Positions 1 to 64,000 of a stretch of DNA of 64,000 bases are shown here, in pieces. The position numbers and the translations under genes were made by a program. Every line of letters starts with the position of its first letter. Position 1 is the stretch's first letter. The stretch is from a virus (taxonomy: Duplodnaviria; Caudoviricetes). The stretch is taken from IMG/VR virus record IMGVR_UViG_2654587976_000001, positions 64,871-128,870 of that record. One strand, 5' to 3'. The notes beneath the pieces are model-generated. The model had not been told where the DNA came from and searched no databases. It saw nothing but the letters and a program-made list of their open reading frames with translations.

Positions 1-7
1 TGGGGGC

Positions 8-580
8 TTGTTGATGGGTATTATCATTACTCTTATTTTTATCCTTATTTTTAATTTTCTTTATCAACTATACCAAGCAAGTAGATGTGAAAAATTACAA
101 GAATGGTATGAACGTTGGCTCCTTGATGAAAATTTTAAAAAGGATTTAAACGAATATAGAATGGAGGTTAGAAATCTTGTTACTAAAGCAGGGTTCAAAG
201 ATGAAGCCATGCCATTTGAAGAACCGATCGGAGGAGGACATATTAGAACAATGACAGTTGTTCCTATTGATCAGTTTCCAACAAGGGTTGAAGCGATTGC
301 AATTGCCATATTAAGAACCCTAAGCGCTGCCAAAGGCGTATACAAAAAAAGAATGTTGGCATCTGTTAATCCAATTAAGTGGTTAGAATTTCTTATCTTT
401 TTACCTGCAATAATTATCAATTATTTAGGTTTAAAGAAAGAAAGTGTTCTATCAAAATTTTTTAATTTAATTTGGTGGTTTATTGGTGTAGTTATTATTC
501 CAATTTTAATAACAACTTATGCAAATGAGATCGGAGCTATTGTAAAAAGAATAATCAGCTATATGCAAGCATTAATTTAA
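8..580 (+). CDS. Hypothetical membrane protein
   Basis: 190-aa ORF with hydrophobic N- and C-terminal segments. Confidence 0.7.
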   Translation: MLMGIIITLIFILIFNFLYQLYQASRCEKLQEWYERWLLDENFKKDLNEYRMEVRNLVTKAGFKDEAMPFEEPIGGGHIRTMTVVPIDQFPTRVEAIAIAILRTLSAAKGVYKKRMLASVNPIKWLEFLIFLPAIIINYLGLKKESVLSKFFNLIWWFIGVVIIPILITTYANEIGAIVKRIISYMQALI

Positions 581-614
581 TTAAAACTACGATTTTAAAG
601 GGGGAGGATGACTT

Positions 615-842
615 ATGGCAGCCAAAATGATAACTGTCTGGTACAAATACGATGAGAGAGGCGGTAAAACCCAACTGAATCATATTGAAGATGGATGGGC
701 GCACGGAGATTATCCAAAGCCTATATATCCGTCATTCACAAATCAAGAAGCATGGAAGAAAAGTGATTGGGAGAGGAAACATGCTTATTTAGATGAACAC
801 TATCAAGTATTGAGCGTTCCACCAGCGAATTGGATTAAATAA
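615..842 (+). CDS. Hypothetical phage protein
   Basis: 75-aa ORF with strong GGAGG RBS. Confidence 0.75.
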   Translation: MAAKMITVWYKYDERGGKTQLNHIEDGWAHGDYPKPIYPSFTNQEAWKKSDWERKHAYLDEHYQVLSVPPANWIK

Positions 843-1065
843 TGAATTTAATAATGTTCACGGCAAGTATAAAGGCGGATGTTCCAAAGAAGATATATCC
901 ATAGCTCTTTTTTTTCTTTGAAAGTAATTCCAGCCCGACCATGATAAAAAGAACTGCAACTAATACCTGAAGAGAAATCAACAGGAATCCACTTTGATTA
1001 AACAGAGAATACACGGCTAGTAACAACGCCATAAATGAAATGAGAATTTTTATAGCTTTTAGCAT
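835..1065 (-). CDS. Small 3-TM membrane protein
   Basis: Hydrophobic 76-aa ORF, AGGAG RBS on minus strand. Confidence 0.7.
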   Translation of the reverse strand: MLKAIKILISFMALLLAVYSLFNQSGFLLISLQVLVAVLFIMVGLELLSKKKKSYGYIFFGTSAFILAVNIIKFII

Positions 1066-1171
1066 GCAAACACTCCTAAGGTAATTTGGTTAACCTTATC
1101 ACGTTGCAGACTTTTTTTGCAGAGGAAAAGGGATCAAGAACAAGCATTATTTTATAGGGGGAGACGAATAA

Positions 1172-1396
1172 ATGATCAAGGTTTATACAAGAGGTCATAA
1201 GATACCAGAAAAGATTAAGTCCTGCATCTCTGAATGGAATTATTGGTCTTGGATTGTTGCATCAAATAGTGAGAAGGGTAATAAAAGTGCAAAGCGGCTT
1301 ATTGAAAAGATTGAATCGGATCCAGACAAAATTGCGGAATATAAAACTGAAGACGGAATTGAAGTATATGTAAGCTACATGGATCCAGTGAAATAA
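1172..1396 (+). CDS. Hypothetical protein
   Basis: 74-aa ORF with RBS. Confidence 0.7.
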   Translation: MIKVYTRGHKIPEKIKSCISEWNYWSWIVASNSEKGNKSAKRLIEKIESDPDKIAEYKTEDGIEVYVSYMDPVK

Positions 1397-1410
1397 AAAA
1401 GAGCATTAAA

Positions 1411-1593
1411 CTAAATGCTCTTCTTCATACCACACCTACGACACTCACGTAAAAACACACCACTTTTCACTGAACTCTTGAACAAAGCATAATCACAGTT
1501 GTCACAGCGGCCATATTTAACATCGGGATACTCCTTATAATCATAAACAACAGTTACATCGTACCCGTTAGTCTCAAAATCTTTCTCTTCCAT
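1411..1593 (-). CDS. Small zinc-ribbon protein
   Basis: Two CxxC motifs; GGTGA RBS. Confidence 0.7.
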   Translation of the reverse strand: MEEKDFETNGYDVTVVYDYKEYPDVKYGRCDNCDYALFKSSVKSGVFLRECRRCGMKKSI

Positions 1594-1663
1594 TAAATTT
1601 CACCTACACAAAGTATTTAACACTACTATAATACCAGACGATGTATATAAGGAGGGGTTTTAT

Positions 1664-1920
1664 TTGATTGGAATAGCATATTTCTTAATACTCTGGCTGG
1701 GTATTGGCTTTCTGACAGGATTTAAGGCCTTATTCGTTGATCAGGTTTATGATGAAGAGTTTAAGCAGGAACTGATTGATTCATTTTCACCAGGTATGGA
1801 GCAGAATATGATTGAACTGTTCTTTAAGAATAAAATAAAATAAATATCATGGTGTTTTACATATTAATTGGATTGCTGCCACTGGCCATAAAAATTGCTG
1901 GTCTGCTGAAGAGGAGTTAG
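1664..1920 (+). pseudogene. yopE: YopE-like membrane protein, frameshifted by one extra ATAAA unit
   Basis: TTG start after AAGGAGG; stops at KNKIK*; removing 5 nt at 1830-1844 restores an 83-aa protein ending ...LLPLAIKIAGLLKRS*. Confidence 0.75.
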
Positions 1921-1922
1921 CT

Positions 1923-2138
1923 ATGCCGGTTATCGATACCTTTTTTGTTATTCAATTTGAAAATGATGATTACTTCAAGTCATTTAAAGTAGATGGAAGT
2001 GGTTATAAGACATCTAAGGGGCTTCATAGCGCTTCTAAGTTCACTACAATGTCAGAAGCCTTAGCGATCGCAAATGAGCTACATATGGAGTTTAAAGCCA
2101 CTTCTGCCATAAGGCAAATTGAAGTTATTACTAGGTGA
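1923..2138 (+). CDS. yopF: YopF-like protein
   Basis: 71 aa, recalled similarity and synteny. Confidence 0.7.
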   Translation: MPVIDTFFVIQFENDDYFKSFKVDGSGYKTSKGLHSASKFTTMSEALAIANELHMEFKATSAIRQIEVITR

Positions 2139-2149
2139 GGAGTGTTCAG

Positions 2150-2281
2150 GTGTACTGGATTGAATGGATTGAGGATGGGGAGAAGAAAAGTATTGTTGCT
2201 GAGGGCTGGGTGGAATGGGTCACAATCCTGGAAGACCTTTATCAGCAACGATTTGAGTATGTTGAATGGAAGAGAATTTAA
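2150..2281 (+). CDS. yopG: YopG-like 43-aa Trp-rich protein (not in ORF track)
   Basis: GTG start after GAGGAG; MYWIEWIEDGEKKSIVAEGWVEW... Confidence 0.7.
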   Translation: MYWIEWIEDGEKKSIVAEGWVEWVTILEDLYQQRFEYVEWKRI

Positions 2282-2329
2282 AAAACACAAGTCTAAATAA
2301 AATTAATGTAAAGGGAGAAGGTTTTTAGA

Positions 2330-2875
2330 ATGGAAGAATTAAATCATTATAGAAAATGCCTTAATGTGAATTACGAATCCATTATTTTATTGGTAGCAAC
2401 CCCAAAAGGGAAATATCCTTCAAAAAGTGTTGATTTAAAAACAAAAGAATTTGTTAATGAGATATTATATAAAGAGTATTACATTGATATTTATGAAAAA
2501 GGTAAAAAAGAAATTCTTCAGGATACAGCGTTTAAACTTTTTACATTGCCATTAATCGGAGATTCATTTGATCGCAAAGTAAATAGGACTGTTGCGAATA
2601 GCAGGGCATCTGAAGATAAAGTTGAGGCATTTTTTGTGTTACAAAGTATTAATAAAGAATTTCAAGAAAACAATTCAAATATCAACATAGATAAAGCAAT
2701 AAAGAGAGGAGAAGAAAGTGCTAAACTCTTTTTAAATTGTTACCCATTAGGTACACATGATGTTTCCGTGATACCGGTTGAAAGAGGGAACGAAGGGGTA
2801 GAGCTATTACTTGACATGAAGTTTAAAGATAATGCCTCTGAGTACTATTTTGATTTCACATATTTTGGCGGTTGA
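2330..2875 (+). CDS. Hypothetical protein
   Basis: 181-aa AT-rich ORF. Confidence 0.7.
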   Translation: MEELNHYRKCLNVNYESIILLVATPKGKYPSKSVDLKTKEFVNEILYKEYYIDIYEKGKKEILQDTAFKLFTLPLIGDSFDRKVNRTVANSRASEDKVEAFFVLQSINKEFQENNSNINIDKAIKRGEESAKLFLNCYPLGTHDVSVIPVERGNEGVELLLDMKFKDNASEYYFDFTYFGG

Positions 2876-3213
2876 TGGACATGGATGAAACATTTATCAA
2901 TAATCTAAATAAGAACAAATTTGATAATGAAGAGTTTAAAAATGGTTTTAGTGCAGGAGCTGAATACAAAGATCAAATGGAAAAACGGATACGTGATCTT
3001 GAATCAGTGTTGCTTGGGTTTATTGGGTATGAAGACGAGTGGCTACTAACAAAAGCAGGTTTAAATAAACGTACTAAGTCAGTCTTAGTCAACATGATTA
3101 TTGATCAGCGAAATCTTACCCGTGCTCTTTATAAAAAATTAGATGAAGAAACAAAAAAGAAATTAAAAAGTGAAATTGAGATGTGCATTTGGCCGGGAGA
3201 AAGTGAGCAATAA
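2872..3213 (+). CDS. Hypothetical protein
   Basis: 113-aa ORF overlapping the previous stop. Confidence 0.65.
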   Translation: MMDMDETFINNLNKNKFDNEEFKNGFSAGAEYKDQMEKRIRDLESVLLGFIGYEDEWLLTKAGLNKRTKSVLVNMIIDQRNLTRALYKKLDEETKKKLKSEIEMCIWPGESEQ

Positions 3214-3295
3214 AGACAAATACGTTTAATTATACGTATCGAATTTGCAAACTTTTTAAATGTATTTATAATCTTCAATAAGGAGTTGATTATAA

Positions 3296-3706
3296 ATGAA
3301 TTGGGTATCTTACCCCTCTATTTTACACTTTGCAAATGATGGTATTACAGTAACCTTTCCAGACCTTCCTGGGTGTGTAACCTGTGGATCGAATGACACA
3401 GAGGCAATTAGCATGGCAAAAGAAGCTTTAGGGCTTCATTTATATGGGTTAGAAATGGACGGAGAGAAGTATCCTGGCCCTTCACCGTTTTCGGAAATTA
3501 AGACAGCGGAAAATGAAGTTGTGTGCTTGATTGATATACCTATGCATGCATTCCGCGATGAATATAGACGTAAATCAGTCAAGAAAACATTAACTATTCC
3601 TGCGTGGTTGAATGAAGTGGCTGAAGAAAAGAACATTAATTTTTCTCAGGTGCTGCAGGATGCATTAAAAGATAAACTCGGACTAAATATCTTTAAGGCA
3701 CAATAA
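3296..3706 (+). CDS. hicB: HicB-family antitoxin with no adjacent hicA
   Basis: V-x-FPDLPGCVT-x-G...EA..MAKEAL N-domain and C-terminal KKTLTIPAWL RHH-like region. Confidence 0.88.
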   Translation: MNWVSYPSILHFANDGITVTFPDLPGCVTCGSNDTEAISMAKEALGLHLYGLEMDGEKYPGPSPFSEIKTAENEVVCLIDIPMHAFRDEYRRKSVKKTLTIPAWLNEVAEEKNINFSQVLQDALKDKLGLNIFKAQ

Positions 3707-3776
3707 GAATCCTTATTGTGCCGGTTTACATAAAATACGAATTTTAAACAGATAAGTATTCCTTAAAAAATAATTA

Positions 3777-3826
3777 GCATAAAAATAAAATAAATACTTG
3801 TAATTCTGACAACTCTAATGTATATT
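3777..3826 (+). promoter_or_regulatory. SigA promoter of aimR with upstream TAAAAATAAAATA element
   Basis: TTGTAA 3798-3803, 17 nt, TG-TATATT 3821-3826. Confidence 0.65.
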
Positions 3827-3867
3827 ATAAACAAGGGAACATTAGTTGGGAAGGGGTGGAGTAACCA

Positions 3868-5007
3868 ATGAATCTTAAGCAGATGATTAAGAATGAATGT
3901 GAAAAAGACAACCAGCTCGCAGCGAAACTCTCAAAAATAGCAGGGTACGAAAAGGTTAATGGTTTTTACAAATTCATCAACACCCCAGAGAAAGAAATGG
4001 ACAACTTAGGCGGTTTAATTAATATTGTTAAAAGCTTGTTTCCTGATAATGAGGAGCAGCTTCTAAGTGATTACTTCTTATCACTGGATCCCAACAAAAA
4101 ATGCGCTAGACAATCTGTTGAATACTCCGATATCAATCAATGGGATTCATTAACAGACAAGATTATTTTAAATTTATGCCACTCAAAAAACACAACAAGT
4201 CAAGAATGGGGTAACATCTACAACATACATAGAAAGCTATATAAAAACGAAATCTCAATACCAGAAGCAATAAGAGAATGTGGGAGATGTAAAGCTCCAG
4301 AAATGTCATTTTTTTCAGATGCAATGCTGATGTATAAATACTTGAATATTGGTGAGTTCGGATTGATGAAAAGCACCTTAACACTTTTAGATTTTAAAAG
4401 CTTACCAGAAGGATTTATAAAAGATTCGTACAAAAGTAGAGTGTCAATGTTAAAAGCGAATATAAGCTTAAACGAAAACAATTTAATCGAAGCAAGGAAA
4501 CATTCAAATATTGCAATAATGCAGTCCAATGTGAACCGAATATGTTTCTTTGCACATCTGACAATAGGTAATACCCTAATTTTCGAAAATTATGAAGAAG
4601 CTATGCTGGCGTATGTTGAGGCAAAGAAGTATGTTCTGAATGATACTCATGAAGAAATGCTAAATGGCGCTCTTTGCTTCTTAGCTAATGTATGGAACAA
4701 GGAAAATCTATGGGTTAACTATGAATCAAATGAAATCAAATATCAACAGCTAAGGGCTTTTTATTACATAAAAAGTAATAATCTCGACAAGGCTAACGAA
4801 TTATTAGAAAGCTTATCAAAAAGAGATCAAGATGAAAATGAATTAGGATTTTATTTTTATTATAAAGGTTTAATATCGAGGCAAAAATCTGATTTTTTTA
4901 AATCAATAACATATTTTAAAGAATCAGATGATAAATATTTTATCCAATTGGCAATAATAGAACTCGAAAAATTAGGCTGTGACCCGGAGCTGCTAAATTT
5001 AATTTAG
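3868..5007 (+). CDS. aimR: Arbitrium receptor AimR (RRNPP family, HTH plus TPR)
   Basis: 379 aa; AimR-like N-terminus (KLSKIAGYEKVNGFYKF); directly upstream of the SAIRGA peptide gene. Confidence 0.97.
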   Translation: MNLKQMIKNECEKDNQLAAKLSKIAGYEKVNGFYKFINTPEKEMDNLGGLINIVKSLFPDNEEQLLSDYFLSLDPNKKCARQSVEYSDINQWDSLTDKIILNLCHSKNTTSQEWGNIYNIHRKLYKNEISIPEAIRECGRCKAPEMSFFSDAMLMYKYLNIGEFGLMKSTLTLLDFKSLPEGFIKDSYKSRVSMLKANISLNENNLIEARKHSNIAIMQSNVNRICFFAHLTIGNTLIFENYEEAMLAYVEAKKYVLNDTHEEMLNGALCFLANVWNKENLWVNYESNEIKYQQLRAFYYIKSNNLDKANELLESLSKRDQDENELGFYFYYKGLISRQKSDFFKSITYFKESDDKYFIQLAIIELEKLGCDPELLNLI

Positions 5008-5036
5008 AATTTAGTACTTGAAAGGAGGTGAATTTA

Positions 5037-5168
5037 ATGAAAAAAATTATTTTCGGTACAGCCATTTTAGCATCATTAGCAATTTCATTCATTGCAGGTC
5101 AACATTCAGTTAATACGGCATCAGCTTCTGATGAGATCTCTGTAGCAAGTGCAATTCGGGGAGCTTAA
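5037..5168 (+). CDS. aimP: Arbitrium pre-pro-peptide AimP, mature signal SAIRGA (not in ORF track)
   Basis: AAAGGAGGTG RBS; MKKIIFGTAILASLAISFIAGQHSVNTASASDEISVASAIRGA*. Confidence 0.98.
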   Translation: MKKIIFGTAILASLAISFIAGQHSVNTASASDEISVASAIRGA

Positions 5169-5200
5169 TAATACAACAGGATACTACATAATCAATGGTT

Positions 5201-5234
5201 AGACGTTTGATCCAGTGGATCAGGCGTCTTTTCT
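5201..5234 (+). terminator. Intrinsic terminator after aimP
   Basis: AGACGTTTGATCC-AGT-GGATCAGGCGTCT hairpin followed by a T-run. Confidence 0.85.
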
Positions 5235-5246
5235 AATTTTAAGAGA

Positions 5247-5283
5247 ATGTTCCAGAAATTCATAATATAAAAAACAAGAACAT
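5247..5283. promoter_or_regulatory. AimR operator
   Basis: ATGTTC-N25-GAACAT: 6-bp inverted repeats 25 bp apart, between the terminator and the aimX RBS. Confidence 0.9.
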
Positions 5284-5295
5284 GGAGGAATTAAA

Positions 5296-5451
5296 ATGAA
5301 AAAGCATTTCGGACAATCACTTTCTTATGAGGATATGGCTAAGGGATACATGGAAATGGGAGACCTTAACTTAGAAATTTCCCAGGAAGATAATCATCTT
5401 GAAAATGAAGCAGAAATGGTTAGATCAAAATATAAAGCAAAGGTATCCTAA
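5296..5451 (+). CDS. aimX: AimX, 51-aa MazE-like protein (not in ORF track)
   Basis: GGAGG RBS; MKKHFGQSLSYEDMAKGYMEMGDLNLEISQEDNHLENEAE... resembles the Bacillus MazE C-terminal helix. Confidence 0.93.
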   Translation: MKKHFGQSLSYEDMAKGYMEMGDLNLEISQEDNHLENEAEMVRSKYKAKVS

Positions 5452-5514
5452 TGAAGATTAAAGTCAAATCAGCAGACATTTTAACACATACATAGGGGAT
5501 GTGTTATTTGTCTT

Positions 5515-5564
5515 GAATAAAAATAAAATAAATTGTTGCATATTATTCTAGCAACATATATAAT
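5515..5564 (+). promoter_or_regulatory. SigA promoter of the sro operon with TAAAAATAAAATA element
   Basis: TTGCAT 5536-5541, 17 nt, TATAAT 5559-5564. Confidence 0.75.
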
Positions 5565-5600
5565 GAAGTTACAAGATGAACGTTGTTGGGAGATGAAACA

Positions 5601-5813
5601 ATGGAAACAACCAGTGCCACTCAAAAGGAAGAGTTGAAGATTACATCATTAAGACAATATCAATACATAAAACAACTAAAGAACTTCACACGAGTCAATC
5701 TCCACCTAGAGGATCCAGATGTGTTTACACCTAATAATGTAACTACAATGAGAAAAAACCATAAAGAATACAACCTCATTAAAGAACAAAAAAATTCTAT
5801 AAAATGTATTTAA
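5601..5813 (+). CDS. yopM: YopM/SroA-like small protein
   Basis: First ORF after aimX; METTSATQ... start preferred; synteny. Confidence 0.6.
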   Translation: METTSATQKEELKITSLRQYQYIKQLKNFTRVNLHLEDPDVFTPNNVTTMRKNHKEYNLIKEQKNSIKCI

Positions 5814-5827
5814 GGAGTAAAAATAAA

Positions 5828-6058
5828 ATGAATAATAAATATTATACAGAAGAAAACAAGGCTAAAGTTTGGAAAAAGCATATGATCGTTTTAAAGTTTC
5901 TAGAGCAGCCTGAGATAGCAGTAGCTTATAATGAGTTCCTACGAAGAGAAGCGACAAGTGATGAATGGGTTGGGTTCGAAGAGGAGCTTTATGAGGAATT
6001 GACGGGGATGCCAATTATAAACGTCTGTAAGGACGAGAGGGTAAATGTCCTAAACTGA
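5828..6058 (+). CDS. SroB-position protein (phi3T_93-like candidate)
   Basis: AAGGAG RBS before MNNKYY; position in the sro operon. Confidence 0.6.
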   Translation: MNNKYYTEENKAKVWKKHMIVLKFLEQPEIAVAYNEFLRREATSDEWVGFEEELYEELTGMPIINVCKDERVNVLN

Positions 6059-6096
6059 ATTTTATTATAGGATAAAAATAAATTAGGTGTGATAAA

Positions 6097-6261
6097 ATGA
6101 ATACAGACATCTTAATTAACGCTCTTAAAGAATACGACATGTTAAAGCAAATGGAAATCTGTAACGCCAATATAATGCTGCTGAGTAATATTCAAGGTGA
6201 GAATGAATGGATTGTTGCGTGGAAAGAATTTGATCAATACTTAATGAAAAAAATGATATGA
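6097..6261 (+). CDS. 54-aa SroC-position protein (not in ORF track)
   Basis: AGGTG RBS; MNTDILINALKEYDML...; fills the gap before yopP. Confidence 0.65.
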   Translation: MNTDILINALKEYDMLKQMEICNANIMLLSNIQGENEWIVAWKEFDQYLMKKMI

Positions 6262-6270
6262 GGTGTCATT

Positions 6271-7329
6271 ATGGAAGCTCAAAAGAAAGCGTCAACACTA
6301 AGGGATTATTCAATATACAATAACATAAATAGGTGGTTTGATGAATTAGATTTAAGAAACAGGGATCGAGAAACTGGAGAAATTGAAAAGTCTAATACTA
6401 GAGCCACGTATGAAAGGCATATAAGAGAGTTTTTCAACCACTATGCTGCCAAGGATATTGAATATTTAACTGAGAGTGACCTGGCGATTAAGAAGAGTGA
6501 CCTGTATGATTATCGAACCCATTTGGCTAAAAATAAAAGCAACTCCAATTCAACAATTAACAATAAGATTGCCGCACTGAAAAGTATGATTAAGTACCTT
6601 GAATCTGAACATGAGTGTGATGCATCTGTATTTAATTTTAGACCTCTTCCAACAGAAAAGAACCCAGCAGGCTCTTTTGAAGGAATATCTGAAGCTGATG
6701 AATTTGCTGAGGTAGCGTATGTTACTGAGCGTCAGAACAGATTAATGAAAAAGATGTTTATTTTGTTTAGTGCACGTACTGGTGGGCGTAAATCAGAGGT
6801 GCTTAGAGTTGGGTGGGATGATATTACTTATTCAGAAAAGCACCAATGCTATCTCGTCAACTTTAAAAAAACTAAGCAAAAAAAGGCTAGACCAGTTGGG
6901 ATTTCCACTGCTTTTTATGAAGAGTTGTTGCTGTTAAAGCAAGAGTATGTGGAACATGAGCTTTTATTTCATAAGTTAACAGTTGATTCAATACAGGATA
7001 TGTGGAATCGCGTATGTAGAGTTATGGGCATTCCCAAAGAAAGAAAGATAACTCCGCATAGTTTACGCAATACTGCAACAAACTTTTCTTACAGCGTTAA
7101 TGGTGATATTAAAAAAGTGGCAGCGTTCTCTGGCCACAGTAATATCAATACTTTAAATGACCATTATTTAGTCAATGAAAGGGATTATTCTCAAGATCCA
7201 GGGGTTTTGGTTGATCAAAAAGAAGACATGTCCTTTTTAGAAGATGTTACCTTAGAGCAATATAAAGAATTCTTTTTAAAATCAGACATGTATATACAGA
7301 ATAAACTTAAAATGTTTTTGAACAAGTGA
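6271..7329 (+). CDS. yopP: YopP/SroD tyrosine-recombinase-family protein
   Basis: TGGR, KTK, HSLR, SGH and DHY motifs; synteny. Confidence 0.9.
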   Translation: MEAQKKASTLRDYSIYNNINRWFDELDLRNRDRETGEIEKSNTRATYERHIREFFNHYAAKDIEYLTESDLAIKKSDLYDYRTHLAKNKSNSNSTINNKIAALKSMIKYLESEHECDASVFNFRPLPTEKNPAGSFEGISEADEFAEVAYVTERQNRLMKKMFILFSARTGGRKSEVLRVGWDDITYSEKHQCYLVNFKKTKQKKARPVGISTAFYEELLLLKQEYVEHELLFHKLTVDSIQDMWNRVCRVMGIPKERKITPHSLRNTATNFSYSVNGDIKKVAAFSGHSNINTLNDHYLVNERDYSQDPGVLVDQKEDMSFLEDVTLEQYKEFFLKSDMYIQNKLKMFLNK

Positions 7330-7405
7330 TACAAATAATCATATAAAAGCTTTACTTGCTTATGAAAATAATGATAAATTTAATATGATTATGTGAGGTG
7401 ATAAT

Positions 7406-8755
7406 GTGTCTGAAGTTTTGTTGACAACGGATAAACTTTATAAGTTAAAAACTGAAATAGAGGAAAATCTTAATGATATTAAAAATGATCCCAATATGGT
7501 GAAGGAATTAAAAGCCACAATGGCGGACAAATACAAGGCACTCCCTGGTTATATCCAAGAAATTTTAAATAATAATGATAACAACGTACAGCGTTTAAAC
7601 GAAAAAGAAGTGTACATTGTTTCAAAAGAGATGTATTCAATTCTTGGGACGCAAGCCTTAGATCCGTCAAATTATTTTCCAACCAGATTGGCAAAAGAGC
7701 TTGAAGGTGGGAGAGTATTCGCCGGTGAAGAAGTAGTTAAGCTCCCATACAAGTTTAAAAATGTGATTAAAATTAAAGAGGATAACTATGTCACTTCCAT
7801 TACTGCCAAAGAACTGAGTGAGTTATATAATAGCTCCATCCTGCAGTACAATTACAACACTCAGCGTGAAGGAAAGTACATTAAGGGCAGCCTTATCCCT
7901 GTACCTAAAACAAATCCTAAATCAGTCGATGAGATCAAAGAATTGTTTATTAAAGGCGATTTAATTGTGTCAATGTTAACTTTTAACGCTCGTCTTGGAA
8001 CTTCTGATGGTGATGAAGAAGTTGAATATGATCCAAGCGATCAAACCCTCACTGTAACACGAGGAACCTTATTAGATGCTCTAGATGGGTACCATCGAAT
8101 TTCAGGTATTGTTAAGGCCATTGCTGAAGTCCCTGAATTAGATCAACCATTCATTTTAAATGTGCTCAATTATGATGAAGAAAAGGCTAAGGTTCACTTT
8201 GCTCAAATGAATACAATAAACCCAGTTGAAAAATCCAGAATTGAAGAATTAGGACAAAAACGGTATTCTTCAACCGTGGTCGAGCAACTGAAATTTAAAA
8301 GTGAACTTAAAAATAAAATAAGCCCACAAAGTGACATTGGTCTTGATAGCAATTTCCTTGTGACATATTACACTTTATCCGAAGCTATAGACGATGCATT
8401 TGAGTTGAAATCTCGAAAAGATGCATTAAAAATTTCAAAATACCTGGTTGACTTTTTTGATAACCTTTTTTATGCTTTCCCAGATGAATTTCTTGAAGAT
8501 GATTTATCGTCCATTAGAAAGCAATCATATATTAATCATAACGTAATGTTTTACGGTTATGTTTATTTGGCCAAGAAGATGAAGGAAAACAATATAGAAC
8601 TAAACAAGCTTGAAAGTATCCTTAATACAATTGACTTTAGTAAAAGCGGAAGAGTGTTTGAAGAATTAGGAAGACAAAATAATGAGATTCAACTAAAGAA
8701 TGTTATGAAGAAGAAACTTAAGCGAATATTTTATGATGAAATTGCTGTTGTTTAA
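7406..8755 (+). CDS. yopQ: YopQ/SroE DndB/ParB-like protein
   Basis: LDGYHR (DGQHR-type) motif; synteny. Confidence 0.85.
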   Translation: MSEVLLTTDKLYKLKTEIEENLNDIKNDPNMVKELKATMADKYKALPGYIQEILNNNDNNVQRLNEKEVYIVSKEMYSILGTQALDPSNYFPTRLAKELEGGRVFAGEEVVKLPYKFKNVIKIKEDNYVTSITAKELSELYNSSILQYNYNTQREGKYIKGSLIPVPKTNPKSVDEIKELFIKGDLIVSMLTFNARLGTSDGDEEVEYDPSDQTLTVTRGTLLDALDGYHRISGIVKAIAEVPELDQPFILNVLNYDEEKAKVHFAQMNTINPVEKSRIEELGQKRYSSTVVEQLKFKSELKNKISPQSDIGLDSNFLVTYYTLSEAIDDAFELKSRKDALKISKYLVDFFDNLFYAFPDEFLEDDLSSIRKQSYINHNVMFYGYVYLAKKMKENNIELNKLESILNTIDFSKSGRVFEELGRQNNEIQLKNVMKKKLKRIFYDEIAVV

Positions 8756-8774
8756 AGCCTAAAGGAGAATTAAT

Positions 8775-9758
8775 ATGAGTGAAATGTATAATGCTGAATT
8801 GAAGGAAAAGTTTTTAGAGAAATACGAAAGTGAAGCAACAAGAAACCATTATTGGCTAAGGCTAAGGGATTTCTCAGCTACAGAAAAAATACTTCAAAAA
8901 GACATATTTAATTTTTCTTTGGAAGAGCTGCGTACGTTATTTTTCGATTTGGATAGCAAATCTATAGACTCATTAAGAGGAGCACGAGCTGTAATTGGAC
9001 AATACACAACCTGGGCAATGGAAAATGGCTTGGCAAACAGTAACATCAACAAAGTGTATCAGATACAGGATGGTGACTTAAAGCAGTTTATAGATAAAAA
9101 CAAAAAAACACTATTCACTAATAAAGAAGTAGAAGAGTATGTTGATTTTATGATTAATTATCAGGATAAGGCCATGATACAGGCTATTTATGAAGGTATA
9201 GATGGTTATCAGCATTCAGAGTTACTGAATTTAACAGGTGACGATTTACTCGATGATAACAAGGTAAAGCTAGTAGATGATAAACATGGTGTAAGAATAA
9301 TTACTGTAAGCGATAAATGTTATGAGTTACTTAAGCGTGCTAATGACCAAAGAACATATCATCTTAGCAATGGTTCGCCAGATAGTAGCCTTAAAAACAA
9401 ATTTGCCACATTAGTTAAAAGCGAAAATATTTTTAGGCTAAAATATAAGAGCTCTAATCAGAGTATGAAAGCTGACAAATTTTTAGTTCATCGTTCTTTT
9501 AGTCAGTTTCAAAAATTTTTAGAAGAACCCTTCTTTACACCTAAAAATCTTATCAATTCAGGAAAGCTCAACATGGCGTATGCGATATATAAAGAGAAGG
9601 GTGAATTAAAAGTACCTGATTATAAACAAATAACTCGACAATATGGGTTCTTGAATGAAGACGCGGAGTTTAATTCACAAACACTGAGGAAAGTAGTGAA
9701 TATGGAGAACTTAGAAAAATATTGTATCAAGTCTGAAGTAATTGAGACTAATTCTTAA
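8775..9758 (+). CDS. yopR: YopR/MrpR/SroF master repressor (degenerate recombinase fold)
   Basis: [12 protein letters not shown]-terminus; lacks the catalytic R and HxxR; synteny. Confidence 0.88.
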
Positions 9759-9781
9759 TCCCTGTTACAGGGATTAACTTT
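9755..9781 (+). terminator. Terminator after yopR
   Basis: TTAATCCCTG-TTA-CAGGGATTAA perfect hairpin. Confidence 0.7.
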
Positions 9782-9978
9782 ACATAACTTTCAGAGTAAA
9801 AATAAAACAAATGTGAGTTAACTCGTGGTATTTTTAAAAAAATATCAGGATTTTGTTCATATTTTTCAGAATTCGACAAAGTTAGACAGAGACAAATTTG
9901 TACATATGCAGTAAAATAGTTCTATACCCTAAAAAGGGTACAAGGAGGTTCGCTAGGCCAAACTCCCTAGCGATAAAG

Positions 9979-10200
9979 TCAATGTTTGATTTTCCATTCA
10001 TAGAGCTCTTCAATCGAACAGTTAAGGGCAATAGCAATGATTTTCGCTGTTTTTATATTCATAGAAGGTCTAAAGCCGTTTGCATAGTCACTTAATCTTT
10101 GCGTACTAATGCCTGTTCGCTTTGAAAGTTCTCCTAAGGACATTCCTCTACTTTCAAGGAGAATGGATATCAAACATTGTCCGATTTCAACCTCAAGCAT
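9979..10200 (-). CDS. yopS: YopS Xre-family HTH regulator
   Basis: HTH pattern LGELSKRTGISTQRLSDYANG; AGGAGG RBS before MLEVEIG. Confidence 0.85.
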   Translation of the reverse strand: MLEVEIGQCLISILLESRGMSLGELSKRTGISTQRLSDYANGFRPSMNIKTAKIIAIALNCSIEELYEWKIKH

Positions 10201-10277
10201 CGGACAACCTCCTGTTATAGTATTGCTTATCATACTATATCAATTCTTTCCAAGTTTTTAAATGAAAGAAAAAAGAT

Positions 10278-10336
10278 TTGCCACTAACTAGGTAAAAGGT
10301 TATAATTAAGTCAACAAAAAAGGGAACGTAAGTTCG
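10278..10336 (+). promoter_or_regulatory. SigA promoter with LexA (Cheo) box
   Basis: TTGCCA-17-TATAAT; GAAC-GTAA-GTTC at 10324-10335. Confidence 0.8.
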
Positions 10337-10365
10337 GTTAATTACTACCAGAGAGAGGGAAACGT

Positions 10366-10665
10366 ATGTCAGAAAAGGATTATTTCATTCAAGGGGAGCT
10401 GTGCATTCCTTTTTTCGGCAGAATAAAAGCCAAGAATGAAGAGGAAGCACTATTGTTCGCATATCAATCAATTAAAAAGAAATTAAGAAATAAAACAGGG
10501 AAAATGGGGTTTCTTCAAAAAGATCAAGAAAAATATGAGGCACTATTTGATGTAGATATCATGTGTACAGAGGATGCTGAATTAACAACATCTTATGCCG
10601 AAGAGATAGACGATTCGTTTGAAAATGAAGGCTATAAATCTTCACAATTGTTATCATCGAAGTAA
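10366..10665 (+). CDS. Hypothetical protein, probably SOS-induced
   Basis: 99-aa ORF downstream of the LexA box. Confidence 0.7.
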   Translation: MSEKDYFIQGELCIPFFGRIKAKNEEEALLFAYQSIKKKLRNKTGKMGFLQKDQEKYEALFDVDIMCTEDAELTTSYAEEIDDSFENEGYKSSQLLSSK

Positions 10666-10739
10666 AAATACATACACATCTTGTCAGTCATCATGAGACA
10701 TAAAAAATTGGTGACTTTTTAGTCAGACTGGAGCATACA

Positions 10740-10985
10740 ATGGATTTTAATCTTGAAATTGACTTGAAAGACATTATGAGATCAGTTTCCATGAGTGTTG
10801 GTTCTAAGAACATCCAAAGTGGAGAGTACTACATAGACATTATTTTTAAAAACAATGGGGATTGTTTGAGGATTAGAATGGATCATGCTTCAGTTTTAGA
10901 ATTTAGAGACAAAATAAATGAAACTCTTTGGAAACTAGACGGCATGAAGACGTTTATGAAGACAGCAGCTTTACAGTATGAGTAA
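10740..10985 (+). CDS. Hypothetical protein
   Basis: 81-aa ORF with GGAG RBS. Confidence 0.65.
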   Translation: MDFNLEIDLKDIMRSVSMSVGSKNIQSGEYYIDIIFKNNGDCLRIRMDHASVLEFRDKINETLWKLDGMKTFMKTAALQYE

Positions 10986-11008
10986 AGCTGATTTTTTTGA
11001 AATTTTTA

Positions 11009-11058
11009 AGAGTAAAAATAAAATAATTGTTTACAACATTTGGTTGAGATTATATAAT
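11009..11058 (+). promoter_or_regulatory. SigA promoter with TAAAAATAAAATA element
   Basis: TTTACA 11030-11035, 17 nt, TATAAT 11053-11058. Confidence 0.75.
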
Positions 11059-11093
11059 CGAATTAGAATAAGGAAAGGAGATAGCTTTAATTA

Positions 11094-11318
11094 TTGATTA
11101 ATGAACCAACTAACAATCAAATAAGAAGTATGGTTTTAAGGAAATATGCAAAGCTCTTAGCATCATGTGAAAGATCTTTGCGCAGCATAGAGAACAATGA
11201 AATCAGAATGGCAATAGGAGACCTGGACTTTGTTAAAGACAATTTAGAGGAAATACAATACATACTTCGTGATGTTGTGAATCAGCATGAATATATTAAG
11301 GATAAAAATAAAATGTAA
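11094..11318 (+). CDS. Hypothetical protein
   Basis: 74-aa ORF with RBS. Confidence 0.65.
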   Translation: MINEPTNNQIRSMVLRKYAKLLASCERSLRSIENNEIRMAIGDLDFVKDNLEEIQYILRDVVNQHEYIKDKNKM

Positions 11319-11350
11319 GTTTTATAGAGAATTAAAAAGGAGGAAACGTA

Positions 11351-11767
11351 ATGAAAGAAATTAAAGTTCGGTACGTTTTTCGGCATAAGAAGACCAATGA
11401 AATTGTCTTGCATTATTACACCTTGAGCGAAATTGAATTTTTCGGAGAGACGATCTACACAGATAAAGAAGATTACGAGTTGGTCAGTCGGGATCTGTGC
11501 ACTTGTCTTAAAGACAGCAATGGCAAAAACATATATGCAGGAGATTATATAAAAATTACATACGACACTGCCTTTTCTAAAGAGCCATTCTATATCGGGG
11601 TGGTGAAATATTTGGAAAACGAAGATTACCCAGCTTTTGATTTAAGACCTTGGGTTGATTTAGACATGAATGCTATAAGCTGGTTAAAAAGTGAATCAGA
11701 TCCTACCGTAAAAAAATACGAAGTCATAGGCAATGTGTATCAGAATCCAGAATTGTTAGGAGTGTAG
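11351..11767 (+). CDS. YopX-family protein
   Basis: LKDSNGKNIYAGD and EVIGNVYQNPELL motifs. Confidence 0.85.
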   Translation: MKEIKVRYVFRHKKTNEIVLHYYTLSEIEFFGETIYTDKEDYELVSRDLCTCLKDSNGKNIYAGDYIKITYDTAFSKEPFYIGVVKYLENEDYPAFDLRPWVDLDMNAISWLKSESDPTVKKYEVIGNVYQNPELLGV

Positions 11768-11771
11768 GTGA

Positions 11772-12146
11772 ATGATCACAGCATACAGAGTTTGGGACGG
11801 CGAGCAGATGCATTATTGGGATGATGAGGGGATAAGCCTGAATATTGAAGATGGAAATTGGTATTTATACCGCAAAGGAAAATTCATCACAAGCAATAAA
11901 ACAGCCTGCGCGGCTCTAATGTGGGGCATAGGATCGAAGGATCAGAACGAAAAAATGATCTATGACAAGGATTACATTTTGGATCATAACACTGATACGA
12001 AGTTCGTAGTTAAGTATGACAACAATCAAGCTGGTTTTTATCTTGATATAGGTATCGGAAATGGCAGTGGTGCTTTTATGGTAGGCGATCTTGAAATCAT
12101 CGGCGACGTTTATCGAAGTTCTAAGTTATTGGAGGGCATAGAGTGA
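11772..12146 (+). CDS. YopX-family protein
   Basis: AYRVWDG, KDQNEKMIYDKD and EIIGDVY motifs. Confidence 0.8.
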   Translation: MITAYRVWDGEQMHYWDDEGISLNIEDGNWYLYRKGKFITSNKTACAALMWGIGSKDQNEKMIYDKDYILDHNTDTKFVVKYDNNQAGFYLDIGIGNGSGAFMVGDLEIIGDVYRSSKLLEGIE

Positions 12147-12355
12147 TGGCATTTCATAAAGAAGTGGTTGAGACTATATACAAAACAGTTGTTATTTGCG
12201 ATAAATGCGACAAAGAGAAGGTTTTAAACATAGGGGAGCCGTTATCGTGGGAGGGGCATATGAATGGTGCTTTGTACCACGATTACACATTCACAGAGAA
12301 GGGGAACGGGTTCGAAACTCTATGCCCCGCATGTCAGAAGGAGGGCGCGGAGTGA
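12143..12355 (+). CDS. Zinc-finger-like hypothetical protein
   Basis: CDKC and CPAC motifs. Confidence 0.65.
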   Translation: MMAFHKEVVETIYKTVVICDKCDKEKVLNIGEPLSWEGHMNGALYHDYTFTEKGNGFETLCPACQKEGAE

Positions 12356-12417
12356 GTAAATTCAAAGGGCACACATGTGAACAATAGATCGGTAAAGGTG
12401 ATCGAGGAGGTAATAGA

Positions 12418-12696
12418 ATGACAATCAATTTGAAAGTGAAACAAGAGAAGCGTAAAGGGTTATCAATTAATGATATCCAAGATGGATTTTTCATTTTAAG
12501 AAATGACGATGTTTGGATTGTGAAAATGGATGTTACAAATAGAAATAAGATACATTTAATCGATTTAGAGACGTTCCATGTTAAAACTGTATCAACAAAG
12601 AACGAGTTGAAAAGTTTGTTTGAAAATTGGAACCGAATCAAGATATTAAGTCCGAAACAGGTGAATTTAAATATCGGGTTCCAATGGAAAGAGTAA
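12418..12696 (+). CDS. Hypothetical phage protein
   Basis: 92-aa ORF with GAGGAGG RBS. Confidence 0.7.
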   Translation: MTINLKVKQEKRKGLSINDIQDGFFILRNDDVWIVKMDVTNRNKIHLIDLETFHVKTVSTKNELKSLFENWNRIKILSPKQVNLNIGFQWKE

Positions 12697-12709
12697 AGGA
12701 GGAGGCTGA

Positions 12710-13060
12710 GTGATGGACAAAATAGATAACAACGAATTGAAATTCCGAATGATTACTACGGATGGAAAATCATTTCCGGTTAATTCTGCACCTATTGAAG
12801 GCTGGCAAAATGATATTTGGAAGACGTTTGATGAACAGAAACGGGTTTTCGATGCAGAGACCAAAAAGGCACTTGCACACTGCGGAGTGCCTTTGTGAGA
12901 AGCAATTAGACGGGCTATATTAGCCAAAGATAAGGACGACAACACTGTTCTGACAATAGACAAACGACCGGTTTTAATTTTGTATAAACCTGAATTTTTA
13001 TATTCGCAAGGAAAAGCAGTACGGAGATTCAAACGACTTTATGAGGAGGATGCAGAGTGA
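12710..13060 (+). pseudogene. Hypothetical gene with an in-frame premature TGA
   Basis: Frame stays open for 53 codons after TGA 12896-12898 and ends in a GTGA overlap with the next start. Confidence 0.6.
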
Positions 13061-13239
13061 GTAGGTTAAATGGATTGATTACAGATAAATACGGTGATGC
13101 ATTGTATAGAAGTGGTTTTTGTATAACCATTGAAGAGAATTCACACTCTAGGATGGTTACGGCAGATTTCACATTGAACAGAAGTCACCTTCCGTTTTTA
13201 AAAGAAATTGTAAAAGACTTGGAGGAAGAAGCGGAGTGA
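13057..13239 (+). CDS. Hypothetical protein
   Basis: 60-aa ORF with GAGGAGG RBS. Confidence 0.6.
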   Translation: MSRLNGLITDKYGDALYRSGFCITIEENSHSRMVTADFTLNRSHLPFLKEIVKDLEEEAE

Positions 13240-13357
13240 TCTGAGGTTACAGTCTAGATAAAAGATGCATTTTAAAGTGTTTCAAGGGGAGTGATGAAAT
13301 TGGAAAAAGAATGATTTGAAAAAAGCACTTGAATACAAATTAACGGGAGGTAAAACG

Positions 13358-13615
13358 ATGAAAATTATTAACGTTTACGGAGACGGAGATTGTGCAGCGT
13401 TGTTTATTGAGGATGAGCATGGGATTGAACGTGCCTATAAAGAAGCGGTTACAAACGGTGGAAAAGTAAGCATTGAAGGGGACGATCATCAACAGGTTTA
13501 CGTTGAGGTTCTGGAATTTGGCGCTGTTGACGAAAAATTTATCGCTTATATTCGAGATAAACAAGATGACGACATGGCTAAGGACAGCAATTTTTTCGTT
13601 ATTGATGAGTCGTAA
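13358..13615 (+). CDS. Hypothetical protein
   Basis: GGGAGG RBS before MKIINVYG. Confidence 0.7.
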   Translation: MKIINVYGDGDCAALFIEDEHGIERAYKEAVTNGGKVSIEGDDHQQVYVEVLEFGAVDEKFIAYIRDKQDDDMAKDSNFFVIDES

Positions 13616-13741
13616 TAAATCCGATAACTAAATCAACTCTGTGTAAAAGTTGCGAAGGAATGCTTGATCACAGTGTTGCGGGCAATGTCCCTTGGAGAGA
13701 GCAGTTTGGATAAAAATAAAAAATAAAAAGGTTGATAGAAT

Positions 13742-13927
13742 GTGCAAAAAATGCTTTGTGCTTGTAAAGATGAATTAACACAACATGATTATTTAGTTGA
13801 TCATAATAGATTTGAAGAAGGGTATCTATGTCTGGATTGCAGTACATTTAAACTCCTAGATGCCAATGGTGAATTTGATGTTTTGAAGCACTATAAACTA
13901 ATGAAGTTCACAGCCAGTGACAATTGA
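13742..13927 (+). CDS. Small Cys-containing hypothetical protein
   Basis: 61-aa ORF. Confidence 0.5.
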   Translation: MQKMLCACKDELTQHDYLVDHNRFEEGYLCLDCSTFKLLDANGEFDVLKHYKLMKFTASDN

Positions 13928-14013
13928 TTACCTACATAAATACATAGACATTGATGAACGTACACAATTAATAAACTTTATAGAAGTAAAATTTTAATGG
14001 AAAGAGGAGCTAT

Positions 14014-14316
14014 ATGAGAAGATATCAAACACAGGAACAAGTTGCATTAAACTTCTTGCTTTCAGAGGCCAAAGAAGAGCTTAGATTATGTGAAGAAAGA
14101 ATCGAGTACCATGCAAAACATAGAGATTATGTTCTCATGAGGATGGAGAAAGAAATTGAAGCAAAGGCAAATGCGAAAATTGAAAAATTATCTTCGTTGC
14201 TTGAGATGGAAAGAGAGTCTTGGGCAAACTTACCTTCTCTTTTACAAATTGGAATAGTGAACACTAAGGGAGAATCTGTAATTCAAGAAGAGCGTTTTTC
14301 TGAAGAAATTGAATGA
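14014..14316 (+). CDS. Hypothetical protein
   Basis: 100-aa ORF with RBS, bracketed by junction palindromes. Confidence 0.7.
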   Translation: MRRYQTQEQVALNFLLSEAKEELRLCEERIEYHAKHRDYVLMRMEKEIEAKANAKIEKLSSLLEMERESWANLPSLLQIGIVNTKGESVIQEERFSEEIE

Positions 14317-14425
14317 AGTTGAATTTTTAAGAAAGGAATGACTTCGGAGTCGGCAGACGTTATTTTAAAATTAAGTGATTTAGGGGGAAACACAAAACTT
14401 TTGAAGTTTAGCAGGAGGCGCAGAG

Positions 14426-14623
14426 ATGAAGATTAGACAAAGGTACGAATGTGGAGCTGATAAAATTGCGATTCAGTATTCCATTGATGAAAAAGGGATG
14501 ATTACCAGTTTTAAAGAAGTAAGTTGGGATTCAAGTACAGAAGCGGGTGAGCTCTTACTTCCGAGAATTGAAGTTACTGACAACTGCTTTAATAAGATAA
14601 TTAACAATCCCAAAATGGTCTAA
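14426..14623 (+). CDS. Hypothetical protein
   Basis: 65-aa ORF with AGGAGG RBS. Confidence 0.6.
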   Translation: MKIRQRYECGADKIAIQYSIDEKGMITSFKEVSWDSSTEAGELLLPRIEVTDNCFNKIINNPKMV

Positions 14624-14657
14624 GACTGGATAAAAAGACTGTTTTAAAGAGAGGGAG

Positions 14658-15056
14658 ATGTTAATGGGAATGTATACAGAATTGGTATGTGCTTTTGAGC
14701 TTATTGAGGAAACATCAAGTCACATTATTGAAACGTTGGAGTTTATGAGTGGTCAACGAGATGAGCAACCAGATGAGTTGCCAGACCATAAGCTATTTGC
14801 TGAAGGAAGCAGATGGAAATGGATGCTTCAATCGGATAGCTATTACTTCGATGGAAAAACTCACAGCGAAATTGTAAACGACACTCTTGTAGGTGGTTGC
14901 TATGTGACAATTAGATGCAATCTAAAAAACTATGATAATGAGATTGAGAATTTTATTGAGTGGATTTCACCATTTATTTACAAAAAAGATGGGAATTACT
15001 TTATTGGCTACAAACGATATGAAGAGGATAAAGAGCCAGAATTAATCTTTGTTTAA
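14658..15056 (+). CDS. Hypothetical SPbeta-like protein
   Basis: 132-aa ORF bracketed by junction palindromes. Confidence 0.75.
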   Translation: MLMGMYTELVCAFELIEETSSHIIETLEFMSGQRDEQPDELPDHKLFAEGSRWKWMLQSDSYYFDGKTHSEIVNDTLVGGCYVTIRCNLKNYDNEIENFIEWISPFIYKKDGNYFIGYKRYEEDKEPELIFV

Positions 15057-15087
15057 AAGGATTATTTCATTGTAAGGAGGAAGGCAC

Positions 15088-15264
15088 ATAGGTTATTTAA
15101 AGCACATAATTGATACAGCTTGGTTTAATTTAGTTTGGTTTAGATGGCATCTTGGAGCGGACATAAGCTTATTTGACGGCTGCGGATGGAATACATATAA
15201 ATATTTAAAGAATAAAAATAAAATAAATGGAGGTTATAAGGGTGATAAAGAGGAATCTGCTTAG
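15088..15264 (+). CDS. 58-aa ORF with apparent ATA start
   Basis: AAGGAGG, 7 nt, ATA; open to TAG at 15264. Confidence 0.45.
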   Translation: MGYLKHIIDTAWFNLVWFRWHLGADISLFDGCGWNTYKYLKNKNKINGGYKGDKEESA

Positions 15265-15457
15265 CAACCACGTTGATGAGATTATTGGTGAATATTACGC
15301 TGCTAAAGGCTATTCAGTTCATAGCATTGAACACCAGGAAAATGGACAACTGATTGTTGTTACGGAACGAGTAGCAGAGGAGAAGGAACCGGCAAAGGTT
15401 GATATCGCATTTGATTTTGTACATAGAAGATCGCACAGAAAGAAGTATTTAGCTTAA
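15227..15457 (+). CDS. Hypothetical protein (YoqN-like)
   Basis: ORF, probable start GTG 15242. Confidence 0.7.
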   Translation: MEVIRVIKRNLLSNHVDEIIGEYYAAKGYSVHSIEHQENGQLIVVTERVAEEKEPAKVDIAFDFVHRRSHRKKYLA

Positions 15458-15473
15458 AAAAGGCAAAGAGGGA

Positions 15474-15890
15474 TTAGCACTCTTTACCGTTAGGTGATTT
15501 CCTTAACCGATTCGCAATGTACTTCATTACGTTTACTGCAATCGACACTAATGCAATAATCAATGCTATTTCAAATAAGAGGACGTATCCAAAATTCACA
15601 TTAAGCTTTTCAAAGTAATCGCTGGTAAAAGAGAGGATTTTATAAATCCCTAGCATAAAAATAATAAAGGAAACTCCTAAAATTACAAGTGACTTTTTAG
15701 AATAATCTTTAGCGTGTTCAAAATTATAAATCATTATTGATACAAATAACAAACCCGTAGCAATCCTGTGGGATAACGAATCATCGGCCGAAAATGATTG
15801 TACTACTATGCTGATGATTAATCCAGTAATACCGATTGTTTTATTCAAGGAATCACCCACTCGTATGTAAGTTAGGTATGAGTTTACCAA
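15474..15890 (-). CDS. Multi-TM membrane protein (YoqO-like)
   Basis: Four hydrophobic segments. Confidence 0.75.
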   Translation of the reverse strand: MVNSYLTYIRVGDSLNKTIGITGLIISIVVQSFSADDSLSHRIATGLLFVSIMIYNFEHAKDYSKKSLVILGVSFIIFMLGIYKILSFTSDYFEKLNVNFGYVLLFEIALIIALVSIAVNVMKYIANRLRKSPNGKEC

Positions 15891-15964
15891 TTAAAGGGGA
15901 TTTTCTCAAGATGATACACATTAAAGTTAAATTAAAATCGTGATTTTAAACAGAATAGGATGCC

Positions 15965-16372
15965 TTGATACATGGGCTTATATGTAACACAGGGAGCATT
16001 CGAGGGGCATACTCGTCATTCAATAATCTTAGAAGGTTTTTATTAAAATCAATTGGAGGTAGTTGGCCACCACATGATAACCAAAAATTCAAGGATGGCT
16101 ATTGGTATTTTGGTAAAGGCTATTCAACAAAAAACCATAAGGGGCTAACAGAGTTTTTCGGTCATTCAGATTGTGATGGAGTAATTACACCTGAAATGTG
16201 TAAAGTTGTTGCAGAGGAATTAGAAGCCATCTTACCCTTTGCAGAAGAGTTGGCAAATGTGGAAATGTCTCATGATTATATGCTACCTAATAGGTACATA
16301 GAGACTGCAAAACAGTTTATCAATGGGTGTAGATTGGCATTTGAGTTGAATGAGCCATTAGAGTTTAGATAA
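15965..16372 (+). CDS. Hypothetical protein, N-terminus possibly frameshifted
   Basis: 135-aa ORF; out-of-frame ATG at 15972 and G4 run at 16004-16007. Confidence 0.6.
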   Translation: MIHGLICNTGSIRGAYSSFNNLRRFLLKSIGGSWPPHDNQKFKDGYWYFGKGYSTKNHKGLTEFFGHSDCDGVITPEMCKVVAEELEAILPFAEELANVEMSHDYMLPNRYIETAKQFINGCRLAFELNEPLEFR

Positions 16373-16453
16373 AAGATAGTTTTCAACTAAACATATAAGG
16401 ATGGATCGTTATCGAAATTATAAGCAAATCTGATAACGATCGCAGAGGGGATG

Positions 16454-16606
16454 TTAATCTCTATAGCGCCTTCTTTCCTCCAAGTCATCGGGATACTCAT
16501 TCTGCTTTGACTTGGACTTGAATACAAACCAAATTACAGCAGCCAGCATGTAATCCATAACTTTATCAAAAGTCCAATTTGTGAAAAGATCCATAAGAAT
16601 TTTCAT
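16454..16606 (-). CDS. 50-aa single-TM protein (not in ORF track)
   Basis: GGAGGTGA RBS; MKILMDLFTNWTFDKVMDYMLAAVIWFVFK...; hairpin 16404-16441 downstream. Confidence 0.7.
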   Translation of the reverse strand: MKILMDLFTNWTFDKVMDYMLAAVIWFVFKSKSKQNEYPDDLEERRRYRD

Positions 16607-16724
16607 TACCTTTCACCTCCCGAGACAAAAATGTCCTATCTCTTTTAGGTGGCATGTGTATGACACGCTCCTATTAATAAAAGAGTGAAAAGTAATATGA
16701 AAATCAAAAAGAATTGAAAAAAAC

Positions 16725-17585
16725 ATGAAGAAAATTGAGGTGGAGCAAATGAGCGAAACTAAGGCAAACACAAATACAAAGATTCACGTATTGGCTGACG
16801 AAAAACTTGGCGGCATCAAGCGCGAATACGTAGAGGTCGATCGCAAGGCGGAGATTGGCGAGAAGATCGTAATTGTTGAGAAAAATGATTTCGAAGGGTA
16901 CGAGAACGGGGATGTTTTTACGGTAGATCGTGATTTCCACTCTAAAATGGATTTCGTGGAAAGTGACGCAGCTGCATCCGACGGTAACTATAGTGGGGCT
17001 ATCTATCACGATGAATATCACGTTCTCGAACCGACCAACATCGTACACATTGACGACGGCCGCTACGAAATGGTCGAACGTGAGGGGGAAGTAGGCGAGA
17101 AGATTATCATTGTTAGGCCTGACGGAGTAATAGGGGACGATTATGATACAGGGAGAGTTGGAACGGTAAAATCACGCCATTCTGCTGGAGACGTAAGCGT
17201 AGAAACTATTGGGTTGGTGTTTGGCGATGAATACCGTGTCCTCGTCCCATTAGGTAAACATAAGAAGACCTTTGAAAATAAAAATAGTGCATACAAAGAA
17301 GTCAAAAACTACATGCATAATGAATTAAGTATTTCAAGACAAGATGTACAAGATATGATTAGCATTGCGGTTTCTAATGAAGTTCAGAAGATGTCTAAGT
17401 CAGGAAAACTGGATAGAATTGCGGGAGAAAAGATTGAATCACTTATTGAAGAAGGTTTTGAAAACGGAGGCCAGCTACTACATGGATTTAAAGAAAGGGT
17501 GTCACAAACAGTTTCCGATGAGGTGGGTAAACGGATTGCAAAAGTATTGAATATTAATGTGGAATTAAAGGAGGAAGGGAATTGA
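16725..17585 (+). CDS. Chimeric hypothetical protein with internal repeat
   Basis: Two GEKIxIV...DEYxVLxP repeats in a GC-richer 5' part; AT-rich 3' part; probable start ATG 16749. Confidence 0.7.
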   Translation: MKKIEVEQMSETKANTNTKIHVLADEKLGGIKREYVEVDRKAEIGEKIVIVEKNDFEGYENGDVFTVDRDFHSKMDFVESDAAASDGNYSGAIYHDEYHVLEPTNIVHIDDGRYEMVEREGEVGEKIIIVRPDGVIGDDYDTGRVGTVKSRHSAGDVSVETIGLVFGDEYRVLVPLGKHKKTFENKNSAYKEVKNYMHNELSISRQDVQDMISIAVSNEVQKMSKSGKLDRIAGEKIESLIEEGFENGGQLLHGFKERVSQTVSDEVGKRIAKVLNINVELKEEGN

Positions 17586-17642
17586 CCAAATTTTCATTTG
17601 GTGTGTAATGGCGAGTCACTAAGGAATTATGTAACGGAGAGA

Positions 17643-18455
17643 TTAGACTCTCCAGGATTCAAAGGAAGGTATGCGGAGTTTACCATGCTTAGTCTTAAAT
17701 CTGTGCTTAACCTTACATAAGATAGGTTCTACAAATACATATTCGTCAGTTTCAGACTTTACATGTTTCATAGAGTGAAACTTGCTTCGTTCCGCATTCG
17801 GCATGAATTCCATAAATCCAGCTGCAGTACCATCAGGATAAGACAGAAGAAATTTTATATCCTCTTTGGTGTAGCCAGTGATAAGCACATCTGTGTAATC
17901 ATAATTAATCACTTTCAGCCAGCTGTGGGAACGTTTATTGATTTCATAAGGGGAGTTAGCTTTCTTTAGTACGATTCCTTCAAGATGCTTTTCTTTGGCC
18001 AGATTGAAGTAAGTTAATCCGTTTCCTTGCAGGCCTTCGATCACAAAGATATTATCGTGGTCAAGGTTTAGGTCTGAAAGCATGCTCTTACGTTCAGTGA
18101 GCGGCTTATTAGCGATTGAATGTCCATCAATATAAACTACATCGAATACACAGTAAACCACCTTATGAGCTGATTTCTTAGACATAAAGCGTTCCATGAC
18201 TGCTTCGAAATCAGGGGCACCGCCTGGGGCAGCTACAATGATTTCACCGTCTAAAACAGTTCCATTGGGTATATTAAGATCCAACAGTTCTGGGAACTTG
18301 CTTGTTACTTCATTGTTGTGACGAGTATAAAGCTTTATCTGATCATTAAACTTGGAGAGGATTAGTCTAATTCCATCAAACTTCAGCTCGGTAATATAAT
18401 CATCGTCATCAAATGGTTCTTTAATTGAATGCAATAACATTGGCGATACAAACAA
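17643..18455 (-). CDS. ligB: ATP-dependent DNA ligase
   Basis: ELKFDGIR, LDGEI and EGIVLK motifs. Confidence 0.95.
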   Translation of the reverse strand: MFVSPMLLHSIKEPFDDDDYITELKFDGIRLILSKFNDQIKLYTRHNNEVTSKFPELLDLNIPNGTVLDGEIIVAAPGGAPDFEAVMERFMSKKSAHKVVYCVFDVVYIDGHSIANKPLTERKSMLSDLNLDHDNIFVIEGLQGNGLTYFNLAKEKHLEGIVLKKANSPYEINKRSHSWLKVINYDYTDVLITGYTKEDIKFLLSYPDGTAAGFMEFMPNAERSKFHSMKHVKSETDEYVFVEPILCKVKHRFKTKHGKLRIPSFESWRV

Positions 18456-18524
18456 AATATCACCTCCTACTTAGAACATAATAGCTAAGCGAAGGTGATA
18501 TATAAAGCAAAATGACTGTGGTAC

Positions 18525-19208
18525 TTAATGGGATTCAATCAGTTCCGGTGAGTTGTTTTTAGGCGAGTTAACTAAGGATGAAACTTGATAAGCTTCCATG
18601 TCATCAGCATCATACGGAAGCAGTAAGCTTTGAAGATAATCAGGATCGGTGTTTTTGGGGTTTAGCCATTCCTTTTCGTTCTTGTCAGTAAGAATGACCG
18701 GCATCCGATCATGGATGTCCTCCATCAACTCATTGGGTTTTGTAGTAATGATTGTGCAGGTATATAGCGGATTGCCTTCTGGCGTATTCCACTTTTCATA
18801 TAAGCCGGCAAATGCAAAGAGGTTGGATGATTTAAGTTTAATCCTCATAGGAACCTTAGTCTTTGAATCAAGGCGTTTCCATTCATAAAAACTGTCTGCA
18901 GGGATAATGCAGCGTTTGCTTGCGAGTGGCTTTCTAAAGCTTTGTTTCTCGGACAATGTTTCAGCGCGAGCATTGATCATTTTGTATCCGATCTTTTCAT
19001 CCTTAGACCAGGGAGGAATAAGACCCCATCTTAGCTTACCCATACGGTTGTTTGACCCATCATTAATGATTGTCAGGATGTTCTGTGAAGGAGCTACATT
19101 ATAACTTGGATGGTATTCGTCTTCAGACAAAAATTGATCTATATTGAACTGTTCAATGATGTCGTCAAACTCAGAAAATAAAGTGAACCTGCCACACATG
19201 TTCATCAT
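18525..19208 (-). CDS. yoqW: SRAP/HMCES abasic-site protein
   Basis: MCGRF N-terminus (start probably 19199), INARAET, HDRMP. Confidence 0.95.
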   Translation of the reverse strand: MMNMCGRFTLFSEFDDIIEQFNIDQFLSEDEYHPSYNVAPSQNILTIINDGSNNRMGKLRWGLIPPWSKDEKIGYKMINARAETLSEKQSFRKPLASKRCIIPADSFYEWKRLDSKTKVPMRIKLKSSNLFAFAGLYEKWNTPEGNPLYTCTIITTKPNELMEDIHDRMPVILTDKNEKEWLNPKNTDPDYLQSLLLPYDADDMEAYQVSSLVNSPKNNSPELIESH

Positions 19209-19270
19209 CCTTTAGGGTTTTTTGAATATTGTACAGGCTTGATACACGAAAATCAAAAAGGAGGAATGTG

Positions 19271-19489
19271 ATGCAACGGCAAACAGTTGAGGTAAAAGAA
19301 GTTGAAGTGTTGATTAGAGGTATATGGACAAAGAAGAAGTTCACGGATATCCAAAAGGGGCAAACCTTTAAAATTGAGGAAAATGGGAAAACAACAAAAT
19401 ACATAGCAAGAACAGAACCCTATTGGGATGACATGTATGAGACTTACATAATTGATTTATTAGATAAAAATAAAATAAGTGTAGGGTGA
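19271..19489 (+). CDS. Hypothetical protein (YoqX-like)
   Basis: AGGAGG RBS before MQRQTVEV. Confidence 0.7.
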
Positions 19490-19815
19490 TATTTATGAAT
19501 TTATTGAGAGATGCGCGGATATTAAGAATAGAACTTCTTCTTGGAGCTTTAGCGTTAGTAGGTATGAACTTGTTTGTATATTTTCTATTCGGTGGTTTAA
19601 CAGCCATAGACAATCAGAGGATGATAACACGAAGAATTGGAATGTTTGTTGTAAGTATTGGAATACCATGTTCTTTTATTCTAAAGTACTTGATCGTTTG
19701 GAGACCGTTAATCCGTAAGGCAATGGAAGAGTTAAAGGAAGAAGATCAGAATGAACGTACACTCAAGAAATATGAATTTCTAAGAAAGAAATTTGATAAA
19801 ACAGAGATTTTATAA
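19486..19815 (+). CDS. Membrane protein
   Basis: Two hydrophobic segments. Confidence 0.65.
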
Positions 19816-20000
19816 AGATAAAAGCAAATTGATTATGGAGGTAGCAGAATGAGATACAAAGCGAAAGTGAAAGCGGTAGCCGAAATGGAAGTATGGGTAC
19901 ATGAAGATGCCGCGGGGAATATCGAAATAGAATACGTTGAATATGTGGATGACATAGAGGATTTTGAAAATGTTAGACCAATGGACGGGAGGTAAGGGGA

Positions 20001-20471
20001 ATGAGGGAAATTAAGTTCAGAGGAATGGGTATTAACGGTGAATGGTATTACGGCAATATATCAATCATCAAACAAAGAATCAAGAGCATGGGCATTGATC
20101 CTGGTTCTTATATCTCTAATAAAGCTGGTGTTCCATTTGCTTACAAAGTGAGGCCGGAAACAGTTGGGCAATTCACCGGATTGAAGGATAAGAACGGCCG
20201 GGATATTTATGAAGGGGATATACTTCGTGTATGGGAAGAGAATGAACATGTTCCAAATCGTGATAGTGGTGGCGGCATTATCGACTTTGACAAAATCGAA
20301 GGGTTTTCACAGTTAGGAGTAGTCGACTTCAAGAGTGCTTGGTTTACTTATGAAACTAAAAAACATCAAAAAGAACGAGAAGAAGATATCTTTGCACCAT
20401 TAGATTTTACTAATAACTATGAAGTCACTGGGAACATCTATGAAGATTCAGAGCTTATAAAATCTAAATAA
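20001..20471 (+). CDS. YopX-family protein
   Basis: MREIKFRG, GQFTGLKDKNGRDIYEGD, EVTGNIYE. Confidence 0.9.
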   Translation: MREIKFRGMGINGEWYYGNISIIKQRIKSMGIDPGSYISNKAGVPFAYKVRPETVGQFTGLKDKNGRDIYEGDILRVWEENEHVPNRDSGGGIIDFDKIEGFSQLGVVDFKSAWFTYETKKHQKEREEDIFAPLDFTNNYEVTGNIYEDSELIKSK

Positions 20472-20760
20472 AAACGATATTTTACAGAAAGAGGAGGAGT
20501 GAAAATGTTTACCTGCTTCTGCAACGAATGTAAAAAAGTAATCGAAAAAGATGAAGTTGATTATGAGGTTGATTTGGTAGAAGGGTCTTGGGAAGGAGAT
20601 TGGGAACACGTGCATTTAGAATGCGGTAGTATTGTGTCTTGGATTTAACTTGTATGTCTAAATAATAGTGATTTTTTATTTAAGGGGGTGATAACAATGT
20701 GAGTTACCAATGTGTTTGAGTTTTAAGAATAAAACAAAAATAAAAAGGAGTGGTTATTAA

Positions 20761-21585
20761 TTGTTAAGGATTAAAAACAGAATAGAGGATTTGTTAAAAA
20801 AGATTGAAGAGGCAGAGAGGGTCAGCTTTGGGCGGCGTCCCCAACTCTGCATGCATCGTATCACTACGAAGCTATTAAAGTATATCACAGGTAAGAAGGC
20901 TTTTCCAGTCTTGGTGGCTGCTCTGGTTTCATTCCTGAATCCAGTGAGTATTTTAGCAGCGGACAAGTATCGGAACTTTGAAGAGCTTAAAGCGAATGAA
21001 TCACCGTTCAATTTTAGCGTGTTCTCAAAAGAGCAAGACACTGGTGTATTAATTCTTGCTCCCCATGGAGGTGGCATAGAAGGGGGAACAAGCGAGCTTG
21101 CAAAGGAATTAAGCGAAACATACTCTACATATCTTTTTGAAGCTTTAAAGACACCAGGAGCATTTGATTTACATTTAACCAGTACGAATTTTGATGAACC
21201 ACAAGCACTTGAAATGTTGAAGGGACATGAGTTCACACTGTCACTTCATGGCTACGCAAGTAATGAGGAACATGTTTTAGTTGGCGGCACAGATCGAGAC
21301 AAAGCTGAAGCGATAACAAGTACATTGAATGATGCCGGCTACTCTGCGGAGCTTCTTGATGAAGGGACAAGGTTATCTGGTAGTAGCCCAAATAATGTTG
21401 CCAATAAAAATAAAACAGGAAAGAGCATTCAACTAGAATTGAGCACTGGATTGCGTAAATCAATGTTTAACACCTTTTCTCTAAAAGGACGCTCAGGCAC
21501 AAGAAATGAGACCTTTTATAACTTCATTGACACTCTATCAGGGTTTCTCAATGAAAATGTAGAAGGGAAGGGTTTGACAGCATGA
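20761..21585 (+). CDS. pghZ: Poly-gamma-glutamate hydrolase (PghP family, YoqZ-like)
   Basis: APHGGGIEGGTSE, HLTSTNFDEP, SLHG and QLELS motifs. Confidence 0.9.
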   Translation: MLRIKNRIEDLLKKIEEAERVSFGRRPQLCMHRITTKLLKYITGKKAFPVLVAALVSFLNPVSILAADKYRNFEELKANESPFNFSVFSKEQDTGVLILAPHGGGIEGGTSELAKELSETYSTYLFEALKTPGAFDLHLTSTNFDEPQALEMLKGHEFTLSLHGYASNEEHVLVGGTDRDKAEAITSTLNDAGYSAELLDEGTRLSGSSPNNVANKNKTGKSIQLELSTGLRKSMFNTFSLKGRSGTRNETFYNFIDTLSGFLNENVEGKGLTA

Positions 21586-23330
21586 ATATGCAGCAGCCCT
21601 TATACTATTTTGTTGATGCTCTGGTTTGGGGAATTGATGATAAAGGGTCAAATGCAATTGAAACAACAGAAGGATTAAACCGGGCTTTAAAGTACGCAAG
21701 CTCAAAATCATTCTATAAAGTACATATCCCAAAAGGTATCTATTTAATTGATGCTGTGAATACGTCAAAGCGGTTGCCTGAATTTGGAGGAGGTATTAAT
21801 GTACCGTCAAATATTGAGTTGATACTGCATCCAGAGGCTATTTTTAAAGTGCAGCCAAATGATTCTCAAGGTTACTCCTGTTTTTATATCGGCCAAGCAA
21901 GTAACGTTACGATTCGTGGTGGTCAAATTATTGGAGATCGATATGAACATGATTACTCTAAAATCAATGCAATTCAAAGGACTCATGAATGGGGATACGG
22001 CATACATGTTCATGGTAGTAGCAATGTGTTAATTGACGGCGTGAGTGTCTCTGATTGTATTGGAGATAACATTTGGATAGCAGCGGAAGGAATGATGAAC
22101 ACTTCAGGAACATATACGCCCTCAAAGAATGCAACCGTTCGAAAGTGTACGCTTTTAAGAGGGAGAAGAAATAACCTGGCTACCAATGGCTGTGAAGGTC
22201 TTCTTGTCGATGACTGTGATATAGAGGAGGCTGGTGGAGATACAATTGGGCCACAATTAGGAATTGATTTAGAGGGCTTTGGAGAAAACGGAATTAAATA
22301 CGATCACCCATATAAATTAACTGTTCGAAACTGCAGGTTTAAAAATAATGGACGTGGATCCGTTACAGCTCACACAAGCGGCAAGGTAATTATTGAAGGA
22401 AACTACAGCGACCATGTTATTTCCTATGGATATAGCACGGATGTCAGTATCAAAAATAACAAGATCATCAATGAAAAGGAAATTAAGACATATGGGATTG
22501 ACTCGGTAGGTGTTTCAAGTACTGAGTCTGGAAACAGAGTTCAAATTGATGGCAATACGATCAGTGGCTTTGAAGTGGGTATTTGTGTAAGAGGAAAGGG
22601 TGGCACAGTATCAAATAACACTTTTGAAAAAATAAAAGCATGCCCTATTGCAACACATCAAGCAGAGGACTTTTTAATTACGGACAACAGGATAGAAAAC
22701 AGTGATTGTGTTCAAGTCCAGGTTAGAAACTCAAATGATATTAAGGTTGTGAATACCAAAGGAAAAGGAACGAGCTCATCATATGCTGCAAAGATAATGG
22801 ACTCTACCCGAATCAGTCTCGTTAATAATGAGTTTGCTAATGTATATGGAGGAATTTATTGCGAAAGGTCTCAGTCAGTTCGTTTAAAGGGAAATGACTT
22901 GTTGTTAAGTGGAAGTGGAAGTGGGTACGGCATCTTTTGGGATAAAGACTCTTCTGTCTCACTACATCGAAATGAAATTCATGAGCCTAGGAATGTTGCA
23001 ATTAAAGGCACCCCTGAGAAATACAGTTGCCAGATTAGTGAGAATCAGATTTATTTCTGTAAATCATTGATCGCTATCCAACTAACTGGGGGTTCAGAAC
23101 ACATGTTAAAGGATAATGAGATTATGTTTAATCGTTCAGCAGATCAAGGATATGGCGTTTATTTGGAGAATACAAACAAGGTACGTCTCGTAAGGAACGA
23201 TGTTTATGTAATTGGTGGACGGTTGCTATCCCATCCTTTTTACACAGAAAAAGCAAAGAATACAACCTTAGTTCAGAATACATACAATAGTGGAACGCTG
23301 AAGACTGCAGAAGGAGATATTGTAGTCTAA
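21582..23330 (+). CDS. yorA: Right-handed beta-helix (pectin-lyase-like) protein
   Basis: Repeated parallel beta-helix patterns; synteny. Confidence 0.85.
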   Translation: MNMQQPLYYFVDALVWGIDDKGSNAIETTEGLNRALKYASSKSFYKVHIPKGIYLIDAVNTSKRLPEFGGGINVPSNIELILHPEAIFKVQPNDSQGYSCFYIGQASNVTIRGGQIIGDRYEHDYSKINAIQRTHEWGYGIHVHGSSNVLIDGVSVSDCIGDNIWIAAEGMMNTSGTYTPSKNATVRKCTLLRGRRNNLATNGCEGLLVDDCDIEEAGGDTIGPQLGIDLEGFGENGIKYDHPYKLTVRNCRFKNNGRGSVTAHTSGKVIIEGNYSDHVISYGYSTDVSIKNNKIINEKEIKTYGIDSVGVSSTESGNRVQIDGNTISGFEVGICVRGKGGTVSNNTFEKIKACPIATHQAEDFLITDNRIENSDCVQVQVRNSNDIKVVNTKGKGTSSSYAAKIMDSTRISLVNNEFANVYGGIYCERSQSVRLKGNDLLLSGSGSGYGIFWDKDSSVSLHRNEIHEPRNVAIKGTPEKYSCQISENQIYFCKSLIAIQLTGGSEHMLKDNEIMFNRSADQGYGVYLENTNKVRLVRNDVYVIGGRLLSHPFYTEKAKNTTLVQNTYNSGTLKTAEGDIVV

Positions 23331-23368
23331 ATAAAACTGTAGTTTTAACAAGATTAGGAGATGGATAT

Positions 23369-23746
23369 ATGACCAATATTTTAAGCAAAGAACAAGATGA
23401 AGCAATTCGGTATTTCAAGAACAAACTGAGCTTATCTGAAAAACTGTACATATCCCTGATTAATTTTAACCTACTTAGAGATAAACACGAAGACTTTGGT
23501 AATAGACTATATGAGCTTTATAAGACAGATCCTTATCTATATATTAGAGCGCTAAAAGAAGGCTATGTAGTTGATCATCCAATTGAATTTAATGAAGCAA
23601 TTGTGCGGTTCTATGATGGTGAAGAACTTGCTGTGATCCATAAGACTACTGGGAAGAGATACAATGTGAATGTTAAAATGAAAAAGCTTCCTGATGGGTT
23701 TACGCTGCAGACAATGAATATGTGGTCATGGAGTGAGGTTGTTTAA
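23369..23746 (+). CDS. YorC-like hypothetical protein
   Basis: 125 aa, RBS, synteny. Confidence 0.7.
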   Translation: MTNILSKEQDEAIRYFKNKLSLSEKLYISLINFNLLRDKHEDFGNRLYELYKTDPYLYIRALKEGYVVDHPIEFNEAIVRFYDGEELAVIHKTTGKRYNVNVKMKKLPDGFTLQTMNMWSWSEVV

Positions 23747-23762
23747 ATAAATTGGAGACCCC

Positions 23763-23954
23763 TTAAAAAGGGTCTCTTTGACTGTAACATGAGGGCTGTG
23801 AACCTAAATCTAAAAAGAAAGAATTCACTTTTACAAACCAACATCCACGTTGGCCTAAGTGGGTACTATAAAGCTTTAATCCAGAAATACAAATAACAAG
23901 AAGGATTATTATAATTGCCCATAGCACCACATTGCGTCGCAACAATTTAATCAC
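23763..23954 (-). CDS. Small membrane or secreted protein
   Basis: Hydrophobic N-terminus; AGGAG RBS. Confidence 0.5.
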   Translation of the reverse strand: MIKLLRRNVVLWAIIIILLVICISGLKLYSTHLGQRGCWFVKVNSFFLDLGSQPSCYSQRDPF

Positions 23955-24274
23955 ATCATTACACTCCTCTCTCGTTTCTCCACCCCAACCGGTCTATAAA
24001 AGACATCCCAGCGAGAGAACTCAGAGAGTGAGCTCATAATAATAAACTTTTACCTATTTAAATATTTCTATGCAGTATAAAGTAAAATGTTTTTTCATGT
24101 TTATCCCCCCTTTCCTGTGAAATATATAAAGTAACTCTTATTCCCAAACCTTTTGCCACTCTCTACTGGAAAATGGAATGAGTGAAAACTGTTGCTATTA
24201 AATAATCACATAGAAGGATAAATTTAGCAAGAAGATGGTTTGATATTTTAGCAACCGTTTATGTGAAAACTTTT

Positions 24275-24325
24275 AGGAATAAAAATAAAATAGTTATTGA
24301 CTGTTGCGTTTTGGTGATGTAAGAT
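24275..24325 (+). promoter_or_regulatory. SigA promoter of the replication operon with TAAAAATAAAATA element
   Basis: TTGACT 24297-24302, 17 nt, TG-TAAGAT 24320-24325. Confidence 0.8.
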
Positions 24326-24358
24326 TAAGTTATCCCAAAGAGAGAAAGGAGGAAAGAG

Positions 24359-24733
24359 ATGAAAAAGGAATTAAAGATACTGAAAGTATCTGCCGAAGCC
24401 TTACATACCTACAAAAATGATGTCAAAAGGAATTACGACATTGACGAAGACCAAGCAAGAAGAAAATTAACCAGGAATGTGATGTTGGTAAAGGAATTTA
24501 AACCAAGAGGAATTAAAAGAGGTCTTTTTTCTAAAACATATTCATACGGAAACTTAAAGATCACAATCCGGCATGGAACAGTAATAAGGATTGAAAATGT
24601 AAAAGGTGATCCTGAACCTTGGAACTTTCCAAAAAAGAGATACATAGAATTAAACAAGCTACTTGGTATCAAGGATTGTAAGTTTAGTAGCAAGTCTTAT
24701 TATAGGCATTTTAAGAATAAAAATAAAATATAA
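24359..24733 (+). CDS. yorE: YorE-like basic protein
   Basis: First gene of the replication operon; synteny. Confidence 0.7.
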   Translation: MKKELKILKVSAEALHTYKNDVKRNYDIDEDQARRKLTRNVMLVKEFKPRGIKRGLFSKTYSYGNLKITIRHGTVIRIENVKGDPEPWNFPKKRYIELNKLLGIKDCKFSSKSYYRHFKNKNKI

Positions 24734-24760
24734 ATAAAAAGAAAGAGGTTGATTATTTAA

Positions 24761-25675
24761 ATGGCAGAAAATAAAACAGTATTACGTGAAGCATCAAATG
24801 TTGTAACTATTGAGGGGACACTTGCTGAGGTAAGACACACTGAGTGGAAAAGCGGCAAGGGGTTAAATATTGAATTAGACATTGAGGTTGCGCCAAATGA
24901 AGTACATACAGTGAAGGGCTTTTCAAAATATAAGAAAGCTGATGGGACAGATAATGCTATTGCCAAAGGTTATCAAACCATTATCAGTGATTATAAGTCC
25001 ATTGCAGAACACGGGAGAGATCAAGCTGATAAAGTGAGAATTACCCAAGGAAAGATTGGATTAAACGAATATTACTCACAAGGGATTTTAAAGGCGTATC
25101 CACAGTTAACGACTAACTTTGTAAATAGACTGGACGCCAATGAAGAATTCAATCCAAGAGCAGAATTTGATGTTGAGCTGTTTGTAAAGAATGTAATCGA
25201 AGAAAAAGTAAAAGGTGAAGAAACGGGCAGAGTTAATTTAAATGGTTATATTCCTTTATATGGTGGGAAAGTAATTCCGTTTGAATTTGTAGTCACAAAA
25301 GAAGGGTCTCATTACGTTGAAAATAATTATGAAAAAGGGTCTACGGTTAACGTTTTTGGGAAGATTATTAACTTTAAAGAGCAAAAAGTAACGACCAAAA
25401 CAGCAGCATTTGGCGAAGACAAGAAAGAAATCACTATCAATTCGAAAAGAGAGTACCTAATTACAGGTGGCAATGATCCATATGACGAGGATAGCAAGAA
25501 TGCTTTTAATGCAGATGCAATTAAAAAAGCGCTGACTGAAAGAGAGATTTACCTAGATGAGCTTAAGAATGAAAGTGGCAATGAGAATAATAAAAAGTCT
25601 GGGTTTGGCGGAAGCGCTCCTAATAACAAGCCTTCAAAGCCGGTTGAAATTTCAGATGATGACCTACCTTTTTAA
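24761..25675 (+). CDS. yorF: Single-stranded DNA-binding protein
   Basis: Acidic C-terminal tail ISDDDLPF. Confidence 0.85.
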
Positions 25676-25763
25676 TGGATAAAAATAAAATAATTTAACT
25701 GAAAATACATAACTGGGGTGGGCTTTGACTAACCCATCAAATCAAAATTAAAGGAGAGTTTAA

Positions 25764-26735
25764 ATGACAATCGATATTTTCAACCCTCAAATTTCAGTGG
25801 TAGCACAAGGACTTGAAGGAAAAAAAATACTTATTTACGGCAGTAACAACTTAGGAAAAACATATCAAGCTTCAAGAATGGAGAAGCCTTACTTCATCGC
25901 TTTTGAAAAAGGATTGGCAGCGAGAGATGGCATTCCGTTTTATCCAATTAATCGATGGTCTGATTTTTCAAAAATTGTACGACAATTTGAGAAAAATGCA
26001 GAAAAAGCAAAAGAAATATATAAAACAATTGTAATTGATGGTGCAGATATTATGGCAAGATATTGCTCTAAATATATTTGTGATACATACGGTGTAAACA
26101 GACTAAAAGAAGGTAACAGTGGGTATGGATTGTGGTCTGAATATGAAACTGAATTATGGGAACAAATCGATAAACTTATATCACTTGATTTTACAATCGT
26201 GTTTATCACTCATGAAACTGAAGATGAAAATGGAAAGATACAGCCAAAAGGCGATAAGAGGTTGATGCCAACCATTCGTGATAACTGTGAATTCACTATT
26301 TATCTTAAGTCGAATGGAGTAGATGAGAATGGCACTGTAATTAAGTCAAGCGCATACCTTGCTGAAACTGATGAATTTTTCGCTCGATCAAAATTTGACT
26401 ATGTGCCAACCTTTATTGAGGAGTTTACAGCGGAAAACCTTACAAAGGCTATTGTTGATGGGATTGTTAAACAAGGAGAAATGGAAGGCATTAAACTGGT
26501 AACTGAAGAAGAGAAAAAAGAAGTGTATTCCATTGGGGAAAATAATTATGAAACGCTTATGGCTGAGATTAAGGAAGTCGGGATTCGCCTAAATGAAAAA
26601 GGCAAACTAGAGGAATTAAATGAAATAGTTGAAAAGCACTTAGGTAAAAATGCAAAAGTAACTGAATGCACTAAGAAACAAGTTGATGTAATGTCAGTTA
26701 TTTTAGATGATCTTAAAGATCTTCTTGAGGATTAA
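25764..26735 (+). CDS. yorG: Sak4-like P-loop ATPase
   Basis: GSNNLGKT Walker A, TIVIDG Walker B; synteny. Confidence 0.8.
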   Translation: MTIDIFNPQISVVAQGLEGKKILIYGSNNLGKTYQASRMEKPYFIAFEKGLAARDGIPFYPINRWSDFSKIVRQFEKNAEKAKEIYKTIVIDGADIMARYCSKYICDTYGVNRLKEGNSGYGLWSEYETELWEQIDKLISLDFTIVFITHETEDENGKIQPKGDKRLMPTIRDNCEFTIYLKSNGVDENGTVIKSSAYLAETDEFFARSKFDYVPTFIEEFTAENLTKAIVDGIVKQGEMEGIKLVTEEEKKEVYSIGENNYETLMAEIKEVGIRLNEKGKLEELNEIVEKHLGKNAKVTECTKKQVDVMSVILDDLKDLLED

Positions 26736-26777
26736 AAATGAGGGAGTCATCTCCCTCTCTTTATGAGAGGTGATTAA

Positions 26778-27248
26778 ATGGGTAGGCAGGTAAAGTGTCC
26801 CTATTGTGAGACTAAATTAGATAAAGATTTAGCGTTACCTTATAAAAAAAGATATTACCATGAACAGTGTTTTAGCACGTGGAGACAAGAATCAGACCAT
26901 CGAAATGAGTTACTTCAATACATATGCAATTTATATGGCCTTACATCGCCGACCGGTATGATGTTAAAACAGATCAAAGAGTTTCAAGAGGACTATGGTT
27001 ATAAGCTAAAAGGAATTGAGCTTGCGCTTAAGTACTTTTATGAAACACTGGAGAATCACCCAAGAGAAGGTGACGGTATTGGAATCGTCCCTTTTGTATA
27101 TGACGAGGCCAAGCGACATTACATAAAACAAAAGGCAATTCAAAAATCAGCTGAAGACCCTAAGAATCACAAAAGAGAAGAAATCACGTTAATTATAAAA
27201 AAGGGATTGAGAAAGAAAAGGGGAGTTGTTGACATCTCAACACTATAG
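26778..27248 (+). CDS. yorH: YorH-like zinc-finger protein
   Basis: CPYC...HEQC; synteny. Confidence 0.75.
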   Translation: MGRQVKCPYCETKLDKDLALPYKKRYYHEQCFSTWRQESDHRNELLQYICNLYGLTSPTGMMLKQIKEFQEDYGYKLKGIELALKYFYETLENHPREGDGIGIVPFVYDEAKRHYIKQKAIQKSAEDPKNHKREEITLIIKKGLRKKRGVVDISTL

Positions 27249-27262
27249 GAAGGAGAGTCCAT

Positions 27263-28777
27263 TTGCTACAAGACAAAAAAGCAATTATTCAGGTTTTAGG
27301 AAGCATACTCAAGGATCCCACAATCTTGTCTGAAAGCAACAAGTATAGGATTACTTCGGATGATTTCCCTTCAAGATTTCACTCAATACTGTTTTTTGCT
27401 ATGAGCAACTTATTCCAGCAAGGGACGGAAGTATTGAATGAGGTTGAGATAGATGGATATCTAAAAGATTACGACATTCAATATAAGATTTTTCATGATA
27501 ACAATGGCCTTGAATACATCGAGAGAATTCAAGAGCTGGCTGTAGTCGAAAACTTTGATTACCACTACAAAAGACTAAAAAAGTTTAGTTTGCTCAGAGA
27601 AATGAGCGGCTTAGGTTTCGATATCAAGGAGATTTATGATGAAACTATAATTGATCCAAAAGAACAAGAAAAAATGCAGGAACAGTTTGATAAGAAATCG
27701 ATTGATGAAATTCTAGCAGCTTATGAAATGAAGATTGTAGATGTAAAAGAGAAGTTTCGAACCTCATCCGAAAGCGTGGGAATTCAAGGTGGAGAAGGCA
27801 TTGATGAGTTATTGGATTCTTTTGAGGAGTCGCCAGATATTGGAGTGCCACTAAACAGCGAAATGCTTACGTCAATTTTCCGCGGATCTCGCAAGAAAAA
27901 GTTTTACATTCGCTCAAGCATTACCGGTGGTGGTAAAACAAGAAATATGGTTGCTGATGCTTGTCGATTAAGTGCAACTGAGTTGTACAACCTTAAAAAG
28001 AAGGAGTGGGTGAAAAATCCTTGGAATGAAAGTTCCACGGTCATCTCAACGGAAATGATGGCAGAGGAATTGCAAAGCTTGGCACTTGCCTATATCAGTG
28101 GTGTAGAAGAGAAAAAAATACTCAGAAATACTATTAATGAGCAAGAAAAACAGCTTGTGCGCAAAGCTGCAAAAGTTCTTCAAGAGTCCAATATTTGGTT
28201 TGAGCATCTTCCAGATTTCAATATCCAGGAGATCGAGAGAACGATTGAAAAGAATGTAATTAAAAATAATGTTGAGTACATTTACTTTGATTATATTCAC
28301 TCATCGGTGACAATTTTTTCGGAGATGAGTAAAAAAAGCGGAGTCAACCTAAGAGAGGATCAAATCCTTTTGCTTATGTCTGATAAGTTAAAGGGCTTAT
28401 GCAACAAATACGATGTCTATATGATGAGTGCTACTCAGTTAAATGGTGAATGGAAAGAGGCATGGCAAAAAGGACAAGTTATAGATGCATCTTACCTTAG
28501 AGGAAGCAAAGCTATTGCAGATAAGACTGATGCTGCAATGATTATTCTCCCTTTAAGCAAAAAAGAGAAGGATGCTATTGATCCGATTTTAAAAGCAGGT
28601 TTTTATTCAGAGCCAAATTTTGTTACACATGTGTTTAAAAACAGGGGGAATGAGTACGACAAAGTAAAAGTCTTCTCCTATATAAATATGGGAAATATGC
28701 GCATCAAGGATTGTTTCACAACAAATCTCGATAACGAATTAATTACAGTTGAAAAATTGAATGTTAAAGCAGGATAA
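27263..28777 (+). CDS. yorI: DnaB-like replicative helicase
   Basis: TGGGKT, STEM, FDYIH and ATQLN motifs. Confidence 0.92.
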   Translation: MLQDKKAIIQVLGSILKDPTILSESNKYRITSDDFPSRFHSILFFAMSNLFQQGTEVLNEVEIDGYLKDYDIQYKIFHDNNGLEYIERIQELAVVENFDYHYKRLKKFSLLREMSGLGFDIKEIYDETIIDPKEQEKMQEQFDKKSIDEILAAYEMKIVDVKEKFRTSSESVGIQGGEGIDELLDSFEESPDIGVPLNSEMLTSIFRGSRKKKFYIRSSITGGGKTRNMVADACRLSATELYNLKKKEWVKNPWNESSTVISTEMMAEELQSLALAYISGVEEKKILRNTINEQEKQLVRKAAKVLQESNIWFEHLPDFNIQEIERTIEKNVIKNNVEYIYFDYIHSSVTIFSEMSKKSGVNLREDQILLLMSDKLKGLCNKYDVYMMSATQLNGEWKEAWQKGQVIDASYLRGSKAIADKTDAAMIILPLSKKEKDAIDPILKAGFYSEPNFVTHVFKNRGNEYDKVKVFSYINMGNMRIKDCFTTNLDNELITVEKLNVKAG

Positions 28778-28792
28778 GGGGTGTAGCACCCT

Positions 28793-29929
28793 TTGAAATA
28801 TGATAAGGACAGAATAAAAGAAAGTCTTACGCTTGACGATATACATAAAATATTAAAAGAATTGGGTAGCGAAAATAATCAATGGGATCAACAAGGAAAC
28901 CCAATATACAGAACCGTTTGCCATAACGCTTCTGGGGGAAGCTACAAGCTGTATTATTATCACGAAGCAAAGCAATTTCATTGCTATACAGAATGTGGAG
29001 ACACATTCGATGTCTTTGAGCTTGTTATACGAGCAAAAAGTCAAAAAGGGATCAATATACCTTTCAATCAAGCCATTGAGTATGTTGCAAGGCTGGCTGG
29101 GAGAACATTTGGTTTCGGTAATAGAGAGACATTCACGAATAATGATTTAATTGATGACTGGGAATGGATGGGGAAGTTCAATAAGAAGAAAAAGATAGCC
29201 ATTGAACTTCCCAGCTTCAATGAAACTGTATTAGATGTGTTTATGCCTTATCCTCATCAAATGTGGTTGGAAGAGGGGATAAGCCAGCAAACATTATATG
29301 ATTTTGAAATTGGCTACTATTTTAGAACTCACACAGAAGGGATAACTATTCCACACCGGGACTTAAATAATAGATTGATTGGTATCCGTAGACGATCTCT
29401 TATTAAAGAGGAAGTTGATGCCGGTTATAAATATATGCCTTTAAAAGTTGGGAACACCTTATATAATCATCAGACCATGATGAATTTATATGGATTACAT
29501 AGAACAAAAGATTCTATTGAAAGGTTTAAAAAAGCTTTAATTTTTGAATCAGAAAAGTCTGTATTAAAATGCCAGGATTTTTATGGTGAAGCAAATTTCA
29601 CATGTGCAGTCTGTTCAAACAACATTTCAAATTTTCACCGTGATATCTTACTTTCTCTTGGAGTGGAAGAAGTGTTTATTGCTTTAGATAAATATAGACC
29701 ACCGAAAGAGCATGAGACAGAGGAGATGTATCAACGTAAACTGCTAGAGTATCAGAAAAAAATCTTGAAGCTTGCAGCAAAATTTACGCCGTATGTTCGT
29801 GTGTATGTTTTATGGGATTTTGAAAATATGTTGGATTATAAAGACAGTCCAGCTGATAAGGGAAAAGACGTTTTAGAGGAGTTGATGAGAAGAAAAATTG
29901 AAATCAATACGAATGAAGGAGGAATTTAG
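28793..29929 (+). CDS. yorJ: DNA primase
   Basis: CH...CYTEC zinc site; TOPRIM FESEKS. Confidence 0.88.
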   Translation: MKYDKDRIKESLTLDDIHKILKELGSENNQWDQQGNPIYRTVCHNASGGSYKLYYYHEAKQFHCYTECGDTFDVFELVIRAKSQKGINIPFNQAIEYVARLAGRTFGFGNRETFTNNDLIDDWEWMGKFNKKKKIAIELPSFNETVLDVFMPYPHQMWLEEGISQQTLYDFEIGYYFRTHTEGITIPHRDLNNRLIGIRRRSLIKEEVDAGYKYMPLKVGNTLYNHQTMMNLYGLHRTKDSIERFKKALIFESEKSVLKCQDFYGEANFTCAVCSNNISNFHRDILLSLGVEEVFIALDKYRPPKEHETEEMYQRKLLEYQKKILKLAAKFTPYVRVYVLWDFENMLDYKDSPADKGKDVLEELMRRKIEINTNEGGI

Positions 29930-31659
29930 TGGCTTATAAGCTCATTGGCAACAATGATTATAATTTCAATCCATTATCGACAATTTTAAAAAACAGAGGG
30001 ATTGAAAATCCGAAGAGCTTTATTGATGTGAACCAGAGCTCAGTCATTCATTTTTCAAAACTCGATAACATTGATAAAGCATCTGATTGTTTAATAAAGC
30101 ATTTAGAGAATAAAAATAAAATATTTGTTCAAGTGGATAGCGATGTAGATGGGTACACATCCAGTTCAATCATTATCAATTATATAAAGAAGATTTGTCC
30201 GAAAGCAAATATACATTACAGAATTCAAGATGGGAAGGAACATGGGATTTTTATTAATACAATTCCTGATGATGTTGACTTAGTCATAATCCCAGACGCA
30301 GGTTCAAGTCAATTTGAGGAACATGAGGCTCTTAATAAGAGAGGCACAGAAATAATTGTTATTGATCACCATGAATGTGAACGAGAGTCTGAACATGCGA
30401 TCGTAGTAAATAATCAACTTTCACCTAATTATTCGAATAAAACTCTAACAGGTGCAGGTATGGCATATAAATTTTGCCAGGCAGTTGATGAAAAGCTAAA
30501 TAAAAATGAAGCCGAACAATTCTTAGACCTTGTATCTATTGGTAACATTGCTGATTCGGCTGATTCAAGAAACCTTGAAACCAGGTATTTTATGAATGAA
30601 GGCTTGAAGAAAATTAAGCATCCATTATTAAAGAAGCTGTTTAAGAAGCAAGATTTTTCAACCAAAGGTGACAAGAACATACAGAATACACAGTTCTTTA
30701 TTAACCCTTTAATTAACGCTGCCATTAGGGTTGGAAGCAGTGAAGAAAAAGATCAAATGATGAGAGCATTCCTTCTTTCTAAAGAAAAGGTTCCCTACAA
30801 AAAACGTGGGCAAAGTGAAACAGAGCTTGTGTCAATACATGATGACACAGTTAGAATTCTAGGAAATCTAAAAGCTAAGCAGAAACGGATTGCAGATGCA
30901 GCTGGAGCGGAAATTAAAAATAGAATAGAGGAAAAAAGTTTAACAGCGAATAAAGTACTCATTGTTTACATTGAAGGAATTCTAGATAAGAGTCTAACTG
31001 GTCTGGTTGCCAATCAGCTTGCAGAAGAATATAAAAAGCCGGTCTTGTTAGCCAGAAACGATCCCGATAAAGGTGAAGATATCTTGAGTGGCTCTATACG
31101 TGGGTATGACAAAGGGTTTATAAAGGATTTTAAGAAAGTGCTTATAGATACTGGATTGTTTGAGTTTGTTGAAGGTCACCCAAATGCAGCTGGTTTTGCA
31201 ATTAAACGACAGAATTTAATTCTGGTGAACAAAGTGCTGAATGAAAAATTTAAAGACATTGATATTGAAGAAGATGTTCAAAATGTTGATTTTGAGATAC
31301 CAGCTAATCAACTTAGAAAGGAATTTTTAATTAAGCTGTATAGCTATAAAGATTATTGGGGCTATAAGGTCGAAGAACCATTAGTAGCAATAACAGAACT
31401 AGAAGTTGATGTTGATCAAATTGAACACATCGGGAAAAAGAACAAGACAACAATCAAGTTTAAACATGGAGATATTGAATACATACGCTTTAAAAGCGAT
31501 ACAGAATACTTTGAGAAACTTACTCAATCAAATGGAACTTTAATACTTAATGTTGTTGGTAAGGCAAGGGTAAATGAATATAAGGGTAGACAAACACCTC
31601 AAATTGAAATTTATGACTTGGAGGTGGTTTGTACAAAGAAAAAAGAGCTTGTGTTTTAA
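29929..31659 (+). CDS. yorK: RecJ-like DHH exonuclease
   Basis: DSDVDG, IDHH and GHPNAAG motifs. Confidence 0.93.
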   Translation: MAYKLIGNNDYNFNPLSTILKNRGIENPKSFIDVNQSSVIHFSKLDNIDKASDCLIKHLENKNKIFVQVDSDVDGYTSSSIIINYIKKICPKANIHYRIQDGKEHGIFINTIPDDVDLVIIPDAGSSQFEEHEALNKRGTEIIVIDHHECERESEHAIVVNNQLSPNYSNKTLTGAGMAYKFCQAVDEKLNKNEAEQFLDLVSIGNIADSADSRNLETRYFMNEGLKKIKHPLLKKLFKKQDFSTKGDKNIQNTQFFINPLINAAIRVGSSEEKDQMMRAFLLSKEKVPYKKRGQSETELVSIHDDTVRILGNLKAKQKRIADAAGAEIKNRIEEKSLTANKVLIVYIEGILDKSLTGLVANQLAEEYKKPVLLARNDPDKGEDILSGSIRGYDKGFIKDFKKVLIDTGLFEFVEGHPNAAGFAIKRQNLILVNKVLNEKFKDIDIEEDVQNVDFEIPANQLRKEFLIKLYSYKDYWGYKVEEPLVAITELEVDVDQIEHIGKKNKTTIKFKHGDIEYIRFKSDTEYFEKLTQSNGTLILNVVGKARVNEYKGRQTPQIEIYDLEVVCTKKKELVF

Positions 31660-31671
31660 GGGGGATGAAAA

Positions 31672-34600
31672 TTGATTGGATGTCACTGCCACACTGATAA
31701 AAGTAACATAAGACTACTCGATTCAACAAACTCAGTTGGAGAATTGCTTAAGACAGCTGTTCAGATGAATTATAAAGGATTGGCTATTACTGACCATGAG
31801 GTTCTTTCAGCGCATTTGGAAGCGATTAAGACTGTCAGAGAAATGAAGAAGAAGGGAGATATGCCTGCAGATTTTAAACTCATATTGGGGAATGAAGCAT
31901 ATTTAGTCGATTCACTGGAAGAAGTCCGCGATAACTATAAGTCAGGACAGACAAAGTTTCCGCACTTTCTAATGTTGGCAATTGACCCTAAAGGACACGA
32001 GCAGCTAAGAATACTATCTTCACAAGCCTGGGAAAATTCATTTTACACAGGAACAATGGAAAGAGTGCCAACAGTTAAAAAGGATGTAGAAGAACTGCTT
32101 AGCAAAGATCCAGGTCATATTATCGCTACAACAGCTTGTCTTGGCTCTGAGGTGAATATCAATTTACTCAGAATCAAAGAATGCGAAGAAAGCGGAGACA
32201 TTCAGTCAATCAAGCAGCACAAATTAAAAATTCATGAGTTTATAACATGGTGTGTAAAAGTCTTTGGGAAAGATAAGTTCTTTATTGAGCTTCAGCCAGC
32301 TTTAAGTGAAGAACAGATTTATTGTAATAAGAAACTTGTTGATATAGCTAACGGCTATGGATTGAAAGTGATTGTCACAACCGATGCACACTTTCTTAGA
32401 CCAGAAGACAGGGCAATTCATCAAGCCTTTTTAAACGCCAAGGATGGAGAGAGAGAAGTCGACTCTTTTTATGAGGCATGTTTTGTTCAGAATGTTGATG
32501 AAATTCATGAGAGAATGGACTACATGGACAAAGAGATAATCAAAGAGGCCATTGAAAACACATTGCTAATTGGAGAGATGATTGAAGACTATACTATTGA
32601 GCACGAACCAATTATTCCAAAAATGGCTTTACCTGAGTTTGAATTATCCCATTTGTTCAAGCCGGCTTATGAGAAATATAAATATATAAAATTAATGGCT
32701 GAATCTGATGAAGAACAGGACAGGTATTTGTTAAAGCTAATTGAAGATGGTTTTAAGGCAAAGCTAATGAAAAAGGATATGTCTAAAAAAGAGTTGCACT
32801 CAATTTTAAAACGGATTGATCTAGAATTGGGTGAGCTATGGGAAATTAGTGAGAAGCTAAAACAGGCCATGTCATCTTATTATGTTACCGTCCGGGAAAT
32901 CATCAATACAATTTGGGATGATGAATGTGGAGGAGACAGCTTAGTTGGAGCAGCAAGGGGGAGCGCAGCAGGTTTTTTAGTAAATTACTTGTTAGACATT
33001 ACGCAAATTAACCCAATGCAGTACAACCTTCCTCATTGGCGTCACATACATAAATCGAGACCAGATTTGCCGGATATCGATATTGATACTGAAGGATCTA
33101 AGCGTCCAAGAATCTTAAAAGCATTAAGGGACAAGTTTGGAGAAAAAAGAGTACTGCAGATTTGCACTTTTGGAACTGAGAAATCTAAATCCGCACTTCA
33201 AACTGCTTGCAGAGGCTTAGGAATTGATAATGATGTCTCTCAATATTTAAGTGGAATGATTCCATTTGAAAGGGGAGCAAACTGGACTCTCTCCGATTGC
33301 TTCTTTGGCAATGAAAAATTAGGTAGAAAGCCTATTAAGGAATTTATTAGAGAGGTCGAGGGATATCCCAATCTGAAAGAAACCTGTCTGAAAATTGAAG
33401 GTTTAACTAACAAACGATCTTCTCATGCAGCCGGCGTCCTAATATTCAATGATGAATACACCAAATCAAACGCAATGATGAGAACACCAAAAGGAGCATA
33501 TATCACACAGTTCAATATGGGCGACAGTGAAGCAATGGGTTCAGTTAAGTATGATCTATTGACTATTGAGGGATTAGATAAAATTCGAGTAGCCTTAGAC
33601 CAGCTTATCGAAGACAATCAAATAGAGTCACAAGGAACTTTAAAAAGAACTTATACTAAGTATTTACATCCAGATACTTTGGAGTATAACTCTAAGAGAA
33701 TATGGGAAATGGCGGGCGAAGGAGAAATAATGGATTTGTTTCAGTTTGATACAGAAGTGGGCAACCAATCCGTTGTTAAAGTTAAGCCGAAAAACTTATT
33801 GGAAACAGCCGTAACAAATTCTTTAATGAGACTGATGTCAGAAGGGGAAGAACAGCCTGTAGATACATATGTAAGATTTAAAAAAGACATCGACCACTGG
33901 TATCAAGAAATGAGAAATTACAATTTAAGTTCAGAAGAAATGGATGTACTTAAAAAACATCTATATAAACCAGAAGAAGGTCTATACGGGATCGCAGATA
34001 CACAGGAATCAGTTATGATGCTATCCATGGACAAAGAAATTGCTGGGTTTACCATTGAAGAATCTAATAAGCTAAGAAAAGGGATAGCCAAAAAAATCAA
34101 AAAAATGATTGATGCAATAAAGACAATGTTTTTTGAGAAAGGGCGAAGCTTGGGAACATCTGAAAACCTTTTAAAATATGTCTGGGAAGTACAATTTAAA
34201 AGACAATTCGGATACTCGTTCAGCAGCCTGCATACTCTTGCATATTCTATTATTGCTCTTCAAGAATTGAACCTTAACTATAAGTACAACCCATTGTATT
34301 GGAGCACAGCTTGTTTAACGGTCAACAGTGGTGGAATTGAGAGCGAAGAAGATCAGGCCACCAAAAAATCAGCCGCCACAAACTATGGGAAAGTGGCTGC
34401 AGCTATAGGGAATATCAGAAAAAGAGGAATTAAAGTTGATTTACCTGATATCAATAGCGCAAATTTTGGTTTTAAAGCAGATACGGAAAGTAACTCTATT
34501 ATATTTGGATTAAAAGGAATGAATGGAATTGGTGACGATGTTGTTCATCAAATAATTGTAAATAGACCATATAGTGACTTTGACGACTTCATCGAAAGAA

Positions 34601-35601
34601 TGTTCAAAAGTAGCATCCTTAAAAAAGGACAGATGATCCAACTAATAAAAGGTGGTTGTTTTGATTCTTTTGGTGATAGACAAAAAATAATGAAATCCTT
34701 TATTAGTTTGATATCTGAGCCTAAAACCAAACTGACTTTATCGAATTTAAAAATGCTAATCGAAAACAATATTGTTCCCCAGGAATATGCTTTAGAAATT
34801 AGATTCTTCCGTTTCAAAGAATACATCAGCAAAAAGGTTTACAAGACAATGAAATCTCCAAAAGACAGGCTTTTCTTATTAGATGATATGTCTTCCAACT
34901 TTTACGATCAGCATTTCAGTGAAAGCGGAATCGTTGATGTGATTAATGGACAACTTGTTATATCAGAAAGATTGTTTAAAAAAGAATATGACAGTAAAAT
35001 GTCCAAAATCAAAGACTGGATATCGACTGAAGAAGCCTTAAGTGGACTTAACAATTGCTTACTTAAGAAAGAGTGGTCTAAGTATGCCGATGGATCTCTT
35101 GGTAAATGGGAGATGGATTCATTGAGTTATTACTATAACGATCATGAACTTTCTGGTGTTAACTTTGCTAAGTATGATATTGCTGATTTTTATGAGCTGC
35201 CAGAAGAGCCAGTCAAAGGGAAACCATATCAATGGCGAGGAAAAACTCTGTATGAATATGAAACGACTCGAATTATAGGAACCGTATTAGACAGAGATAA
35301 AAACAAGCACACAATCACACTCCTTACACCTACAGGGGTGGTTACAGTTAAACAGTGGGCTGGCAGCTTTGGGCATTATAATAAACAGATTTCTCGACCT
35401 GTCGCTGGCGGCAAAAAAGAGGTTGTTGAGAAGTCTTGGTATACCAGAGGAACTTTGCTCATGTTCACTGGATTCAGAAGAGGCAATAACTTTATTCCTA
35501 AAGTATATAAGAACAGCATCTATAGCCACACGGTCTGTAGAATTGATCATGTTGATAGTGAAGGCAATATTAGCTTAACAACCAAAAGAGCTGAGGTATA
35601 G
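31672..35601 (+). CDS. yorL: DNA polymerase III alpha (DnaE type)
   Basis: PHP domain HCHT/TDH, RGSAAG, PDIDID; no intein seen. Confidence 0.95.
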   Translation: MIGCHCHTDKSNIRLLDSTNSVGELLKTAVQMNYKGLAITDHEVLSAHLEAIKTVREMKKKGDMPADFKLILGNEAYLVDSLEEVRDNYKSGQTKFPHFLMLAIDPKGHEQLRILSSQAWENSFYTGTMERVPTVKKDVEELLSKDPGHIIATTACLGSEVNINLLRIKECEESGDIQSIKQHKLKIHEFITWCVKVFGKDKFFIELQPALSEEQIYCNKKLVDIANGYGLKVIVTTDAHFLRPEDRAIHQAFLNAKDGEREVDSFYEACFVQNVDEIHERMDYMDKEIIKEAIENTLLIGEMIEDYTIEHEPIIPKMALPEFELSHLFKPAYEKYKYIKLMAESDEEQDRYLLKLIEDGFKAKLMKKDMSKKELHSILKRIDLELGELWEISEKLKQAMSSYYVTVREIINTIWDDECGGDSLVGAARGSAAGFLVNYLLDITQINPMQYNLPHWRHIHKSRPDLPDIDIDTEGSKRPRILKALRDKFGEKRVLQICTFGTEKSKSALQTACRGLGIDNDVSQYLSGMIPFERGANWTLSDCFFGNEKLGRKPIKEFIREVEGYPNLKETCLKIEGLTNKRSSHAAGVLIFNDEYTKSNAMMRTPKGAYITQFNMGDSEAMGSVKYDLLTIEGLDKIRVALDQLIEDNQIESQGTLKRTYTKYLHPDTLEYNSKRIWEMAGEGEIMDLFQFDTEVGNQSVVKVKPKNLLETAVTNSLMRLMSEGEEQPVDTYVRFKKDIDHWYQEMRNYNLSSEEMDVLKKHLYKPEEGLYGIADTQESVMMLSMDKEIAGFTIEESNKLRKGIAKKIKKMIDAIKTMFFEKGRSLGTSENLLKYVWEVQFKRQFGYSFSSLHTLAYSIIALQELNLNYKYNPLYWSTACLTVNSGGIESEEDQATKKSAATNYGKVAAAIGNIRKRGIKVDLPDINSANFGFKADTESNSIIFGLKGMNGIGDDVVHQIIVNRPYSDFDDFIERMFKSSILKKGQMIQLIKGGCFDSFGDRQKIMKSFISLISEPKTKLTLSNLKMLIENNIVPQEYALEIRFFRFKEYISKKVYKTMKSPKDRLFLLDDMSSNFYDQHFSESGIVDVINGQLVISERLFKKEYDSKMSKIKDWISTEEALSGLNNCLLKKEWSKYADGSLGKWEMDSLSYYYNDHELSGVNFAKYDIADFYELPEEPVKGKPYQWRGKTLYEYETTRIIGTVLDRDKNKHTITLLTPTGVVTVKQWAGSFGHYNKQISRPVAGGKKEVVEKSWYTRGTLLMFTGFRRGNNFIPKVYKNSIYSHTVCRIDHVDSEGNISLTTKRAEV

Positions 35602-35622
35602 GAGGCAGGAGCATAAAATTTT

Positions 35623-36330
35623 ATGAATAAAAATAAAATAAAAACACACATTTTCAAGTCCGTTTATGGTATGATGATTTTAATTCCCTTAACCACTTTT
35701 TCTTACATAAGTTATGAGCAACATTTACATAAAACAGAGGGGAATGAAGACTCAATAAAAGAATCATTTTATAAGAAGCCTAGACAGATTAGGATACCAT
35801 CAAGTGAGAATATTGTCTTACGGCTATTTAAAAAAGCTCAAACGAACAAAGAACAACAATTAAAAAGGCATACAGAGAAGATTATCTCAGCAAAACTCAT
35901 TAAACCTAAGCAAAGTAAGAAAAGGCACAGGAAGGGAGGTGAGACGGTAAAGCATAAACTTTTTAAGAGTAAAAATAAAATAAACACACACGAAAAAGAA
36001 AACAAGCCACCGGCCGCAAAGAAAACCATCCAGGTTAAGCTGAGTGCTTATATTGCCCACTGCCAAGAAGGATGCACAGGAACAACTAGAACAGGTGTTG
36101 ATGTCACTCAATCAATCTATTACAAAGGGTATCGTGTTATTGCAACCGACCCAAGTGTTATTCCCTTGAATTCAATAGTTGAAGTAAGCATTGGTGGGAA
36201 AACGTTCAAAGCAATTGCAATTGATACTGGAGGCGCAATCGTTGGAAATAAAGTGGACTTGCTTGTTGAAACCGAGAGTGACGCAATTAATTTTGGCAAG
36301 CAAAAGGGGACAATCTCAATTATTAGTTAG
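35623..36330 (+). CDS. yorM: 3D-domain cell-wall protein
   Basis: N-terminal TM; IATDPSVIPL...AIDTGGAIVGNKVD. Confidence 0.85.
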   Translation: MNKNKIKTHIFKSVYGMMILIPLTTFSYISYEQHLHKTEGNEDSIKESFYKKPRQIRIPSSENIVLRLFKKAQTNKEQQLKRHTEKIISAKLIKPKQSKKRHRKGGETVKHKLFKSKNKINTHEKENKPPAAKKTIQVKLSAYIAHCQEGCTGTTRTGVDVTQSIYYKGYRVIATDPSVIPLNSIVEVSIGGKTFKAIAIDTGGAIVGNKVDLLVETESDAINFGKQKGTISIIS

Positions 36331-36341
36331 GAGGCGATAAA

Positions 36342-36545
36342 TTGCCGAAGTTTTGGTCTTATCCAGAAGGGTTAAAAGTCATCATAAATGAGAACGCAAA
36401 GAACGCTTGTCCTCATCATGTTGGACGAAAAGGGAAAATTATTGAGCTGTTGCACTCTGCCACATATGACTACGCAGTCAGTGATGAAACAGGTGATATT
36501 ACATTCTTCAAGGAGCATGAATTAAATCCAGTTAAAGGAGGTTAA
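36342..36545 (+). CDS. yorP: YorP-family protein
   Basis: MPKFWSYPEGLKV... recalled similarity. Confidence 0.8.
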   Translation: MPKFWSYPEGLKVIINENAKNACPHHVGRKGKIIELLHSATYDYAVSDETGDITFFKEHELNPVKGG

Positions 36546-36704
36546 TTGTATGTTTAAAAAGGGAGAGAAGGTGATTGCAAGTTTCACAGGAGAGATTGGT
36601 GTTGTTGCACAAGTTGATAAAGGACATGAGCAGTTAGAAGTTGAGTATCCAGACGGCTCATATAGAGTGCTTGGCTTCAGCAATGTAAGAAGGGTGGAAG
36701 ATAA

Positions 36705-37202
36705 ATGACGATGATAATTTTAGAAGGCACTGACTGCTGCTACAAATCAACAGTAGCAGAAAAGCTAAGCAAAGAACTCGGATACCCGGTAATAAAAGGA
36801 TCCAGCTTTGAATTAGCTAAAAACGGCAATGAGAAGCTGTTTGAACACTTCAACAAGCTGGCCGATGAGGACAATGTAATTATTGACCGATACATATATT
36901 CAAATTTGGTGTATGCGAGAAAATTCAAAGATTACTCTATCTTAACGGAAGAGCAGCAAAGAGCGATTGAGAAGAAGATTAGAGGTAAAGCCAAGGTGAT
37001 CTACTTATATGCTGACCCGAAAGTTATTAAGCTGCGTTTACTTGAACGTGGTGACGAATACATAAATGATCGAGATATTGAGCCGGTCTTAGGGTTATAC
37101 AGTGAAATAATGAGCGATGTAGGTTTACATACATATTCATGGGATACACGACAGTGGAACAGTGATGAGATTGTTGAGGGTTTGGTTCATTTATTTAGGT
37201 AA
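36705..37202 (+). CDS. yorR: Nucleotide kinase (thymidylate-kinase-like)
   Basis: ILEGTDCCYKST P-loop; IIDR. Confidence 0.85.
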   Translation: MTMIILEGTDCCYKSTVAEKLSKELGYPVIKGSSFELAKNGNEKLFEHFNKLADEDNVIIDRYIYSNLVYARKFKDYSILTEEQQRAIEKKIRGKAKVIYLYADPKVIKLRLLERGDEYINDRDIEPVLGLYSEIMSDVGLHTYSWDTRQWNSDEIVEGLVHLFR

Positions 37203-37235
37203 AAACCGCTTTAAATTAAATCATAGGATAGGAGA

Positions 37236-38003
37236 ATGCCAATGACGAAAGAGATTTTAGGAAGTTTAGAATTGAATCGTATTTATCAAATGGATTGTCT
37301 GGAAGGAATGAAATTGATTCCGGATAATAGCATTGATATGATTTTATGCGATTTACCTTATGGACAAACATCAAATTCATGGGATTCAGTTCTACCATTA
37401 GATAAATTATGGAAGCAATACAATAGAATAATCAAAGACAATGGAGCAATTGTATTGACAGCAAAAGGAAAATTTAAAATAAATTTAATTAACAGTAACT
37501 TTAAAAATTATAGATATGAATGGGTTTGGGATAAAAACAAAGGAGCAAATTTCCCTCATGTCAAAAGAATGCCATTAAATGTTCATGAGTATGTGGTTGT
37601 TTTTTATAATCAACAACCTGTTTACAATCCACAAATGACAGAGGGAAAACCGTACAAACAAATTAGAAAAGAGGAATCTCTAAAAGGGATAGCAGACAAC
37701 ATAAATAGAAAAACAACAATTTCAAATGGAAAAAGGTATCCAAAGTCAATAATTAGAGTAGAAGGTATTGCACAACGTAACATTTGTCACCCTACACAAA
37801 AGCCTGTTGAACTCTTTGAATATCTCATTAAAACTTATTCAAACGAAGGAGATATAGTGTTAGACAATTGTATGGGTTCGGGAACAACAGCAGTGGCGTG
37901 TGAAAAATTAAATAGGAAGTGGATTGGTTTTGAAATTGTTAAGGAATATATAGCGATAGCAAATAAGAGGTTGGATTACTTTCATAGTATTAGCGAGTCC
38001 TGA
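37236..38003 (+). CDS. DNA amino-methyltransferase (N4/N6, beta class) 1
   Basis: DLPY precedes HPTQKP and DNCMGSGTT. Confidence 0.92.
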   Translation: MPMTKEILGSLELNRIYQMDCLEGMKLIPDNSIDMILCDLPYGQTSNSWDSVLPLDKLWKQYNRIIKDNGAIVLTAKGKFKINLINSNFKNYRYEWVWDKNKGANFPHVKRMPLNVHEYVVVFYNQQPVYNPQMTEGKPYKQIRKEESLKGIADNINRKTTISNGKRYPKSIIRVEGIAQRNICHPTQKPVELFEYLIKTYSNEGDIVLDNCMGSGTTAVACEKLNRKWIGFEIVKEYIAIANKRLDYFHSISES

Positions 38004-38041
38004 TAAATGCTCAATTTTAAAGAGAAAAAGGAGTTGGATTA

Positions 38042-38827
38042 TTGGAGTTGAACAAGCTTTTCAATGAAAATTGCTTAAGTAATGAACACAATAAAGGAAT
38101 GAATCGTGTTCCAGATAAATCAATTGATTTGATTATATGCGATCTACCATATGGTGTAACAAATCGAAATAAGTGGGATGAAATTTTGCCTTTGGAAGAG
38201 CTATGGAAACAATACAAAAGGGTTATTAAAGACAATGGCGCAATTGTTTTAACAGCTGTAAAACCTTTTTCTTCATTGCTTATTGCGAGCAACCCTAAGA
38301 TGTACAGATACGATATCATTTGGGAGAAAAATAAAAGCACTGGTTTTTTGAATGCTAAAAAAATGCCATTGAGATCACATGAGGAAATCTTAGTTTTCTA
38401 TAAAAAATTACCGACTTATAATCCACAGAAAACAACTGGGCATAAGCGCGCAAATACATATACAAAGCACACGAGTGATGGAACAAACTACGGAGAAACA
38501 AAATCAGGAATATCAGGTGGCGGACAAACTGACAGATACCCAACAAGTGTTTGGAGAATACCTGTAATGAATAACGATGATCCCAGAAAGTTTCACCCAA
38601 CTCAAAAACCCGTAGAGCTTTACGAAAAAATTATTAAAACATATTCAAATGAAGGCGACACGGTTTTAGATAATTGTAGTGGAGCTGGAACTGCAGCGAT
38701 TGCCTGTATAAACACAAATAGGAATTACATTTGTTTTGAATGGAATAAAGACAATCCTGATCAATATTATGGACGTTCATTAGAATGGATTAAGGAGCAT
38801 GAGCAGCAAGTATTCCAAACTGTATAA
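38042..38827 (+). CDS. DNA amino-methyltransferase (N4/N6, beta class) 2
   Basis: DLPY, HPTQKP, DNCSGAGT. Confidence 0.92.
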   Translation: MELNKLFNENCLSNEHNKGMNRVPDKSIDLIICDLPYGVTNRNKWDEILPLEELWKQYKRVIKDNGAIVLTAVKPFSSLLIASNPKMYRYDIIWEKNKSTGFLNAKKMPLRSHEEILVFYKKLPTYNPQKTTGHKRANTYTKHTSDGTNYGETKSGISGGGQTDRYPTSVWRIPVMNNDDPRKFHPTQKPVELYEKIIKTYSNEGDTVLDNCSGAGTAAIACINTNRNYICFEWNKDNPDQYYGRSLEWIKEHEQQVFQTV

Positions 38828-38877
38828 AATTTGTCTTTTAAAGAGTAAAAATAAAATACAAGAGGTGAGTCGATCCT

Positions 38878-39096
38878 ATGGTTAACTATCCAGAAAGTTT
38901 AAAAGAGGAAGCCGAAAAAATTAAAGATGAAGTAAGAAGCGGTAAATTAGACGAGGGGAAAATAAAAGCCATTGCTAAGTCTGCGGTTGAGTTTTTAAGA
39001 TCTCAAGAAAAGAGTCATGCTCATTGTGCAGAAGTTGCTGGAGCGATTGCCGCAAACCTAGATGAGTTCTTCAAGTCTTATCTAAAAAAGGATTAA
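38878..39096 (+). CDS. Hypothetical protein (YorV-like)
   Basis: 72-aa ORF with RBS. Confidence 0.7.
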   Translation: MVNYPESLKEEAEKIKDEVRSGKLDEGKIKAIAKSAVEFLRSQEKSHAHCAEVAGAIAANLDEFFKSYLKKD

Positions 39097-39133
39097 TACA
39101 ACAGGATAACAAGAAAGGATAAAGGGATGTTTA

Positions 39134-39361
39134 TTGAAAAGGTACTATGTTAGATGTAAAGATCATAAAGACGAAAATACGTCTTTGATAATTGAGGCAC
39201 TATCACCTGAACAGGCAAAACGAAAGGCATTAGACATACATAAAGTAAAGATCGTTTATAACGTGAGCATTGGTGAAGGAACGTCAAGGAATTATCTTGA
39301 ACGAAAATATTCTCCATACATAAAAAATAACAACAGCAAGGCAGTAATTATCTTTTCATAA
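39134..39361 (+). CDS. Hypothetical protein
   Basis: 75-aa ORF. Confidence 0.65.
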   Translation: MKRYYVRCKDHKDENTSLIIEALSPEQAKRKALDIHKVKIVYNVSIGEGTSRNYLERKYSPYIKNNNSKAVIIFS

Positions 39362-39375
39362 GGGAGGACGGATCC

Positions 39376-39573
39376 GTGTACATATCTGATCCAATAAAAG
39401 AAACGCTTGTGCAAAATATGGATCAACTTAGCATCAGAGTTGATGAGTTGTTCATTTACCTTGAAAATGAGTTGCCTTCAACATCTGAAAGACAATGGAA
39501 AACTATAGACAAAAAATTCGGTGAGATATTTACTAAATCTAAGGAATTACAAAATTACATAAGTTGTTTATAA
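39376..39573 (+). CDS. Hypothetical protein
   Basis: 65-aa ORF with GGGAGG RBS. Confidence 0.65.
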   Translation: MYISDPIKETLVQNMDQLSIRVDELFIYLENELPSTSERQWKTIDKKFGEIFTKSKELQNYISCL

Positions 39574-39760
39574 AGGTGAGCAATATCCCTTTGTTATAAG
39601 GACATGTGTGTTACTTAATATTCAAAATCATCAGTATTTCTTAACAATTATTTATATGATTGGTAGCATTTATTAAAGAAAGAAGGTGATTTATGAGATT
39701 GTCTGTTTGATAAGTTTTGATGCCAGATGAGGATTATATTTTTACAAAGGGGATATTTTA

Positions 39761-40519
39761 ATGAACAATTTTTATCGAACGATCTTAGCACTAGTTGTCG
39801 TGTTTGTCCTGGCCTTTTCAACATTTCCTCCGAACAGTGATGCAAAGAGCACAATCTCAACAGATAATGTCGACAAGGGTAAAGTAAAATCAGAGGCAGA
39901 ATTTATTGCAGATCACACTATTGATGTGAGTAAAAAGACTAAGGAAAAACTTCTATCCAAGGCAGAAAAAGCAATTGAAGATGGAGACATTAAGTATCAT
40001 AAATCAAACGAAAAGGTATTTGATAATGCATCAGTTAGAGGTATCAAGTATGATGATGGAACAGTAACTTATTCGGTTTCTTATTTATACGTGGACAATG
40101 AAAAAGTAGACAGAGTTAGCTCATTCAATGTTTCGTTTGATAGCGATATGAATATTGAAGAGTACTATGAAGTTGACATGAAGAAAATCAGCAGTACTCA
40201 AAACGAAATGAATTATTGGGTTAATGGTGTTAAGGATGAGGACAAGTCAGGGGTCTTTGAAACAAAACAAACTTCAGAGGACAAAGTAAGTTCATCTAAC
40301 ATGATGAGTGCTCAGAAGAGTTGGACTGGATGCGTATCAGATTGCTTAGGTGATAAGAATATTAGCCAATGGGCAATTACCGGTTTAGCTATTTTATGTG
40401 GAGTTTCATGCACAGCTGGTGTTCCAGCAACAGCGGGGACTGCTTGCTATGCTTGTGTAAATTCTGCTGGTATTATTGGTGTAAATGCATTCTTTGATTG
40501 TATGGAGAAGTGTAAATGA
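39761..40519 (+). CDS. Secreted protein with 8-Cys hydrophobic C-terminus (halocin-C8-like toxin precursor candidate)
   Basis: Sec signal ending SDA|K; C-terminal CxxxC..CxxxC..CxxC..CxxxC. Confidence 0.65.
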   Translation: MNNFYRTILALVVVFVLAFSTFPPNSDAKSTISTDNVDKGKVKSEAEFIADHTIDVSKKTKEKLLSKAEKAIEDGDIKYHKSNEKVFDNASVRGIKYDDGTVTYSVSYLYVDNEKVDRVSSFNVSFDSDMNIEEYYEVDMKKISSTQNEMNYWVNGVKDEDKSGVFETKQTSEDKVSSSNMMSAQKSWTGCVSDCLGDKNISQWAITGLAILCGVSCTAGVPATAGTACYACVNSAGIIGVNAFFDCMEKCK

Positions 40520-40680
40520 TAAATATCTTAAGTAAAATACTATTTATTTTGTCTGGTTGCGCATTGTTGATCTTTGGGATAATTTTAAAGGATGGATCAA
40601 TGGCTTTTGGGTTGTTTGCCTTATTCTTCATAGCAGCAATAATCGTTCGTGTATTTCATAAACGAACTCAAAACCATTAG
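40516..40680 (+). CDS. 54-aa 2-TM protein, putative immunity (not in ORF track)
   Basis: ATGA overlap with the upstream stop; MINILSKILFILSGCALLIFGIIL... Confidence 0.65.
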   Translation: MINILSKILFILSGCALLIFGIILKDGSMAFGLFALFFIAAIIVRVFHKRTQNH

Positions 40681-40698
40681 CAGCAGCCTTATTGTACT

Positions 40699-40725
40699 GT
40701 AGGGGAGGAAACTCTCCTACTTTTT
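40699..40725 (+). terminator. Intrinsic terminator
   Basis: GTAGGGGAG-GAAA-CTCTCCTAC-TTTTT. Confidence 0.85.
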
Positions 40726-40736
40726 AAAAAATATTT

Positions 40737-40786
40737 AGAATAAAAATAAAATAGTTATTGATTAATTGATGAGATGCGAGTATATT
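40737..40786 (+). promoter_or_regulatory. SigA promoter with TAAAAATAAAATA element
   Basis: TTGATT 40758-40763, 17 nt, TATATT 40781-40786. Confidence 0.7.
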
Positions 40787-40812
40787 AGAAATATAGGAAG
40801 CGAGGTGATGCA

Positions 40813-40998
40813 TTGGAGTGTGTTAAATGCAAGGATCACATTGGCGACATAGTTTATTACATAAGAATAGCTGACAACAAAGAATATAAGGAATTCGCGG
40901 TACATAAAGAATGTGGAGAAGCAATCAAGAAAGAATGCATTGAAAATTGTAAAGACATGAAATTAGAAAAGACATTGGGTTACTTACAACTACTTTAA
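40813..40998 (+). CDS. Small zinc-binding hypothetical protein
   Basis: CVKC...HKEC. Confidence 0.65.
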   Translation: MECVKCKDHIGDIVYYIRIADNKEYKEFAVHKECGEAIKKECIENCKDMKLEKTLGYLQLL

Positions 40999-41054
40999 GA
41001 GTAAAAATAAAATATTCCTTTTATCGAGATTCAAATGAAATGGAGAGATGTTAA

Positions 41055-41285
41055 ATGGATAAATTGAAAGTTTGTTTACATAAAAAAGGTGCTCATACGT
41101 TAGAAAGAACTGTTAATGGGGGCTGGATATTAGATTCAAAACAAATTACTCAGGATCAAGCAATTAATGAACTAGCTGAAGCGGTTAGTGATTTAGGATA
41201 TTGGTGCCAAGTAGCAAAAGATGTTTTAGAAGAAGAAGACTTCAATGCAGTTCAAGAGGCGTATGAATACAAAGAGGAGGTATAA
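41055..41285 (+). CDS. Hypothetical protein
   Basis: 76-aa ORF with RBS. Confidence 0.65.
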   Translation: MDKLKVCLHKKGAHTLERTVNGGWILDSKQITQDQAINELAEAVSDLGYWCQVAKDVLEEEDFNAVQEAYEYKEEV

Positions 41286-41483
41286 ATGGCTAAAACAAGA
41301 CTAAACGGTTATTGGGATAACCGGCTAGATGCAAATGAAACCGTCTATGTAGATAGAGTATATAAGAAAGGATATGTAACAGGATTTAAGTATTTACAAG
41401 TTGGGGAGCATGAAGTTATTTCACCATTTAGGGCTACATATGAAGAGTTAGAGGGGAAATTTAATCAACGGAAATATTCATAA
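41286..41483 (+). CDS. Hypothetical protein
   Basis: 65-aa ORF with RBS. Confidence 0.65.
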   Translation: MAKTRLNGYWDNRLDANETVYVDRVYKKGYVTGFKYLQVGEHEVISPFRATYEELEGKFNQRKYS

Positions 41484-41555
41484 TTTCCCGGGCAAGCGCA
41501 GTATACGACAAATTAGAACAATCAGAGATCACTGTTTTAAGAAAGGGTGGAGTAA

Positions 41556-41894
41556 ATGGCCAACACACAATCTTTAAAAGAGAAAAAAGAAAAGCTAGAG
41601 AAAGAGAAAAGGATTTTAGAAGAGAAACTGAAAGATGTTGAGTCTAATATTACTAAAATTAATAATATGCAAAAGCCTTATGTAGCAAATGTCTCAGCAT
41701 ATAGTGGGCATTACTCAATGCAATTTGAAAAAGAGGAAAAAGCAAAGAAAAAGCTATATGAATATGCAAGTAAAAGATATTTCAAAAATGGGTTGAATTA
41801 TGGTGTTTATCTTTATAAGTGGAATGAAGACGGGAGCAAAACACTCTTGGAATCAATTCCACTAGGACGTGAAAATTTTGAGCCTAGGCTGTAA
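41556..41894 (+). CDS. Coiled-coil hypothetical protein
   Basis: 112-aa ORF. Confidence 0.65.
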   Translation: MANTQSLKEKKEKLEKEKRILEEKLKDVESNITKINNMQKPYVANVSAYSGHYSMQFEKEEKAKKKLYEYASKRYFKNGLNYGVYLYKWNEDGSKTLLESIPLGRENFEPRL

Positions 41895-41956
41895 GAGGCT
41901 ATTTAAAGCAATCAATTATAAATAAAATTCAATTTTTATAAAGAAAGGGGAAAACC

Positions 41957-42136
41957 ATGAGAGACATTACATCCGAATTCACATTAAGAGGAGTAAACAG
42001 GAAAACTCTGAAACTCCTGGCAACTAAGAGTATTGATTATCCAGATACATGGGTAAAGGTACAAATTGGAGATCAAATGGCAGAAGTTGAGGCCAAACAG
42101 CTATTGGTGGCAATAAATGCATTTAATGAAATGTAA
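41957..42136 (+). CDS. 59-aa hypothetical protein (YosB-like, not in ORF track)
   Basis: AAGGGG RBS; MRDITSEFTLRGVNRK... Confidence 0.65.
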   Translation: MRDITSEFTLRGVNRKTLKLLATKSIDYPDTWVKVQIGDQMAEVEAKQLLVAINAFNEM

Positions 42137-42168
42137 CGTTAAAGACATCCTTATAAGGAGGTGAATGA

Positions 42169-42597
42169 GTGGGACGCCATAAAGCAACATTTGAAGGGAA
42201 GGTAATTAAGAAAAGTTGGACATTAGGCCTGTGTGATGCCCTTGTACCAATTGAACAGCAATGTGAATATCAGACATTTTTTGAAGGGATCATCGACTTA
42301 GACCCAATTGAAGTCGAAGGGAAAGTGTATATCCCAGGGTTTAACGAATATGTAGTCGTAACAGACAGGCAGCGCAACACAAAAAATGAATGGACATATC
42401 AGACTGACAAGGTCATTAAAACAATTGAAGATAAAGAGAGCCTTGAAAAAGCGATTCAAACACAAGAAAAAATAGAGAAATGGAATCAGCAAGTTAAAGA
42501 AAACTATGAACGCTTTAAAGAGGAAGAAAAACGTAAAACTTCCTGGTGGAAGAGGTTTTGGTTTTCTAAATTAAAGAATGACAAAGGGGAATTTTGA
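42169..42597 (+). CDS. Hypothetical protein (YosD-like)
   Basis: 142-aa ORF with AGGAGG RBS. Confidence 0.7.
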   Translation: MGRHKATFEGKVIKKSWTLGLCDALVPIEQQCEYQTFFEGIIDLDPIEVEGKVYIPGFNEYVVVTDRQRNTKNEWTYQTDKVIKTIEDKESLEKAIQTQEKIEKWNQQVKENYERFKEEEKRKTSWWKRFWFSKLKNDKGEF

Positions 42598-43038
42598 ATG
42601 AATAATATTATACTTAATTATAAGGTTGGGACTGCATTAAAGGAGTTAGTCAAAACGATTGGAAAAGCTGAGCTTTATAAATTTGAAAATTTATTATGTC
42701 ATTACAAACACAGCAATAAGTATGAGGGAGAAACTCAAAAACAAATTTCAACAGTCGTTGATTTTGTAAGAAGTTCAGAGAAAAATCGAATTGCATACTA
42801 TAATGCTTTATCTAATGATTTTACGGTATTAGAAGAGGAGGACTACAGCGGAGAGCTGTCTTATGATTTTTATAAAAATGAAGGGGCGGCTGTCTTCATT
42901 AAAGGAAAAATGGTTTTTGGAATTCATCCCGACAACCTTCACAATAATTTAAGGGCTTTGGAAAATGGAGATTTAAAAATAAAGTGGTGGCAAATATATT
43001 GTCGTAATGAAAAAAAGGAGGCATCTGAAAATGATTAA
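42598..43038 (+). CDS. Hypothetical protein
   Basis: 146-aa ORF. Confidence 0.65.
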   Translation: MNNIILNYKVGTALKELVKTIGKAELYKFENLLCHYKHSNKYEGETQKQISTVVDFVRSSEKNRIAYYNALSNDFTVLEEEDYSGELSYDFYKNEGAAVFIKGKMVFGIHPDNLHNNLRALENGDLKIKWWQIYCRNEKKEASEND

Positions 43039-43228
43039 ATCTCAGAAAGTTAATGTTTTTAGAGAGACGTTACATTGTGATGAATGTGATAAAGCTCCAG
43101 AGCTTGTATTTTCAAATATGATGCTCACATCAAACCCGCCGAAGTATCCGTTTCAATGCCCATTGTGCATGAAAAAAGTTTATATGAAAACAACCTATCC
43201 AAAGGTTAGATATGATGCAGTTGATTGA
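43031..43228 (+). CDS. Zinc-ribbon protein
   Basis: AGGAGG RBS; CDEC and CPLC. Confidence 0.65.
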   Translation: MIKSQKVNVFRETLHCDECDKAPELVFSNMMLTSNPPKYPFQCPLCMKKVYMKTTYPKVRYDAVD

Positions 43229-43272
43229 AATTTAATTAAAAGTTTTATTTCATTGAAAACGAGGGGCGAATA

Positions 43273-43566
43273 ATGAAAAGTTTTGAAAAACTTGTTGTAA
43301 TTGATGGATATCAATTTAGAATCACATTCTTTGCCAAAGAAACCAGTCGCCTCGGACAGTGGTTAATAGACGAAGTTGTGGTTAAGGACAATGAAAAAAA
43401 CAAAGTTGTATACCGAGGCAATCCATTCTTCGGAAGTGCCCAGACACTTAAAGGTGCGTTTGAAGAGTCTGCAAGAGCTGCAAGAAAACGTTTATTAAGA
43501 AGCAAAGAAATTAATAACGATATTAAAGAATTGGAAAGCTGGGATGGAGTTATAAATTTTAATTAA
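43273..43566 (+). CDS. Hypothetical protein
   Basis: 97-aa ORF bracketed by junction palindromes. Confidence 0.65.
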   Translation: MKSFEKLVVIDGYQFRITFFAKETSRLGQWLIDEVVVKDNEKNKVVYRGNPFFGSAQTLKGAFEESARAARKRLLRSKEINNDIKELESWDGVINFN

Positions 43567-43671
43567 AGGATGATTTTAAGGAGTTGAATAGACATTAGTA
43601 TAAGTCAAAGGAAGTCTCAACGTATTCGAGAAGCTCTGATAAATTCAAACACAACTGCTGAGGAAATTGGA

Positions 43672-43890
43672 ATGGATAAGGCATTATCAGAAGTTCTCAA
43701 TCTACTCAAGAGAAGAATTTTGGAGCTGGAAACTTTATATTATCCAGAGTGGGAATATGAAAATGCAAAAGTGAAGCTTGAAGAGCTTAGAGAAATGGTG
43801 AATAGAATTAATGCACTTCGAGGAACCGGGAAGGATGAACAAAGTGAATTTGAAAATGCAGGAAGCGGTTTTACATCTCAACAAATATGA
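43672..43890 (+). CDS. Hypothetical protein (may start upstream at ATT 43594)
   Basis: Frame open from 43588. Confidence 0.55.
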   Translation: MDKALSEVLNLLKRRILELETLYYPEWEYENAKVKLEELREMVNRINALRGTGKDEQSEFENAGSGFTSQQI

Positions 43891-44152
43891 CAGCAGTTCA
43901 AAAAGTGCTCAAGATGCACAGAAGTTGTTGAATGCTTTGAAGGATACATACGATGTAGTCGGATGTCATTATAAACACTATAAAGGTGGCATTTACAAGG
44001 TTATTGGAGAGGTCATTCACACTGAAACAGAAGAAAAGCTGGTTACATATGAAGACCAAGACGGATTACTTTGGGCAAGACCTAAAGACATGTTCTTTGG
44101 AAAAGTGGTTGTTGATGGTAAAGAGACTAAGAGATTCACAAAAATAGATTAG
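43811..44152 (+). CDS. DUF1653-family protein
   Basis: YKHYKGGIY...HTETEEKLVTY...LWARPKDMF. Confidence 0.8.
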   Translation: MHFEEPGRMNKVNLKMQEAVLHLNKYDSSSKSAQDAQKLLNALKDTYDVVGCHYKHYKGGIYKVIGEVIHTETEEKLVTYEDQDGLLWARPKDMFFGKVVVDGKETKRFTKID

Positions 44153-44319
44153 GAGCTGATGAAAATGAATAAAAAATATGGACTTTATTGCATGGGAACA
44201 CTTGTTAACACTTATGATGACGCTATTGAGGCTCATAATGATGCTGTATATGCTCAAGAAGAAAGCGGAGTACCGCATGAAGTAAGAGAAATTCAATAAA
44301 AATAAGAGGAGGATATTAT

Positions 44320-44514
44320 ATGATTCAAGGATTTTATAAAGATCAGAAGCTTCACCTTTTAGAAGATCCTATGCAGCAATACACTGTCATGAAAGTAGAA
44401 GAAAATGCTGTATGTGTTTACCGGTGGATCGATGATTATAGACACAAGATTGAAAGATTTACAGATGTTGAAGAGGCTAAAAAGCTCCTTGGAGAGGGCT
44501 GGTCAAAACAATAA
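44320..44514 (+). CDS. Hypothetical protein (YosJ-like)
   Basis: 64-aa ORF with RBS. Confidence 0.7.
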   Translation: MIQGFYKDQKLHLLEDPMQQYTVMKVEENAVCVYRWIDDYRHKIERFTDVEEAKKLLGEGWSKQ

Positions 44515-44555
44515 TAAAGGCAGTTTGCAGAAATTTATAAATTGGAGGGCGAATA

Positions 44556-44834
44556 GTGAGAGACGAACTTTACGCAAGAGTTAAACGATTCATGGAAGAA
44601 AACGGAGTTACTTGCGAAGAAGTAGTTCACCAAAGCGATCGTGTCATCGAAAATGCTTATGGATTTATCGAAGACTTATTCCGGATAATTGAGCCGGATC
44701 TGCCTTGCATGGACGATGATGATTATGAAACTATCATATGCGAAATGTGCTTCGAAGCGAAGAGCGTAGATAAAGGCACATGGGCGTACGACAGAGGTAT
44801 GTGCGAACCATGCTACGCGAAGTATCAAGGATAA
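44556..44834 (+). CDS. Hypothetical zinc-finger protein
   Basis: CEMC and CEPC. Confidence 0.6.
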   Translation: MRDELYARVKRFMEENGVTCEEVVHQSDRVIENAYGFIEDLFRIIEPDLPCMDDDDYETIICEMCFEAKSVDKGTWAYDRGMCEPCYAKYQG

Positions 44835-44847
44835 GGAGGACGAAAAG

Positions 44848-45030
44848 ATGACGGAAAGTAATTATAGACCATCAGTTCCTCAATGGGTTAGTGATATTCT
44901 CTGGAAACAGAAAAACCAAGATCCATTTGCTACACATGGAGAAACCAAAAGATGGGAAGAGTGGAAGCGTAGATATTCAAGGAAATTAAAATATGCAAGA
45001 TTGAACGGATGGACGATCGAAGAAGAGTGA
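44848..45030 (+). CDS. Hypothetical protein
   Basis: 60-aa ORF with AGGAGG RBS. Confidence 0.65.
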   Translation: MTESNYRPSVPQWVSDILWKQKNQDPFATHGETKRWEEWKRRYSRKLKYARLNGWTIEEE

Positions 45031-45254
45031 ATGATTTGTAGCTTGAATCTAGATAAAATCACAGTTTCATAGGAAGGGGAAACAAAATGAGTGCAGCAAG
45101 AAAGTGGAGAGATTTGAGAAGTAAGCTAATTGGATATAAGGCATTCGGTAAGTTCAGTGATGTTGTTATTGACCATATTCTCAATGATATGAATGAGCTG
45201 GACGTAAGACATGAAAAAGATAAAAACAAAAAATAAAGAACAGGGAGTTGTGGA

Positions 45255-45605
45255 ATGGGAGCTGCTAAACAGTTATACGTTAAGCGCAGTCACTTTGTAA
45301 CTTTGGATGAAGCAAAAGAAAATACGCAAGTACATATGAAGAATGGTGGTTCTTACACTGCTTTAAAAGGAGAGCTGATTGCGACCAATTTTGAAGGGGA
45401 TCAAATGGTTATCACACAAGAGCAGAAAGCAGATTATATCCCAGTACCAATGTCAGAGCTTTCTGATTTAAAAGCTAAAATGGCCAAAGGTTACATGGAA
45501 ATGGGAGATATTAATTTAGAAATGTCTGAAGCATTCCATTATGCTGAAAATGAAGCAGAAACAACTACAAACAGCTTAGTTAACGGGGAATATAAAGAAT
45601 ATTGA
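45255..45605 (+). CDS. yosL: YosL-like protein with C-terminal MazE mimic
   Basis: MAKGYMEMGDINLEMSEAFHYAENEAE; directly upstream of nrdI. Confidence 0.88.
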   Translation: MGAAKQLYVKRSHFVTLDEAKENTQVHMKNGGSYTALKGELIATNFEGDQMVITQEQKADYIPVPMSELSDLKAKMAKGYMEMGDINLEMSEAFHYAENEAETTTNSLVNGEYKEY

Positions 45606-45997
45606 TTATTACATATGAAAGCAAGACAGGTAACGTGAAAAGGTTTGCCCAAGCATTACAAAGGGAGTTAAACTTCGATGTCATTGAAATTACAGATGAC
45701 TTAATCGTTGAAGAAGAATTCATACATATTACATATACGATAGGCTTTGGGGAAGTACCTGAAAGGACTTTGAATTTTATTATTAAGAATAAAAATAAAA
45801 TAAAAGGTGTTGTTGTGAGTGGTAACAAGGTTTGGGGTGATAACTATGGTTTAGCTGGGGACAAGCTCTCAGCAATGTTCCACGTACCATTGTTATTAAA
45901 GTTTGAACTAAGTGGAACAAAACAAGATTTGCAGAAGATTAATCGGGAGGTACAACTTATTGACAAACACAATACCAAAGTGGATCAAGCTCAATAA
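45602..45997 (+). CDS. nrdI: Ribonucleotide reductase flavodoxin NrdI
   Basis: YESKTGNVKRF, TYTIGFG, SGNKVWG. Confidence 0.95.
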   Translation: MIITYESKTGNVKRFAQALQRELNFDVIEITDDLIVEEEFIHITYTIGFGEVPERTLNFIIKNKNKIKGVVVSGNKVWGDNYGLAGDKLSAMFHVPLLLKFELSGTKQDLQKINREVQLIDKHNTKVDQAQ

Positions 45998-48059
45998 TGA
46001 GATCATGATTCAGAAAGACGGTAAGTTTCAATTTGAGAAGGATAAGGAGGCAGTGCACAGCTACTTTGTTGATTACATTAATCAAAATACAGTCTTTTTC
46101 CATGACTTAAAAGAGAAACTGGATTATCTGATTAAAAATGATTATTACGAAGAAGAATTCTTAAGCGAATACACATTTGAGCAGATTAAATCGATTTTTA
46201 AACTTGCTTACAGTTACAAATTCAGATTCCCATCTTTCATGAGTGCCTTTAAGTTCTACAATGACTATGCATTGAAGACAAACGACAAAACAAAGATCCT
46301 GGAGAGATATGAGGATCGCGTCTCAATTGTAGCTTTATTTTTCGCAGGTGGAGTCTATGAGAAAGCGGTTAAGAATGTGCGTACTATGATGAAACAAGAG
46401 TATCAGCCGGCAACGCCTACTTTCCTTAATGCAGGTCGTAAGCGAAGAGGAGAAATGGTGAGCTGCTTCCTACTTGAAGTGGGAGACAGTTTGAATGATA
46501 TTTCACGGGCGATTGATATTTCAATGCAATTGTCTAAAGTGGGTGGTGGCGTAGCGCTTAATCTAAACAAATTACGAGCCAAGGGTGAAGCAATTAAAGA
46601 CGTAGAGAATGCAACTAAAGGTGTCGTAGGTGTTATGAAGCTATTGGACAATGCTTTTAGGTATGCAGATCAGATGGGACAAAGACAAGGATCAGGAGCA
46701 GTTTATCTAAGTGTATTCCATCCAGACATCACAGACTTCCTGGATACCAAAAAAATAAGTGCTGATGAAGACGTCCGGGTTAAAACACTATCTATTGGGG
46801 TAGTTGTTCCTGATAAATTCATTGAATTGGCAAGAGAAGACAAGGATTATTACATGTTCTATCCTCATTCAGTTTACAAAGAATATGGGCAGTATCTTGA
46901 TGAGATGGACATCAGTAAAATGTATGATGAGCTTGTTGAAAACCCGAGGGTTAGAAAAGCAAAAGGGAATGCTCGAAAGCTGTTGGAGCAATTGGCCATT
47001 TTAAGAAGTGAATCTGGATATCCTTATATCATGTTTGCTGACAATGTAAATAAAGTGCATCCAAATGAACATATTTCAAAAGTGAAGTTTTCTAATTTGT
47101 GCTCTGAAGTCCTCCAAGCATCACAAGTGTCAGTCTATACAGATTACGATCAGGAAGATGAAATTGGATTAGATATTTCATGTAATCTTGGATCCATGAA
47201 CATTGTAAACGTAATGAGTAATCAATCAATTGCTTCAACGGTCAGAATTGCAATTGACTCGCTGACAACTGTTACAAGGAAAACAAACATTGTAAATGCC
47301 CCAGCTGTTGCGAGAGCAAATACACTAATGCGATCAATTGGTCTAGGACAGATGAACCTACATGGTTTTCTGGCTCAAAATAAAATCTCTTATGAAAGTG
47401 AAGAGGCTAAGGACTTTGCAAATACATACTTTATGATGGTTAATTTCTACTCCTTGCAGCGTTCAATGGAAATTGCAAAAGAAACAGGGGAGACATACTA
47501 CAAGTTTGATGGATCAACCTACAAATCAGGCGAGTATTTCGAAAAGTACGTGACAAATGATTATAGCCCTAAATATGAAAAGGTTAAAAGCCTATTTGGA
47601 GATCAACATATTCCTAACATTGAAGATTGGATGAAGCTTAAAGAGGATGTGATGAAATATGGTTTGTATCATTCGTATAGGCAAGCTGTTGCACCTACTG
47701 GAAGCATCTCATATGTTCAATCATCTACGGCCGGTGTAATGCCTATTATGGAGAGAATCGAGGAACGTACATACGGAAACAGTAAGACATATTATCCAAT
47801 GCCAGGTTTATCGGCTCAGAATTGGTTCTTTTATAAGGAAGCATACGACATGGATATGTTTAAGGTAGTTGATCTTATTGCCACTATTCAGCAGCACGTT
47901 GACCAAGGGATTTCATTTACGTTGTTCTTGAAGGATACGATGACGACAAGAGATTTAAACCGGATTGATTTATATGCGCATCACAAAGGTATTAAAACGC
48001 TGTATTATGCTCGAACGAAGGATACGACTCAAGAGGGTTGCTTGTCATGCGTTGTTTAA
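45960..48059 (+). CDS. nrdE: Class Ib RNR alpha subunit, no intron or intein
   Basis: TTG start after GGGAGG; PATPTFLN, SNLCSE, APTGSIS, C-terminal CLSC. Confidence 0.97.
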   Translation: MTNTIPKWIKLNNEIMIQKDGKFQFEKDKEAVHSYFVDYINQNTVFFHDLKEKLDYLIKNDYYEEEFLSEYTFEQIKSIFKLAYSYKFRFPSFMSAFKFYNDYALKTNDKTKILERYEDRVSIVALFFAGGVYEKAVKNVRTMMKQEYQPATPTFLNAGRKRRGEMVSCFLLEVGDSLNDISRAIDISMQLSKVGGGVALNLNKLRAKGEAIKDVENATKGVVGVMKLLDNAFRYADQMGQRQGSGAVYLSVFHPDITDFLDTKKISADEDVRVKTLSIGVVVPDKFIELAREDKDYYMFYPHSVYKEYGQYLDEMDISKMYDELVENPRVRKAKGNARKLLEQLAILRSESGYPYIMFADNVNKVHPNEHISKVKFSNLCSEVLQASQVSVYTDYDQEDEIGLDISCNLGSMNIVNVMSNQSIASTVRIAIDSLTTVTRKTNIVNAPAVARANTLMRSIGLGQMNLHGFLAQNKISYESEEAKDFANTYFMMVNFYSLQRSMEIAKETGETYYKFDGSTYKSGEYFEKYVTNDYSPKYEKVKSLFGDQHIPNIEDWMKLKEDVMKYGLYHSYRQAVAPTGSISYVQSSTAGVMPIMERIEERTYGNSKTYYPMPGLSAQNWFFYKEAYDMDMFKVVDLIATIQQHVDQGISFTLFLKDTMTTRDLNRIDLYAHHKGIKTLYYARTKDTTQEGCLSCVV

Positions 48060-48289
48060 ATATCTATACGGACAAACGCATCACAGAAGTCGGTGAAGTC
48101 TTTCGATATCTATATATTAGCCTTGGATGCTTTCGACTTGTATTTGCGTTAGGAGAAACAGTTTGGTATGAGAAGGGAAGAAAACGACGGATTCCTATAT
48201 TTTTTAAGAAAGATCGAAATGTTTTCTTCTTTTATTGTTATTACCTTGCAGTAGCTATTGGAGTTCCAGAAGTTAAGGAGGACGAATAA
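48038..48289 (+). CDS. Small hypothetical ORF between nrdE and nrdF
   Basis: 83-aa ORF filling the spacer. Confidence 0.45.
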   Translation: MLVMRCLNIYTDKRITEVGEVFRYLYISLGCFRLVFALGETVWYEKGRKRRIPIFFKKDRNVFFFYCYYLAVAIGVPEVKEDE

Positions 48290-50087
48290 TTGACAAAAAT
48301 TTATGACGCAGCAAACTGGTCAAAGCATGAAGATGATTTCACCCAGATGTTTTACAACCAAAATGTGAAGCAGTTCTGGCTTCCCGAAGAGATCGCATTA
48401 AACGGCGATCTCCTCACTTGGAAGTATCTTGGAACAAAGGAACAAGACACTTATATGAAAGTTTTAGCTGGGCTTACCTTATTAGATACAGAGCAGGGGA
48501 ACACGGGTATGCCGATTGTGGCCGAGCACGTTGAAGGGCATCAAAGAAAAGCAGTATTAAACTTTATGGCCATGATGGAAAATGCTGTCCATGCGAAATC
48601 TTACAGCAACATCTTTCTAACTTTGGCTCCAACCGAGAAGATCAATGAAGTCTTCGAATGGGTGAAAAACAATAAGTTTCTTCAAAAGAAAGCAAGAACA
48701 ATTGTTTCAATTTATAAAGCAGTTGAGAAAAACGATGATATTTCCTTATTCAAAGCAATGGTTGCATCTGTGTTTCTGGAGAGTTTCTTGTTTTACTCAG
48801 GGTTTTATTATCCACTTTACTTTTATGGACAAGGGAAGCTCATGCAGAGCGGTGAGATCATTAACCTGATTATTTAATAGTCCCTTTTGTCGGCAACGGC
48901 AAATGCGAACCTCTCTAATTGCTGGAAAATCCTTTTTAGGACAATCAGCAGCGAAGCTATGCGAACCCAAAGGAGGTGAAAATGATAAGGAAAGAAGTCG
49001 AAGAAGCGCCTTGGTGGATAACGGAAACGGGAGTTATCATATCAAAAAAATTAAAGAAGCCAAGAAAGACATTTATTACTCCACATGGCTATGAAATGAT
49101 AGGATACACGCATCCGAAAAGAGGAACACAGAACTTTTTAGTACATAGGTTAGTCGCGAAATATTTTATTCATGAAATACCAAAAGGAATGTTTGTAAAC
49201 CACATAGACGGAAATAAACTAAACAATCACGTTCGGAACTTAGAGATAGTTACACCTAAAGAAAATACTCTACATGCAATGAAAATTGGATTAATGTCAG
49301 GACAACCTGGAGAAAGTAATTCAATGTCAAAGCTCACAGACTCAGAGGCAACAAATTTAATCTATGATTTGCTTGCTGGAATGAATAATGTTGAAGCTGG
49401 TGAAAAATACAGCCTTCATCCTCGTTACGTTAGTCTGATTCGACATAAAAGAAGATGGAAGACTTTATGGGATCGCATAGAACGTTCAACGACTATCGCA
49501 TAGGCGGCGAAATTCCGCAAAACGAGTAGGGCGCAAGCTATTGGCGTGGGTGAGAACCCCTTAAATCGAAACGGGAGGCATCCTACAGGGATGATGATAT
49601 AGTCTGCTCCTTACGGTAACGTAAGGCGGTTGCGACAGGGCAACGAGCTGAGAGTAGCGAACTCGGTTGAACTAAAGGTATTAGAGACGAAGCACTGCAC
49701 GGCGTTTACGTCGGTTTATTAGCACAGGAGATATATAAGAATCAAACTCCTAAGAAGCAAAAAGAATTGTATGGATGGGCTTTAAGCTTTCTACAGGAGC
49801 TTTATGAAAATGAATTGGAGTATACAGAAGATGTTTATGATCAGGTTGGTTTAGCTCCAGATGTAAAGAAATTCATCAGATACAACGCAAATAAAGCATT
49901 AAACAATCTGGGCTTTGATCATTGGTTTGAAGAAGAGGATGTTAATCCAATCGTTATTAATGGATTGAGTACTAAAACTAAGTCGCATGACTTCTTTAGC
50001 CAAAAAGGGAATGGGTACAAAAAAGCAACGGTGGAGCCATTAAAGGATTCAGATTTCATTTTTACCGAGAAAGGATGTATTCAATGA
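48290..50087 (+). CDS. nrdF: Class Ib RNR beta subunit, spliced (48290-48870 plus 49679-50087, 329 aa)
   Basis: Joining restores [14 protein letters not shown] in frame (990 nt). Confidence 0.93.
48871..49678 (+). mobile_element. Group I intron (808 nt) in nrdF
   Basis: Exon ends in T, intron ends in G; core-like AATTGCTGGAAA, AATCAGCAG, GTTCAACGACTA and ATATAGTCT segments. Confidence 0.93.
48976..49503 (+). CDS. Intron-encoded HNH homing endonuclease (YosQ-like)
   Basis: VHRLVA...[11 protein letters not shown]...NLE...EN..HA. Confidence 0.92.
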
Positions 50088-50332
50088 GATTAATTAAATT
50101 AGAGCAGCCAAATTGCAATCCCTGCAAAATGGTGTCCAATTACTTAAATGATGCAGGCGTCGAATATGAGACAGTTGATGTAACACAGAAACCAGAAGTG
50201 GCAGCGCAATATGAGGTAATGGGTGTACCGGTAACCATTCTTCTAAGTGTTCAAGGAGAAGAAGTAAAACGAAGTATCGGTTTTATACCTGGTGAGTTAG
50301 ACACCTTAATAAATGATTTAAGGGGTCAATAA
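50084..50332 (+). CDS. Thioredoxin/NrdH-like redoxin
   Basis: CNPC motif after nrdF. Confidence 0.88.
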
Positions 50333-50838
50333 TGGGATTATTGATATTGGCTGGGATTGTTCTTGTTGCAACAACAATAGTTGTTTTAATAGATACATAC
50401 GGGGAATTGATTTTATCTGTAATCTGTGGATTCGTTGCTGCAGTTGTTGTACTAATTGTTGCTGGACTTATTGCAGTGTTTTTCCCCTTTGATAACCACG
50501 CAGTATTAGAAGAAAAGGTAAGTGTTTATTCAATTAAGGACAACATTAATATCAGTGGCAAATTTGTAATGGGCTCAGGGATCATCGACGATACACAATA
50601 TTTCTATTTCGTAATAGAAAAAGAAGGGTTTAAGTCAGTACATAAAGTGAAAGCAGAAACTTCTAGAGTAAAAGAAGGAGACTATAAAACTCCATATATG
50701 AAAAAGTATCGCTATGAATATACGAATAAATTTGTAAGGCTCATGTTTGGGGAATCTCCGCCTTTTAAGGAAAGATCATACGATTTCTTTTTACCGGAGC
50801 ATACAGTTACCCAGGAATATAAAGTTGACCTTGAATAG
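50332..50838 (+). CDS. Membrane protein
   Basis: Two N-terminal TM segments. Confidence 0.7.
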   Translation: MGLLILAGIVLVATTIVVLIDTYGELILSVICGFVAAVVVLIVAGLIAVFFPFDNHAVLEEKVSVYSIKDNINISGKFVMGSGIIDDTQYFYFVIEKEGFKSVHKVKAETSRVKEGDYKTPYMKKYRYEYTNKFVRLMFGESPPFKERSYDFFLPEHTVTQEYKVDLE

Positions 50839-50886
50839 TCAATAAACGGGCAGGTTTAAACAAACTAATATTAAAGGAGCTAATAA

Positions 50887-51249
50887 ATGTATTTCATTGA
50901 AAGTCAGGAAGAATTAATCGGGAAAGAAGTTTCTTACGTTTGGGCAAATCAATTTTGTGAGCAAACAACAATTATCACTAAAGATGCAGGCGTGTTTATG
51001 GTTTGTCAACAAGGTGACTGGGATGATGGCTGTGAGACAAGAATTTTATACCCACATGAAGCAAAGAAGATATTATACCCTCTGAAAAGAGAATTACATG
51101 AAAAAGGTGTGATCGATGAAGCAGAGTGGGAAGAGTATGAGAATGAGTTAAAAAAGAAGCAAGATGCTGAAAGAGAAAAGTACCTCAAAGAGAAAGACGA
51201 AAGTGATCGTAAACTATATGAAGAGTTGAGGGCAAAGTTCGAACAATAA
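50887..51249 (+). CDS. Hypothetical protein
   Basis: 120-aa ORF with RBS. Confidence 0.7.
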   Translation: MYFIESQEELIGKEVSYVWANQFCEQTTIITKDAGVFMVCQQGDWDDGCETRILYPHEAKKILYPLKRELHEKGVIDEAEWEEYENELKKKQDAEREKYLKEKDESDRKLYEELRAKFEQ

Positions 51250-51322
51250 TGAGTTGTTTATTTAACTGAAAAAAACAATACAAGAACGTACAAACATTAA
51301 AAATAAAAGGAGCTAATACATA

Positions 51323-51751
51323 ATGCAAATTAAAATCAAATACTTAGATGAGACACAAACAAGAATCAACAAAATTGATCAAGGGGATTGGATTGATCTG
51401 CGGGCAGCTCAAGATGTAGTAATCAAAAAGGATGAATTCAAACTTATCCCATTAGGAGTAGCAATGGAGCTACCAGAAGGGTATGAAGCTCATGTCGTTC
51501 CTCGTTCAAGTACATTTAAAAACTTTGGCATCATTGAGACAAACTCAATGGGCGTTATTGATGAGTCATACAAGGGAGACAATGATTTCTGGTTCTTTCC
51601 GGCTTATGCGTTACGGGATACAGAAATTAAAAAAGGGGATCGTATCTGTCAGTTCAGAATTATGAAGAAGATGCCTGAAGTTGAATTGATCGAGGTAGAT
51701 CATTTAGGCAACGATGACCGAGGCGGTCACGGATCGACTGGAACTAAGTAA
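51323..51751 (+). CDS. dut: Trimeric dUTPase
   Basis: [18 protein letters not shown] and RGGHGSTG motifs. Confidence 0.96.
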
Positions 51752-51851
51752 TACAAAACAAGTCCTGACTGAGGTCTTAATGATGTGTGTCTATCCAGTG
51801 GAGGGTCGTAGTCAGGACTCTTATTAAAGTGCCTTGTTCTTAAGAATTTAA

Positions 51852-52286
51852 TTAAGCTTTTGCTTCTTGTTTGGCATTATCGCAATACAATTGGTAAAGC
51901 TCTGAATCATCCCAGCCATTAAAGTCTTTTTGCTCAGGAATATATGCAGCAATATTAAGTTGCTGGCCTTTATTGGTATAGTCTGATGTAAATTCATCCA
52001 CCTCCGTATAAATAATGACCTTCTTAAATGGAGAAGTTGGTGAGATTGCATTTTTAATTACTTCTAAAATCCTGCTAACACCAGTTTTATTTGGTTGAAG
52101 TGTTTCTTTTAGCAACGAAACAACTTCTTCAATGCAGTTGATGGCAGATGTGCTTTTATGTTTTAAGTTGTCATAAACATGAAGAATTTCCTTGTCCATT
52201 TCATATGTGTAGGTAAATGCACTCTTGCTATGGAAACCTACATTTTTAATAGAACCTTGAATAATAGGATATTGAGTAATGCTCAT
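51852..52286 (-). CDS. Hypothetical protein, counter-oriented
   Basis: 144-aa ORF with AGGTGG RBS. Confidence 0.7.
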   Translation of the reverse strand: MSITQYPIIQGSIKNVGFHSKSAFTYTYEMDKEILHVYDNLKHKSTSAINCIEEVVSLLKETLQPNKTGVSRILEVIKNAISPTSPFKKVIIYTEVDEFTSDYTNKGQQLNIAAYIPEQKDFNGWDDSELYQLYCDNAKQEAKA

Positions 52287-52405
52287 TAAATATTACCACC
52301 TTTTCGTATATTGAGAATTTTGAGACAAGTATATTATACCAGTAATCAGGAAAAAGGACTAAATAAAAGAAGACTTTTATCTAAACAATAAGGAGGAAAA
52401 AGACG

Positions 52406-52606
52406 ATAAACAATAACAATTATAAAGATTTGCAAGCAAAATATGACGACATGCTCTTCAGGAATGGTCTGTGTTTAGGATTTATTCAAAAACATGGGCT
52501 TGAAGATGTGTTTTTGGAGCATATGAAACAAGTTGCAGCTTATGAAGAAGACCAAAGGTATAGAGTTGCAGCAGTTAATTTTTTGAGTTTATTAGAATCA
52601 AATTAA
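52406..52606 (+). CDS. 66-aa ORF with apparent ATA start
   Basis: AAGGAGG, 9 nt, ATA; open to TAA at 52606. Confidence 0.5.
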   Translation: MNNNNYKDLQAKYDDMLFRNGLCLGFIQKHGLEDVFLEHMKQVAAYEEDQRYRVAAVNFLSLLESN

Positions 52607-52620
52607 AACAAAAAGGAGAT

Positions 52621-52935
52621 TTGAAAATGAAAATTTCAATTAAAACAAGGCTAAATCCGACTGATCAATATAAGGTTGACGACTTTATTAATGCATTTAA
52701 GAACTTGCCGCCAGAAATAAGAATTCAGCTTTCTATGGACAACGGGAACAGTTGGCTGTTAGAACAAGTGTCAGTGAAAACAGAAAGAATCCTTCTTGAT
52801 TGTTTACAAGAAGAAATTAAAAATATTGATAATCACCCTCTTTATTCTCATGCCACTTCATTAGGGCAAACTGTATTCCACAATACTCATAAAATTGCCG
52901 ATGTTTTCAAAGAGTATGTGAAGAAATATGAATAA
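52621..52935 (+). CDS. Hypothetical protein
   Basis: ORF with RBS. Confidence 0.65.
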   Translation: MKMKISIKTRLNPTDQYKVDDFINAFKNLPPEIRIQLSMDNGNSWLLEQVSVKTERILLDCLQEEIKNIDNHPLYSHATSLGQTVFHNTHKIADVFKEYVKKYE

Positions 52936-53227
52936 TCACATAAAGAAAATAAAAAACCATCTAAAAGAAATAGACAACCTTAAAAATGGCCTAAAATTAT
53001 TCAGTGAAGATGAAGAAGAATACATAAGCTTATTAGCTAAGATTCAACATCAGTTTGATTTAATTTCAGATGAATCAATGGAAGGGTTTAAAGAATTAAC
53101 TTTACATATAAGAAATACAGGTCAGAAAAGAATACAACGAGGAATTGCCCAGCTACCTCATACAATCAAAGAAAGTGTAAGTGAAGAAATCAAAGACATG
53201 AAGAGAGCCGGAGAGTTGTTTGATTAG
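52928..53227 (+). CDS. Hypothetical protein (YosV-like)
   Basis: 99-aa ORF. Confidence 0.65.
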   Translation: MNNHIKKIKNHLKEIDNLKNGLKLFSEDEEEYISLLAKIQHQFDLISDESMEGFKELTLHIRNTGQKRIQRGIAQLPHTIKESVSEEIKDMKRAGELFD

Positions 53228-53273
53228 TTATAATTATTTATAGGATAAAAATAAAATAAGGAGATGTATTAGG

Positions 53274-53684
53274 ATTACATACTTTACGTTATTACTTGCA
53301 GCATACTTATTTGCACTAAACATTAATGAAATTAGATTAATTACTCGAGGGAAACAGAACGTATACGCTAAAGTCACACGTTTGCTTTCTAACTCACCGT
53401 ATAAAGAACTGAAGAAGAATAAGAACTTAGTGTATGTCATGACATTGTTCAAGGGGATTTCGTTCATCATCCCCTTGGCTACTATTGGACTGATTACACA
53501 TGGAGACTTGCTAATGTTAGCTTGGACAGCTTTTGCTTTAATTTATACCGGTTTAACGATGTTTAAAATTCTTGATGTTTTGGAAGGTGACTCAAACAAT
53601 AAGCAAAACAAGTTCGTGTATATGCTGTTTGTTTGCGGTAATATTGTCTTCGTGGTTAACTTTATTATCAGTTGGTTTCAATAA
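53274..53684 (+). CDS. Membrane protein, start uncertain (ATT 53274 or TTG 53382)
   Basis: Hydrophobic ORF; frame open upstream to an AAGGAG. Confidence 0.6.
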   Translation: MTYFTLLLAAYLFALNINEIRLITRGKQNVYAKVTRLLSNSPYKELKKNKNLVYVMTLFKGISFIIPLATIGLITHGDLLMLAWTAFALIYTGLTMFKILDVLEGDSNNKQNKFVYMLFVCGNIVFVVNFIISWFQ

Positions 53685-53698
53685 AGGAGAATGGAAAT

Positions 53699-54538
53699 AT
53701 GACTCAATTTGATAAGCAGTACAACACAATCATAAATGACATTATTAATAATGGGATATCAGATGAAGAACTCAATGTCAGAACCAAATGGGACACTGAT
53801 GGAACACCAGCACATACATTAAGTGTAATCAGTAAGCAAATGCGTTTTGATAATTCCGAAGTGCCAATTTTAACGACTAAAAAAGTCGCCTGGAAAACGG
53901 CGATCAAGGAATTACTTTGGATCTGGCAGCTTAAATCAAACAATGTTAACGAATTAAACAAGATGGGCGTGCATATCTGGGATCAATGGAAACAAGAAGA
54001 CGGTACGATCGGCAATGCCTATGGCTATCAGCTTGGTAAGAAGAACAGAATACTAAACGGTGAAAAGGTTGATCAGGTTGATTATCTTCTTCATCAGTTG
54101 AAAAATAATCCATCATCACGCAGACATATTACAACGCTTTGGAATCCTGATGAATTAGACTCGATGGCATTGACTCCCTGTGTCTATGGTACTCAATGGC
54201 TTGTAAAAGGCGGGAAGTTGCATTTAGAAGTTTTCTGTCGCAGTAATGATCTCGCACTCGGGAATCCGTTTAATGTGTTTCAGTACAATGTATTGCAGCG
54301 TATGATTGCTCAAGTTACTGGCTATGAGCTAGGTGAGTATATCTTCAATATTGGAGACTGTCACGTGTACACTCGTCATATAGACAATTTAAAAATTCAA
54401 ATGGACAGAGAGCAGTATGAAGCACCTGAGTTATGGATTAATCCAGATGTAAAGGACTTCTGTGATTTCACAATTGACGATTTCAAGCTGATTAATTATA
54501 AGCATGGAGACAAGCTTTACTTTGAGGTAGCAGTATAA
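53699..54538 (+). CDS. thyA: Thymidylate synthase (ThyA/thyP3 type)
   Basis: PILTTKK, MALTPCV, RSNDLALGNPFN, GDCHVY. Confidence 0.97.
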   Translation: MTQFDKQYNTIINDIINNGISDEELNVRTKWDTDGTPAHTLSVISKQMRFDNSEVPILTTKKVAWKTAIKELLWIWQLKSNNVNELNKMGVHIWDQWKQEDGTIGNAYGYQLGKKNRILNGEKVDQVDYLLHQLKNNPSSRRHITTLWNPDELDSMALTPCVYGTQWLVKGGKLHLEVFCRSNDLALGNPFNVFQYNVLQRMIAQVTGYELGEYIFNIGDCHVYTRHIDNLKIQMDREQYEAPELWINPDVKDFCDFTIDDFKLINYKHGDKLYFEVAV

Positions 54539-55044
54539 TGCTATCTCTTATTGCTTGCTGCGACAAATCAATGGCCATTGGATATGAAAATAATTTGCTT
54601 TACCATATTCCTGAAGACATGAAACGTTTTAAAGAACTCACTACAGGAAAGTTGTGTATACAGGGAAGGCTTACATACGAATCAATCGTAAACATTACAG
54701 GAAAACCACTTCAAAACAGAAGGAATATCATATTAACCAAAAACAAGGATTTCAAGCCTGATCACTCTTCGTTCGTTTATCATTCAATTGACGGTGTGTT
54801 GAAGCTTATACGAGGACAATTGGATAAAGATGAAGAAGTAATGGTCATTGGAGGAGGCGTTATTTACGAGGCATTCTTACCACATGCTGATAAGGTTTAT
54901 TTGACGATTGTTGATTCAGTTGCTGAGAAGGCAGATTCATATTTTCCAAGGTTAAATGACGATTGGAGAGTAATTGAAAAGGATCATAGAAAAGCAGAAA
55001 ACAATACCACATATAATTATTCATTTGTGACTTACTCAAAATAA
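54538..55044 (+). CDS. dfrA: Dihydrofolate reductase
   Basis: IGYENNL, EDMKRFKELT, GRLTYES, VIGGG. Confidence 0.95.
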   Translation: MLSLIACCDKSMAIGYENNLLYHIPEDMKRFKELTTGKLCIQGRLTYESIVNITGKPLQNRRNIILTKNKDFKPDHSSFVYHSIDGVLKLIRGQLDKDEEVMVIGGGVIYEAFLPHADKVYLTIVDSVAEKADSYFPRLNDDWRVIEKDHRKAENNTTYNYSFVTYSK

Positions 55045-55047
55045 TTA

Positions 55048-55127
55048 AGAATAAAAATAAAATAGTTATAGACTTTTGAGAGGCTGAATGATAAGATAAA
55101 GACAAGTTAAAAGCTTGTCTTTTTTTT
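55048..55127 (+). promoter_or_regulatory. TAAAAATAAAATA element, SigA-like promoter and adjacent terminator
   Basis: TAGACT-17-TAAGAT (55069-55097); AAAGACAAG/CTTGTCTTT hairpin with T-run 55098-55127. Confidence 0.6.
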
Positions 55128-55172
55128 ACATACTTTTAGAATAAAAATAAAATAATAAATAGGAGTGACGTT

Positions 55173-55538
55173 ATGAAAACTGCAAAAGATTATCTTGTTT
55201 CCATTTCCAAACCTCTTGTTGCAATTGAGGAGACTAAACAACGACTTCAAAATGAAATTGATAACCTTTATAAAGAGCTGGGGAAAGTTGATAAAGAGCT
55301 CAATGAATTTTATCACAAGTTGGAAGAGGACAAATTTAATGCTTCAGAGGGATATCACCTTTCGTTAAAAGGTCAAAAGATATTGAGAAAGCGAAGAAGC
55401 CTAAAACAAGAGCTCCAATTACTGAACACGCTTTTCTGCAGCTTAAACAATAACGGATGGACTCTTGAATCACTAAAAATTGCAGAGTATAAAATTAGCA
55501 AAAAGAAAAACAAGCATTTACAGTATGAATCAGTTTAA
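55173..55538 (+). CDS. Coiled-coil hypothetical protein
   Basis: 121-aa ORF with RBS. Confidence 0.7.
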   Translation: MKTAKDYLVSISKPLVAIEETKQRLQNEIDNLYKELGKVDKELNEFYHKLEEDKFNASEGYHLSLKGQKILRKRRSLKQELQLLNTLFCSLNNNGWTLESLKIAEYKISKKKNKHLQYESV

Positions 55539-55597
55539 AACCATAATCCACATTCACATTGTGAATACATATTTAATCCTTATAAGGAGGTGACGGA

Positions 55598-55954
55598 TTG
55601 CAGCAAAAAGAGCGAGAATTGTTGTCAAAGAAAGAACAGCTTGAAGTTGATGTTTTAGAAAAGGAAGTAGCTTTACTCCGGCTAGAAGTGGAACAAGAAG
55701 ATTCCAATCTCCACAAAATTGGGGAGATCGGTGTACTCAAAGATTTTCTTTTATACATAAAGAAATACAGAGCAATGATTACTGTGCAGCAAGCAGAAGA
55801 AATTAGAAATATGGATGACCGAATGAAAGAAATTATCAAAGTCCATAATGAACGAGTTATGGTTGATGAAGCAGCTTTAGAGGGGTTTATTGAGGAAATT
55901 GAGGATCAAATTAATTTAATTGTAAGTGGAGGAGATAAGGAATGGAAAGCGTGA
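55598..55954 (+). CDS. YosX-like protein
   Basis: 118 aa with AGGAGG RBS. Confidence 0.7.
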   Translation: MQQKERELLSKKEQLEVDVLEKEVALLRLEVEQEDSNLHKIGEIGVLKDFLLYIKKYRAMITVQQAEEIRNMDDRMKEIIKVHNERVMVDEAALEGFIEEIEDQINLIVSGGDKEWKA

Positions 55955-56661
55955 ATCAAACGGCTATTGATAGTGCGAGCACAGTATTCGAAAAGGTAGG
56001 CGAGGATTATATCGGAAGCAAGTCGAGGTTCGGCGATATTCTAATCGGGGCGCCATATTCGGAAGCATTCGTAAAAGCCTACGCAAACGAACGAAAAGAT
56101 GTCCTCGTGATTCCGCAGACAATTGAATATACTGCGTTTCTCCACAACGAGGAAATGAAGAAAGTCGCTACACACGGTCAGGCTCCGATTGTAAGCGCCC
56201 AAGCCCGCCGTGATGAAATCGTTGAGCAGGCGAAGGCGGACGTTGAGCGACTTAAGGAGAATAACAGACGTTGGAGGGCGTTCAACATTTCGTTAAAGAT
56301 TAACCGAAATGGGCGATCCGTTGAGGCTGTCGCAAAGAAGCCGAATAGTAGAACGGCGTTTTATGGAATCGCCAAAGCCGTCCCGTCCGACTGTTTCAAC
56401 GTTCATATCGGAAAGGCGATTGCGTTAAGACGTGCGTTGGGATTGAAGGTGCCAGACGAATACTTGAACGTTCCGCAGCCGACTGAGGTTCGTGTAGGCG
56501 ATGTTATAGAAGTTACATTAGATAGCGGAGAAATAGAGAAAAAGCCCGTTGTTTCTTTAAAAGCAGGAAGTCTAAATGCGCATTTGCCGGGAAGGATTAT
56601 ACAGTACCCATCGCATTATGCAAAAATCATCAACGACTCACGTGAAGAGGTGGGCGAATGA
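55942..56661 (+). CDS. Hypothetical phage protein, GC-richer than neighbours
   Basis: 239-aa ORF. Confidence 0.7.
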   Translation: MESVNQTAIDSASTVFEKVGEDYIGSKSRFGDILIGAPYSEAFVKAYANERKDVLVIPQTIEYTAFLHNEEMKKVATHGQAPIVSAQARRDEIVEQAKADVERLKENNRRWRAFNISLKINRNGRSVEAVAKKPNSRTAFYGIAKAVPSDCFNVHIGKAIALRRALGLKVPDEYLNVPQPTEVRVGDVIEVTLDSGEIEKKPVVSLKAGSLNAHLPGRIIQYPSHYAKIINDSREEVGE

Positions 56662-57041
56662 AAGGGTTTGAGTTTAATAATGAGCGCATTAAGGAGAGTG
56701 CCCAGAAACTTGCGATTAAAATGCGACATGATGATCCTGGTGCAAAGGGCAGTCTTTACATCATAAACGAGGATGGAACTGACAGAGAAATCTCTGCTGA
56801 GGATCTATTCACGGAACCAATGACTGAGGAAGTCAAACAACTACGTTGTACAGTGGCGGATTTGATTGGCGAGAATGAGCGGTTGAAGGCGTCTTTTAAG
56901 GAAATTGCGGAGCTCGCTGATAACTTTTATGTAGAGGACAATTCGGTTACTAACGGTACTTATATTATAAAACCAGATATCGTGCAGTATTCAAATACGG
57001 TATATCTTATTCAAACAATTGCAAAGGGGGCACTGAAATGA
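56658..57041 (+). CDS. Hypothetical protein
   Basis: 127-aa ORF. Confidence 0.65.
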   Translation: MKGFEFNNERIKESAQKLAIKMRHDDPGAKGSLYIINEDGTDREISAEDLFTEPMTEEVKQLRCTVADLIGENERLKASFKEIAELADNFYVEDNSVTNGTYIIKPDIVQYSNTVYLIQTIAKGALK

Positions 57042-57216
57042 AGCCGACAATCACGGAGGAACAGCAGGAAAGAGTGCGGTGGTATTATGACAGGCTATGG
57101 AGGGGTTTTTGCAATACTAACGTTCAGCACGAAGAGGCTACGTTTACTTCTGAAAGAATAGGCATTGAAAATACTCTTAATATTCTTGAAATCAAAACAG
57201 AAGGAGTGAATGCTTA

Positions 57217-57591
57217 GTGAATGAAAAACTAACGCAAGATCAACTCGAAGCAATCCGGAAGCGTTCGACACAAGCGACAGGCGGTAAATGGGTCGCAGAG
57301 GCAAACGACGGACTGATGGATCACCGAACTAACTATCGTGTCTTCTCGGATATTGAAACGGAATATAGCGAGGTTACATTCCTCATTCATAAATTGGAGA
57401 ACAAAGAGGACGCGGACTTCATCGCAAACGCGCATCAAGATATTCCTAAGCTTCTTGATCACATTACTTTTCTAAACGAAGTAATATCGAGCTGCCGATG
57501 CACTGAATGTGGTGATGAATTAGGGGGAAATTGGGCAACTAACAGCGGAGTACCGTTTTGCAATTGCTGTGCTGGATTTAATTCTTTATGA
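57217..57591 (+). CDS. Hypothetical phage protein
   Basis: LEAIRKR...ATGGKW...DADFIANAHQDIPKLL; C-terminal Cys pairs. Confidence 0.7.
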   Translation: MNEKLTQDQLEAIRKRSTQATGGKWVAEANDGLMDHRTNYRVFSDIETEYSEVTFLIHKLENKEDADFIANAHQDIPKLLDHITFLNEVISSCRCTECGDELGGNWATNSGVPFCNCCAGFNSL

Positions 57592-57623
57592 AATCTGTAT
57601 TTTAAAGAGAAGGATGGTGAGCT

Positions 57624-57902
57624 ATGGAGAAAATTAATGGCAGGTATCGGATTAAAATACCTTGTCCAAAGGGAATTTCAGGATGTGCTGTTTGTCATTA
57701 TTTGTGGATAGACGAAGAAGCGTATGACCAGATTTTCGATTGTTATTATGATTATTATGCTAAAAAACCAGACCCAACATCTGTTGTTCAAATACATAAA
57801 CACCTGCCGAAAGATATTCATTTGTTAGCAAAAGAATGGGGATGGAATGACACAGAGGTCAGAGAAAAAATTTATAAATGGCTGAGAGAAGAAATGATCT
57901 AG
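57624..57902 (+). CDS. Hypothetical protein
   Basis: 92-aa ORF. Confidence 0.65.
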   Translation: MEKINGRYRIKIPCPKGISGCAVCHYLWIDEEAYDQIFDCYYDYYAKKPDPTSVVQIHKHLPKDIHLLAKEWGWNDTEVREKIYKWLREEMI

Positions 57903-57956
57903 GTGGTCGGGTTTGGGAAAGGAGTATAAAAATAGAGGGGATTAACCCCTCATACA

Positions 57957-58016
57957 TTAATGAAATTGACCATTCATGCTTTGTTGAGCCAGGCGAACCA
58001 AACGTTTTGTAATCAT
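57957..58016 (-). pseudogene. sspC: 3' remnant of an alpha/beta-type SASP gene
   Basis: Reads ITKRLVRLAQQSMNGQFH*, like the SspC C-terminus; terminator hairpin GAGGGG-ATTAA-CCCCTC just downstream. Confidence 0.85.
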
Positions 58017-58033
58017 GAACAATAAACAAAGGA

Positions 58034-58978
58034 GTGAAATGTATAGGCATTATTAAAGAACAAAAGGTTGAGGTCAGCTGGAATCCTATGACATCGAGAC
58101 ACTATCAAACACTAGGATATGAATTTACCTTTTGGAGGGATAAATTTCATGTGCCATATTATCATTTACCACTTACTTCTGAAAAAATGGTTTTAGTTTC
58201 TTGTGACAAAGAGAAATGCACAAATGTTAAGTCAGTTAAATATAATGAATTTAACCGGTTGTACAAAAATAAAAAATATGAATGTAAAAAACATAGCCAT
58301 TCTTATTATGAGGATAAAGCGAGGGAAAGAGGGTTTATTTTAACATCAGAATACAAAGGTGTAAAAGGTAAAGTTGATTTGATCTGTTTAAAGAATGGTC
58401 ATAAATCAACAAAATTGTGGTCTCAAATTAATAATGGATCTAAATGTTTAAAATGTCATCAGGAAAGCCTGAAATTGAGCATTGATTATATTAAAGAAGA
58501 ATTCTTAAAGAAAAACTTATTGCTTTTATCAAATGAATACGCCAACGAAAAGAGCAAGTTAGCTTTTAAATGTAAGAATGGACACTATGGAGAAATTGCG
58601 TGGAACTATTTTCAACAAGGAGGTGGATGCCAGCAGTGCTATAGGAAGAGTCGTTTTAGAGAAGGTAATCCGAGGTGGAATAAGAATAAAACTGATACTC
58701 AGAGGATAAATGACAGAAAGTATCGTGAATATTTACAGTGGAGAAAGAAAGTTCTACAGAGGGATGATTACACATGTCAAAAATGCTGGCTTAAAAAGAA
58801 AAAATATTTAACTGCTCACCATATCTATAATTATATGGAGCATAAAGATATTCGACTAGAAGTTGATAACGGGTTGACCTTGTGTGATTCTTGCCATGAA
58901 CATTTTCATAATACATATGGATACACTAACAACAATTATATGCAACTGTTTATGTACTTAAACAAAGAAGGGGGATAA
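58034..58978 (+). CDS. Free-standing HNH endonuclease with zinc-ribbon repeats
   Basis: [16 protein letters not shown]...AHH...[14 protein letters not shown]. Confidence 0.88.
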
Positions 58979-58979
58979 T

Positions 58980-59807
58980 ATGAAAATCGATTATGTTTCA
59001 GATCTTCATATTAATCACTGGATACCTTGGAACAATAACCAAATCAAATGGGAAAAGCGAACAAGGGAGATTATTAGAAGGTTAATATCGAATGGAAATG
59101 GTGAGGTATTAATAATTGCCGGTGATTTTACTGAGTGGAATCAACAGACACTGTGGGTACTTGATGAAGTAGCAAAGCAGTATGAAAAGGTTTACTTCAC
59201 ATATGGTAATCATGATCTTTATTTACTCAGTAAAAATCAGCAACGAAAATATTCCGATTCATTGGGAAGAGTGAAAGATTTAATTCAGAAGGCAGCAGAC
59301 ATCAATAATGTCACTCCATTAATAAAGTCTACGGATACATACAAAGGAAAAGTCTTTGCTGGAGATGTCATGTGGTATCTTCCAAAAGGAAATGAAGGAT
59401 GGGATTTCTTCAAAGGTGTCTCTAATGATTCAAACTATATCAGTCTTAATGGATACAGCAAAGAAGATGGAGTACGAGCAATGTGGAAAGAATCAATGGG
59501 ATGGTATGACACTCTTGAAAATGCACAAGTTGATGTATTTGTCTCACATGTTCCACCTGTTCACAATCCTTATTCTCCATTTGAGCCTAATACATGCTAC
59601 ATGGTTGATGTCCCGTTCATTAACGCAAAACATTGGGTTTGTGGCCATGATCATTTACAAGCTGAGTTTGACAAAGATGGAACGAGCTTTCACATGAACT
59701 GTATTGGATATCCGTATGACTATGATAATTATCCGAGTGTCAATGTGATACCTGGTGAAGAAGTAGATTCATATAAAACGTTTGAGCTTAAGACATTTGA
59801 GATTTAG
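58980..59807 (+). CDS. yotB: Calcineurin-like metallophosphoesterase
   Basis: SDLH, AGD, GNHD and GHDH motifs. Confidence 0.9.
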
Positions 59808-59849
59808 ATTCAGTTAAAATTCTAATTTTATTGAAAAGGGGAGATTAAA

Positions 59850-60209
59850 TTGAATAAGAGAGTAAAGAAGAAGATTCGAAATAGAGTTGAATCATGGATT
59901 ATTTATAAGAATCCTAATGGGTCATATAATTCATTGGGTGTAAACAAATTTGGAGAAGTACCCTCCCATGCACGCCCTTTGCATCCTGAATATGAAACAT
60001 TAGGAGAGGTCTTAAATTCATTCCCTAAAGGATTTAACTTTCCTTTGGTTGAGTTGACAAAAGAAGAAGAAAACATGTTGTTCTTTGATCATCATCCTAC
60101 AGAGTGCGGCTGCTGGCACACAGGAGATAGAGATACGTGGGGTATTTGGGGACAGAGGTATTTATTGAAAAAAGTATCGGATGGGTGTTGCGAATACGTC
60201 TCAAAATAA
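59850..60209 (+). CDS. Hypothetical protein
   Basis: 119-aa ORF bracketed by junction palindromes. Confidence 0.65.
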   Translation: MNKRVKKKIRNRVESWIIYKNPNGSYNSLGVNKFGEVPSHARPLHPEYETLGEVLNSFPKGFNFPLVELTKEEENMLFFDHHPTECGCWHTGDRDTWGIWGQRYLLKKVSDGCCEYVSK

Positions 60210-60250
60210 AATATTTATTTTCTGATTTTATCCAGAGAGGGGAAATGATA

Positions 60251-60490
60251 ATGGATTACACAAAACTGTTAGAAGAAAAGTACCCAATTAGCATTATTCA
60301 GTATGTAAGACAGAGAGAAGGTTTAGATAAGGAAGATGTCTCCATGGATAAAGAAATTCTAGAAATGACGAACTCAGAAGTGTTTAGAGATGTCCTAGCT
60401 TGGAATGGCCTTCTTGGAGGATGGGATTATACAATTAAAGATTGGATTAAGAGCATTTATGGAATCGATCTTGATGACTTTGAAAAGTGA
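60251..60490 (+). CDS. Hypothetical protein (YotJ-like)
   Basis: GAGGGG RBS before MDYTKLL. Confidence 0.65.
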   Translation: MDYTKLLEEKYPISIIQYVRQREGLDKEDVSMDKEILEMTNSEVFRDVLAWNGLLGGWDYTIKDWIKSIYGIDLDDFEK

Positions 60491-60655
60491 AACCATGCCA
60501 TATGGACAATGCGATAAATGTTATCAATATGGACATTTGCAAAGACACTCATACGGAATCTTTTATTGGTATTTTTGCAAAACATGCTATTTAACAGTAA
60601 CAACAAAAGTTTCTTCTTACTTTGGGACTTCATAAACTAGAAAGGAGAGGGTTAA

Positions 60656-60901
60656 GTGGATAATAAAAAGAGGGGCGTAATTCACTTATACAAATATGAC
60701 TTTGAAGATGGTAAATATGCTCTAAATATAGGCTGTGATGGGTCTGCCAACTTAGACATAAAGGCATTTAGAATAATGTTAAATCAATGCGTAGGACACC
60801 CCAATATGACACTATTTGATGATAAGTCTAAAAGAGATGAGAGGTATAAAAAAGCAAAAAGAATGCTTTTAGATGCAGGGTACACAATAGAAGAAAAATA
60901 G
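60656..60901 (+). CDS. Hypothetical protein
   Basis: 81-aa ORF with RBS. Confidence 0.6.
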   Translation: MDNKKRGVIHLYKYDFEDGKYALNIGCDGSANLDIKAFRIMLNQCVGHPNMTLFDDKSKRDERYKKAKRMLLDAGYTIEEK

Positions 60902-61329
60902 ACAAATCGTTTCTAATTTTATACGGAAGAGAGGGATTGATACTATGATTGGGAAAGCATTATACAATAATTTGTGGTTTGAAGTTGCAAATATCAACTT
61001 TGACACAGGGCATATCATAATTAAAAACGACAGTGAAAACTCGTTGGGTTTGAGAATAGGTAAAACACTAACACTTGACCTTGATTACGTCGATGATGTA
61101 AAAATTGGACTTCTGCTTTAAATGAATAAAATGTTGATTTCAATTAGAAAGGTGGAAACAGGTTGATTGTTGCAGCATGGATATTGTTCGTTGCATTTGG
61201 GTTTGTGTTGTTAGCAAGAATGGATGCCCAAGGGGATATTAAATTTGCAGTGTATATTGGTGTAATTAAATTTATTTCAGTATTTATTGTTGCAATTGCA
61301 GCAGGAGTGATTTGGGGAGGGTTATTTCA

Positions 61330-61761
61330 ATGAAGACTATCAAATTATATGAACTTGTATTAGAAGGCAAAAAACCGATTATTAAATTTAACGATAATGT
61401 ATATGAATGGATTGAAGAATCAGTCGATCCCATGATGATGGGGAAAATAGTTGGGGCATCAATTGAGCATGATGAGATTAAATTTTTATTAGATTTGAAT
61501 CCTTTTGAAGCATACAATCGAAGCGTTGCGCGGCATGATTGGAGAGATGATGAAGGGAATTGTGTTTTAACATGGTTTGACACTTCTTTTTATCCGAAAA
61601 ACGGAATTGAAGCTATTTACTTACCAATTAATGAAAGAACAGAAATTGCGTTTGATTTTACAGAAGAAGATTCTTTATTAAATGAATATGCAAAAGTCCC
61701 TCCAGAAATTTCATATGTTGAATGGCTAGAAAATGAAGTTAAGCAATTAAGATCTAAATAA
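61330..61761 (+). CDS. Hypothetical protein (YotI-like)
   Basis: GGAGG RBS before MKTIKLYE. Confidence 0.7.
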   Translation: MKTIKLYELVLEGKKPIIKFNDNVYEWIEESVDPMMMGKIVGASIEHDEIKFLLDLNPFEAYNRSVARHDWRDDEGNCVLTWFDTSFYPKNGIEAIYLPINERTEIAFDFTEEDSLLNEYAKVPPEISYVEWLENEVKQLRSK

Positions 61762-61795
61762 AATCGGTCATTTATTTAGAATGAAAATAAAATAA

Positions 61796-62002
61796 GTGTA
61801 TTGGAGGTGGAGGATAATAACTGAGCACTTTAAGAACATTCAAATACTGTTCAACAAAATGGAAAGACAAATGGGTACGGTGAAAGAGGCTCTCGAGAAC
61901 AAAGAATACGAAAGAGCCCACCGTAACCTGATTAACCTTTCAGATAATAATGAAGAATTAATGCAGGAAATCAGATGGGCTCGGAAAGGGATTAAGATTT
62001 AA
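61796..62002 (+). CDS. Hypothetical protein (YotK-like; start may be ATA 61817)
   Basis: ORF; the SD lies inside the annotated N-terminus. Confidence 0.6.
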   Translation: MYWRWRIITEHFKNIQILFNKMERQMGTVKEALENKEYERAHRNLINLSDNNEELMQEIRWARKGIKI

Positions 62003-62249
62003 CTATTCTTCTTTCTTTATGGTTCCATTCGTACAGCTCTTCAATTGAGCAACCAATGGCATCAGCAAAAGTCATGCCCGTAGCTAAGTTCATATTTGCT
62101 TTAGCTCCACTTATATAATCGTGGATACGTTGTCTCGGGTATCCTGTGCGTTTGAATAGGTCATCAACTGTGAGGTCATATTCAAACATTAATTCATTTA
62201 AACGTGGGCGTAGGGGTGTCCATTGCTTCATTTCGTACACTTCTTTCAA
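61992..62249 (-). CDS. yotL: Xre-family HTH regulator
   Basis: HTH similar to YopS (IGCSIEELYEW). Confidence 0.8.
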   Translation of the reverse strand: MKEVYEMKQWTPLRPRLNELMFEYDLTVDDLFKRTGYPRQRIHDYISGAKANMNLATGMTFADAIGCSIEELYEWNHKERRIVKS

Positions 62250-62328
62250 TATTAATTGACATAAAACAGTGTATCAAAGGTTTATTTTAATATCAATTTT
62301 AGTTTCAATATTTTAGGAGAGTGATTGA

Positions 62329-62883
62329 TTGGCAGGTACAAACCAGGGTAAGGTTTTTGAAGCAAATATAGAAAAATCTGCAAAAGATCAGAAGGTATTC
62401 TTCTACAGAATTAAAGATGTTAATCCAATGTTTTTAAAAAGGGGAGCAGCAGTATCAAAAAACAATTATGATTGTTTCCTACACTTTAAAGGATACTTAT
62501 TTCCCTTAGAACTTAAATCAACAAAAGACAAGTCTATAGCCTTTCGAGAGAAGATTATAAAGCCGCAGCAGATAAAACACTTAAAAGAGGCTACGCAATA
62601 TCCAAAAGTAATCCCAGGGTTTCTGTTTCAATTTAGAGAGCCAGAAAATAAAGTTTATTTCGTACATATTAATGATTTCCTTACATATAAGAACATAGCT
62701 GAAAATCAGTTGTCACATACATATAGGAATAAAGTAAACAAATCCAGCATTCCAATTGCAATTTGCGAAGAGATCGGCACAGAAGTCCGTTCGATGAAGA
62801 AAAAAGTTAACTATACATATTACTTGAACAAGCTTTGCGATGATTTGATTAAAAAAGAACAGCAGAGTGTGAGCGCTGTATGA
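62329..62883 (+). CDS. yotM: RecU-like Holliday junction resolvase
   Basis: GKVFE...YD...ELKSTK...IKPQQIKHL. Confidence 0.85.
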   Translation: MAGTNQGKVFEANIEKSAKDQKVFFYRIKDVNPMFLKRGAAVSKNNYDCFLHFKGYLFPLELKSTKDKSIAFREKIIKPQQIKHLKEATQYPKVIPGFLFQFREPENKVYFVHINDFLTYKNIAENQLSHTYRNKVNKSSIPIAICEEIGTEVRSMKKKVNYTYYLNKLCDDLIKKEQQSVSAV

Positions 62884-63044
62884 GTGAATTCGTTAAATCA
62901 TCGTCAAAGCAATCGTTTGAAATAGAAAAATATCGTATAACGATTGAAAGCATGAATCAACCATCGGCTGATGCAATTAAGAAAGTGAATCTAAAAGTGA
63001 ATGAAGTAATGTCTAATTTATTAGCAAAAGAAAAGAGCCATTAA
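62880..63044 (+). CDS. 54-aa protein in the sprB position (candidate recombination directionality factor)
   Basis: ATGA overlap with yotM; last phage ORF before attR. Confidence 0.55.
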   Translation: MSEFVKSSSKQSFEIEKYRITIESMNQPSADAIKKVNLKVNEVMSNLLAKEKSH

Positions 63045-63060
63045 GCCGGCTCTTTTTTTG
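63031..63060 (+). terminator. Terminator at the prophage end
   Basis: AAAAGAGCC...GGCTCTTTT hairpin with T-run. Confidence 0.85.
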
Positions 63061-63100
63061 TTGTACTTAAACTATAACGCTTGTGACGATTATCGGGATG
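63061..63100. other. Probable attR junction inside pbuX
   Basis: PbuX similarity starts abruptly at VTIIG; GC step at about 63080. Confidence 0.75.
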
Positions 63101-64000
63101 ACCTTAATGCCGGTCGCGATGAATCATATTGCCGGCGGGGAAGGCAGCGAGGATTTCGGTGATCCGGCTAACCTTGCCCTCGGATTTACGGTGCTCGTCA
63201 TCATCGTGCTGCTTTATCGGTTTACAAAAGGATTTTTGAAATCCATTTCGATTTTAATCGGCATTGTCATCGGGACGGCCATCGCATATTTTATGGGAAA
63301 AGTGCAATTTGACAATGTGGCGAATGCTGACGCAATTCAGATGATTAAACCGTTTTATTTCGGGACGCCGACATTTCATGCGGCACCGATTATTACGATG
63401 TCCATCGTTGCCATTGTCAGCCTTGTTGAGTCAACCGGCGTCTATTTCGCTCTCGGTGACCTGACAAACCGGCGCCTGTCTGAACGTGATTTAGCAAAAG
63501 GCTACCGCGCGGAAGGCCTGGCGGTATTCATCAGCGGCATTTTTAATGCTTTTCCGTACACGGCTTATTCCCAAAACGTCGGCCTCGTGCAGCTGACGGG
63601 AATTAAGAAAAACGCGGTCATCGGTGTCACGGGCGCACTTTTAATGCTCTTCGGCCTTTTTCCGAAAATCGCAGCCTTCACGACCATCATCCCGTCTTCG
63701 GTGCTGGGAGGCGCGATGGTGGCCATGTTCGGCATGGTCATTTCCTACGGCATTAAAATGCTCAGTCAAATTGACTTTAAAAAGCAGGAAAACCTTCTGA
63801 TCGTCGCGTGTTCGGTCGGATTGGGACTCGGTGTAACCGTCGTTCCCGATATGTTTAAGCACCTGCCGTCTTACTTAAATCTGCTGACCACAAACGGAAT
63901 CGTCGCCGGAAGCTTTACCGCCGTGATTTTGAATATTGTTTATAATATGATTCCTAAAACGAAAAAAACCCTTGATGTGACAAGGGTTCAAGAGGGTTAG
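63083..64000 (+). pseudogene. pbuX: 3' part of host xanthine permease (NCS2), split by the prophage
   Basis: ESTG, YSQNVGLVQLTG NAT signature, VLGGA; N-terminal part missing. Confidence 0.92.

Follow-up and report, generated by a model that had tools for sequence, protein, structure and literature searches.

A slot-specific palindrome at gene junctions of SPbeta-like phages that resembles the target of a phage-encoded Xer-type recombinase

In this study we analysed a stretch of 64,000 nucleotides of phage DNA (the window; positions 64,871 to 128,870 of virus record IMGVR_UViG_2654587976_000001) and found that every SPbeta-like phage examined carries about 35 fixed intergenic slots, each marked by a palindrome with its own 6-bp centre, and that the genes adjoining a slot differ among phages. 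The order of these centres is identical in all seven phages. The combination of slot-specific centres, constant order across seven phages and differing neighbour genes is new here, and our search of the literature found no published description of these sites. Judged from their sequence, the sites resemble the target of an Xer-type recombinase encoded by these phages. It is very probable that they act as exchange joints and as sites of protein recognition, and the whole statement, in which a tyrosine recombinase would also catalyse the exchange, is put forward tentatively, at somewhat less than an even chance, with a mechanism that we infer.

The window has 16 copies of the exact core TAAAA-N6-TTTTA. 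All 13 perfect copies listed by the initial annotation were found in their places, together with three more at 11309 (intergenic), 28590 and 35756 (both within coding sequences). With the spacer set from 0 to 14 nt, the counts of TAAAA-Nk-TTTTA in the window are 2, 1, 0, 0, 1, 0, 16, 1, 0, 1, 1, 3, 3, 1 and 2, and 300 dinucleotide-preserving shuffles give 0.85 +/- 0.93 copies at k=6 with a maximum of 4, confirming the predicted excess of this spacing over other spacings (16 vs 0-3) and over shuffled DNA. Shuffling of intergenic DNA only, across the whole 128,870-bp genome, gives an expectation of 0.46 +/- 0.71 against 17 observed. Seven Spbetavirus genomes hold 23-37 copies at k=6 versus 0-6 at other spacings, and the six other than our own have 30-37 apiece. 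Inexact copies as a class are not enriched, k=6 with at most one mismatch yielding 37 (21 of them inexact) against 18-33 at other spacings. Sites were called with a 28-position weight matrix at a score of at least 14, which finds 35 sites in the whole genome and 1-5 when the spacer is wrong. By this measure 21 of the 25 sites first proposed stand, those at 13981 and 43563 are borderline, and those at 14314 (score 3.1, two core mismatches) and 60207 (10.6) fail. The copies first described as symmetric TTTCA/TGAAA variants are single mismatches, five of them TAAAA..TTTCA and one TGAAA..TTTTA.

Most slots have a stop codon just before the site and the next ribosome-binding site just after it, and 19 of 62 end 15-24 nt upstream of the next start. 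Two SPBc2 copies lie inside stem_loop features annotated by the depositors (2622-2651 and 116406-116431). Along the window, where sites are given without strand and with matrix scores in brackets, the first is an intergenic exact core (TAAAACTACGATTTTA) at 582..597 (20.1), with the upstream stop 1 nt before it and the next start 17 nt after. Further exact cores lie at 3731..3746 (25.2), intergenic and upstream of an aimR homologue, and at 11309..11324 (24.1), overlapping the end of the upstream ORF and belonging to slot TGTAAG, which is found in 7/7 genomes. Slot GATGCA (13259..13274, exact, 22.8) has its spacer in five genomes with four left and four right flank types, and slot AGACTG (14631..14646, exact, 21.8) is present in six genomes with four left and six right types; between them lies the borderline copy 13981..13996 (TAGAA..., 13.4), whose score is in the range reached by wrong-spacer controls. 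The TTTCA sites at 15054..15069 (18.0) and 16370..16385 (slot GATAGT, 15.8) provide the upstream stop codon with their own TAA, as does the exact core of slot ACGATA at 20469..20484 (21.8), and the TGAAA site at 57589..57604 (slot TCTGTA, 18.6) provides it with its TGA. Divergent genes flank the exact cores at 15933..15948 (24.2) and 52364..52379 (22.3), and that at 19797..19812 (18.9) sits within the last codons of ORF 19570-19815. The remaining exact junction cores are found at 23332..23347 (22.4), 38825..38840 (slot TTTGTC, seven genomes, 19.0), which is followed by a phi3T-type SroF box, 41008..41023 (slot TATTCC, 22.9), which is positive in the four-gamete test, 41923..41938 (slot TTCAAT, 20.6) and 59815..59830 (slot TTCTAA, 22.8), where the seven genomes between them show every one of the four combinations of left flanks A/B with right flanks Y/Z. 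Single mismatches mark the sites at 20663..20678 (TAATA, 14.8), which was absent from the first list, 38004..38019 (TAAAT, 18.1), with a DNA methylase gene (Pfam N6_N4_Mtase) on each side, 43237..43252 (TTTCA, slot GTTTTA, 19.3), 45054..45069 (TTTCA, slot TCACAG, 20.8), 61127..61142 (TTTCA, slot TGTTGA, 16.8) and 61759..61774 (ATTTA, slot TCGGTC, 22.0), the last a near-perfect palindrome over the full 28 bp. The borderline copy at 43563..43578 (TTAAA..., slot GGATGA, 13.5) shares its spacer with an exact site at SPBc2 118867.

The replication block from 24.3 to 37 kb has no strong junction site, as was first noted by eye; it contains one weak site at 25748 and one strong site within a yorM-like coding sequence, the exact core at 35756..35771 (19.7), whose counterpart is at SPBc2 111029 and whose related slot GAGTCA has invariant flanks. 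This site is not a breakpoint because both of its flanks are conserved in relatives. At each of the eight places named earlier the ORF ends bear out the stop-codon overlap, and the suggestion that pairs of sites bracket single genes holds for 14631-15054, 15933-16370 and 38004-38825, is weak for 43237-43563 and falls for 13981-14314 and 59815-60207.

The core is the invariant part of an imperfect palindrome of about 28 bp, TCTAAATAAAA-N6-TTTTATTTAGA, in which two 11-bp arms flank the 6-bp centre. The logo of 62-63 distinct-spacer sites reads T at position -5, Y, T, two variable positions and A, then TAAAA, a centre beginning with T and ending with A, TTTTA, three variable positions, and A, R and A at position 22. 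The 11+6+11 layout is common to dif/Xer sites and the phage palindrome, in line with the tyrosine-recombinase geometry originally suggested: for E. coli, B. subtilis and archaea, PMC5357621 describes dif sites as a 6-bp central region between two 11-bp half-sites, and it gives the left arm of difH as AGTTATGAAAA. The arms show no covariation beyond column composition (permutation p 0.17-0.96 for nine arm pairs, n=62); the palindrome is therefore not a hairpin, which suggests that a dimer recognises the site as a duplex. This result bears on an RNA or single-strand element, a hairpin between cistrons that would terminate or process transcripts or control translation, which the position between stop codon and ribosome-binding site, the 19 of 62 sites close before a start and the two annotated SPBc2 stem-loops would suit. 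However, none of the nine arm pairs shows compensatory covariation, a stem of five A-U pairs is too weak by itself, the commonest variant, TTTCA, would leave A facing C in the sense RNA, the sites are symmetric, some of them lying between divergent genes, and the upstream hairpin energy is like that of control junctions (-6.2 vs -6.0 kcal/mol); we give this reading hardly any credence. The known SPBRE/MrpR operator was ruled out as the identity of the motif, whose sequence is not that of the SPBRE and phi3T boxes.

The spacer, first described as variable, does not vary freely: it is slot-specific and conserved between phages. Thirty-nine spacer groups are present once per genome in at least three genomes, and with six relatives closely related to each other these 39 slots are the safer counting unit. 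At least two left-flank types occur in 32 of them and at least two right-flank types in 30, four are invariant, 17/39 combine one left type with two rights plus one right type with two lefts, and three of the 39 are positive in the four-gamete test. The slots follow one another in fully colinear order when our genome is compared with SPBc2 (12/12 steps) or Goe13 (27/27), and in 223 site pairs the core is identical and both flanks are unrelated between phages. A few site pairs have one flank and its arm in common but not the spacer; in these the junction falls where arm and spacer meet.

The initial annotation had pictured an integron-like system, which in its strict form means attC-like, cassette-owned sites from which single-gene circles excise and re-insert at other sites. 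Sites do border single small genes (e.g. 14631-15054, 15933-16370 and 38004-38825), the few pairs with different spacers would fit, and the NCBIfam 'integron integrase' model is a weak match to YopP (32.5 bits vs a cut-off of 265). Nevertheless, the 6-bp spacer is a property of the genomic slot and not of the cassette, being kept on replacement of the left or of the right flank, slot order is invariant, the arms lack the covariation expected of a folded attC as well as folded-strand features, there is no attI-Pc platform, and no clean insertion or deletion of a two-site segment with conserved outer flanks occurs among the seven genomes. Such a system is highly improbable.

The expectation that breakpoints between relatives coincide with the motif was borne out. 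At junctions informative against six relatives, homology breaks at 22/22 with a motif and 59/105 without (p 1.7e-5), and at 22/22 versus 39/62 when only gaps of at least 25 nt are taken. Counted as junction-relative pairs, the motif has 66 breaks and 3 colinear cases, and junctions one to four steps off have 49-67% breaks. In 71 pairs with only the distal left flank in common, identity is 0.96-1.00 to position 16 and 0.3-0.4 past 23, and in 88 pairs with only the right flank in common it is about 0.3 to position -6 and 0.93-1.00 from 1; spacer identity is 0.97 and 0.93, respectively. Because the six relatives are closely related, these pair counts are not independent events. No matter which side is replaced, identity stops where the 16-bp core does, and the core is therefore the joint of module exchange. 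Of the crossover sites or scars for gene shuffling first envisaged, the part concerning boundaries of exchanged blocks is supported, and the part concerning single-gene gain or loss is not (0 events in seven genomes). Counting against our preferred reading, a crude test of BLAST alignment ends within 20 nt found no excess near motifs (6.1% vs 5.5% for gene boundaries). Hybrids of phi3Ts and SPbeta made in the laboratory offer one finely mapped crossover (a 40-bp interval), which is without the motif, and their remaining crossovers lie in identical stretches of 1.4-18 kb, where they cannot be placed.

The main rival reading is that the palindrome binds a dimeric phage regulator and serves it as operator, roadblock or silencing site, with the ParB/DndB-like SroE (YopQ), SroD as a DNA binder only or an Xre-type HTH protein as candidates; we consider this possible, although doubtful. 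The 6-bp centre would then be neutral and exchange a by-product of host or phage homologous recombination or annealing, since intergenic DNA that is otherwise unrelated would offer no other short identical islands (16-28 bp). The 5-N6-5 geometry suits HTH-dimer operators as well, such as the 434 and CRP sites, ordinary homologous crossovers happen between these phages, and spacer conservation is no higher than that of the neighbouring homologous flank (0.85-0.93 vs 0.88-0.96 in our divergent genome, from 7-8 pairs only). Repressor boxes are sometimes joints too: where the nearest motif is more than 80 nt away, such boxes have one-sided breaks in 31/120, 8/45 and 8/41 informative pairs, and short conserved islands can therefore be joints without a dedicated enzyme. 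Motif sites, however, show such breaks in 172/255 pairs, 2.5-3.7x more commonly than repressor boxes of similar length, and in the 223 pairs with both flanks unrelated a crossover would rely on 16-28 bp alone, a homology inefficient for RecA-type recombination. Moreover, most sites lie within co-directional gene strings, from stop codon to ribosome-binding site with no promoter nearby, their position is not fixed relative to known early promoters, which is odd for an operator, and an 11-12-bp half-site is long for one HTH. The ten MrpR ChAP-seq peaks reported in PMC10516654 are all at SPBRE promoters, which also argues against a regulator site but is silent on other proteins. Favouring a regulator, yopP, yopQ and yopR are transcribed in lysogens according to bioRxiv 10.1101/2021.11.22.469490.

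An Xer-like recombinase with catalytic residues, in keeping with the interpretation first offered, is encoded in the window by the yopP/sroD homologue (6271..7329, + strand), our candidate enzyme on the grounds of Pfam, NCBIfam, residues and fold. The protein matches Pfam Phage_integrase (4.2e-14) plus a SAM-like N-domain, its top NCBIfam matches are XerA/XerC/XerD, all under cut-off, its best fold matches are XerA 5hxy and XerH 5jjv, and R173, K202, H263, R266, H289 and Y299 are present. Homologues of 28-97% identity all keep the Tyr, Arg I, Lys and both His; Arg II is replaced by Lys in SPBc2 YopP and one further homologue, which counts against our preferred reading, as does the name 'auxiliary repressor' reportedly given to SroD in the literature. 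We know of no substrate of YopP/SroD. Next to it lie the yopQ/sroE homologue (7406..8755, +; DndB/ParB-like, Pfam DndB 5.8e-16), an alternative candidate binder, and the homologue of the master repressor gene mrpR/yopR/sroF (8775..9758, +; Pfam MrpR_N_CB and MrpR_C_cat), whose box differs from the motif. Distant elements with the yopP-yopQ-yopR trio carry the motif too, with 4 copies in Bacillus sp. T33-2, 5 in Virgibacillus and 11 in B. pseudomycoides per 21 kb; over the first 140 kb of the 142-kb B. pseudomycoides contig there are 28 copies, of which 27 are intergenic. Three Paenibacillus/Saccharibacillus elements with YopP homologues (31-35% identity) have neither the motif nor any other enriched 6-spaced palindrome in 21 kb, and are also without yopQ and yopR. 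The motif co-occurs with yopQ and yopR and not with yopP alone, as a regulator site might, and by co-occurrence YopQ/SroE or MrpR fit it equally well as YopP.

Use of the sites by host factors, either the Xer pair CodV/RipX or another host DNA-binding protein, seems improbable, for five host chromosomes show no enrichment of the motif (forward counts 105/65/55/34/32 vs control 111/97/76/41/36), its arms are only weakly similar to those of Bsdif, and phages of the B. subtilis group, the B. cereus group and Virgibacillus share a conserved core. In favour of the host, the 11+6+11 layout is the same as in Bsdif, and exploitation of host Xer by mobile elements is known (PMC5357621).

Under the reading that we prefer, a phage-encoded Xer-type tyrosine recombinase, with YopP/SroD as the best candidate, would target the sites; a dimer would bind a site and cut where the 6-bp centre meets the arms, and strand exchange would be completed only between identical centres. 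Tyrosine recombinases require identical central regions to finish exchange, which would explain both the allelic exchange and the constant gene order. The partners would be matching slots of two SPbeta-like genomes that share a cell, as when a superinfecting phage meets a prophage or in a co-infection. Such ordered swapping would be alike to recombinase-mediated cassette exchange with heterospecific sites, and through it SPbeta-like phages may swap gene cassettes in order and in register.

Exact copies of the palindromic core TAAAA-N6-TTTTA occur 16 times in the window, whereas each of the other spacings (k = 0-5 and 7-14) yields 0-3 copies and dinucleotide shuffles of the window (n = 300) contain 0.85 +/- 0.93 copies, with a maximum of 4. 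The whole genome carries 23 exact copies; by an ad hoc gene caller, which assigns 86% of the genome as coding, 18 of them are outside coding sequence or right at its end. Within the intergenic DNA of the genome there are 17 copies at k = 6 versus 0-2 at the other spacings from k = 2 to k = 11, and per-segment shuffling of this intergenic DNA leaves only 0.46 +/- 0.71 copies. The fixed spacing of 6 nt proposed in the initial annotation is therefore confirmed, since k = 6 is the only spacing enriched against both other spacings and shuffled sequence. All 13 exact copies listed there are correct, and the list is short by three, at 11309, 28590 and 35756. Inexact copies, taken as a class, show no enrichment, and for this reason we built a 28-position matrix trained on 62 distinct-spacer intergenic sites from seven genomes, this one and six Spbetavirus relatives. 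At a cut-off score of at least 14 this matrix finds 35 sites in the genome, against 1-5 when the half-matrices are set at wrong spacings, and 24 sites in the window, plus four borderline ones. Among the 25 sites originally named by eye, 21 pass the matrix, those at 13981 and 43563 are borderline, and those at 14314 and 60207 fail; the copies described as symmetric TTTCA/TGAAA variants turn out to carry single mismatches. A strong exact site at 35756-35771 lies inside a yorM-like coding sequence and has a counterpart in relatives (SPBc2 111029); because both of its flanks are conserved in these relatives, it is not a breakpoint. Two adjacent N6/N4 DNA methylase genes are found at 37242-38003 and 38042-38827 (Pfam PF01555, E 2e-32 and 9e-31), with the site at 38004 between them and the site at 38825 after them.

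The anatomy of the site was derived from a sequence logo in which 62-63 distinct sites are read in the direction of the genes, each spacer being represented once; sites in coding sequence or between divergent or convergent genes were left out. From position -5 to position 22 the logo reads T C/T T A R A, TAAAA, T n n n n A, TTTTA and W W n A R A. The conserved positions run from -5 to 6 and from 11 to 22 with a constant 6-bp gap, giving an imperfect palindrome of about 28 bp with 11-bp arms around a 6-bp centre; within the centre, the four inner positions are uninformative. The same layout of two inverted arms of about 11 bp around a central region of 6-8 bp is that of Xer/dif core sites. None of nine mirror-position pairs is complementary beyond column composition (permutation p 0.17-0.96), indicating that the symmetry reflects two like half-sites on duplex DNA rather than a hairpin, and the hairpin explanation was rejected on this test. 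An association with terminators was likewise dropped: several sites are seen just after terminator-like hairpins, but the upstream folding energy equals that of control junctions (-6.2 versus -6.0; at or below -8 in 4/22 versus 19/76). In 11 of 62 slots, a slot being a genomic position marked by its own 6-bp centre, the upstream stop codon is formed by the TAA of the left arm; 19 of 62 slots have 15-24 nt between the end of the core and the next start codon, and at many sites the next ribosome-binding site follows the core within 5-10 nt. No spacer is palindromic (0/82) and none occurs twice within one genome, both of which chance alone predicts.

The motif is not confined to this phage. SPBc2 has 34 exact copies, and phi3T, BUCT083, SPbetaL2, SPR and Goe13 have 30-37 each, against 0-2 copies in these phages when the motif is read backward and 0-6 at other spacings. 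No motif excess over control is seen in five host chromosomes; the excess lies in the phage elements. The same core is present in elements whose homologues of the Xer-like tyrosine recombinase YopP/SroD are only 30-38% identical, with 4, 5 and 11 copies per 21 kb in elements of Bacillus sp. T33-2, Virgibacillus and B. pseudomycoides, respectively. The first 140 kb of the B. pseudomycoides element, a 142-kb contig of the B. cereus group, contain 28 exact copies at k = 6, of which 27 are intergenic and most lie in the first 75 kb, versus 0-7 at other k; the element also carries yopP-yopQ-yopR homologues of 30-41% identity. Its outer arms are unlike the SPbeta consensus, the right arm being about CATAAA; a symmetric change of both outer arms was considered and failed once 27 sites had been aligned. 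The SPBc2 record places two motif copies within stem_loop features and annotates none as a repeat, and our literature search found no published description of the motif. The feature is real and family-wide.

The window corresponds to positions 64871-128870, the right half of a single-contig virus record of 128,870 bp, and all 21 megablast matches are Bacillus phages of the genus Spbetavirus. Its replication block shares about 81% DNA identity with SPBc2 and phi3T, while any one of the listed phage records covers only 13-47% of positions 1-24000 and 9-30% of positions 36000-60000, which makes the genome strongly mosaic relative to its relatives. At the protein level, the nearest relatives of its YopP homologue carry the label Bacillus velezensis (97%). 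A homologue 99% identical to that of the window is encoded on NZ_JBHVTC010000023.1, a 133-kb contig titled Streptomyces sp. with 34% G+C over the 21 kb examined, which probably represents this Bacillus phage, or one almost identical to it, from an assembly that is wrongly labelled or contaminated. At the left end of the genome, outside the window, the first large gene (117-1277, minus strand) codes for a protein resembling Rap-type phosphatases (RapH_N plus TPR) and not for an integrase. One public run filed as RNA-Seq contains all of window 3501-23500 in a single 25-kb contig at a flat depth of about 173 and thus looks like DNA rather than transcripts; three raw-read RNA runs under the same species label contain next to nothing of this phage.

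The genome was compared by blastn with the six whole relatives and each junction of adjacent genes was scored as colinear or broken. Among junctions informative for at least one relative, breaks are seen at all 22 that carry a site and at 59 of the 105 that lack one (Fisher p 1.7e-5). The difference holds in the window alone (15/15 versus 41/72) and for gaps of at least 25 nt (22/22 versus 39/62), and by junction-relative pair the sites show 66 breaks and 3 colinear cases. Junctions one to four steps away from a site are broken in 49-67%, indicating that the effect is local and not regional. This junction-level test took the place of a cruder one based on the distance of BLAST ends, which found no excess near sites (6.1% of ends within 20 nt of a site versus 5.5% for all gene boundaries). 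Since alignments generally end at gene boundaries, what distinguishes motif junctions is that they are almost never colinear. A search for isolated shared 14-mers was dominated by chance matches in A+T-rich DNA.

At finer scale, 256 sites of the seven genomes were compared, with pairs classed by their distal flanks. Pairs sharing only the left flank (n = 71) remain 0.96-1.00 identical through the left arm, 0.97 in the spacer and 0.94 in TTTTA, and fall to 0.3-0.4 beyond position 23; those sharing only the right flank (n = 88) show the mirror pattern with a spacer identity of 0.93. Because one-sided identity ends at the core from either direction, the 16-bp core belongs to both neighbouring blocks, and a core common to both is what crossing-over within it would leave. 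According to the comparative data, the exchange points lie within the 16-bp core; a few site pairs have one flank and its arm in common and differ in the spacer, with the junction at the border of arm and spacer. Clean cassette-sized indels bounded by two sites number zero among the seven genomes.

The main rival to an enzymatic exchange site is a regulator-binding site where short homology gives rise to recombination. The 5-N6-5 geometry fits a helix-turn-helix dimer; the position of the sites relative to promoters is inconsistent, and most have no promoter. As a control for short conserved sequence, repressor boxes comparable in length to the motif and located away from motifs show one-sided breaks in 31/120 informative pairs for phi3T-type boxes with at most one mismatch, 8/45 for exact phi3T-type boxes and 8/41 for SPBRE, the operator box of the master repressor MrpR, as compared with 172/255 at motif sites. 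Short conserved islands can thus serve as joints, but the motif does so much more frequently. The crossover intervals of laboratory phi3Ts x SPbeta hybrids are stretches of 1.4-18 kb in which the parents are identical, except for a single 40-bp interval that lacks a motif; several interval edges fall at motif sites, which does no more than restate the parental block structure. Fully identical parental blocks in this cross are bounded by motif sites, one 1.4-kb block having sites 2 nt and 8 nt from its edges.

Grouping the sites by spacer gives 82 groups, and the analysis of slots was limited to the 39 groups present once each in at least three genomes. Of these 39 slots, 32 have at least two types of left flank, 30 have at least two types of right flank and 4 are invariant on both sides. 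In 17 slots one left type occurs with two rights and one right type with two lefts, and three slots pass the four-gamete test, among them slot TTCTAA at window 59815. When one flank is replaced, partner sites still share their central region, as do Xer/dif partners, with a spacer identity of 0.93-0.97. The order of shared spacers is fully colinear, 12/12 between this genome and SPBc2 and 19/19 to 27/27 for the others. A spacer constant within its slot and a colinear order indicate that the spacer acts as an address of a genomic position rather than as a component of a mobile gene. This one genome encodes, in different slots (11351-11767 and 20001-20471), two proteins with a YopX domain (Pfam PF09643). 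From these comparisons, the motif marks joints of module exchange, with slot-specific centres in a dif-like frame.

An integron-like cassette system, as originally proposed for these boundaries, does not agree with this picture, because the spacer remains with its slot whichever neighbour is replaced and no clean cassette indels are found. The motif does resemble integron attC/attI sites in being a tyrosine-recombinase-type imperfect palindrome that borders single promoterless genes. However, an attC site travels with its cassette, whereas here the site does not travel with the gene, and in contrast to integrons we find no folded-strand covariation, integration platform or cassette-sized indels. 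The arm sequence itself is conserved, which is unlike an attC site read as a folded strand, and YopP scores 32.5 bits against the IntI-type integrase model TIGR02249, for which the cut-off is 265.

The repeated operator of the same phages, which sometimes adjoins the motif, is a different element. We derived an SPBRE consensus from the regions upstream of ten genes named as ChAP-seq-peak promoters in PMC10516654; it is about ACAAATACAAAWAATATGTATA in SPBc2 and is present upstream of nine of the ten genes, with none upstream of yorM. The phi3T box bound by the repressor homologue SroF is described as a 26-bp, asymmetric, monomer-bound element (bioRxiv 10.1101/2025.11.27.690993). Identity of the motif with either operator was rejected, as its sequence differs from both; moreover, the operators are monomer-bound and located at promoters, with about 10 copies in SPBc2 versus 34 of the motif. 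The proteins that bind them are reported to have a tyrosine-recombinase fold (PMC10516654; bioRxiv 10.1101/2025.11.27.690993). This phage has 34 phi3T-type box matches with at most one mismatch versus one SPBRE-like match, so that its repressor is of the phi3T type. Boxes of the AGAATAAAAATAAAAT type, which are matches to the published SroF operator of phi3T in reverse complement, lie at window ~38843, 40737, 45786, 53242, 55048, 55138 and 61778; some SroF boxes directly follow motif sites (38825, 61759) and one overlaps the site at 41008. The motif was also rejected as a YonO promoter, because one start serves the whole late operon, for which a single YonO start site is reported (PMC5467207).

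If the exchange is enzymatic, the candidate catalyst is YopP/SroD, which would offer the most economical mechanism. Its homologue in the window (6271-7329) has the Pfam Phage_integrase domain with a SAM-like N-domain and the full six-residue R-K-H-R-H/W-Y set (Arg I, Lys, His-x-x-Arg, His and Tyr). Five of the six catalytic residues are invariant among ten homologues of 28-97% identity, Arg II being Lys in SPBc2 YopP and one other. The best NCBIfam matches are XerA, XerC, XerD and the integron integrase, all far below cut-off, and a sequence search against PDB chains gave no match. An AlphaFold model (pLDDT 78.7, from a nine-row alignment) finds as best folds XerA (5hxy) and XerH-difH (5jjv, 5jk0), with E about 2e-8 and TM about 0.4; Tn1549 Int, Cre and lambda Int come next. 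An XerC-type domain in YopP and a ParB-type domain in the neighbouring YopQ have been noted before (Brady et al. 2021, PMC8612738). As SPbeta integrates by the serine recombinase SprA (PMC8612738), YopP is left without an assigned substrate. The distant elements that bear the motif have homologues of yopP, yopQ and yopR all three in a row, and three Paenibacillus/Saccharibacillus elements in which the YopP homologue stands alone have neither the motif nor any alternative palindrome that we could find; by this pattern, co-occurrence links the motif to YopP no better than to YopQ or MrpR. Two distant YopP homologues had no match in the viral contig collection.

Among known systems, dif with its Xer enzymes (XerCD-dif, archaeal XerA-dif, XerH-difH) is similar in its two partially symmetric arms of about 11 bp around a 6-bp centre, and YopP, with XerA and XerH as best folds, resembles Xer enzymes as a simple two-domain tyrosine recombinase. 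The dif sites are described as 11+6+11 bp, with a difH left arm of AGTTATGAAAA, ending GAAAA (PMC5357621), and dif and the motif both carry an A-tract where the arm meets the centre. Unlike dif, which occurs once per replicon and serves dimer resolution, the motif has about 35 sites per 130-kb genome, each with a different central region, and would act in exchange between genomes; YopP falls far below the Xer family cut-offs, and its pairing with the motif is our inference. The PeSL cassettes of T4-type phages are also short repeated intergenic motifs among small non-essential genes, to which insertion, deletion and replacement differences of related phages map (PMC2839356). They are described there as promoter plus terminator stem-loops that recombine with one another by homology and can form mini-circles (PMC2839356). 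In contrast, the motif has no strong sigma-70-like promoter, terminator stem-loop or hairpin signature, and its arms form an invariant 5+5-bp palindrome. Since the centre is unique to each slot, exchange at the motif would be allelic and keep gene order, unlike that at PeSL. Heterospecific lox and FRT sites are used in engineering for recombinase-mediated cassette exchange, in which only like sites recombine. They share with the motif common arms, different spacers and in-register cassette swaps; that exchange is man-made, whereas the pattern at the motif is natural and its catalysis inferred.

We therefore offer tentatively, as a possible but rather less than probable reading, that these phages carry a natural recombinase-mediated cassette-exchange system in which YopP/SroD exchanges modules at about 35 like-numbered dif-like sites. 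Under such a mechanism the sites would share common arms and have slot-specific 6-bp centres, the dedicated Xer-like enzyme would be expressed even from the prophage and would recombine only like-numbered sites of two co-resident genomes, and related phages could thereby reassort some 35 gene modules with their order fixed and their genes undisrupted. The hypothesis is directly testable with laboratory strains of B. subtilis, and it would give a candidate substrate to an orphan enzyme that is a conserved core gene product with a complete-looking active site. Even if the joints are a by-product, the slot map predicts where SPbeta-like hybrids can break and provides natural landing pads for engineering SPbeta-like phages. 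SPbeta and phi3T serve as models for the study of arbitrium signalling, lysogeny control and anti-defence genes, and the gene strings punctuated by the sites hold a large part of their accessory load. Programmed modular evolution is an old idea that goes back to the modular theory of phage genomes, to our knowledge without dedicated machinery to support it; if the sites are enzymatic exchange points, they would constitute a programmed mechanism for modular phage evolution.

Follow-up and report, generated by a model that had tools for sequence, protein, structure and literature searches.

Does the locus at positions 3868-5451 of this stretch of phage DNA encode a working arbitrium switch, and if so, does it listen to the same signal as phage phi3T? 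The window, meaning the whole 64-kb stretch that was analysed, is the right half of a 128,870-bp SPbeta-like provirus rated 100% complete. An earlier note, made from the letters of this DNA, had read the locus as a complete arbitrium system with the signal SAIRGA in a phage integrated at pbuX, and aimR, aimP, terminator, operator and aimX were indeed each found where it had placed them or close by. We regard the presence of a complete clade-2 (SPbeta-type) arbitrium module as supported, and very probably it acts as a functional lysis/lysogeny switch in this ~129-kb SPbeta-like pbuX prophage of a Bacillus amyloliquefaciens-group host. As such, the locus is real yet ordinary, an intact copy of a system that, as the note had also said, is already described, SAIRGA belonging to the six major peptide families in the literature. 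AimR, AimP and AimX were each already present in NCBI as exactly these sequences (on 15, 26 and 21 public contigs, respectively), and relatives there carry the names AimR or AimP family.

The integration site is seen at the right end of the window, where the last ORF (63083-64000, + strand) is the 3’ part of the host xanthine permease gene pbuX, adjoining the end of the prophage. It matches TIGR03173 at 3.3e-112, over model positions 121-407 of 407 only, and so agrees with the insertion into pbuX that had been claimed. A length of >120 kb and the interruption of this gene mark an SPbeta-like prophage of the pbuX type; size and locus agree with this here, with pbuX represented by its right-hand fragment, as the record ends at the left. 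That pbuX serves as a prophage integration locus is already published. The label of the host, B. amyloliquefaciens group or B. velezensis, is taken solely from the NCBI names of the members of the AimR cluster.

aimR (3868-5007, + strand) encodes a receptor of 379 amino acids that carries an HTH at its N-terminus and binds peptide by a TPR domain, and its product matches Pfam PF22871 with an E-value of 1.4e-97 (327 bits, cut-off 26.7) and the NCBIfam model NF038310 (lysogeny_AimR) with 247.6 bits (cut-off 70, 2e-73). Among solved structures it matches phi3T AimR (PDB 5zvv/5zvw) at E 9e-193, and the two receptors are 74% identical. What the genes encode, how the locus is organised and which contact residues are kept could be read directly from the sequence. 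When the peptide-contact positions of the SPbeta AimR-peptide complex (listed in PMC6458997), rather than those of a phi3T-SAIRGA structure, are transferred by alignment, which is uncertain near SPbeta Q299/E300, 28 out of 28 are identical between this AimR and that of phi3T, including the 10 at which phi3T departs from SPbeta. Furthermore, the DNA-contact positions agree with phi3T at 16 of 18, all three base-reading HTH positions among them.

Starting 29 nt past the aimR stop and on the same strand, aimP (5037-5168) encodes a pre-pro-peptide of 43 amino acids with SAIRGA as its C-terminal hexapeptide. The ORF tool proposes a 46-aa frame with a GTG start (5028-5168), while the ATG at 5037, with AGGAGG ~8 nt upstream, yields the 43 residues of the secreted-type pre-peptide that had been predicted. 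The product scores 77.8 bits (cut-off 35, 5e-22) against NCBIfam NF033802 (AimP_fam). By our reading of the sequence, its lysine-containing N-terminus and the hydrophobic segment would form a signal peptide, and the pre-pro-peptide would be processed. AimP is 74% identical to that of phi3T, with ASASDE and VASAIRGA kept, so that the predicted mature hexapeptide and its VA|SAIRGA context are the same in both phages, in line with the shared signal proposed earlier. In the literature, many phages are classed under SAIRGA (PMC6458997).

Upstream of aimR, a promoter-like site, TTGTAA-17-TATATT (3798-3826, + strand; 9/12 in a consensus scan), is a putative promoter, and this stretch is 98-99% identical across related amyloliquefaciens-type proviruses. 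Behind aimP follows an intrinsic terminator (5201-5239, + strand) composed of a 13-pair stem (5201-5229) with a 3-nt loop, and, after the stem, the T-rich tail TTTCTAATTT. It is the sole terminator-like site within 3600-6300, its stem is the dominant helix in an RNA fold of 5166-5300, and it is near-identical to the terminators of phi3T and BUCT083. The predicted AimR operator, ATGTTC-N25-GAACAT, is a perfect inverted repeat of 37 bp (5247-5283, + strand), beginning 18 bp past the terminator stem and ~7 bp past its T-rich tail. Both elements had been described in the note, and the operator is unique in the window: a single exact match was found in 64 kb, against a chance expectation of 0.05, and 5 out of 100 shuffled sequences gave one. 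Its architecture and half-site are those published for phi3T (PMC6458997). The perfect form is present in 13 of 28 compared loci, and six of these 13 carry the exact 37-bp sequence.

The operator is followed by aimX (5296-5451, + strand), confirmed as an ORF of 51 amino acids, whose product is 59% identical to the MazE-like antitoxin AimX of phi3T and keeps its MAKGY motif (with Y18) and its core EDNHLENEAEM. In phi3T, AimX is MazE-like, which was probed by changing Y18 to alanine, and it acts as a protein rather than as an RNA (bioRxiv 10.1101/2023.04.27.537455). The AimX/MazE-like motif occurs a second time far downstream, in the C-terminal part of a 116-aa YosL-like protein (45255-45605, + strand), which a search of the provirus record matched to AimX residues 13-43 with 61% identity (E 5e-9). 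3’ of aimX runs the sroA-F/yopM-R lysogeny operon (5604-9758, + strand). It comprises three small ORFs, a YopP-like tyrosine recombinase (6271-7329; Phage_integrase PF00589), a YopQ-like protein (7406-8755; DndB PF14072) and the master repressor MrpR/YopR (8775-9758; MrpR_C_cat PF22823 at 5e-26, MrpR_N_CB PF22822 at 3e-16), in the gene order of phi3T_92-96.

How would such a switch operate? Peptide processing, peptide binding, operator binding, anti-termination and the link to MazF are carried over from the phi3T and SPbeta literature. aimR and aimP would be transcribed together on one RNA, and the 43-aa AimP would be exported, cut extracellularly to SAIRGA and taken back in via the Opp permease of the host. 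As long as AimR is free of peptide, its dimer would bind the operator and allow transcription to run on into aimX by anti-termination, after which the MazE-like AimX would neutralise host MazF, assisted later by the YosL-like protein, and favour lysis. Build-up of SAIRGA would then lock AimR in a form that does not bind DNA, leaving aimX silent and lysogeny to be established via the sro/yop operon and the MrpR/YopR repressor. The MazF and Opp steps are predictions for the host, the record being provirus sequence alone.

AimR could instead be a classical activator of a separate aimX promoter, or aimX could act as an RNA, as it does in SPbeta; we consider this unlikely, though it survives better than the other alternatives discussed below. 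Earlier papers do have AimR binding the aimX promoter region (PMC6458997; PMC9232636), and a weak promoter-like site, TTAAGA-16-CATAAT (5239-5266, 9/12 matches), is present within the operator itself. However, a consensus scan gave no strong promoter in the 18 bp between terminator stem and operator, and AimR is stated to be an anti-terminator in PMC13220667 and in bioRxiv 10.1101/2025.11.23.689978. Terminators are not mentioned in bioRxiv 10.1101/2021.09.20.460909 or in PMC9232636, and in PMC11945551 the word ‘anti-terminator’ denotes only lambda N and Q. As for the RNA, SPbeta has no AimX ORF, whereas a homologous ORF is conserved as protein in 27 of the 28 compared loci, and it is the protein that was shown to act in phi3T. 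Anti-termination into a protein-coding aimX is therefore the reading we prefer.

SPbeta itself (AimR = YopK, AimP = YopL) is among the closest described systems. Shared are the architecture, the 6-N25-6 operator design and the residues that anchor the RGA end of the peptide (the equivalents of N202, N206, R228, T236, N239 and D360). What differs is the AimR sequence, 39% identical, the peptide, which is GMPRGA in SPbeta, and the operator, ATCACT-N25-AGTGAT in SPbeta. Another is the prophage of ATCC 13952 (PDB 9F36), which has the same pbuX integration and, by database labels, the same host group; its specificity allele, in contrast, is GVVRGA, and its AimR is matched at E 1e-82, versus 9e-193 for that of phi3T.

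The similarity with phi3T (KY030782; PDB 5ZVV/5ZVW) is the more extensive, and encompasses the gene order aimR-aimP-terminator-operator-aimX-sro/yop, the GAACAT half-site with its 25-bp spacer and the 51-aa AimX ORF with its MazE-like core, in addition to the predicted mature peptide and the peptide contacts. The two are nevertheless not recent copies of each other. phi3T is integrated in kamA of B. subtilis rather than in pbuX, its record has AAGTTC as left arm of the operator where the present one is a perfect palindrome, and AimR, AimP and AimX differ to the extent given above. We rejected a recent transfer from phi3T because the DNA is only ~75% identical throughout, ranging uniformly from 59 to 83% across flanks and cassette, with same-codon use of ~50% in both parts of aimR.

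In published studies of cross-talk, the signals were mostly near-identical rather than identical. That this AimR would respond to SAIRGA, and hence share its signal with phi3T, is well supported by sequence, and since both the signal and the predicted peptide pocket equal those of phi3T, each phage should be able to hear the other in any common environment. This is a reasonable expectation, given the assumption that the phage overlaps ecologically with phi3T, a phage of B. subtilis, and the notion of cross-talk among SAIRGA phages is not new. According to a preprint (bioRxiv 10.1101/2025.10.13.681967), a shared signal goes with similar behaviour even in phages whose genomes are dissimilar, and phages of the ATCC 13952 type were used to demonstrate arbitrium cross-talk across species (PMC13220667).

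We must however take into account that two phages may share a signal and still listen differently. If AimR had drifted to an affinity or promiscuity profile unlike that of phi3T AimR, its response to SIIRGA, SASRGA or SPSRGA, for example, could equal or exceed that to SAIRGA, and cross-talk with phi3T would be asymmetric or weak. The TPR domain is only 58-83% identical to that of phi3T per 60-residue segment, so that affinity or promiscuity could be shifted by changes in the second shell, and the TPR tree shows an unresolved three-way split between the SAIRGA-subtilis, SAIRGA-amyloliquefaciens and SIIRGA branches. Furthermore, phi3T itself responds to SIIRGA, SASRGA, SPSRGA and GVVRGA (bioRxiv 10.1101/2025.10.13.681967), so that promiscuous receptors are frequent in this group. 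Against such a drift stand the mapped contacts, all equal to those of phi3T, where the SIIRGA-type relatives P0003 and P0004 depart at three positions (M194L, L201F and F358S in the numbering of the present AimR), and the fact that the neighbouring cognate aimP encodes SAIRGA in all five loci of this allele. We therefore judge it rather improbable, more so than the activator reading, and retain a response to SAIRGA similar to that of phi3T as the preferred one.

The same SAIRGA allele is found in four other proviruses, with AimRs that are 94-100% identical and with aimP, operator and aimX intact in all of them. That the locus is a silent leftover of a prophage in decay, and controls nothing any more, is hardly credible. 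In favour of this reading, RNA-library data gave no usable sign of transcription, and SPbeta-like prophages are often fragmented in B. velezensis (bioRxiv 10.1101/2021.11.22.469490). Against it, every ORF is intact, the 128.9-kb provirus is complete by its rating, the allele is preserved in the four other proviruses, and the contacts are kept although synonymous sites have diverged from phi3T almost to saturation (an identical codon at only 101 of 207 conserved residues). As to the RNA libraries, two runs (X1 and X2) contain the whole stretch in contigs of >10 kb with flat depth, which may reflect DNA carry-over or the source strain. A food-metatranscriptome run (X5) has short, low-depth contigs covering aimR, together with one contig of a variant allele that spans 4934-5565, from aimP through aimX, although such contigs cannot demonstrate a single transcript. 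In a raw-read run (X24), nine partial reads fall at the terminator, all belonging to another element, and a scan of a genome collection with AimR gave 76 pattern matches, two loci of which were confirmed.

An intact example of a well-studied system is of little importance by itself. In a comparison of near-identical prophages of the amyloliquefaciens type, variation was confined to aimP and the part of aimR that encodes the TPR domain, with SAIRGA, SIIRGA, SPSRGA or SASRGA as the signal, and this comparison delimits a variable specificity cassette at 4050-5200 (+ strand). The sister proviruses (L014-L027) share the promoter, the first ~60 aimR codons, the terminator, aimX and the sro/yop genes at 95-100% DNA identity, whereas their TPR part and aimP encode another peptide; the cassette DNA is 51-83% identical to that of SIIRGA, SPSRGA and SASRGA sisters. 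Codon use shows the same boundary, the same codon being present at 54-56 of 57 conserved residues within codons 1-60, versus 70-109 of 143-199 within codons 80-379. Sisters with SIIRGA or SPSRGA have the same operator as the present locus, and those with SASRGA a degenerate one (AAGTTC-N25-GACCAT).

A variable stretch between flanks of 95-100% identity looks like a recombining specificity cassette. We give an even chance to a swappable pherotype cassette that is exchanged by homologous recombination, and whose signal lineages are old and kept under balancing selection. The HTH-coding 5’ arm and the terminator-operator-aimX 3’ arm, both conserved, would serve as anchors for recombination, such that DNA-binding specificity remains with the backbone. 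SAIRGA, SPSRGA and SASRGA each exist on both B. subtilis-type and B. amyloliquefaciens-type backbones, and the synonymous divergence between these backbone versions is near saturation, which points to old lineages and balancing selection, a trans-lineage polymorphism of the kind seen with pherotypes at quorum-sensing loci in bacteria. If the cassette holds true, the choice of communication partner would evolve as a module apart from the switch it controls. Moreover, such a structure would explain why there are so few signals across many phages, and would supply breakpoints for the horizontal arbitrium transfer that was proposed in a 2025 preprint. For the two phages compared here, the present AimR would be a second, naturally occurring receptor for SAIRGA, with 74% identity and the same pocket, and thus a test case for residues outside the pocket that tune affinity or promiscuity; together, a phage of B. 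subtilis and one of the B. amyloliquefaciens group form a natural cross-species pair with an identical signal.

The earlier reading of the arbitrium locus is right, but the locus is an ordinary instance of the published system. Reading of window positions 3400-5900, together with the ORF listing, found each element claimed in the earlier note (aimR, a SAIRGA pre-peptide, a terminator, an operator and a 51-aa AimX) in the sequence. The aimR gene (3868-5007, +; 379 aa) is recognised by Pfam AimR (PF22871) with 327 bits and by NCBIfam lysogeny_AimR, where the cut-off is 70, with 247.6 bits. Beginning 29 nt 3' of it, aimP (+) runs from an ATG at 5037, with AGGAGG about 8 nt upstream, to 5168, and its 43-aa product (MKK...VASAIRGA) aligns along its full length with NCBIfam AimP_fam; the mechanical ORF list carries it as a 46-aa GTG-start frame (5028-5168). 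Next comes a 13-pair hairpin with a T-rich tail (5201-5239, +), dominant in the RNA fold and the sole terminator-like site in a scan of 3600-6300. A motif search placed the predicted AimR operator, ATGTTC-N25-GAACAT, at 5247-5283. This is the one exact match in the 64-kb window, where chance would give 0.05; allowing two mismatches yielded 6 sites in the same window against 4.7 expected, so no additional operator site stands out. The aimX ORF (5296-5451, +) has its own GGAGG.

At the DNA level, the locus is about 75% identical to phi3T, its laboratory derivatives and BUCT083, with protein identities to phi3T of 74% for AimR, 74% for AimP and 59% for AimX; the closest solved structures to AimR are the phi3T AimR entries 5ZVV and 5ZVW. 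When the peptide-contacting residues of SPbeta AimR, as given in the accessible text of PMC6458997, were mapped through an 8-sequence alignment, 28 of 28 positions proved identical between the window and phi3T, including 10 where phi3T AimR departs from that of SPbeta. Three of these positions differ in the AimR relatives P0003 and P0004, likely SIIRGA-type, and more are mismatched in SPbetaL3 and BUCT082. At the DNA-contact positions listed in the same text, 16 of 18 residues match phi3T AimR, the three base-reading ones included, and the phi3T operator architecture and half-site described there agree with the window operator. While the window palindrome is perfect, the left arm in the phi3T record (KY030782, L001:4413-4552) reads AAGTTC; PMC6458997, in the portion available, instead gives the phi3T operator as two perfect ATGTTC repeats. 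SPbetaL5 (OQ921345) carries a phi3T-like aimR and a SAIRGA aimP; its aimR, which is split between two overlapping CDS in the annotation and gave two separate matches, appears to be frameshifted in that record.

According to the accessible parts of PMC13220667 and bioRxiv 10.1101/2025.11.23.689978, free AimR acts at the aimP terminator, where its anti-termination raises aimX expression; AimP blocks this effect. The locus anatomy fits such anti-termination, since the operator starts 18 bp past the terminator stem with only a weak promoter-like match between them. By analogy, SAIRGA processing, AimR binding, anti-termination and a link to MazF would be expected here too. In phi3T, the AimX protein is described as a MazE-like antitoxin of host MazF, with Y18 changed to alanine as a test of this likeness, and YosL as a second such antitoxin (bioRxiv 10.1101/2023.04.27.537455, accessible text). 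The window AimX keeps MAKGY (Y18) as well as the EDNHLENEAEM core of phi3T AimX, and a 116-aa YosL-like protein (45255-45605, +) has the AimX motif. This YosL-like motif, MAKGYMEMGDINLE, is nearer to the AimX of its own phage, MAKGYMEMGDLNLE, than phi3T AimX, MAKGYEEMAAINSI, is, a hint of co-evolution, or of gene conversion, linking the two MazE-like copies in one phage. The middle of AimX (window 5340-5375) occurs in two forms, YMEMGDLNLEIS and YEEMAAINLVIS, in proviruses with 95-100% identity in the DNA on either side; a contig from a food-metatranscriptome RNA library differs at the same aimX positions, with one base inserted and one deleted besides.

We compared 28 loci: 20 from a viral-contig scan, two from a genome-contig scan, five phage records and the window. 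SAIRGA was found in 10 (five with the window allele, the window counted, and five phi3T-type), SASRGA in seven, SIIRGA in six, SPSRGA in four and GMPRGA in SPbeta only; 27 of the loci have an AimX ORF. The operator is a perfect ATGTTC-N25-GAACAT in 13 loci, AAGTTC-N25-GAACAT in eight, a degenerate AAGTTC-N25-GACCAT in six and of the ATCACT type in one, SPbeta. Two backbones can be told apart, one phi3T/B. subtilis-like (left arm AAGTTC, AimX ending in ...TLAS), the other amyloliquefaciens-like (left arm mostly ATGTTC, AimX ending in ...KAKVS). A contig labelled Streptomyces sp. (NZ_JBHVTC010000023.1) holds a Bacillus SPbeta-type locus with SASRGA, almost identical to four IMG/VR loci (L021-L024), and its label is probably due to assembly contamination or mislabelling.

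Set against amyloliquefaciens-type sister proviruses with other peptides, DNA identity is 96-99% from 3768 to about 4050 (only 1-3 mismatches in 3779-4043), 51-83% over about 4070-5260 and 89-100% over 5268-7367; for the SIIRGA and SPSRGA alleles, divergence stops at about 5180-5200, just 5' of the terminator. Tighter protein constraint on the HTH is ruled out as the cause of this step, which recurs at synonymous sites: sisters use the same codon at 54-56 of 57 conserved residues in codons 1-60, and at 70-109 of 143-199 in codons 80-379. As constraint cannot account for the synonymous step, the sequence comparison indicates a putative recombination inside aimR. That the SAIRGA allele is a recent import is likewise ruled out, as same-codon use relative to phi3T is about 50% in both parts of aimR (24/45 and 101/207), which makes the allele old. 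In a maximum-likelihood tree built on the TPR portion (27 rows; L028, its AimR truncated at 280 aa, was left out), SPSRGA and SASRGA receptors each group with receptors for the same peptide, whichever of the two backbones they come from, at starred support; the two SAIRGA groups and SIIRGA form a three-way split of unresolved order.

That the system was already described, as the earlier note stated, is right: system, signal, operator type, AimX function and pbuX locus are all in print, and close relatives at NCBI bear AimR or AimP family names, with the exact sequences present too. The six peptide families that are said to account for 80% of sequences include SAIRGA (PMC6458997, accessible text), and cross-talk among phages with the same or near-same signals, also across Bacillus species, is an active topic in print (PMC13220667; bioRxiv 10.1101/2025.10.13.681967). 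The former, a 2026 Cell paper, remarks on AimR/AimP co-clustering in its accessible text. For within-aimR breakpoints we found no description in the main text consulted, and supplements may already document them; in our literature search, no paper combined 'pherotype' with arbitrium terms. Of the whole finding, only the cassette structure, a variable aimR-aimP stretch between near-identical flanks, might reward more work.

The provirus record (128,870 bp, IMG/VR), of which the window spans bases 64871-128870, is rated 100% complete. The genes 3' of aimX stand in the order of phi3T_92-96: three small ORFs, then a tyrosine recombinase resembling YopP, a YopQ-like protein and MrpR/YopR, the master repressor. 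The YopQ/SroE-like protein (7406-8755, +) gives a hit to DndB (PF14072, 5.8e-16), a family associated with DNA sulfur modification. At the window end, a pbuX fragment aligns to no more of the model than positions 121-407 of 407, so the prophage interrupts pbuX, which bears out the integration site first proposed. In B. amyloliquefaciens and B. velezensis, this locus is known to take up SPbeta-like prophages (bioRxiv 10.1101/2021.11.22.469490, accessible text), and database names in the 43-member AimR cluster also point to these hosts. Exact sequences occur on 15 (AimR), 26 (AimP) and 21 (AimX) public contigs. Immediately 5' of aimR is a HicB-like antitoxin gene (3296-3706, +; PF15919, 5e-13), adjoined by no recognisable HicA partner. 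The accessory slot that holds it (about 2268-3700) varies between otherwise near-identical proviruses. At the left provirus end, beyond the window, lies a Rap-family receptor (RapH_N + TPR, 386 aa; L008:1-1277), followed by a Phr-like secreted 39-aa peptide that ends exactly at the first base of the record. Judged by sequence, these genes are a putative second peptide-signalling pair; PMC8027211, in its accessible text, describes such a pair in phi3T and in a prophage of B. velezensis.
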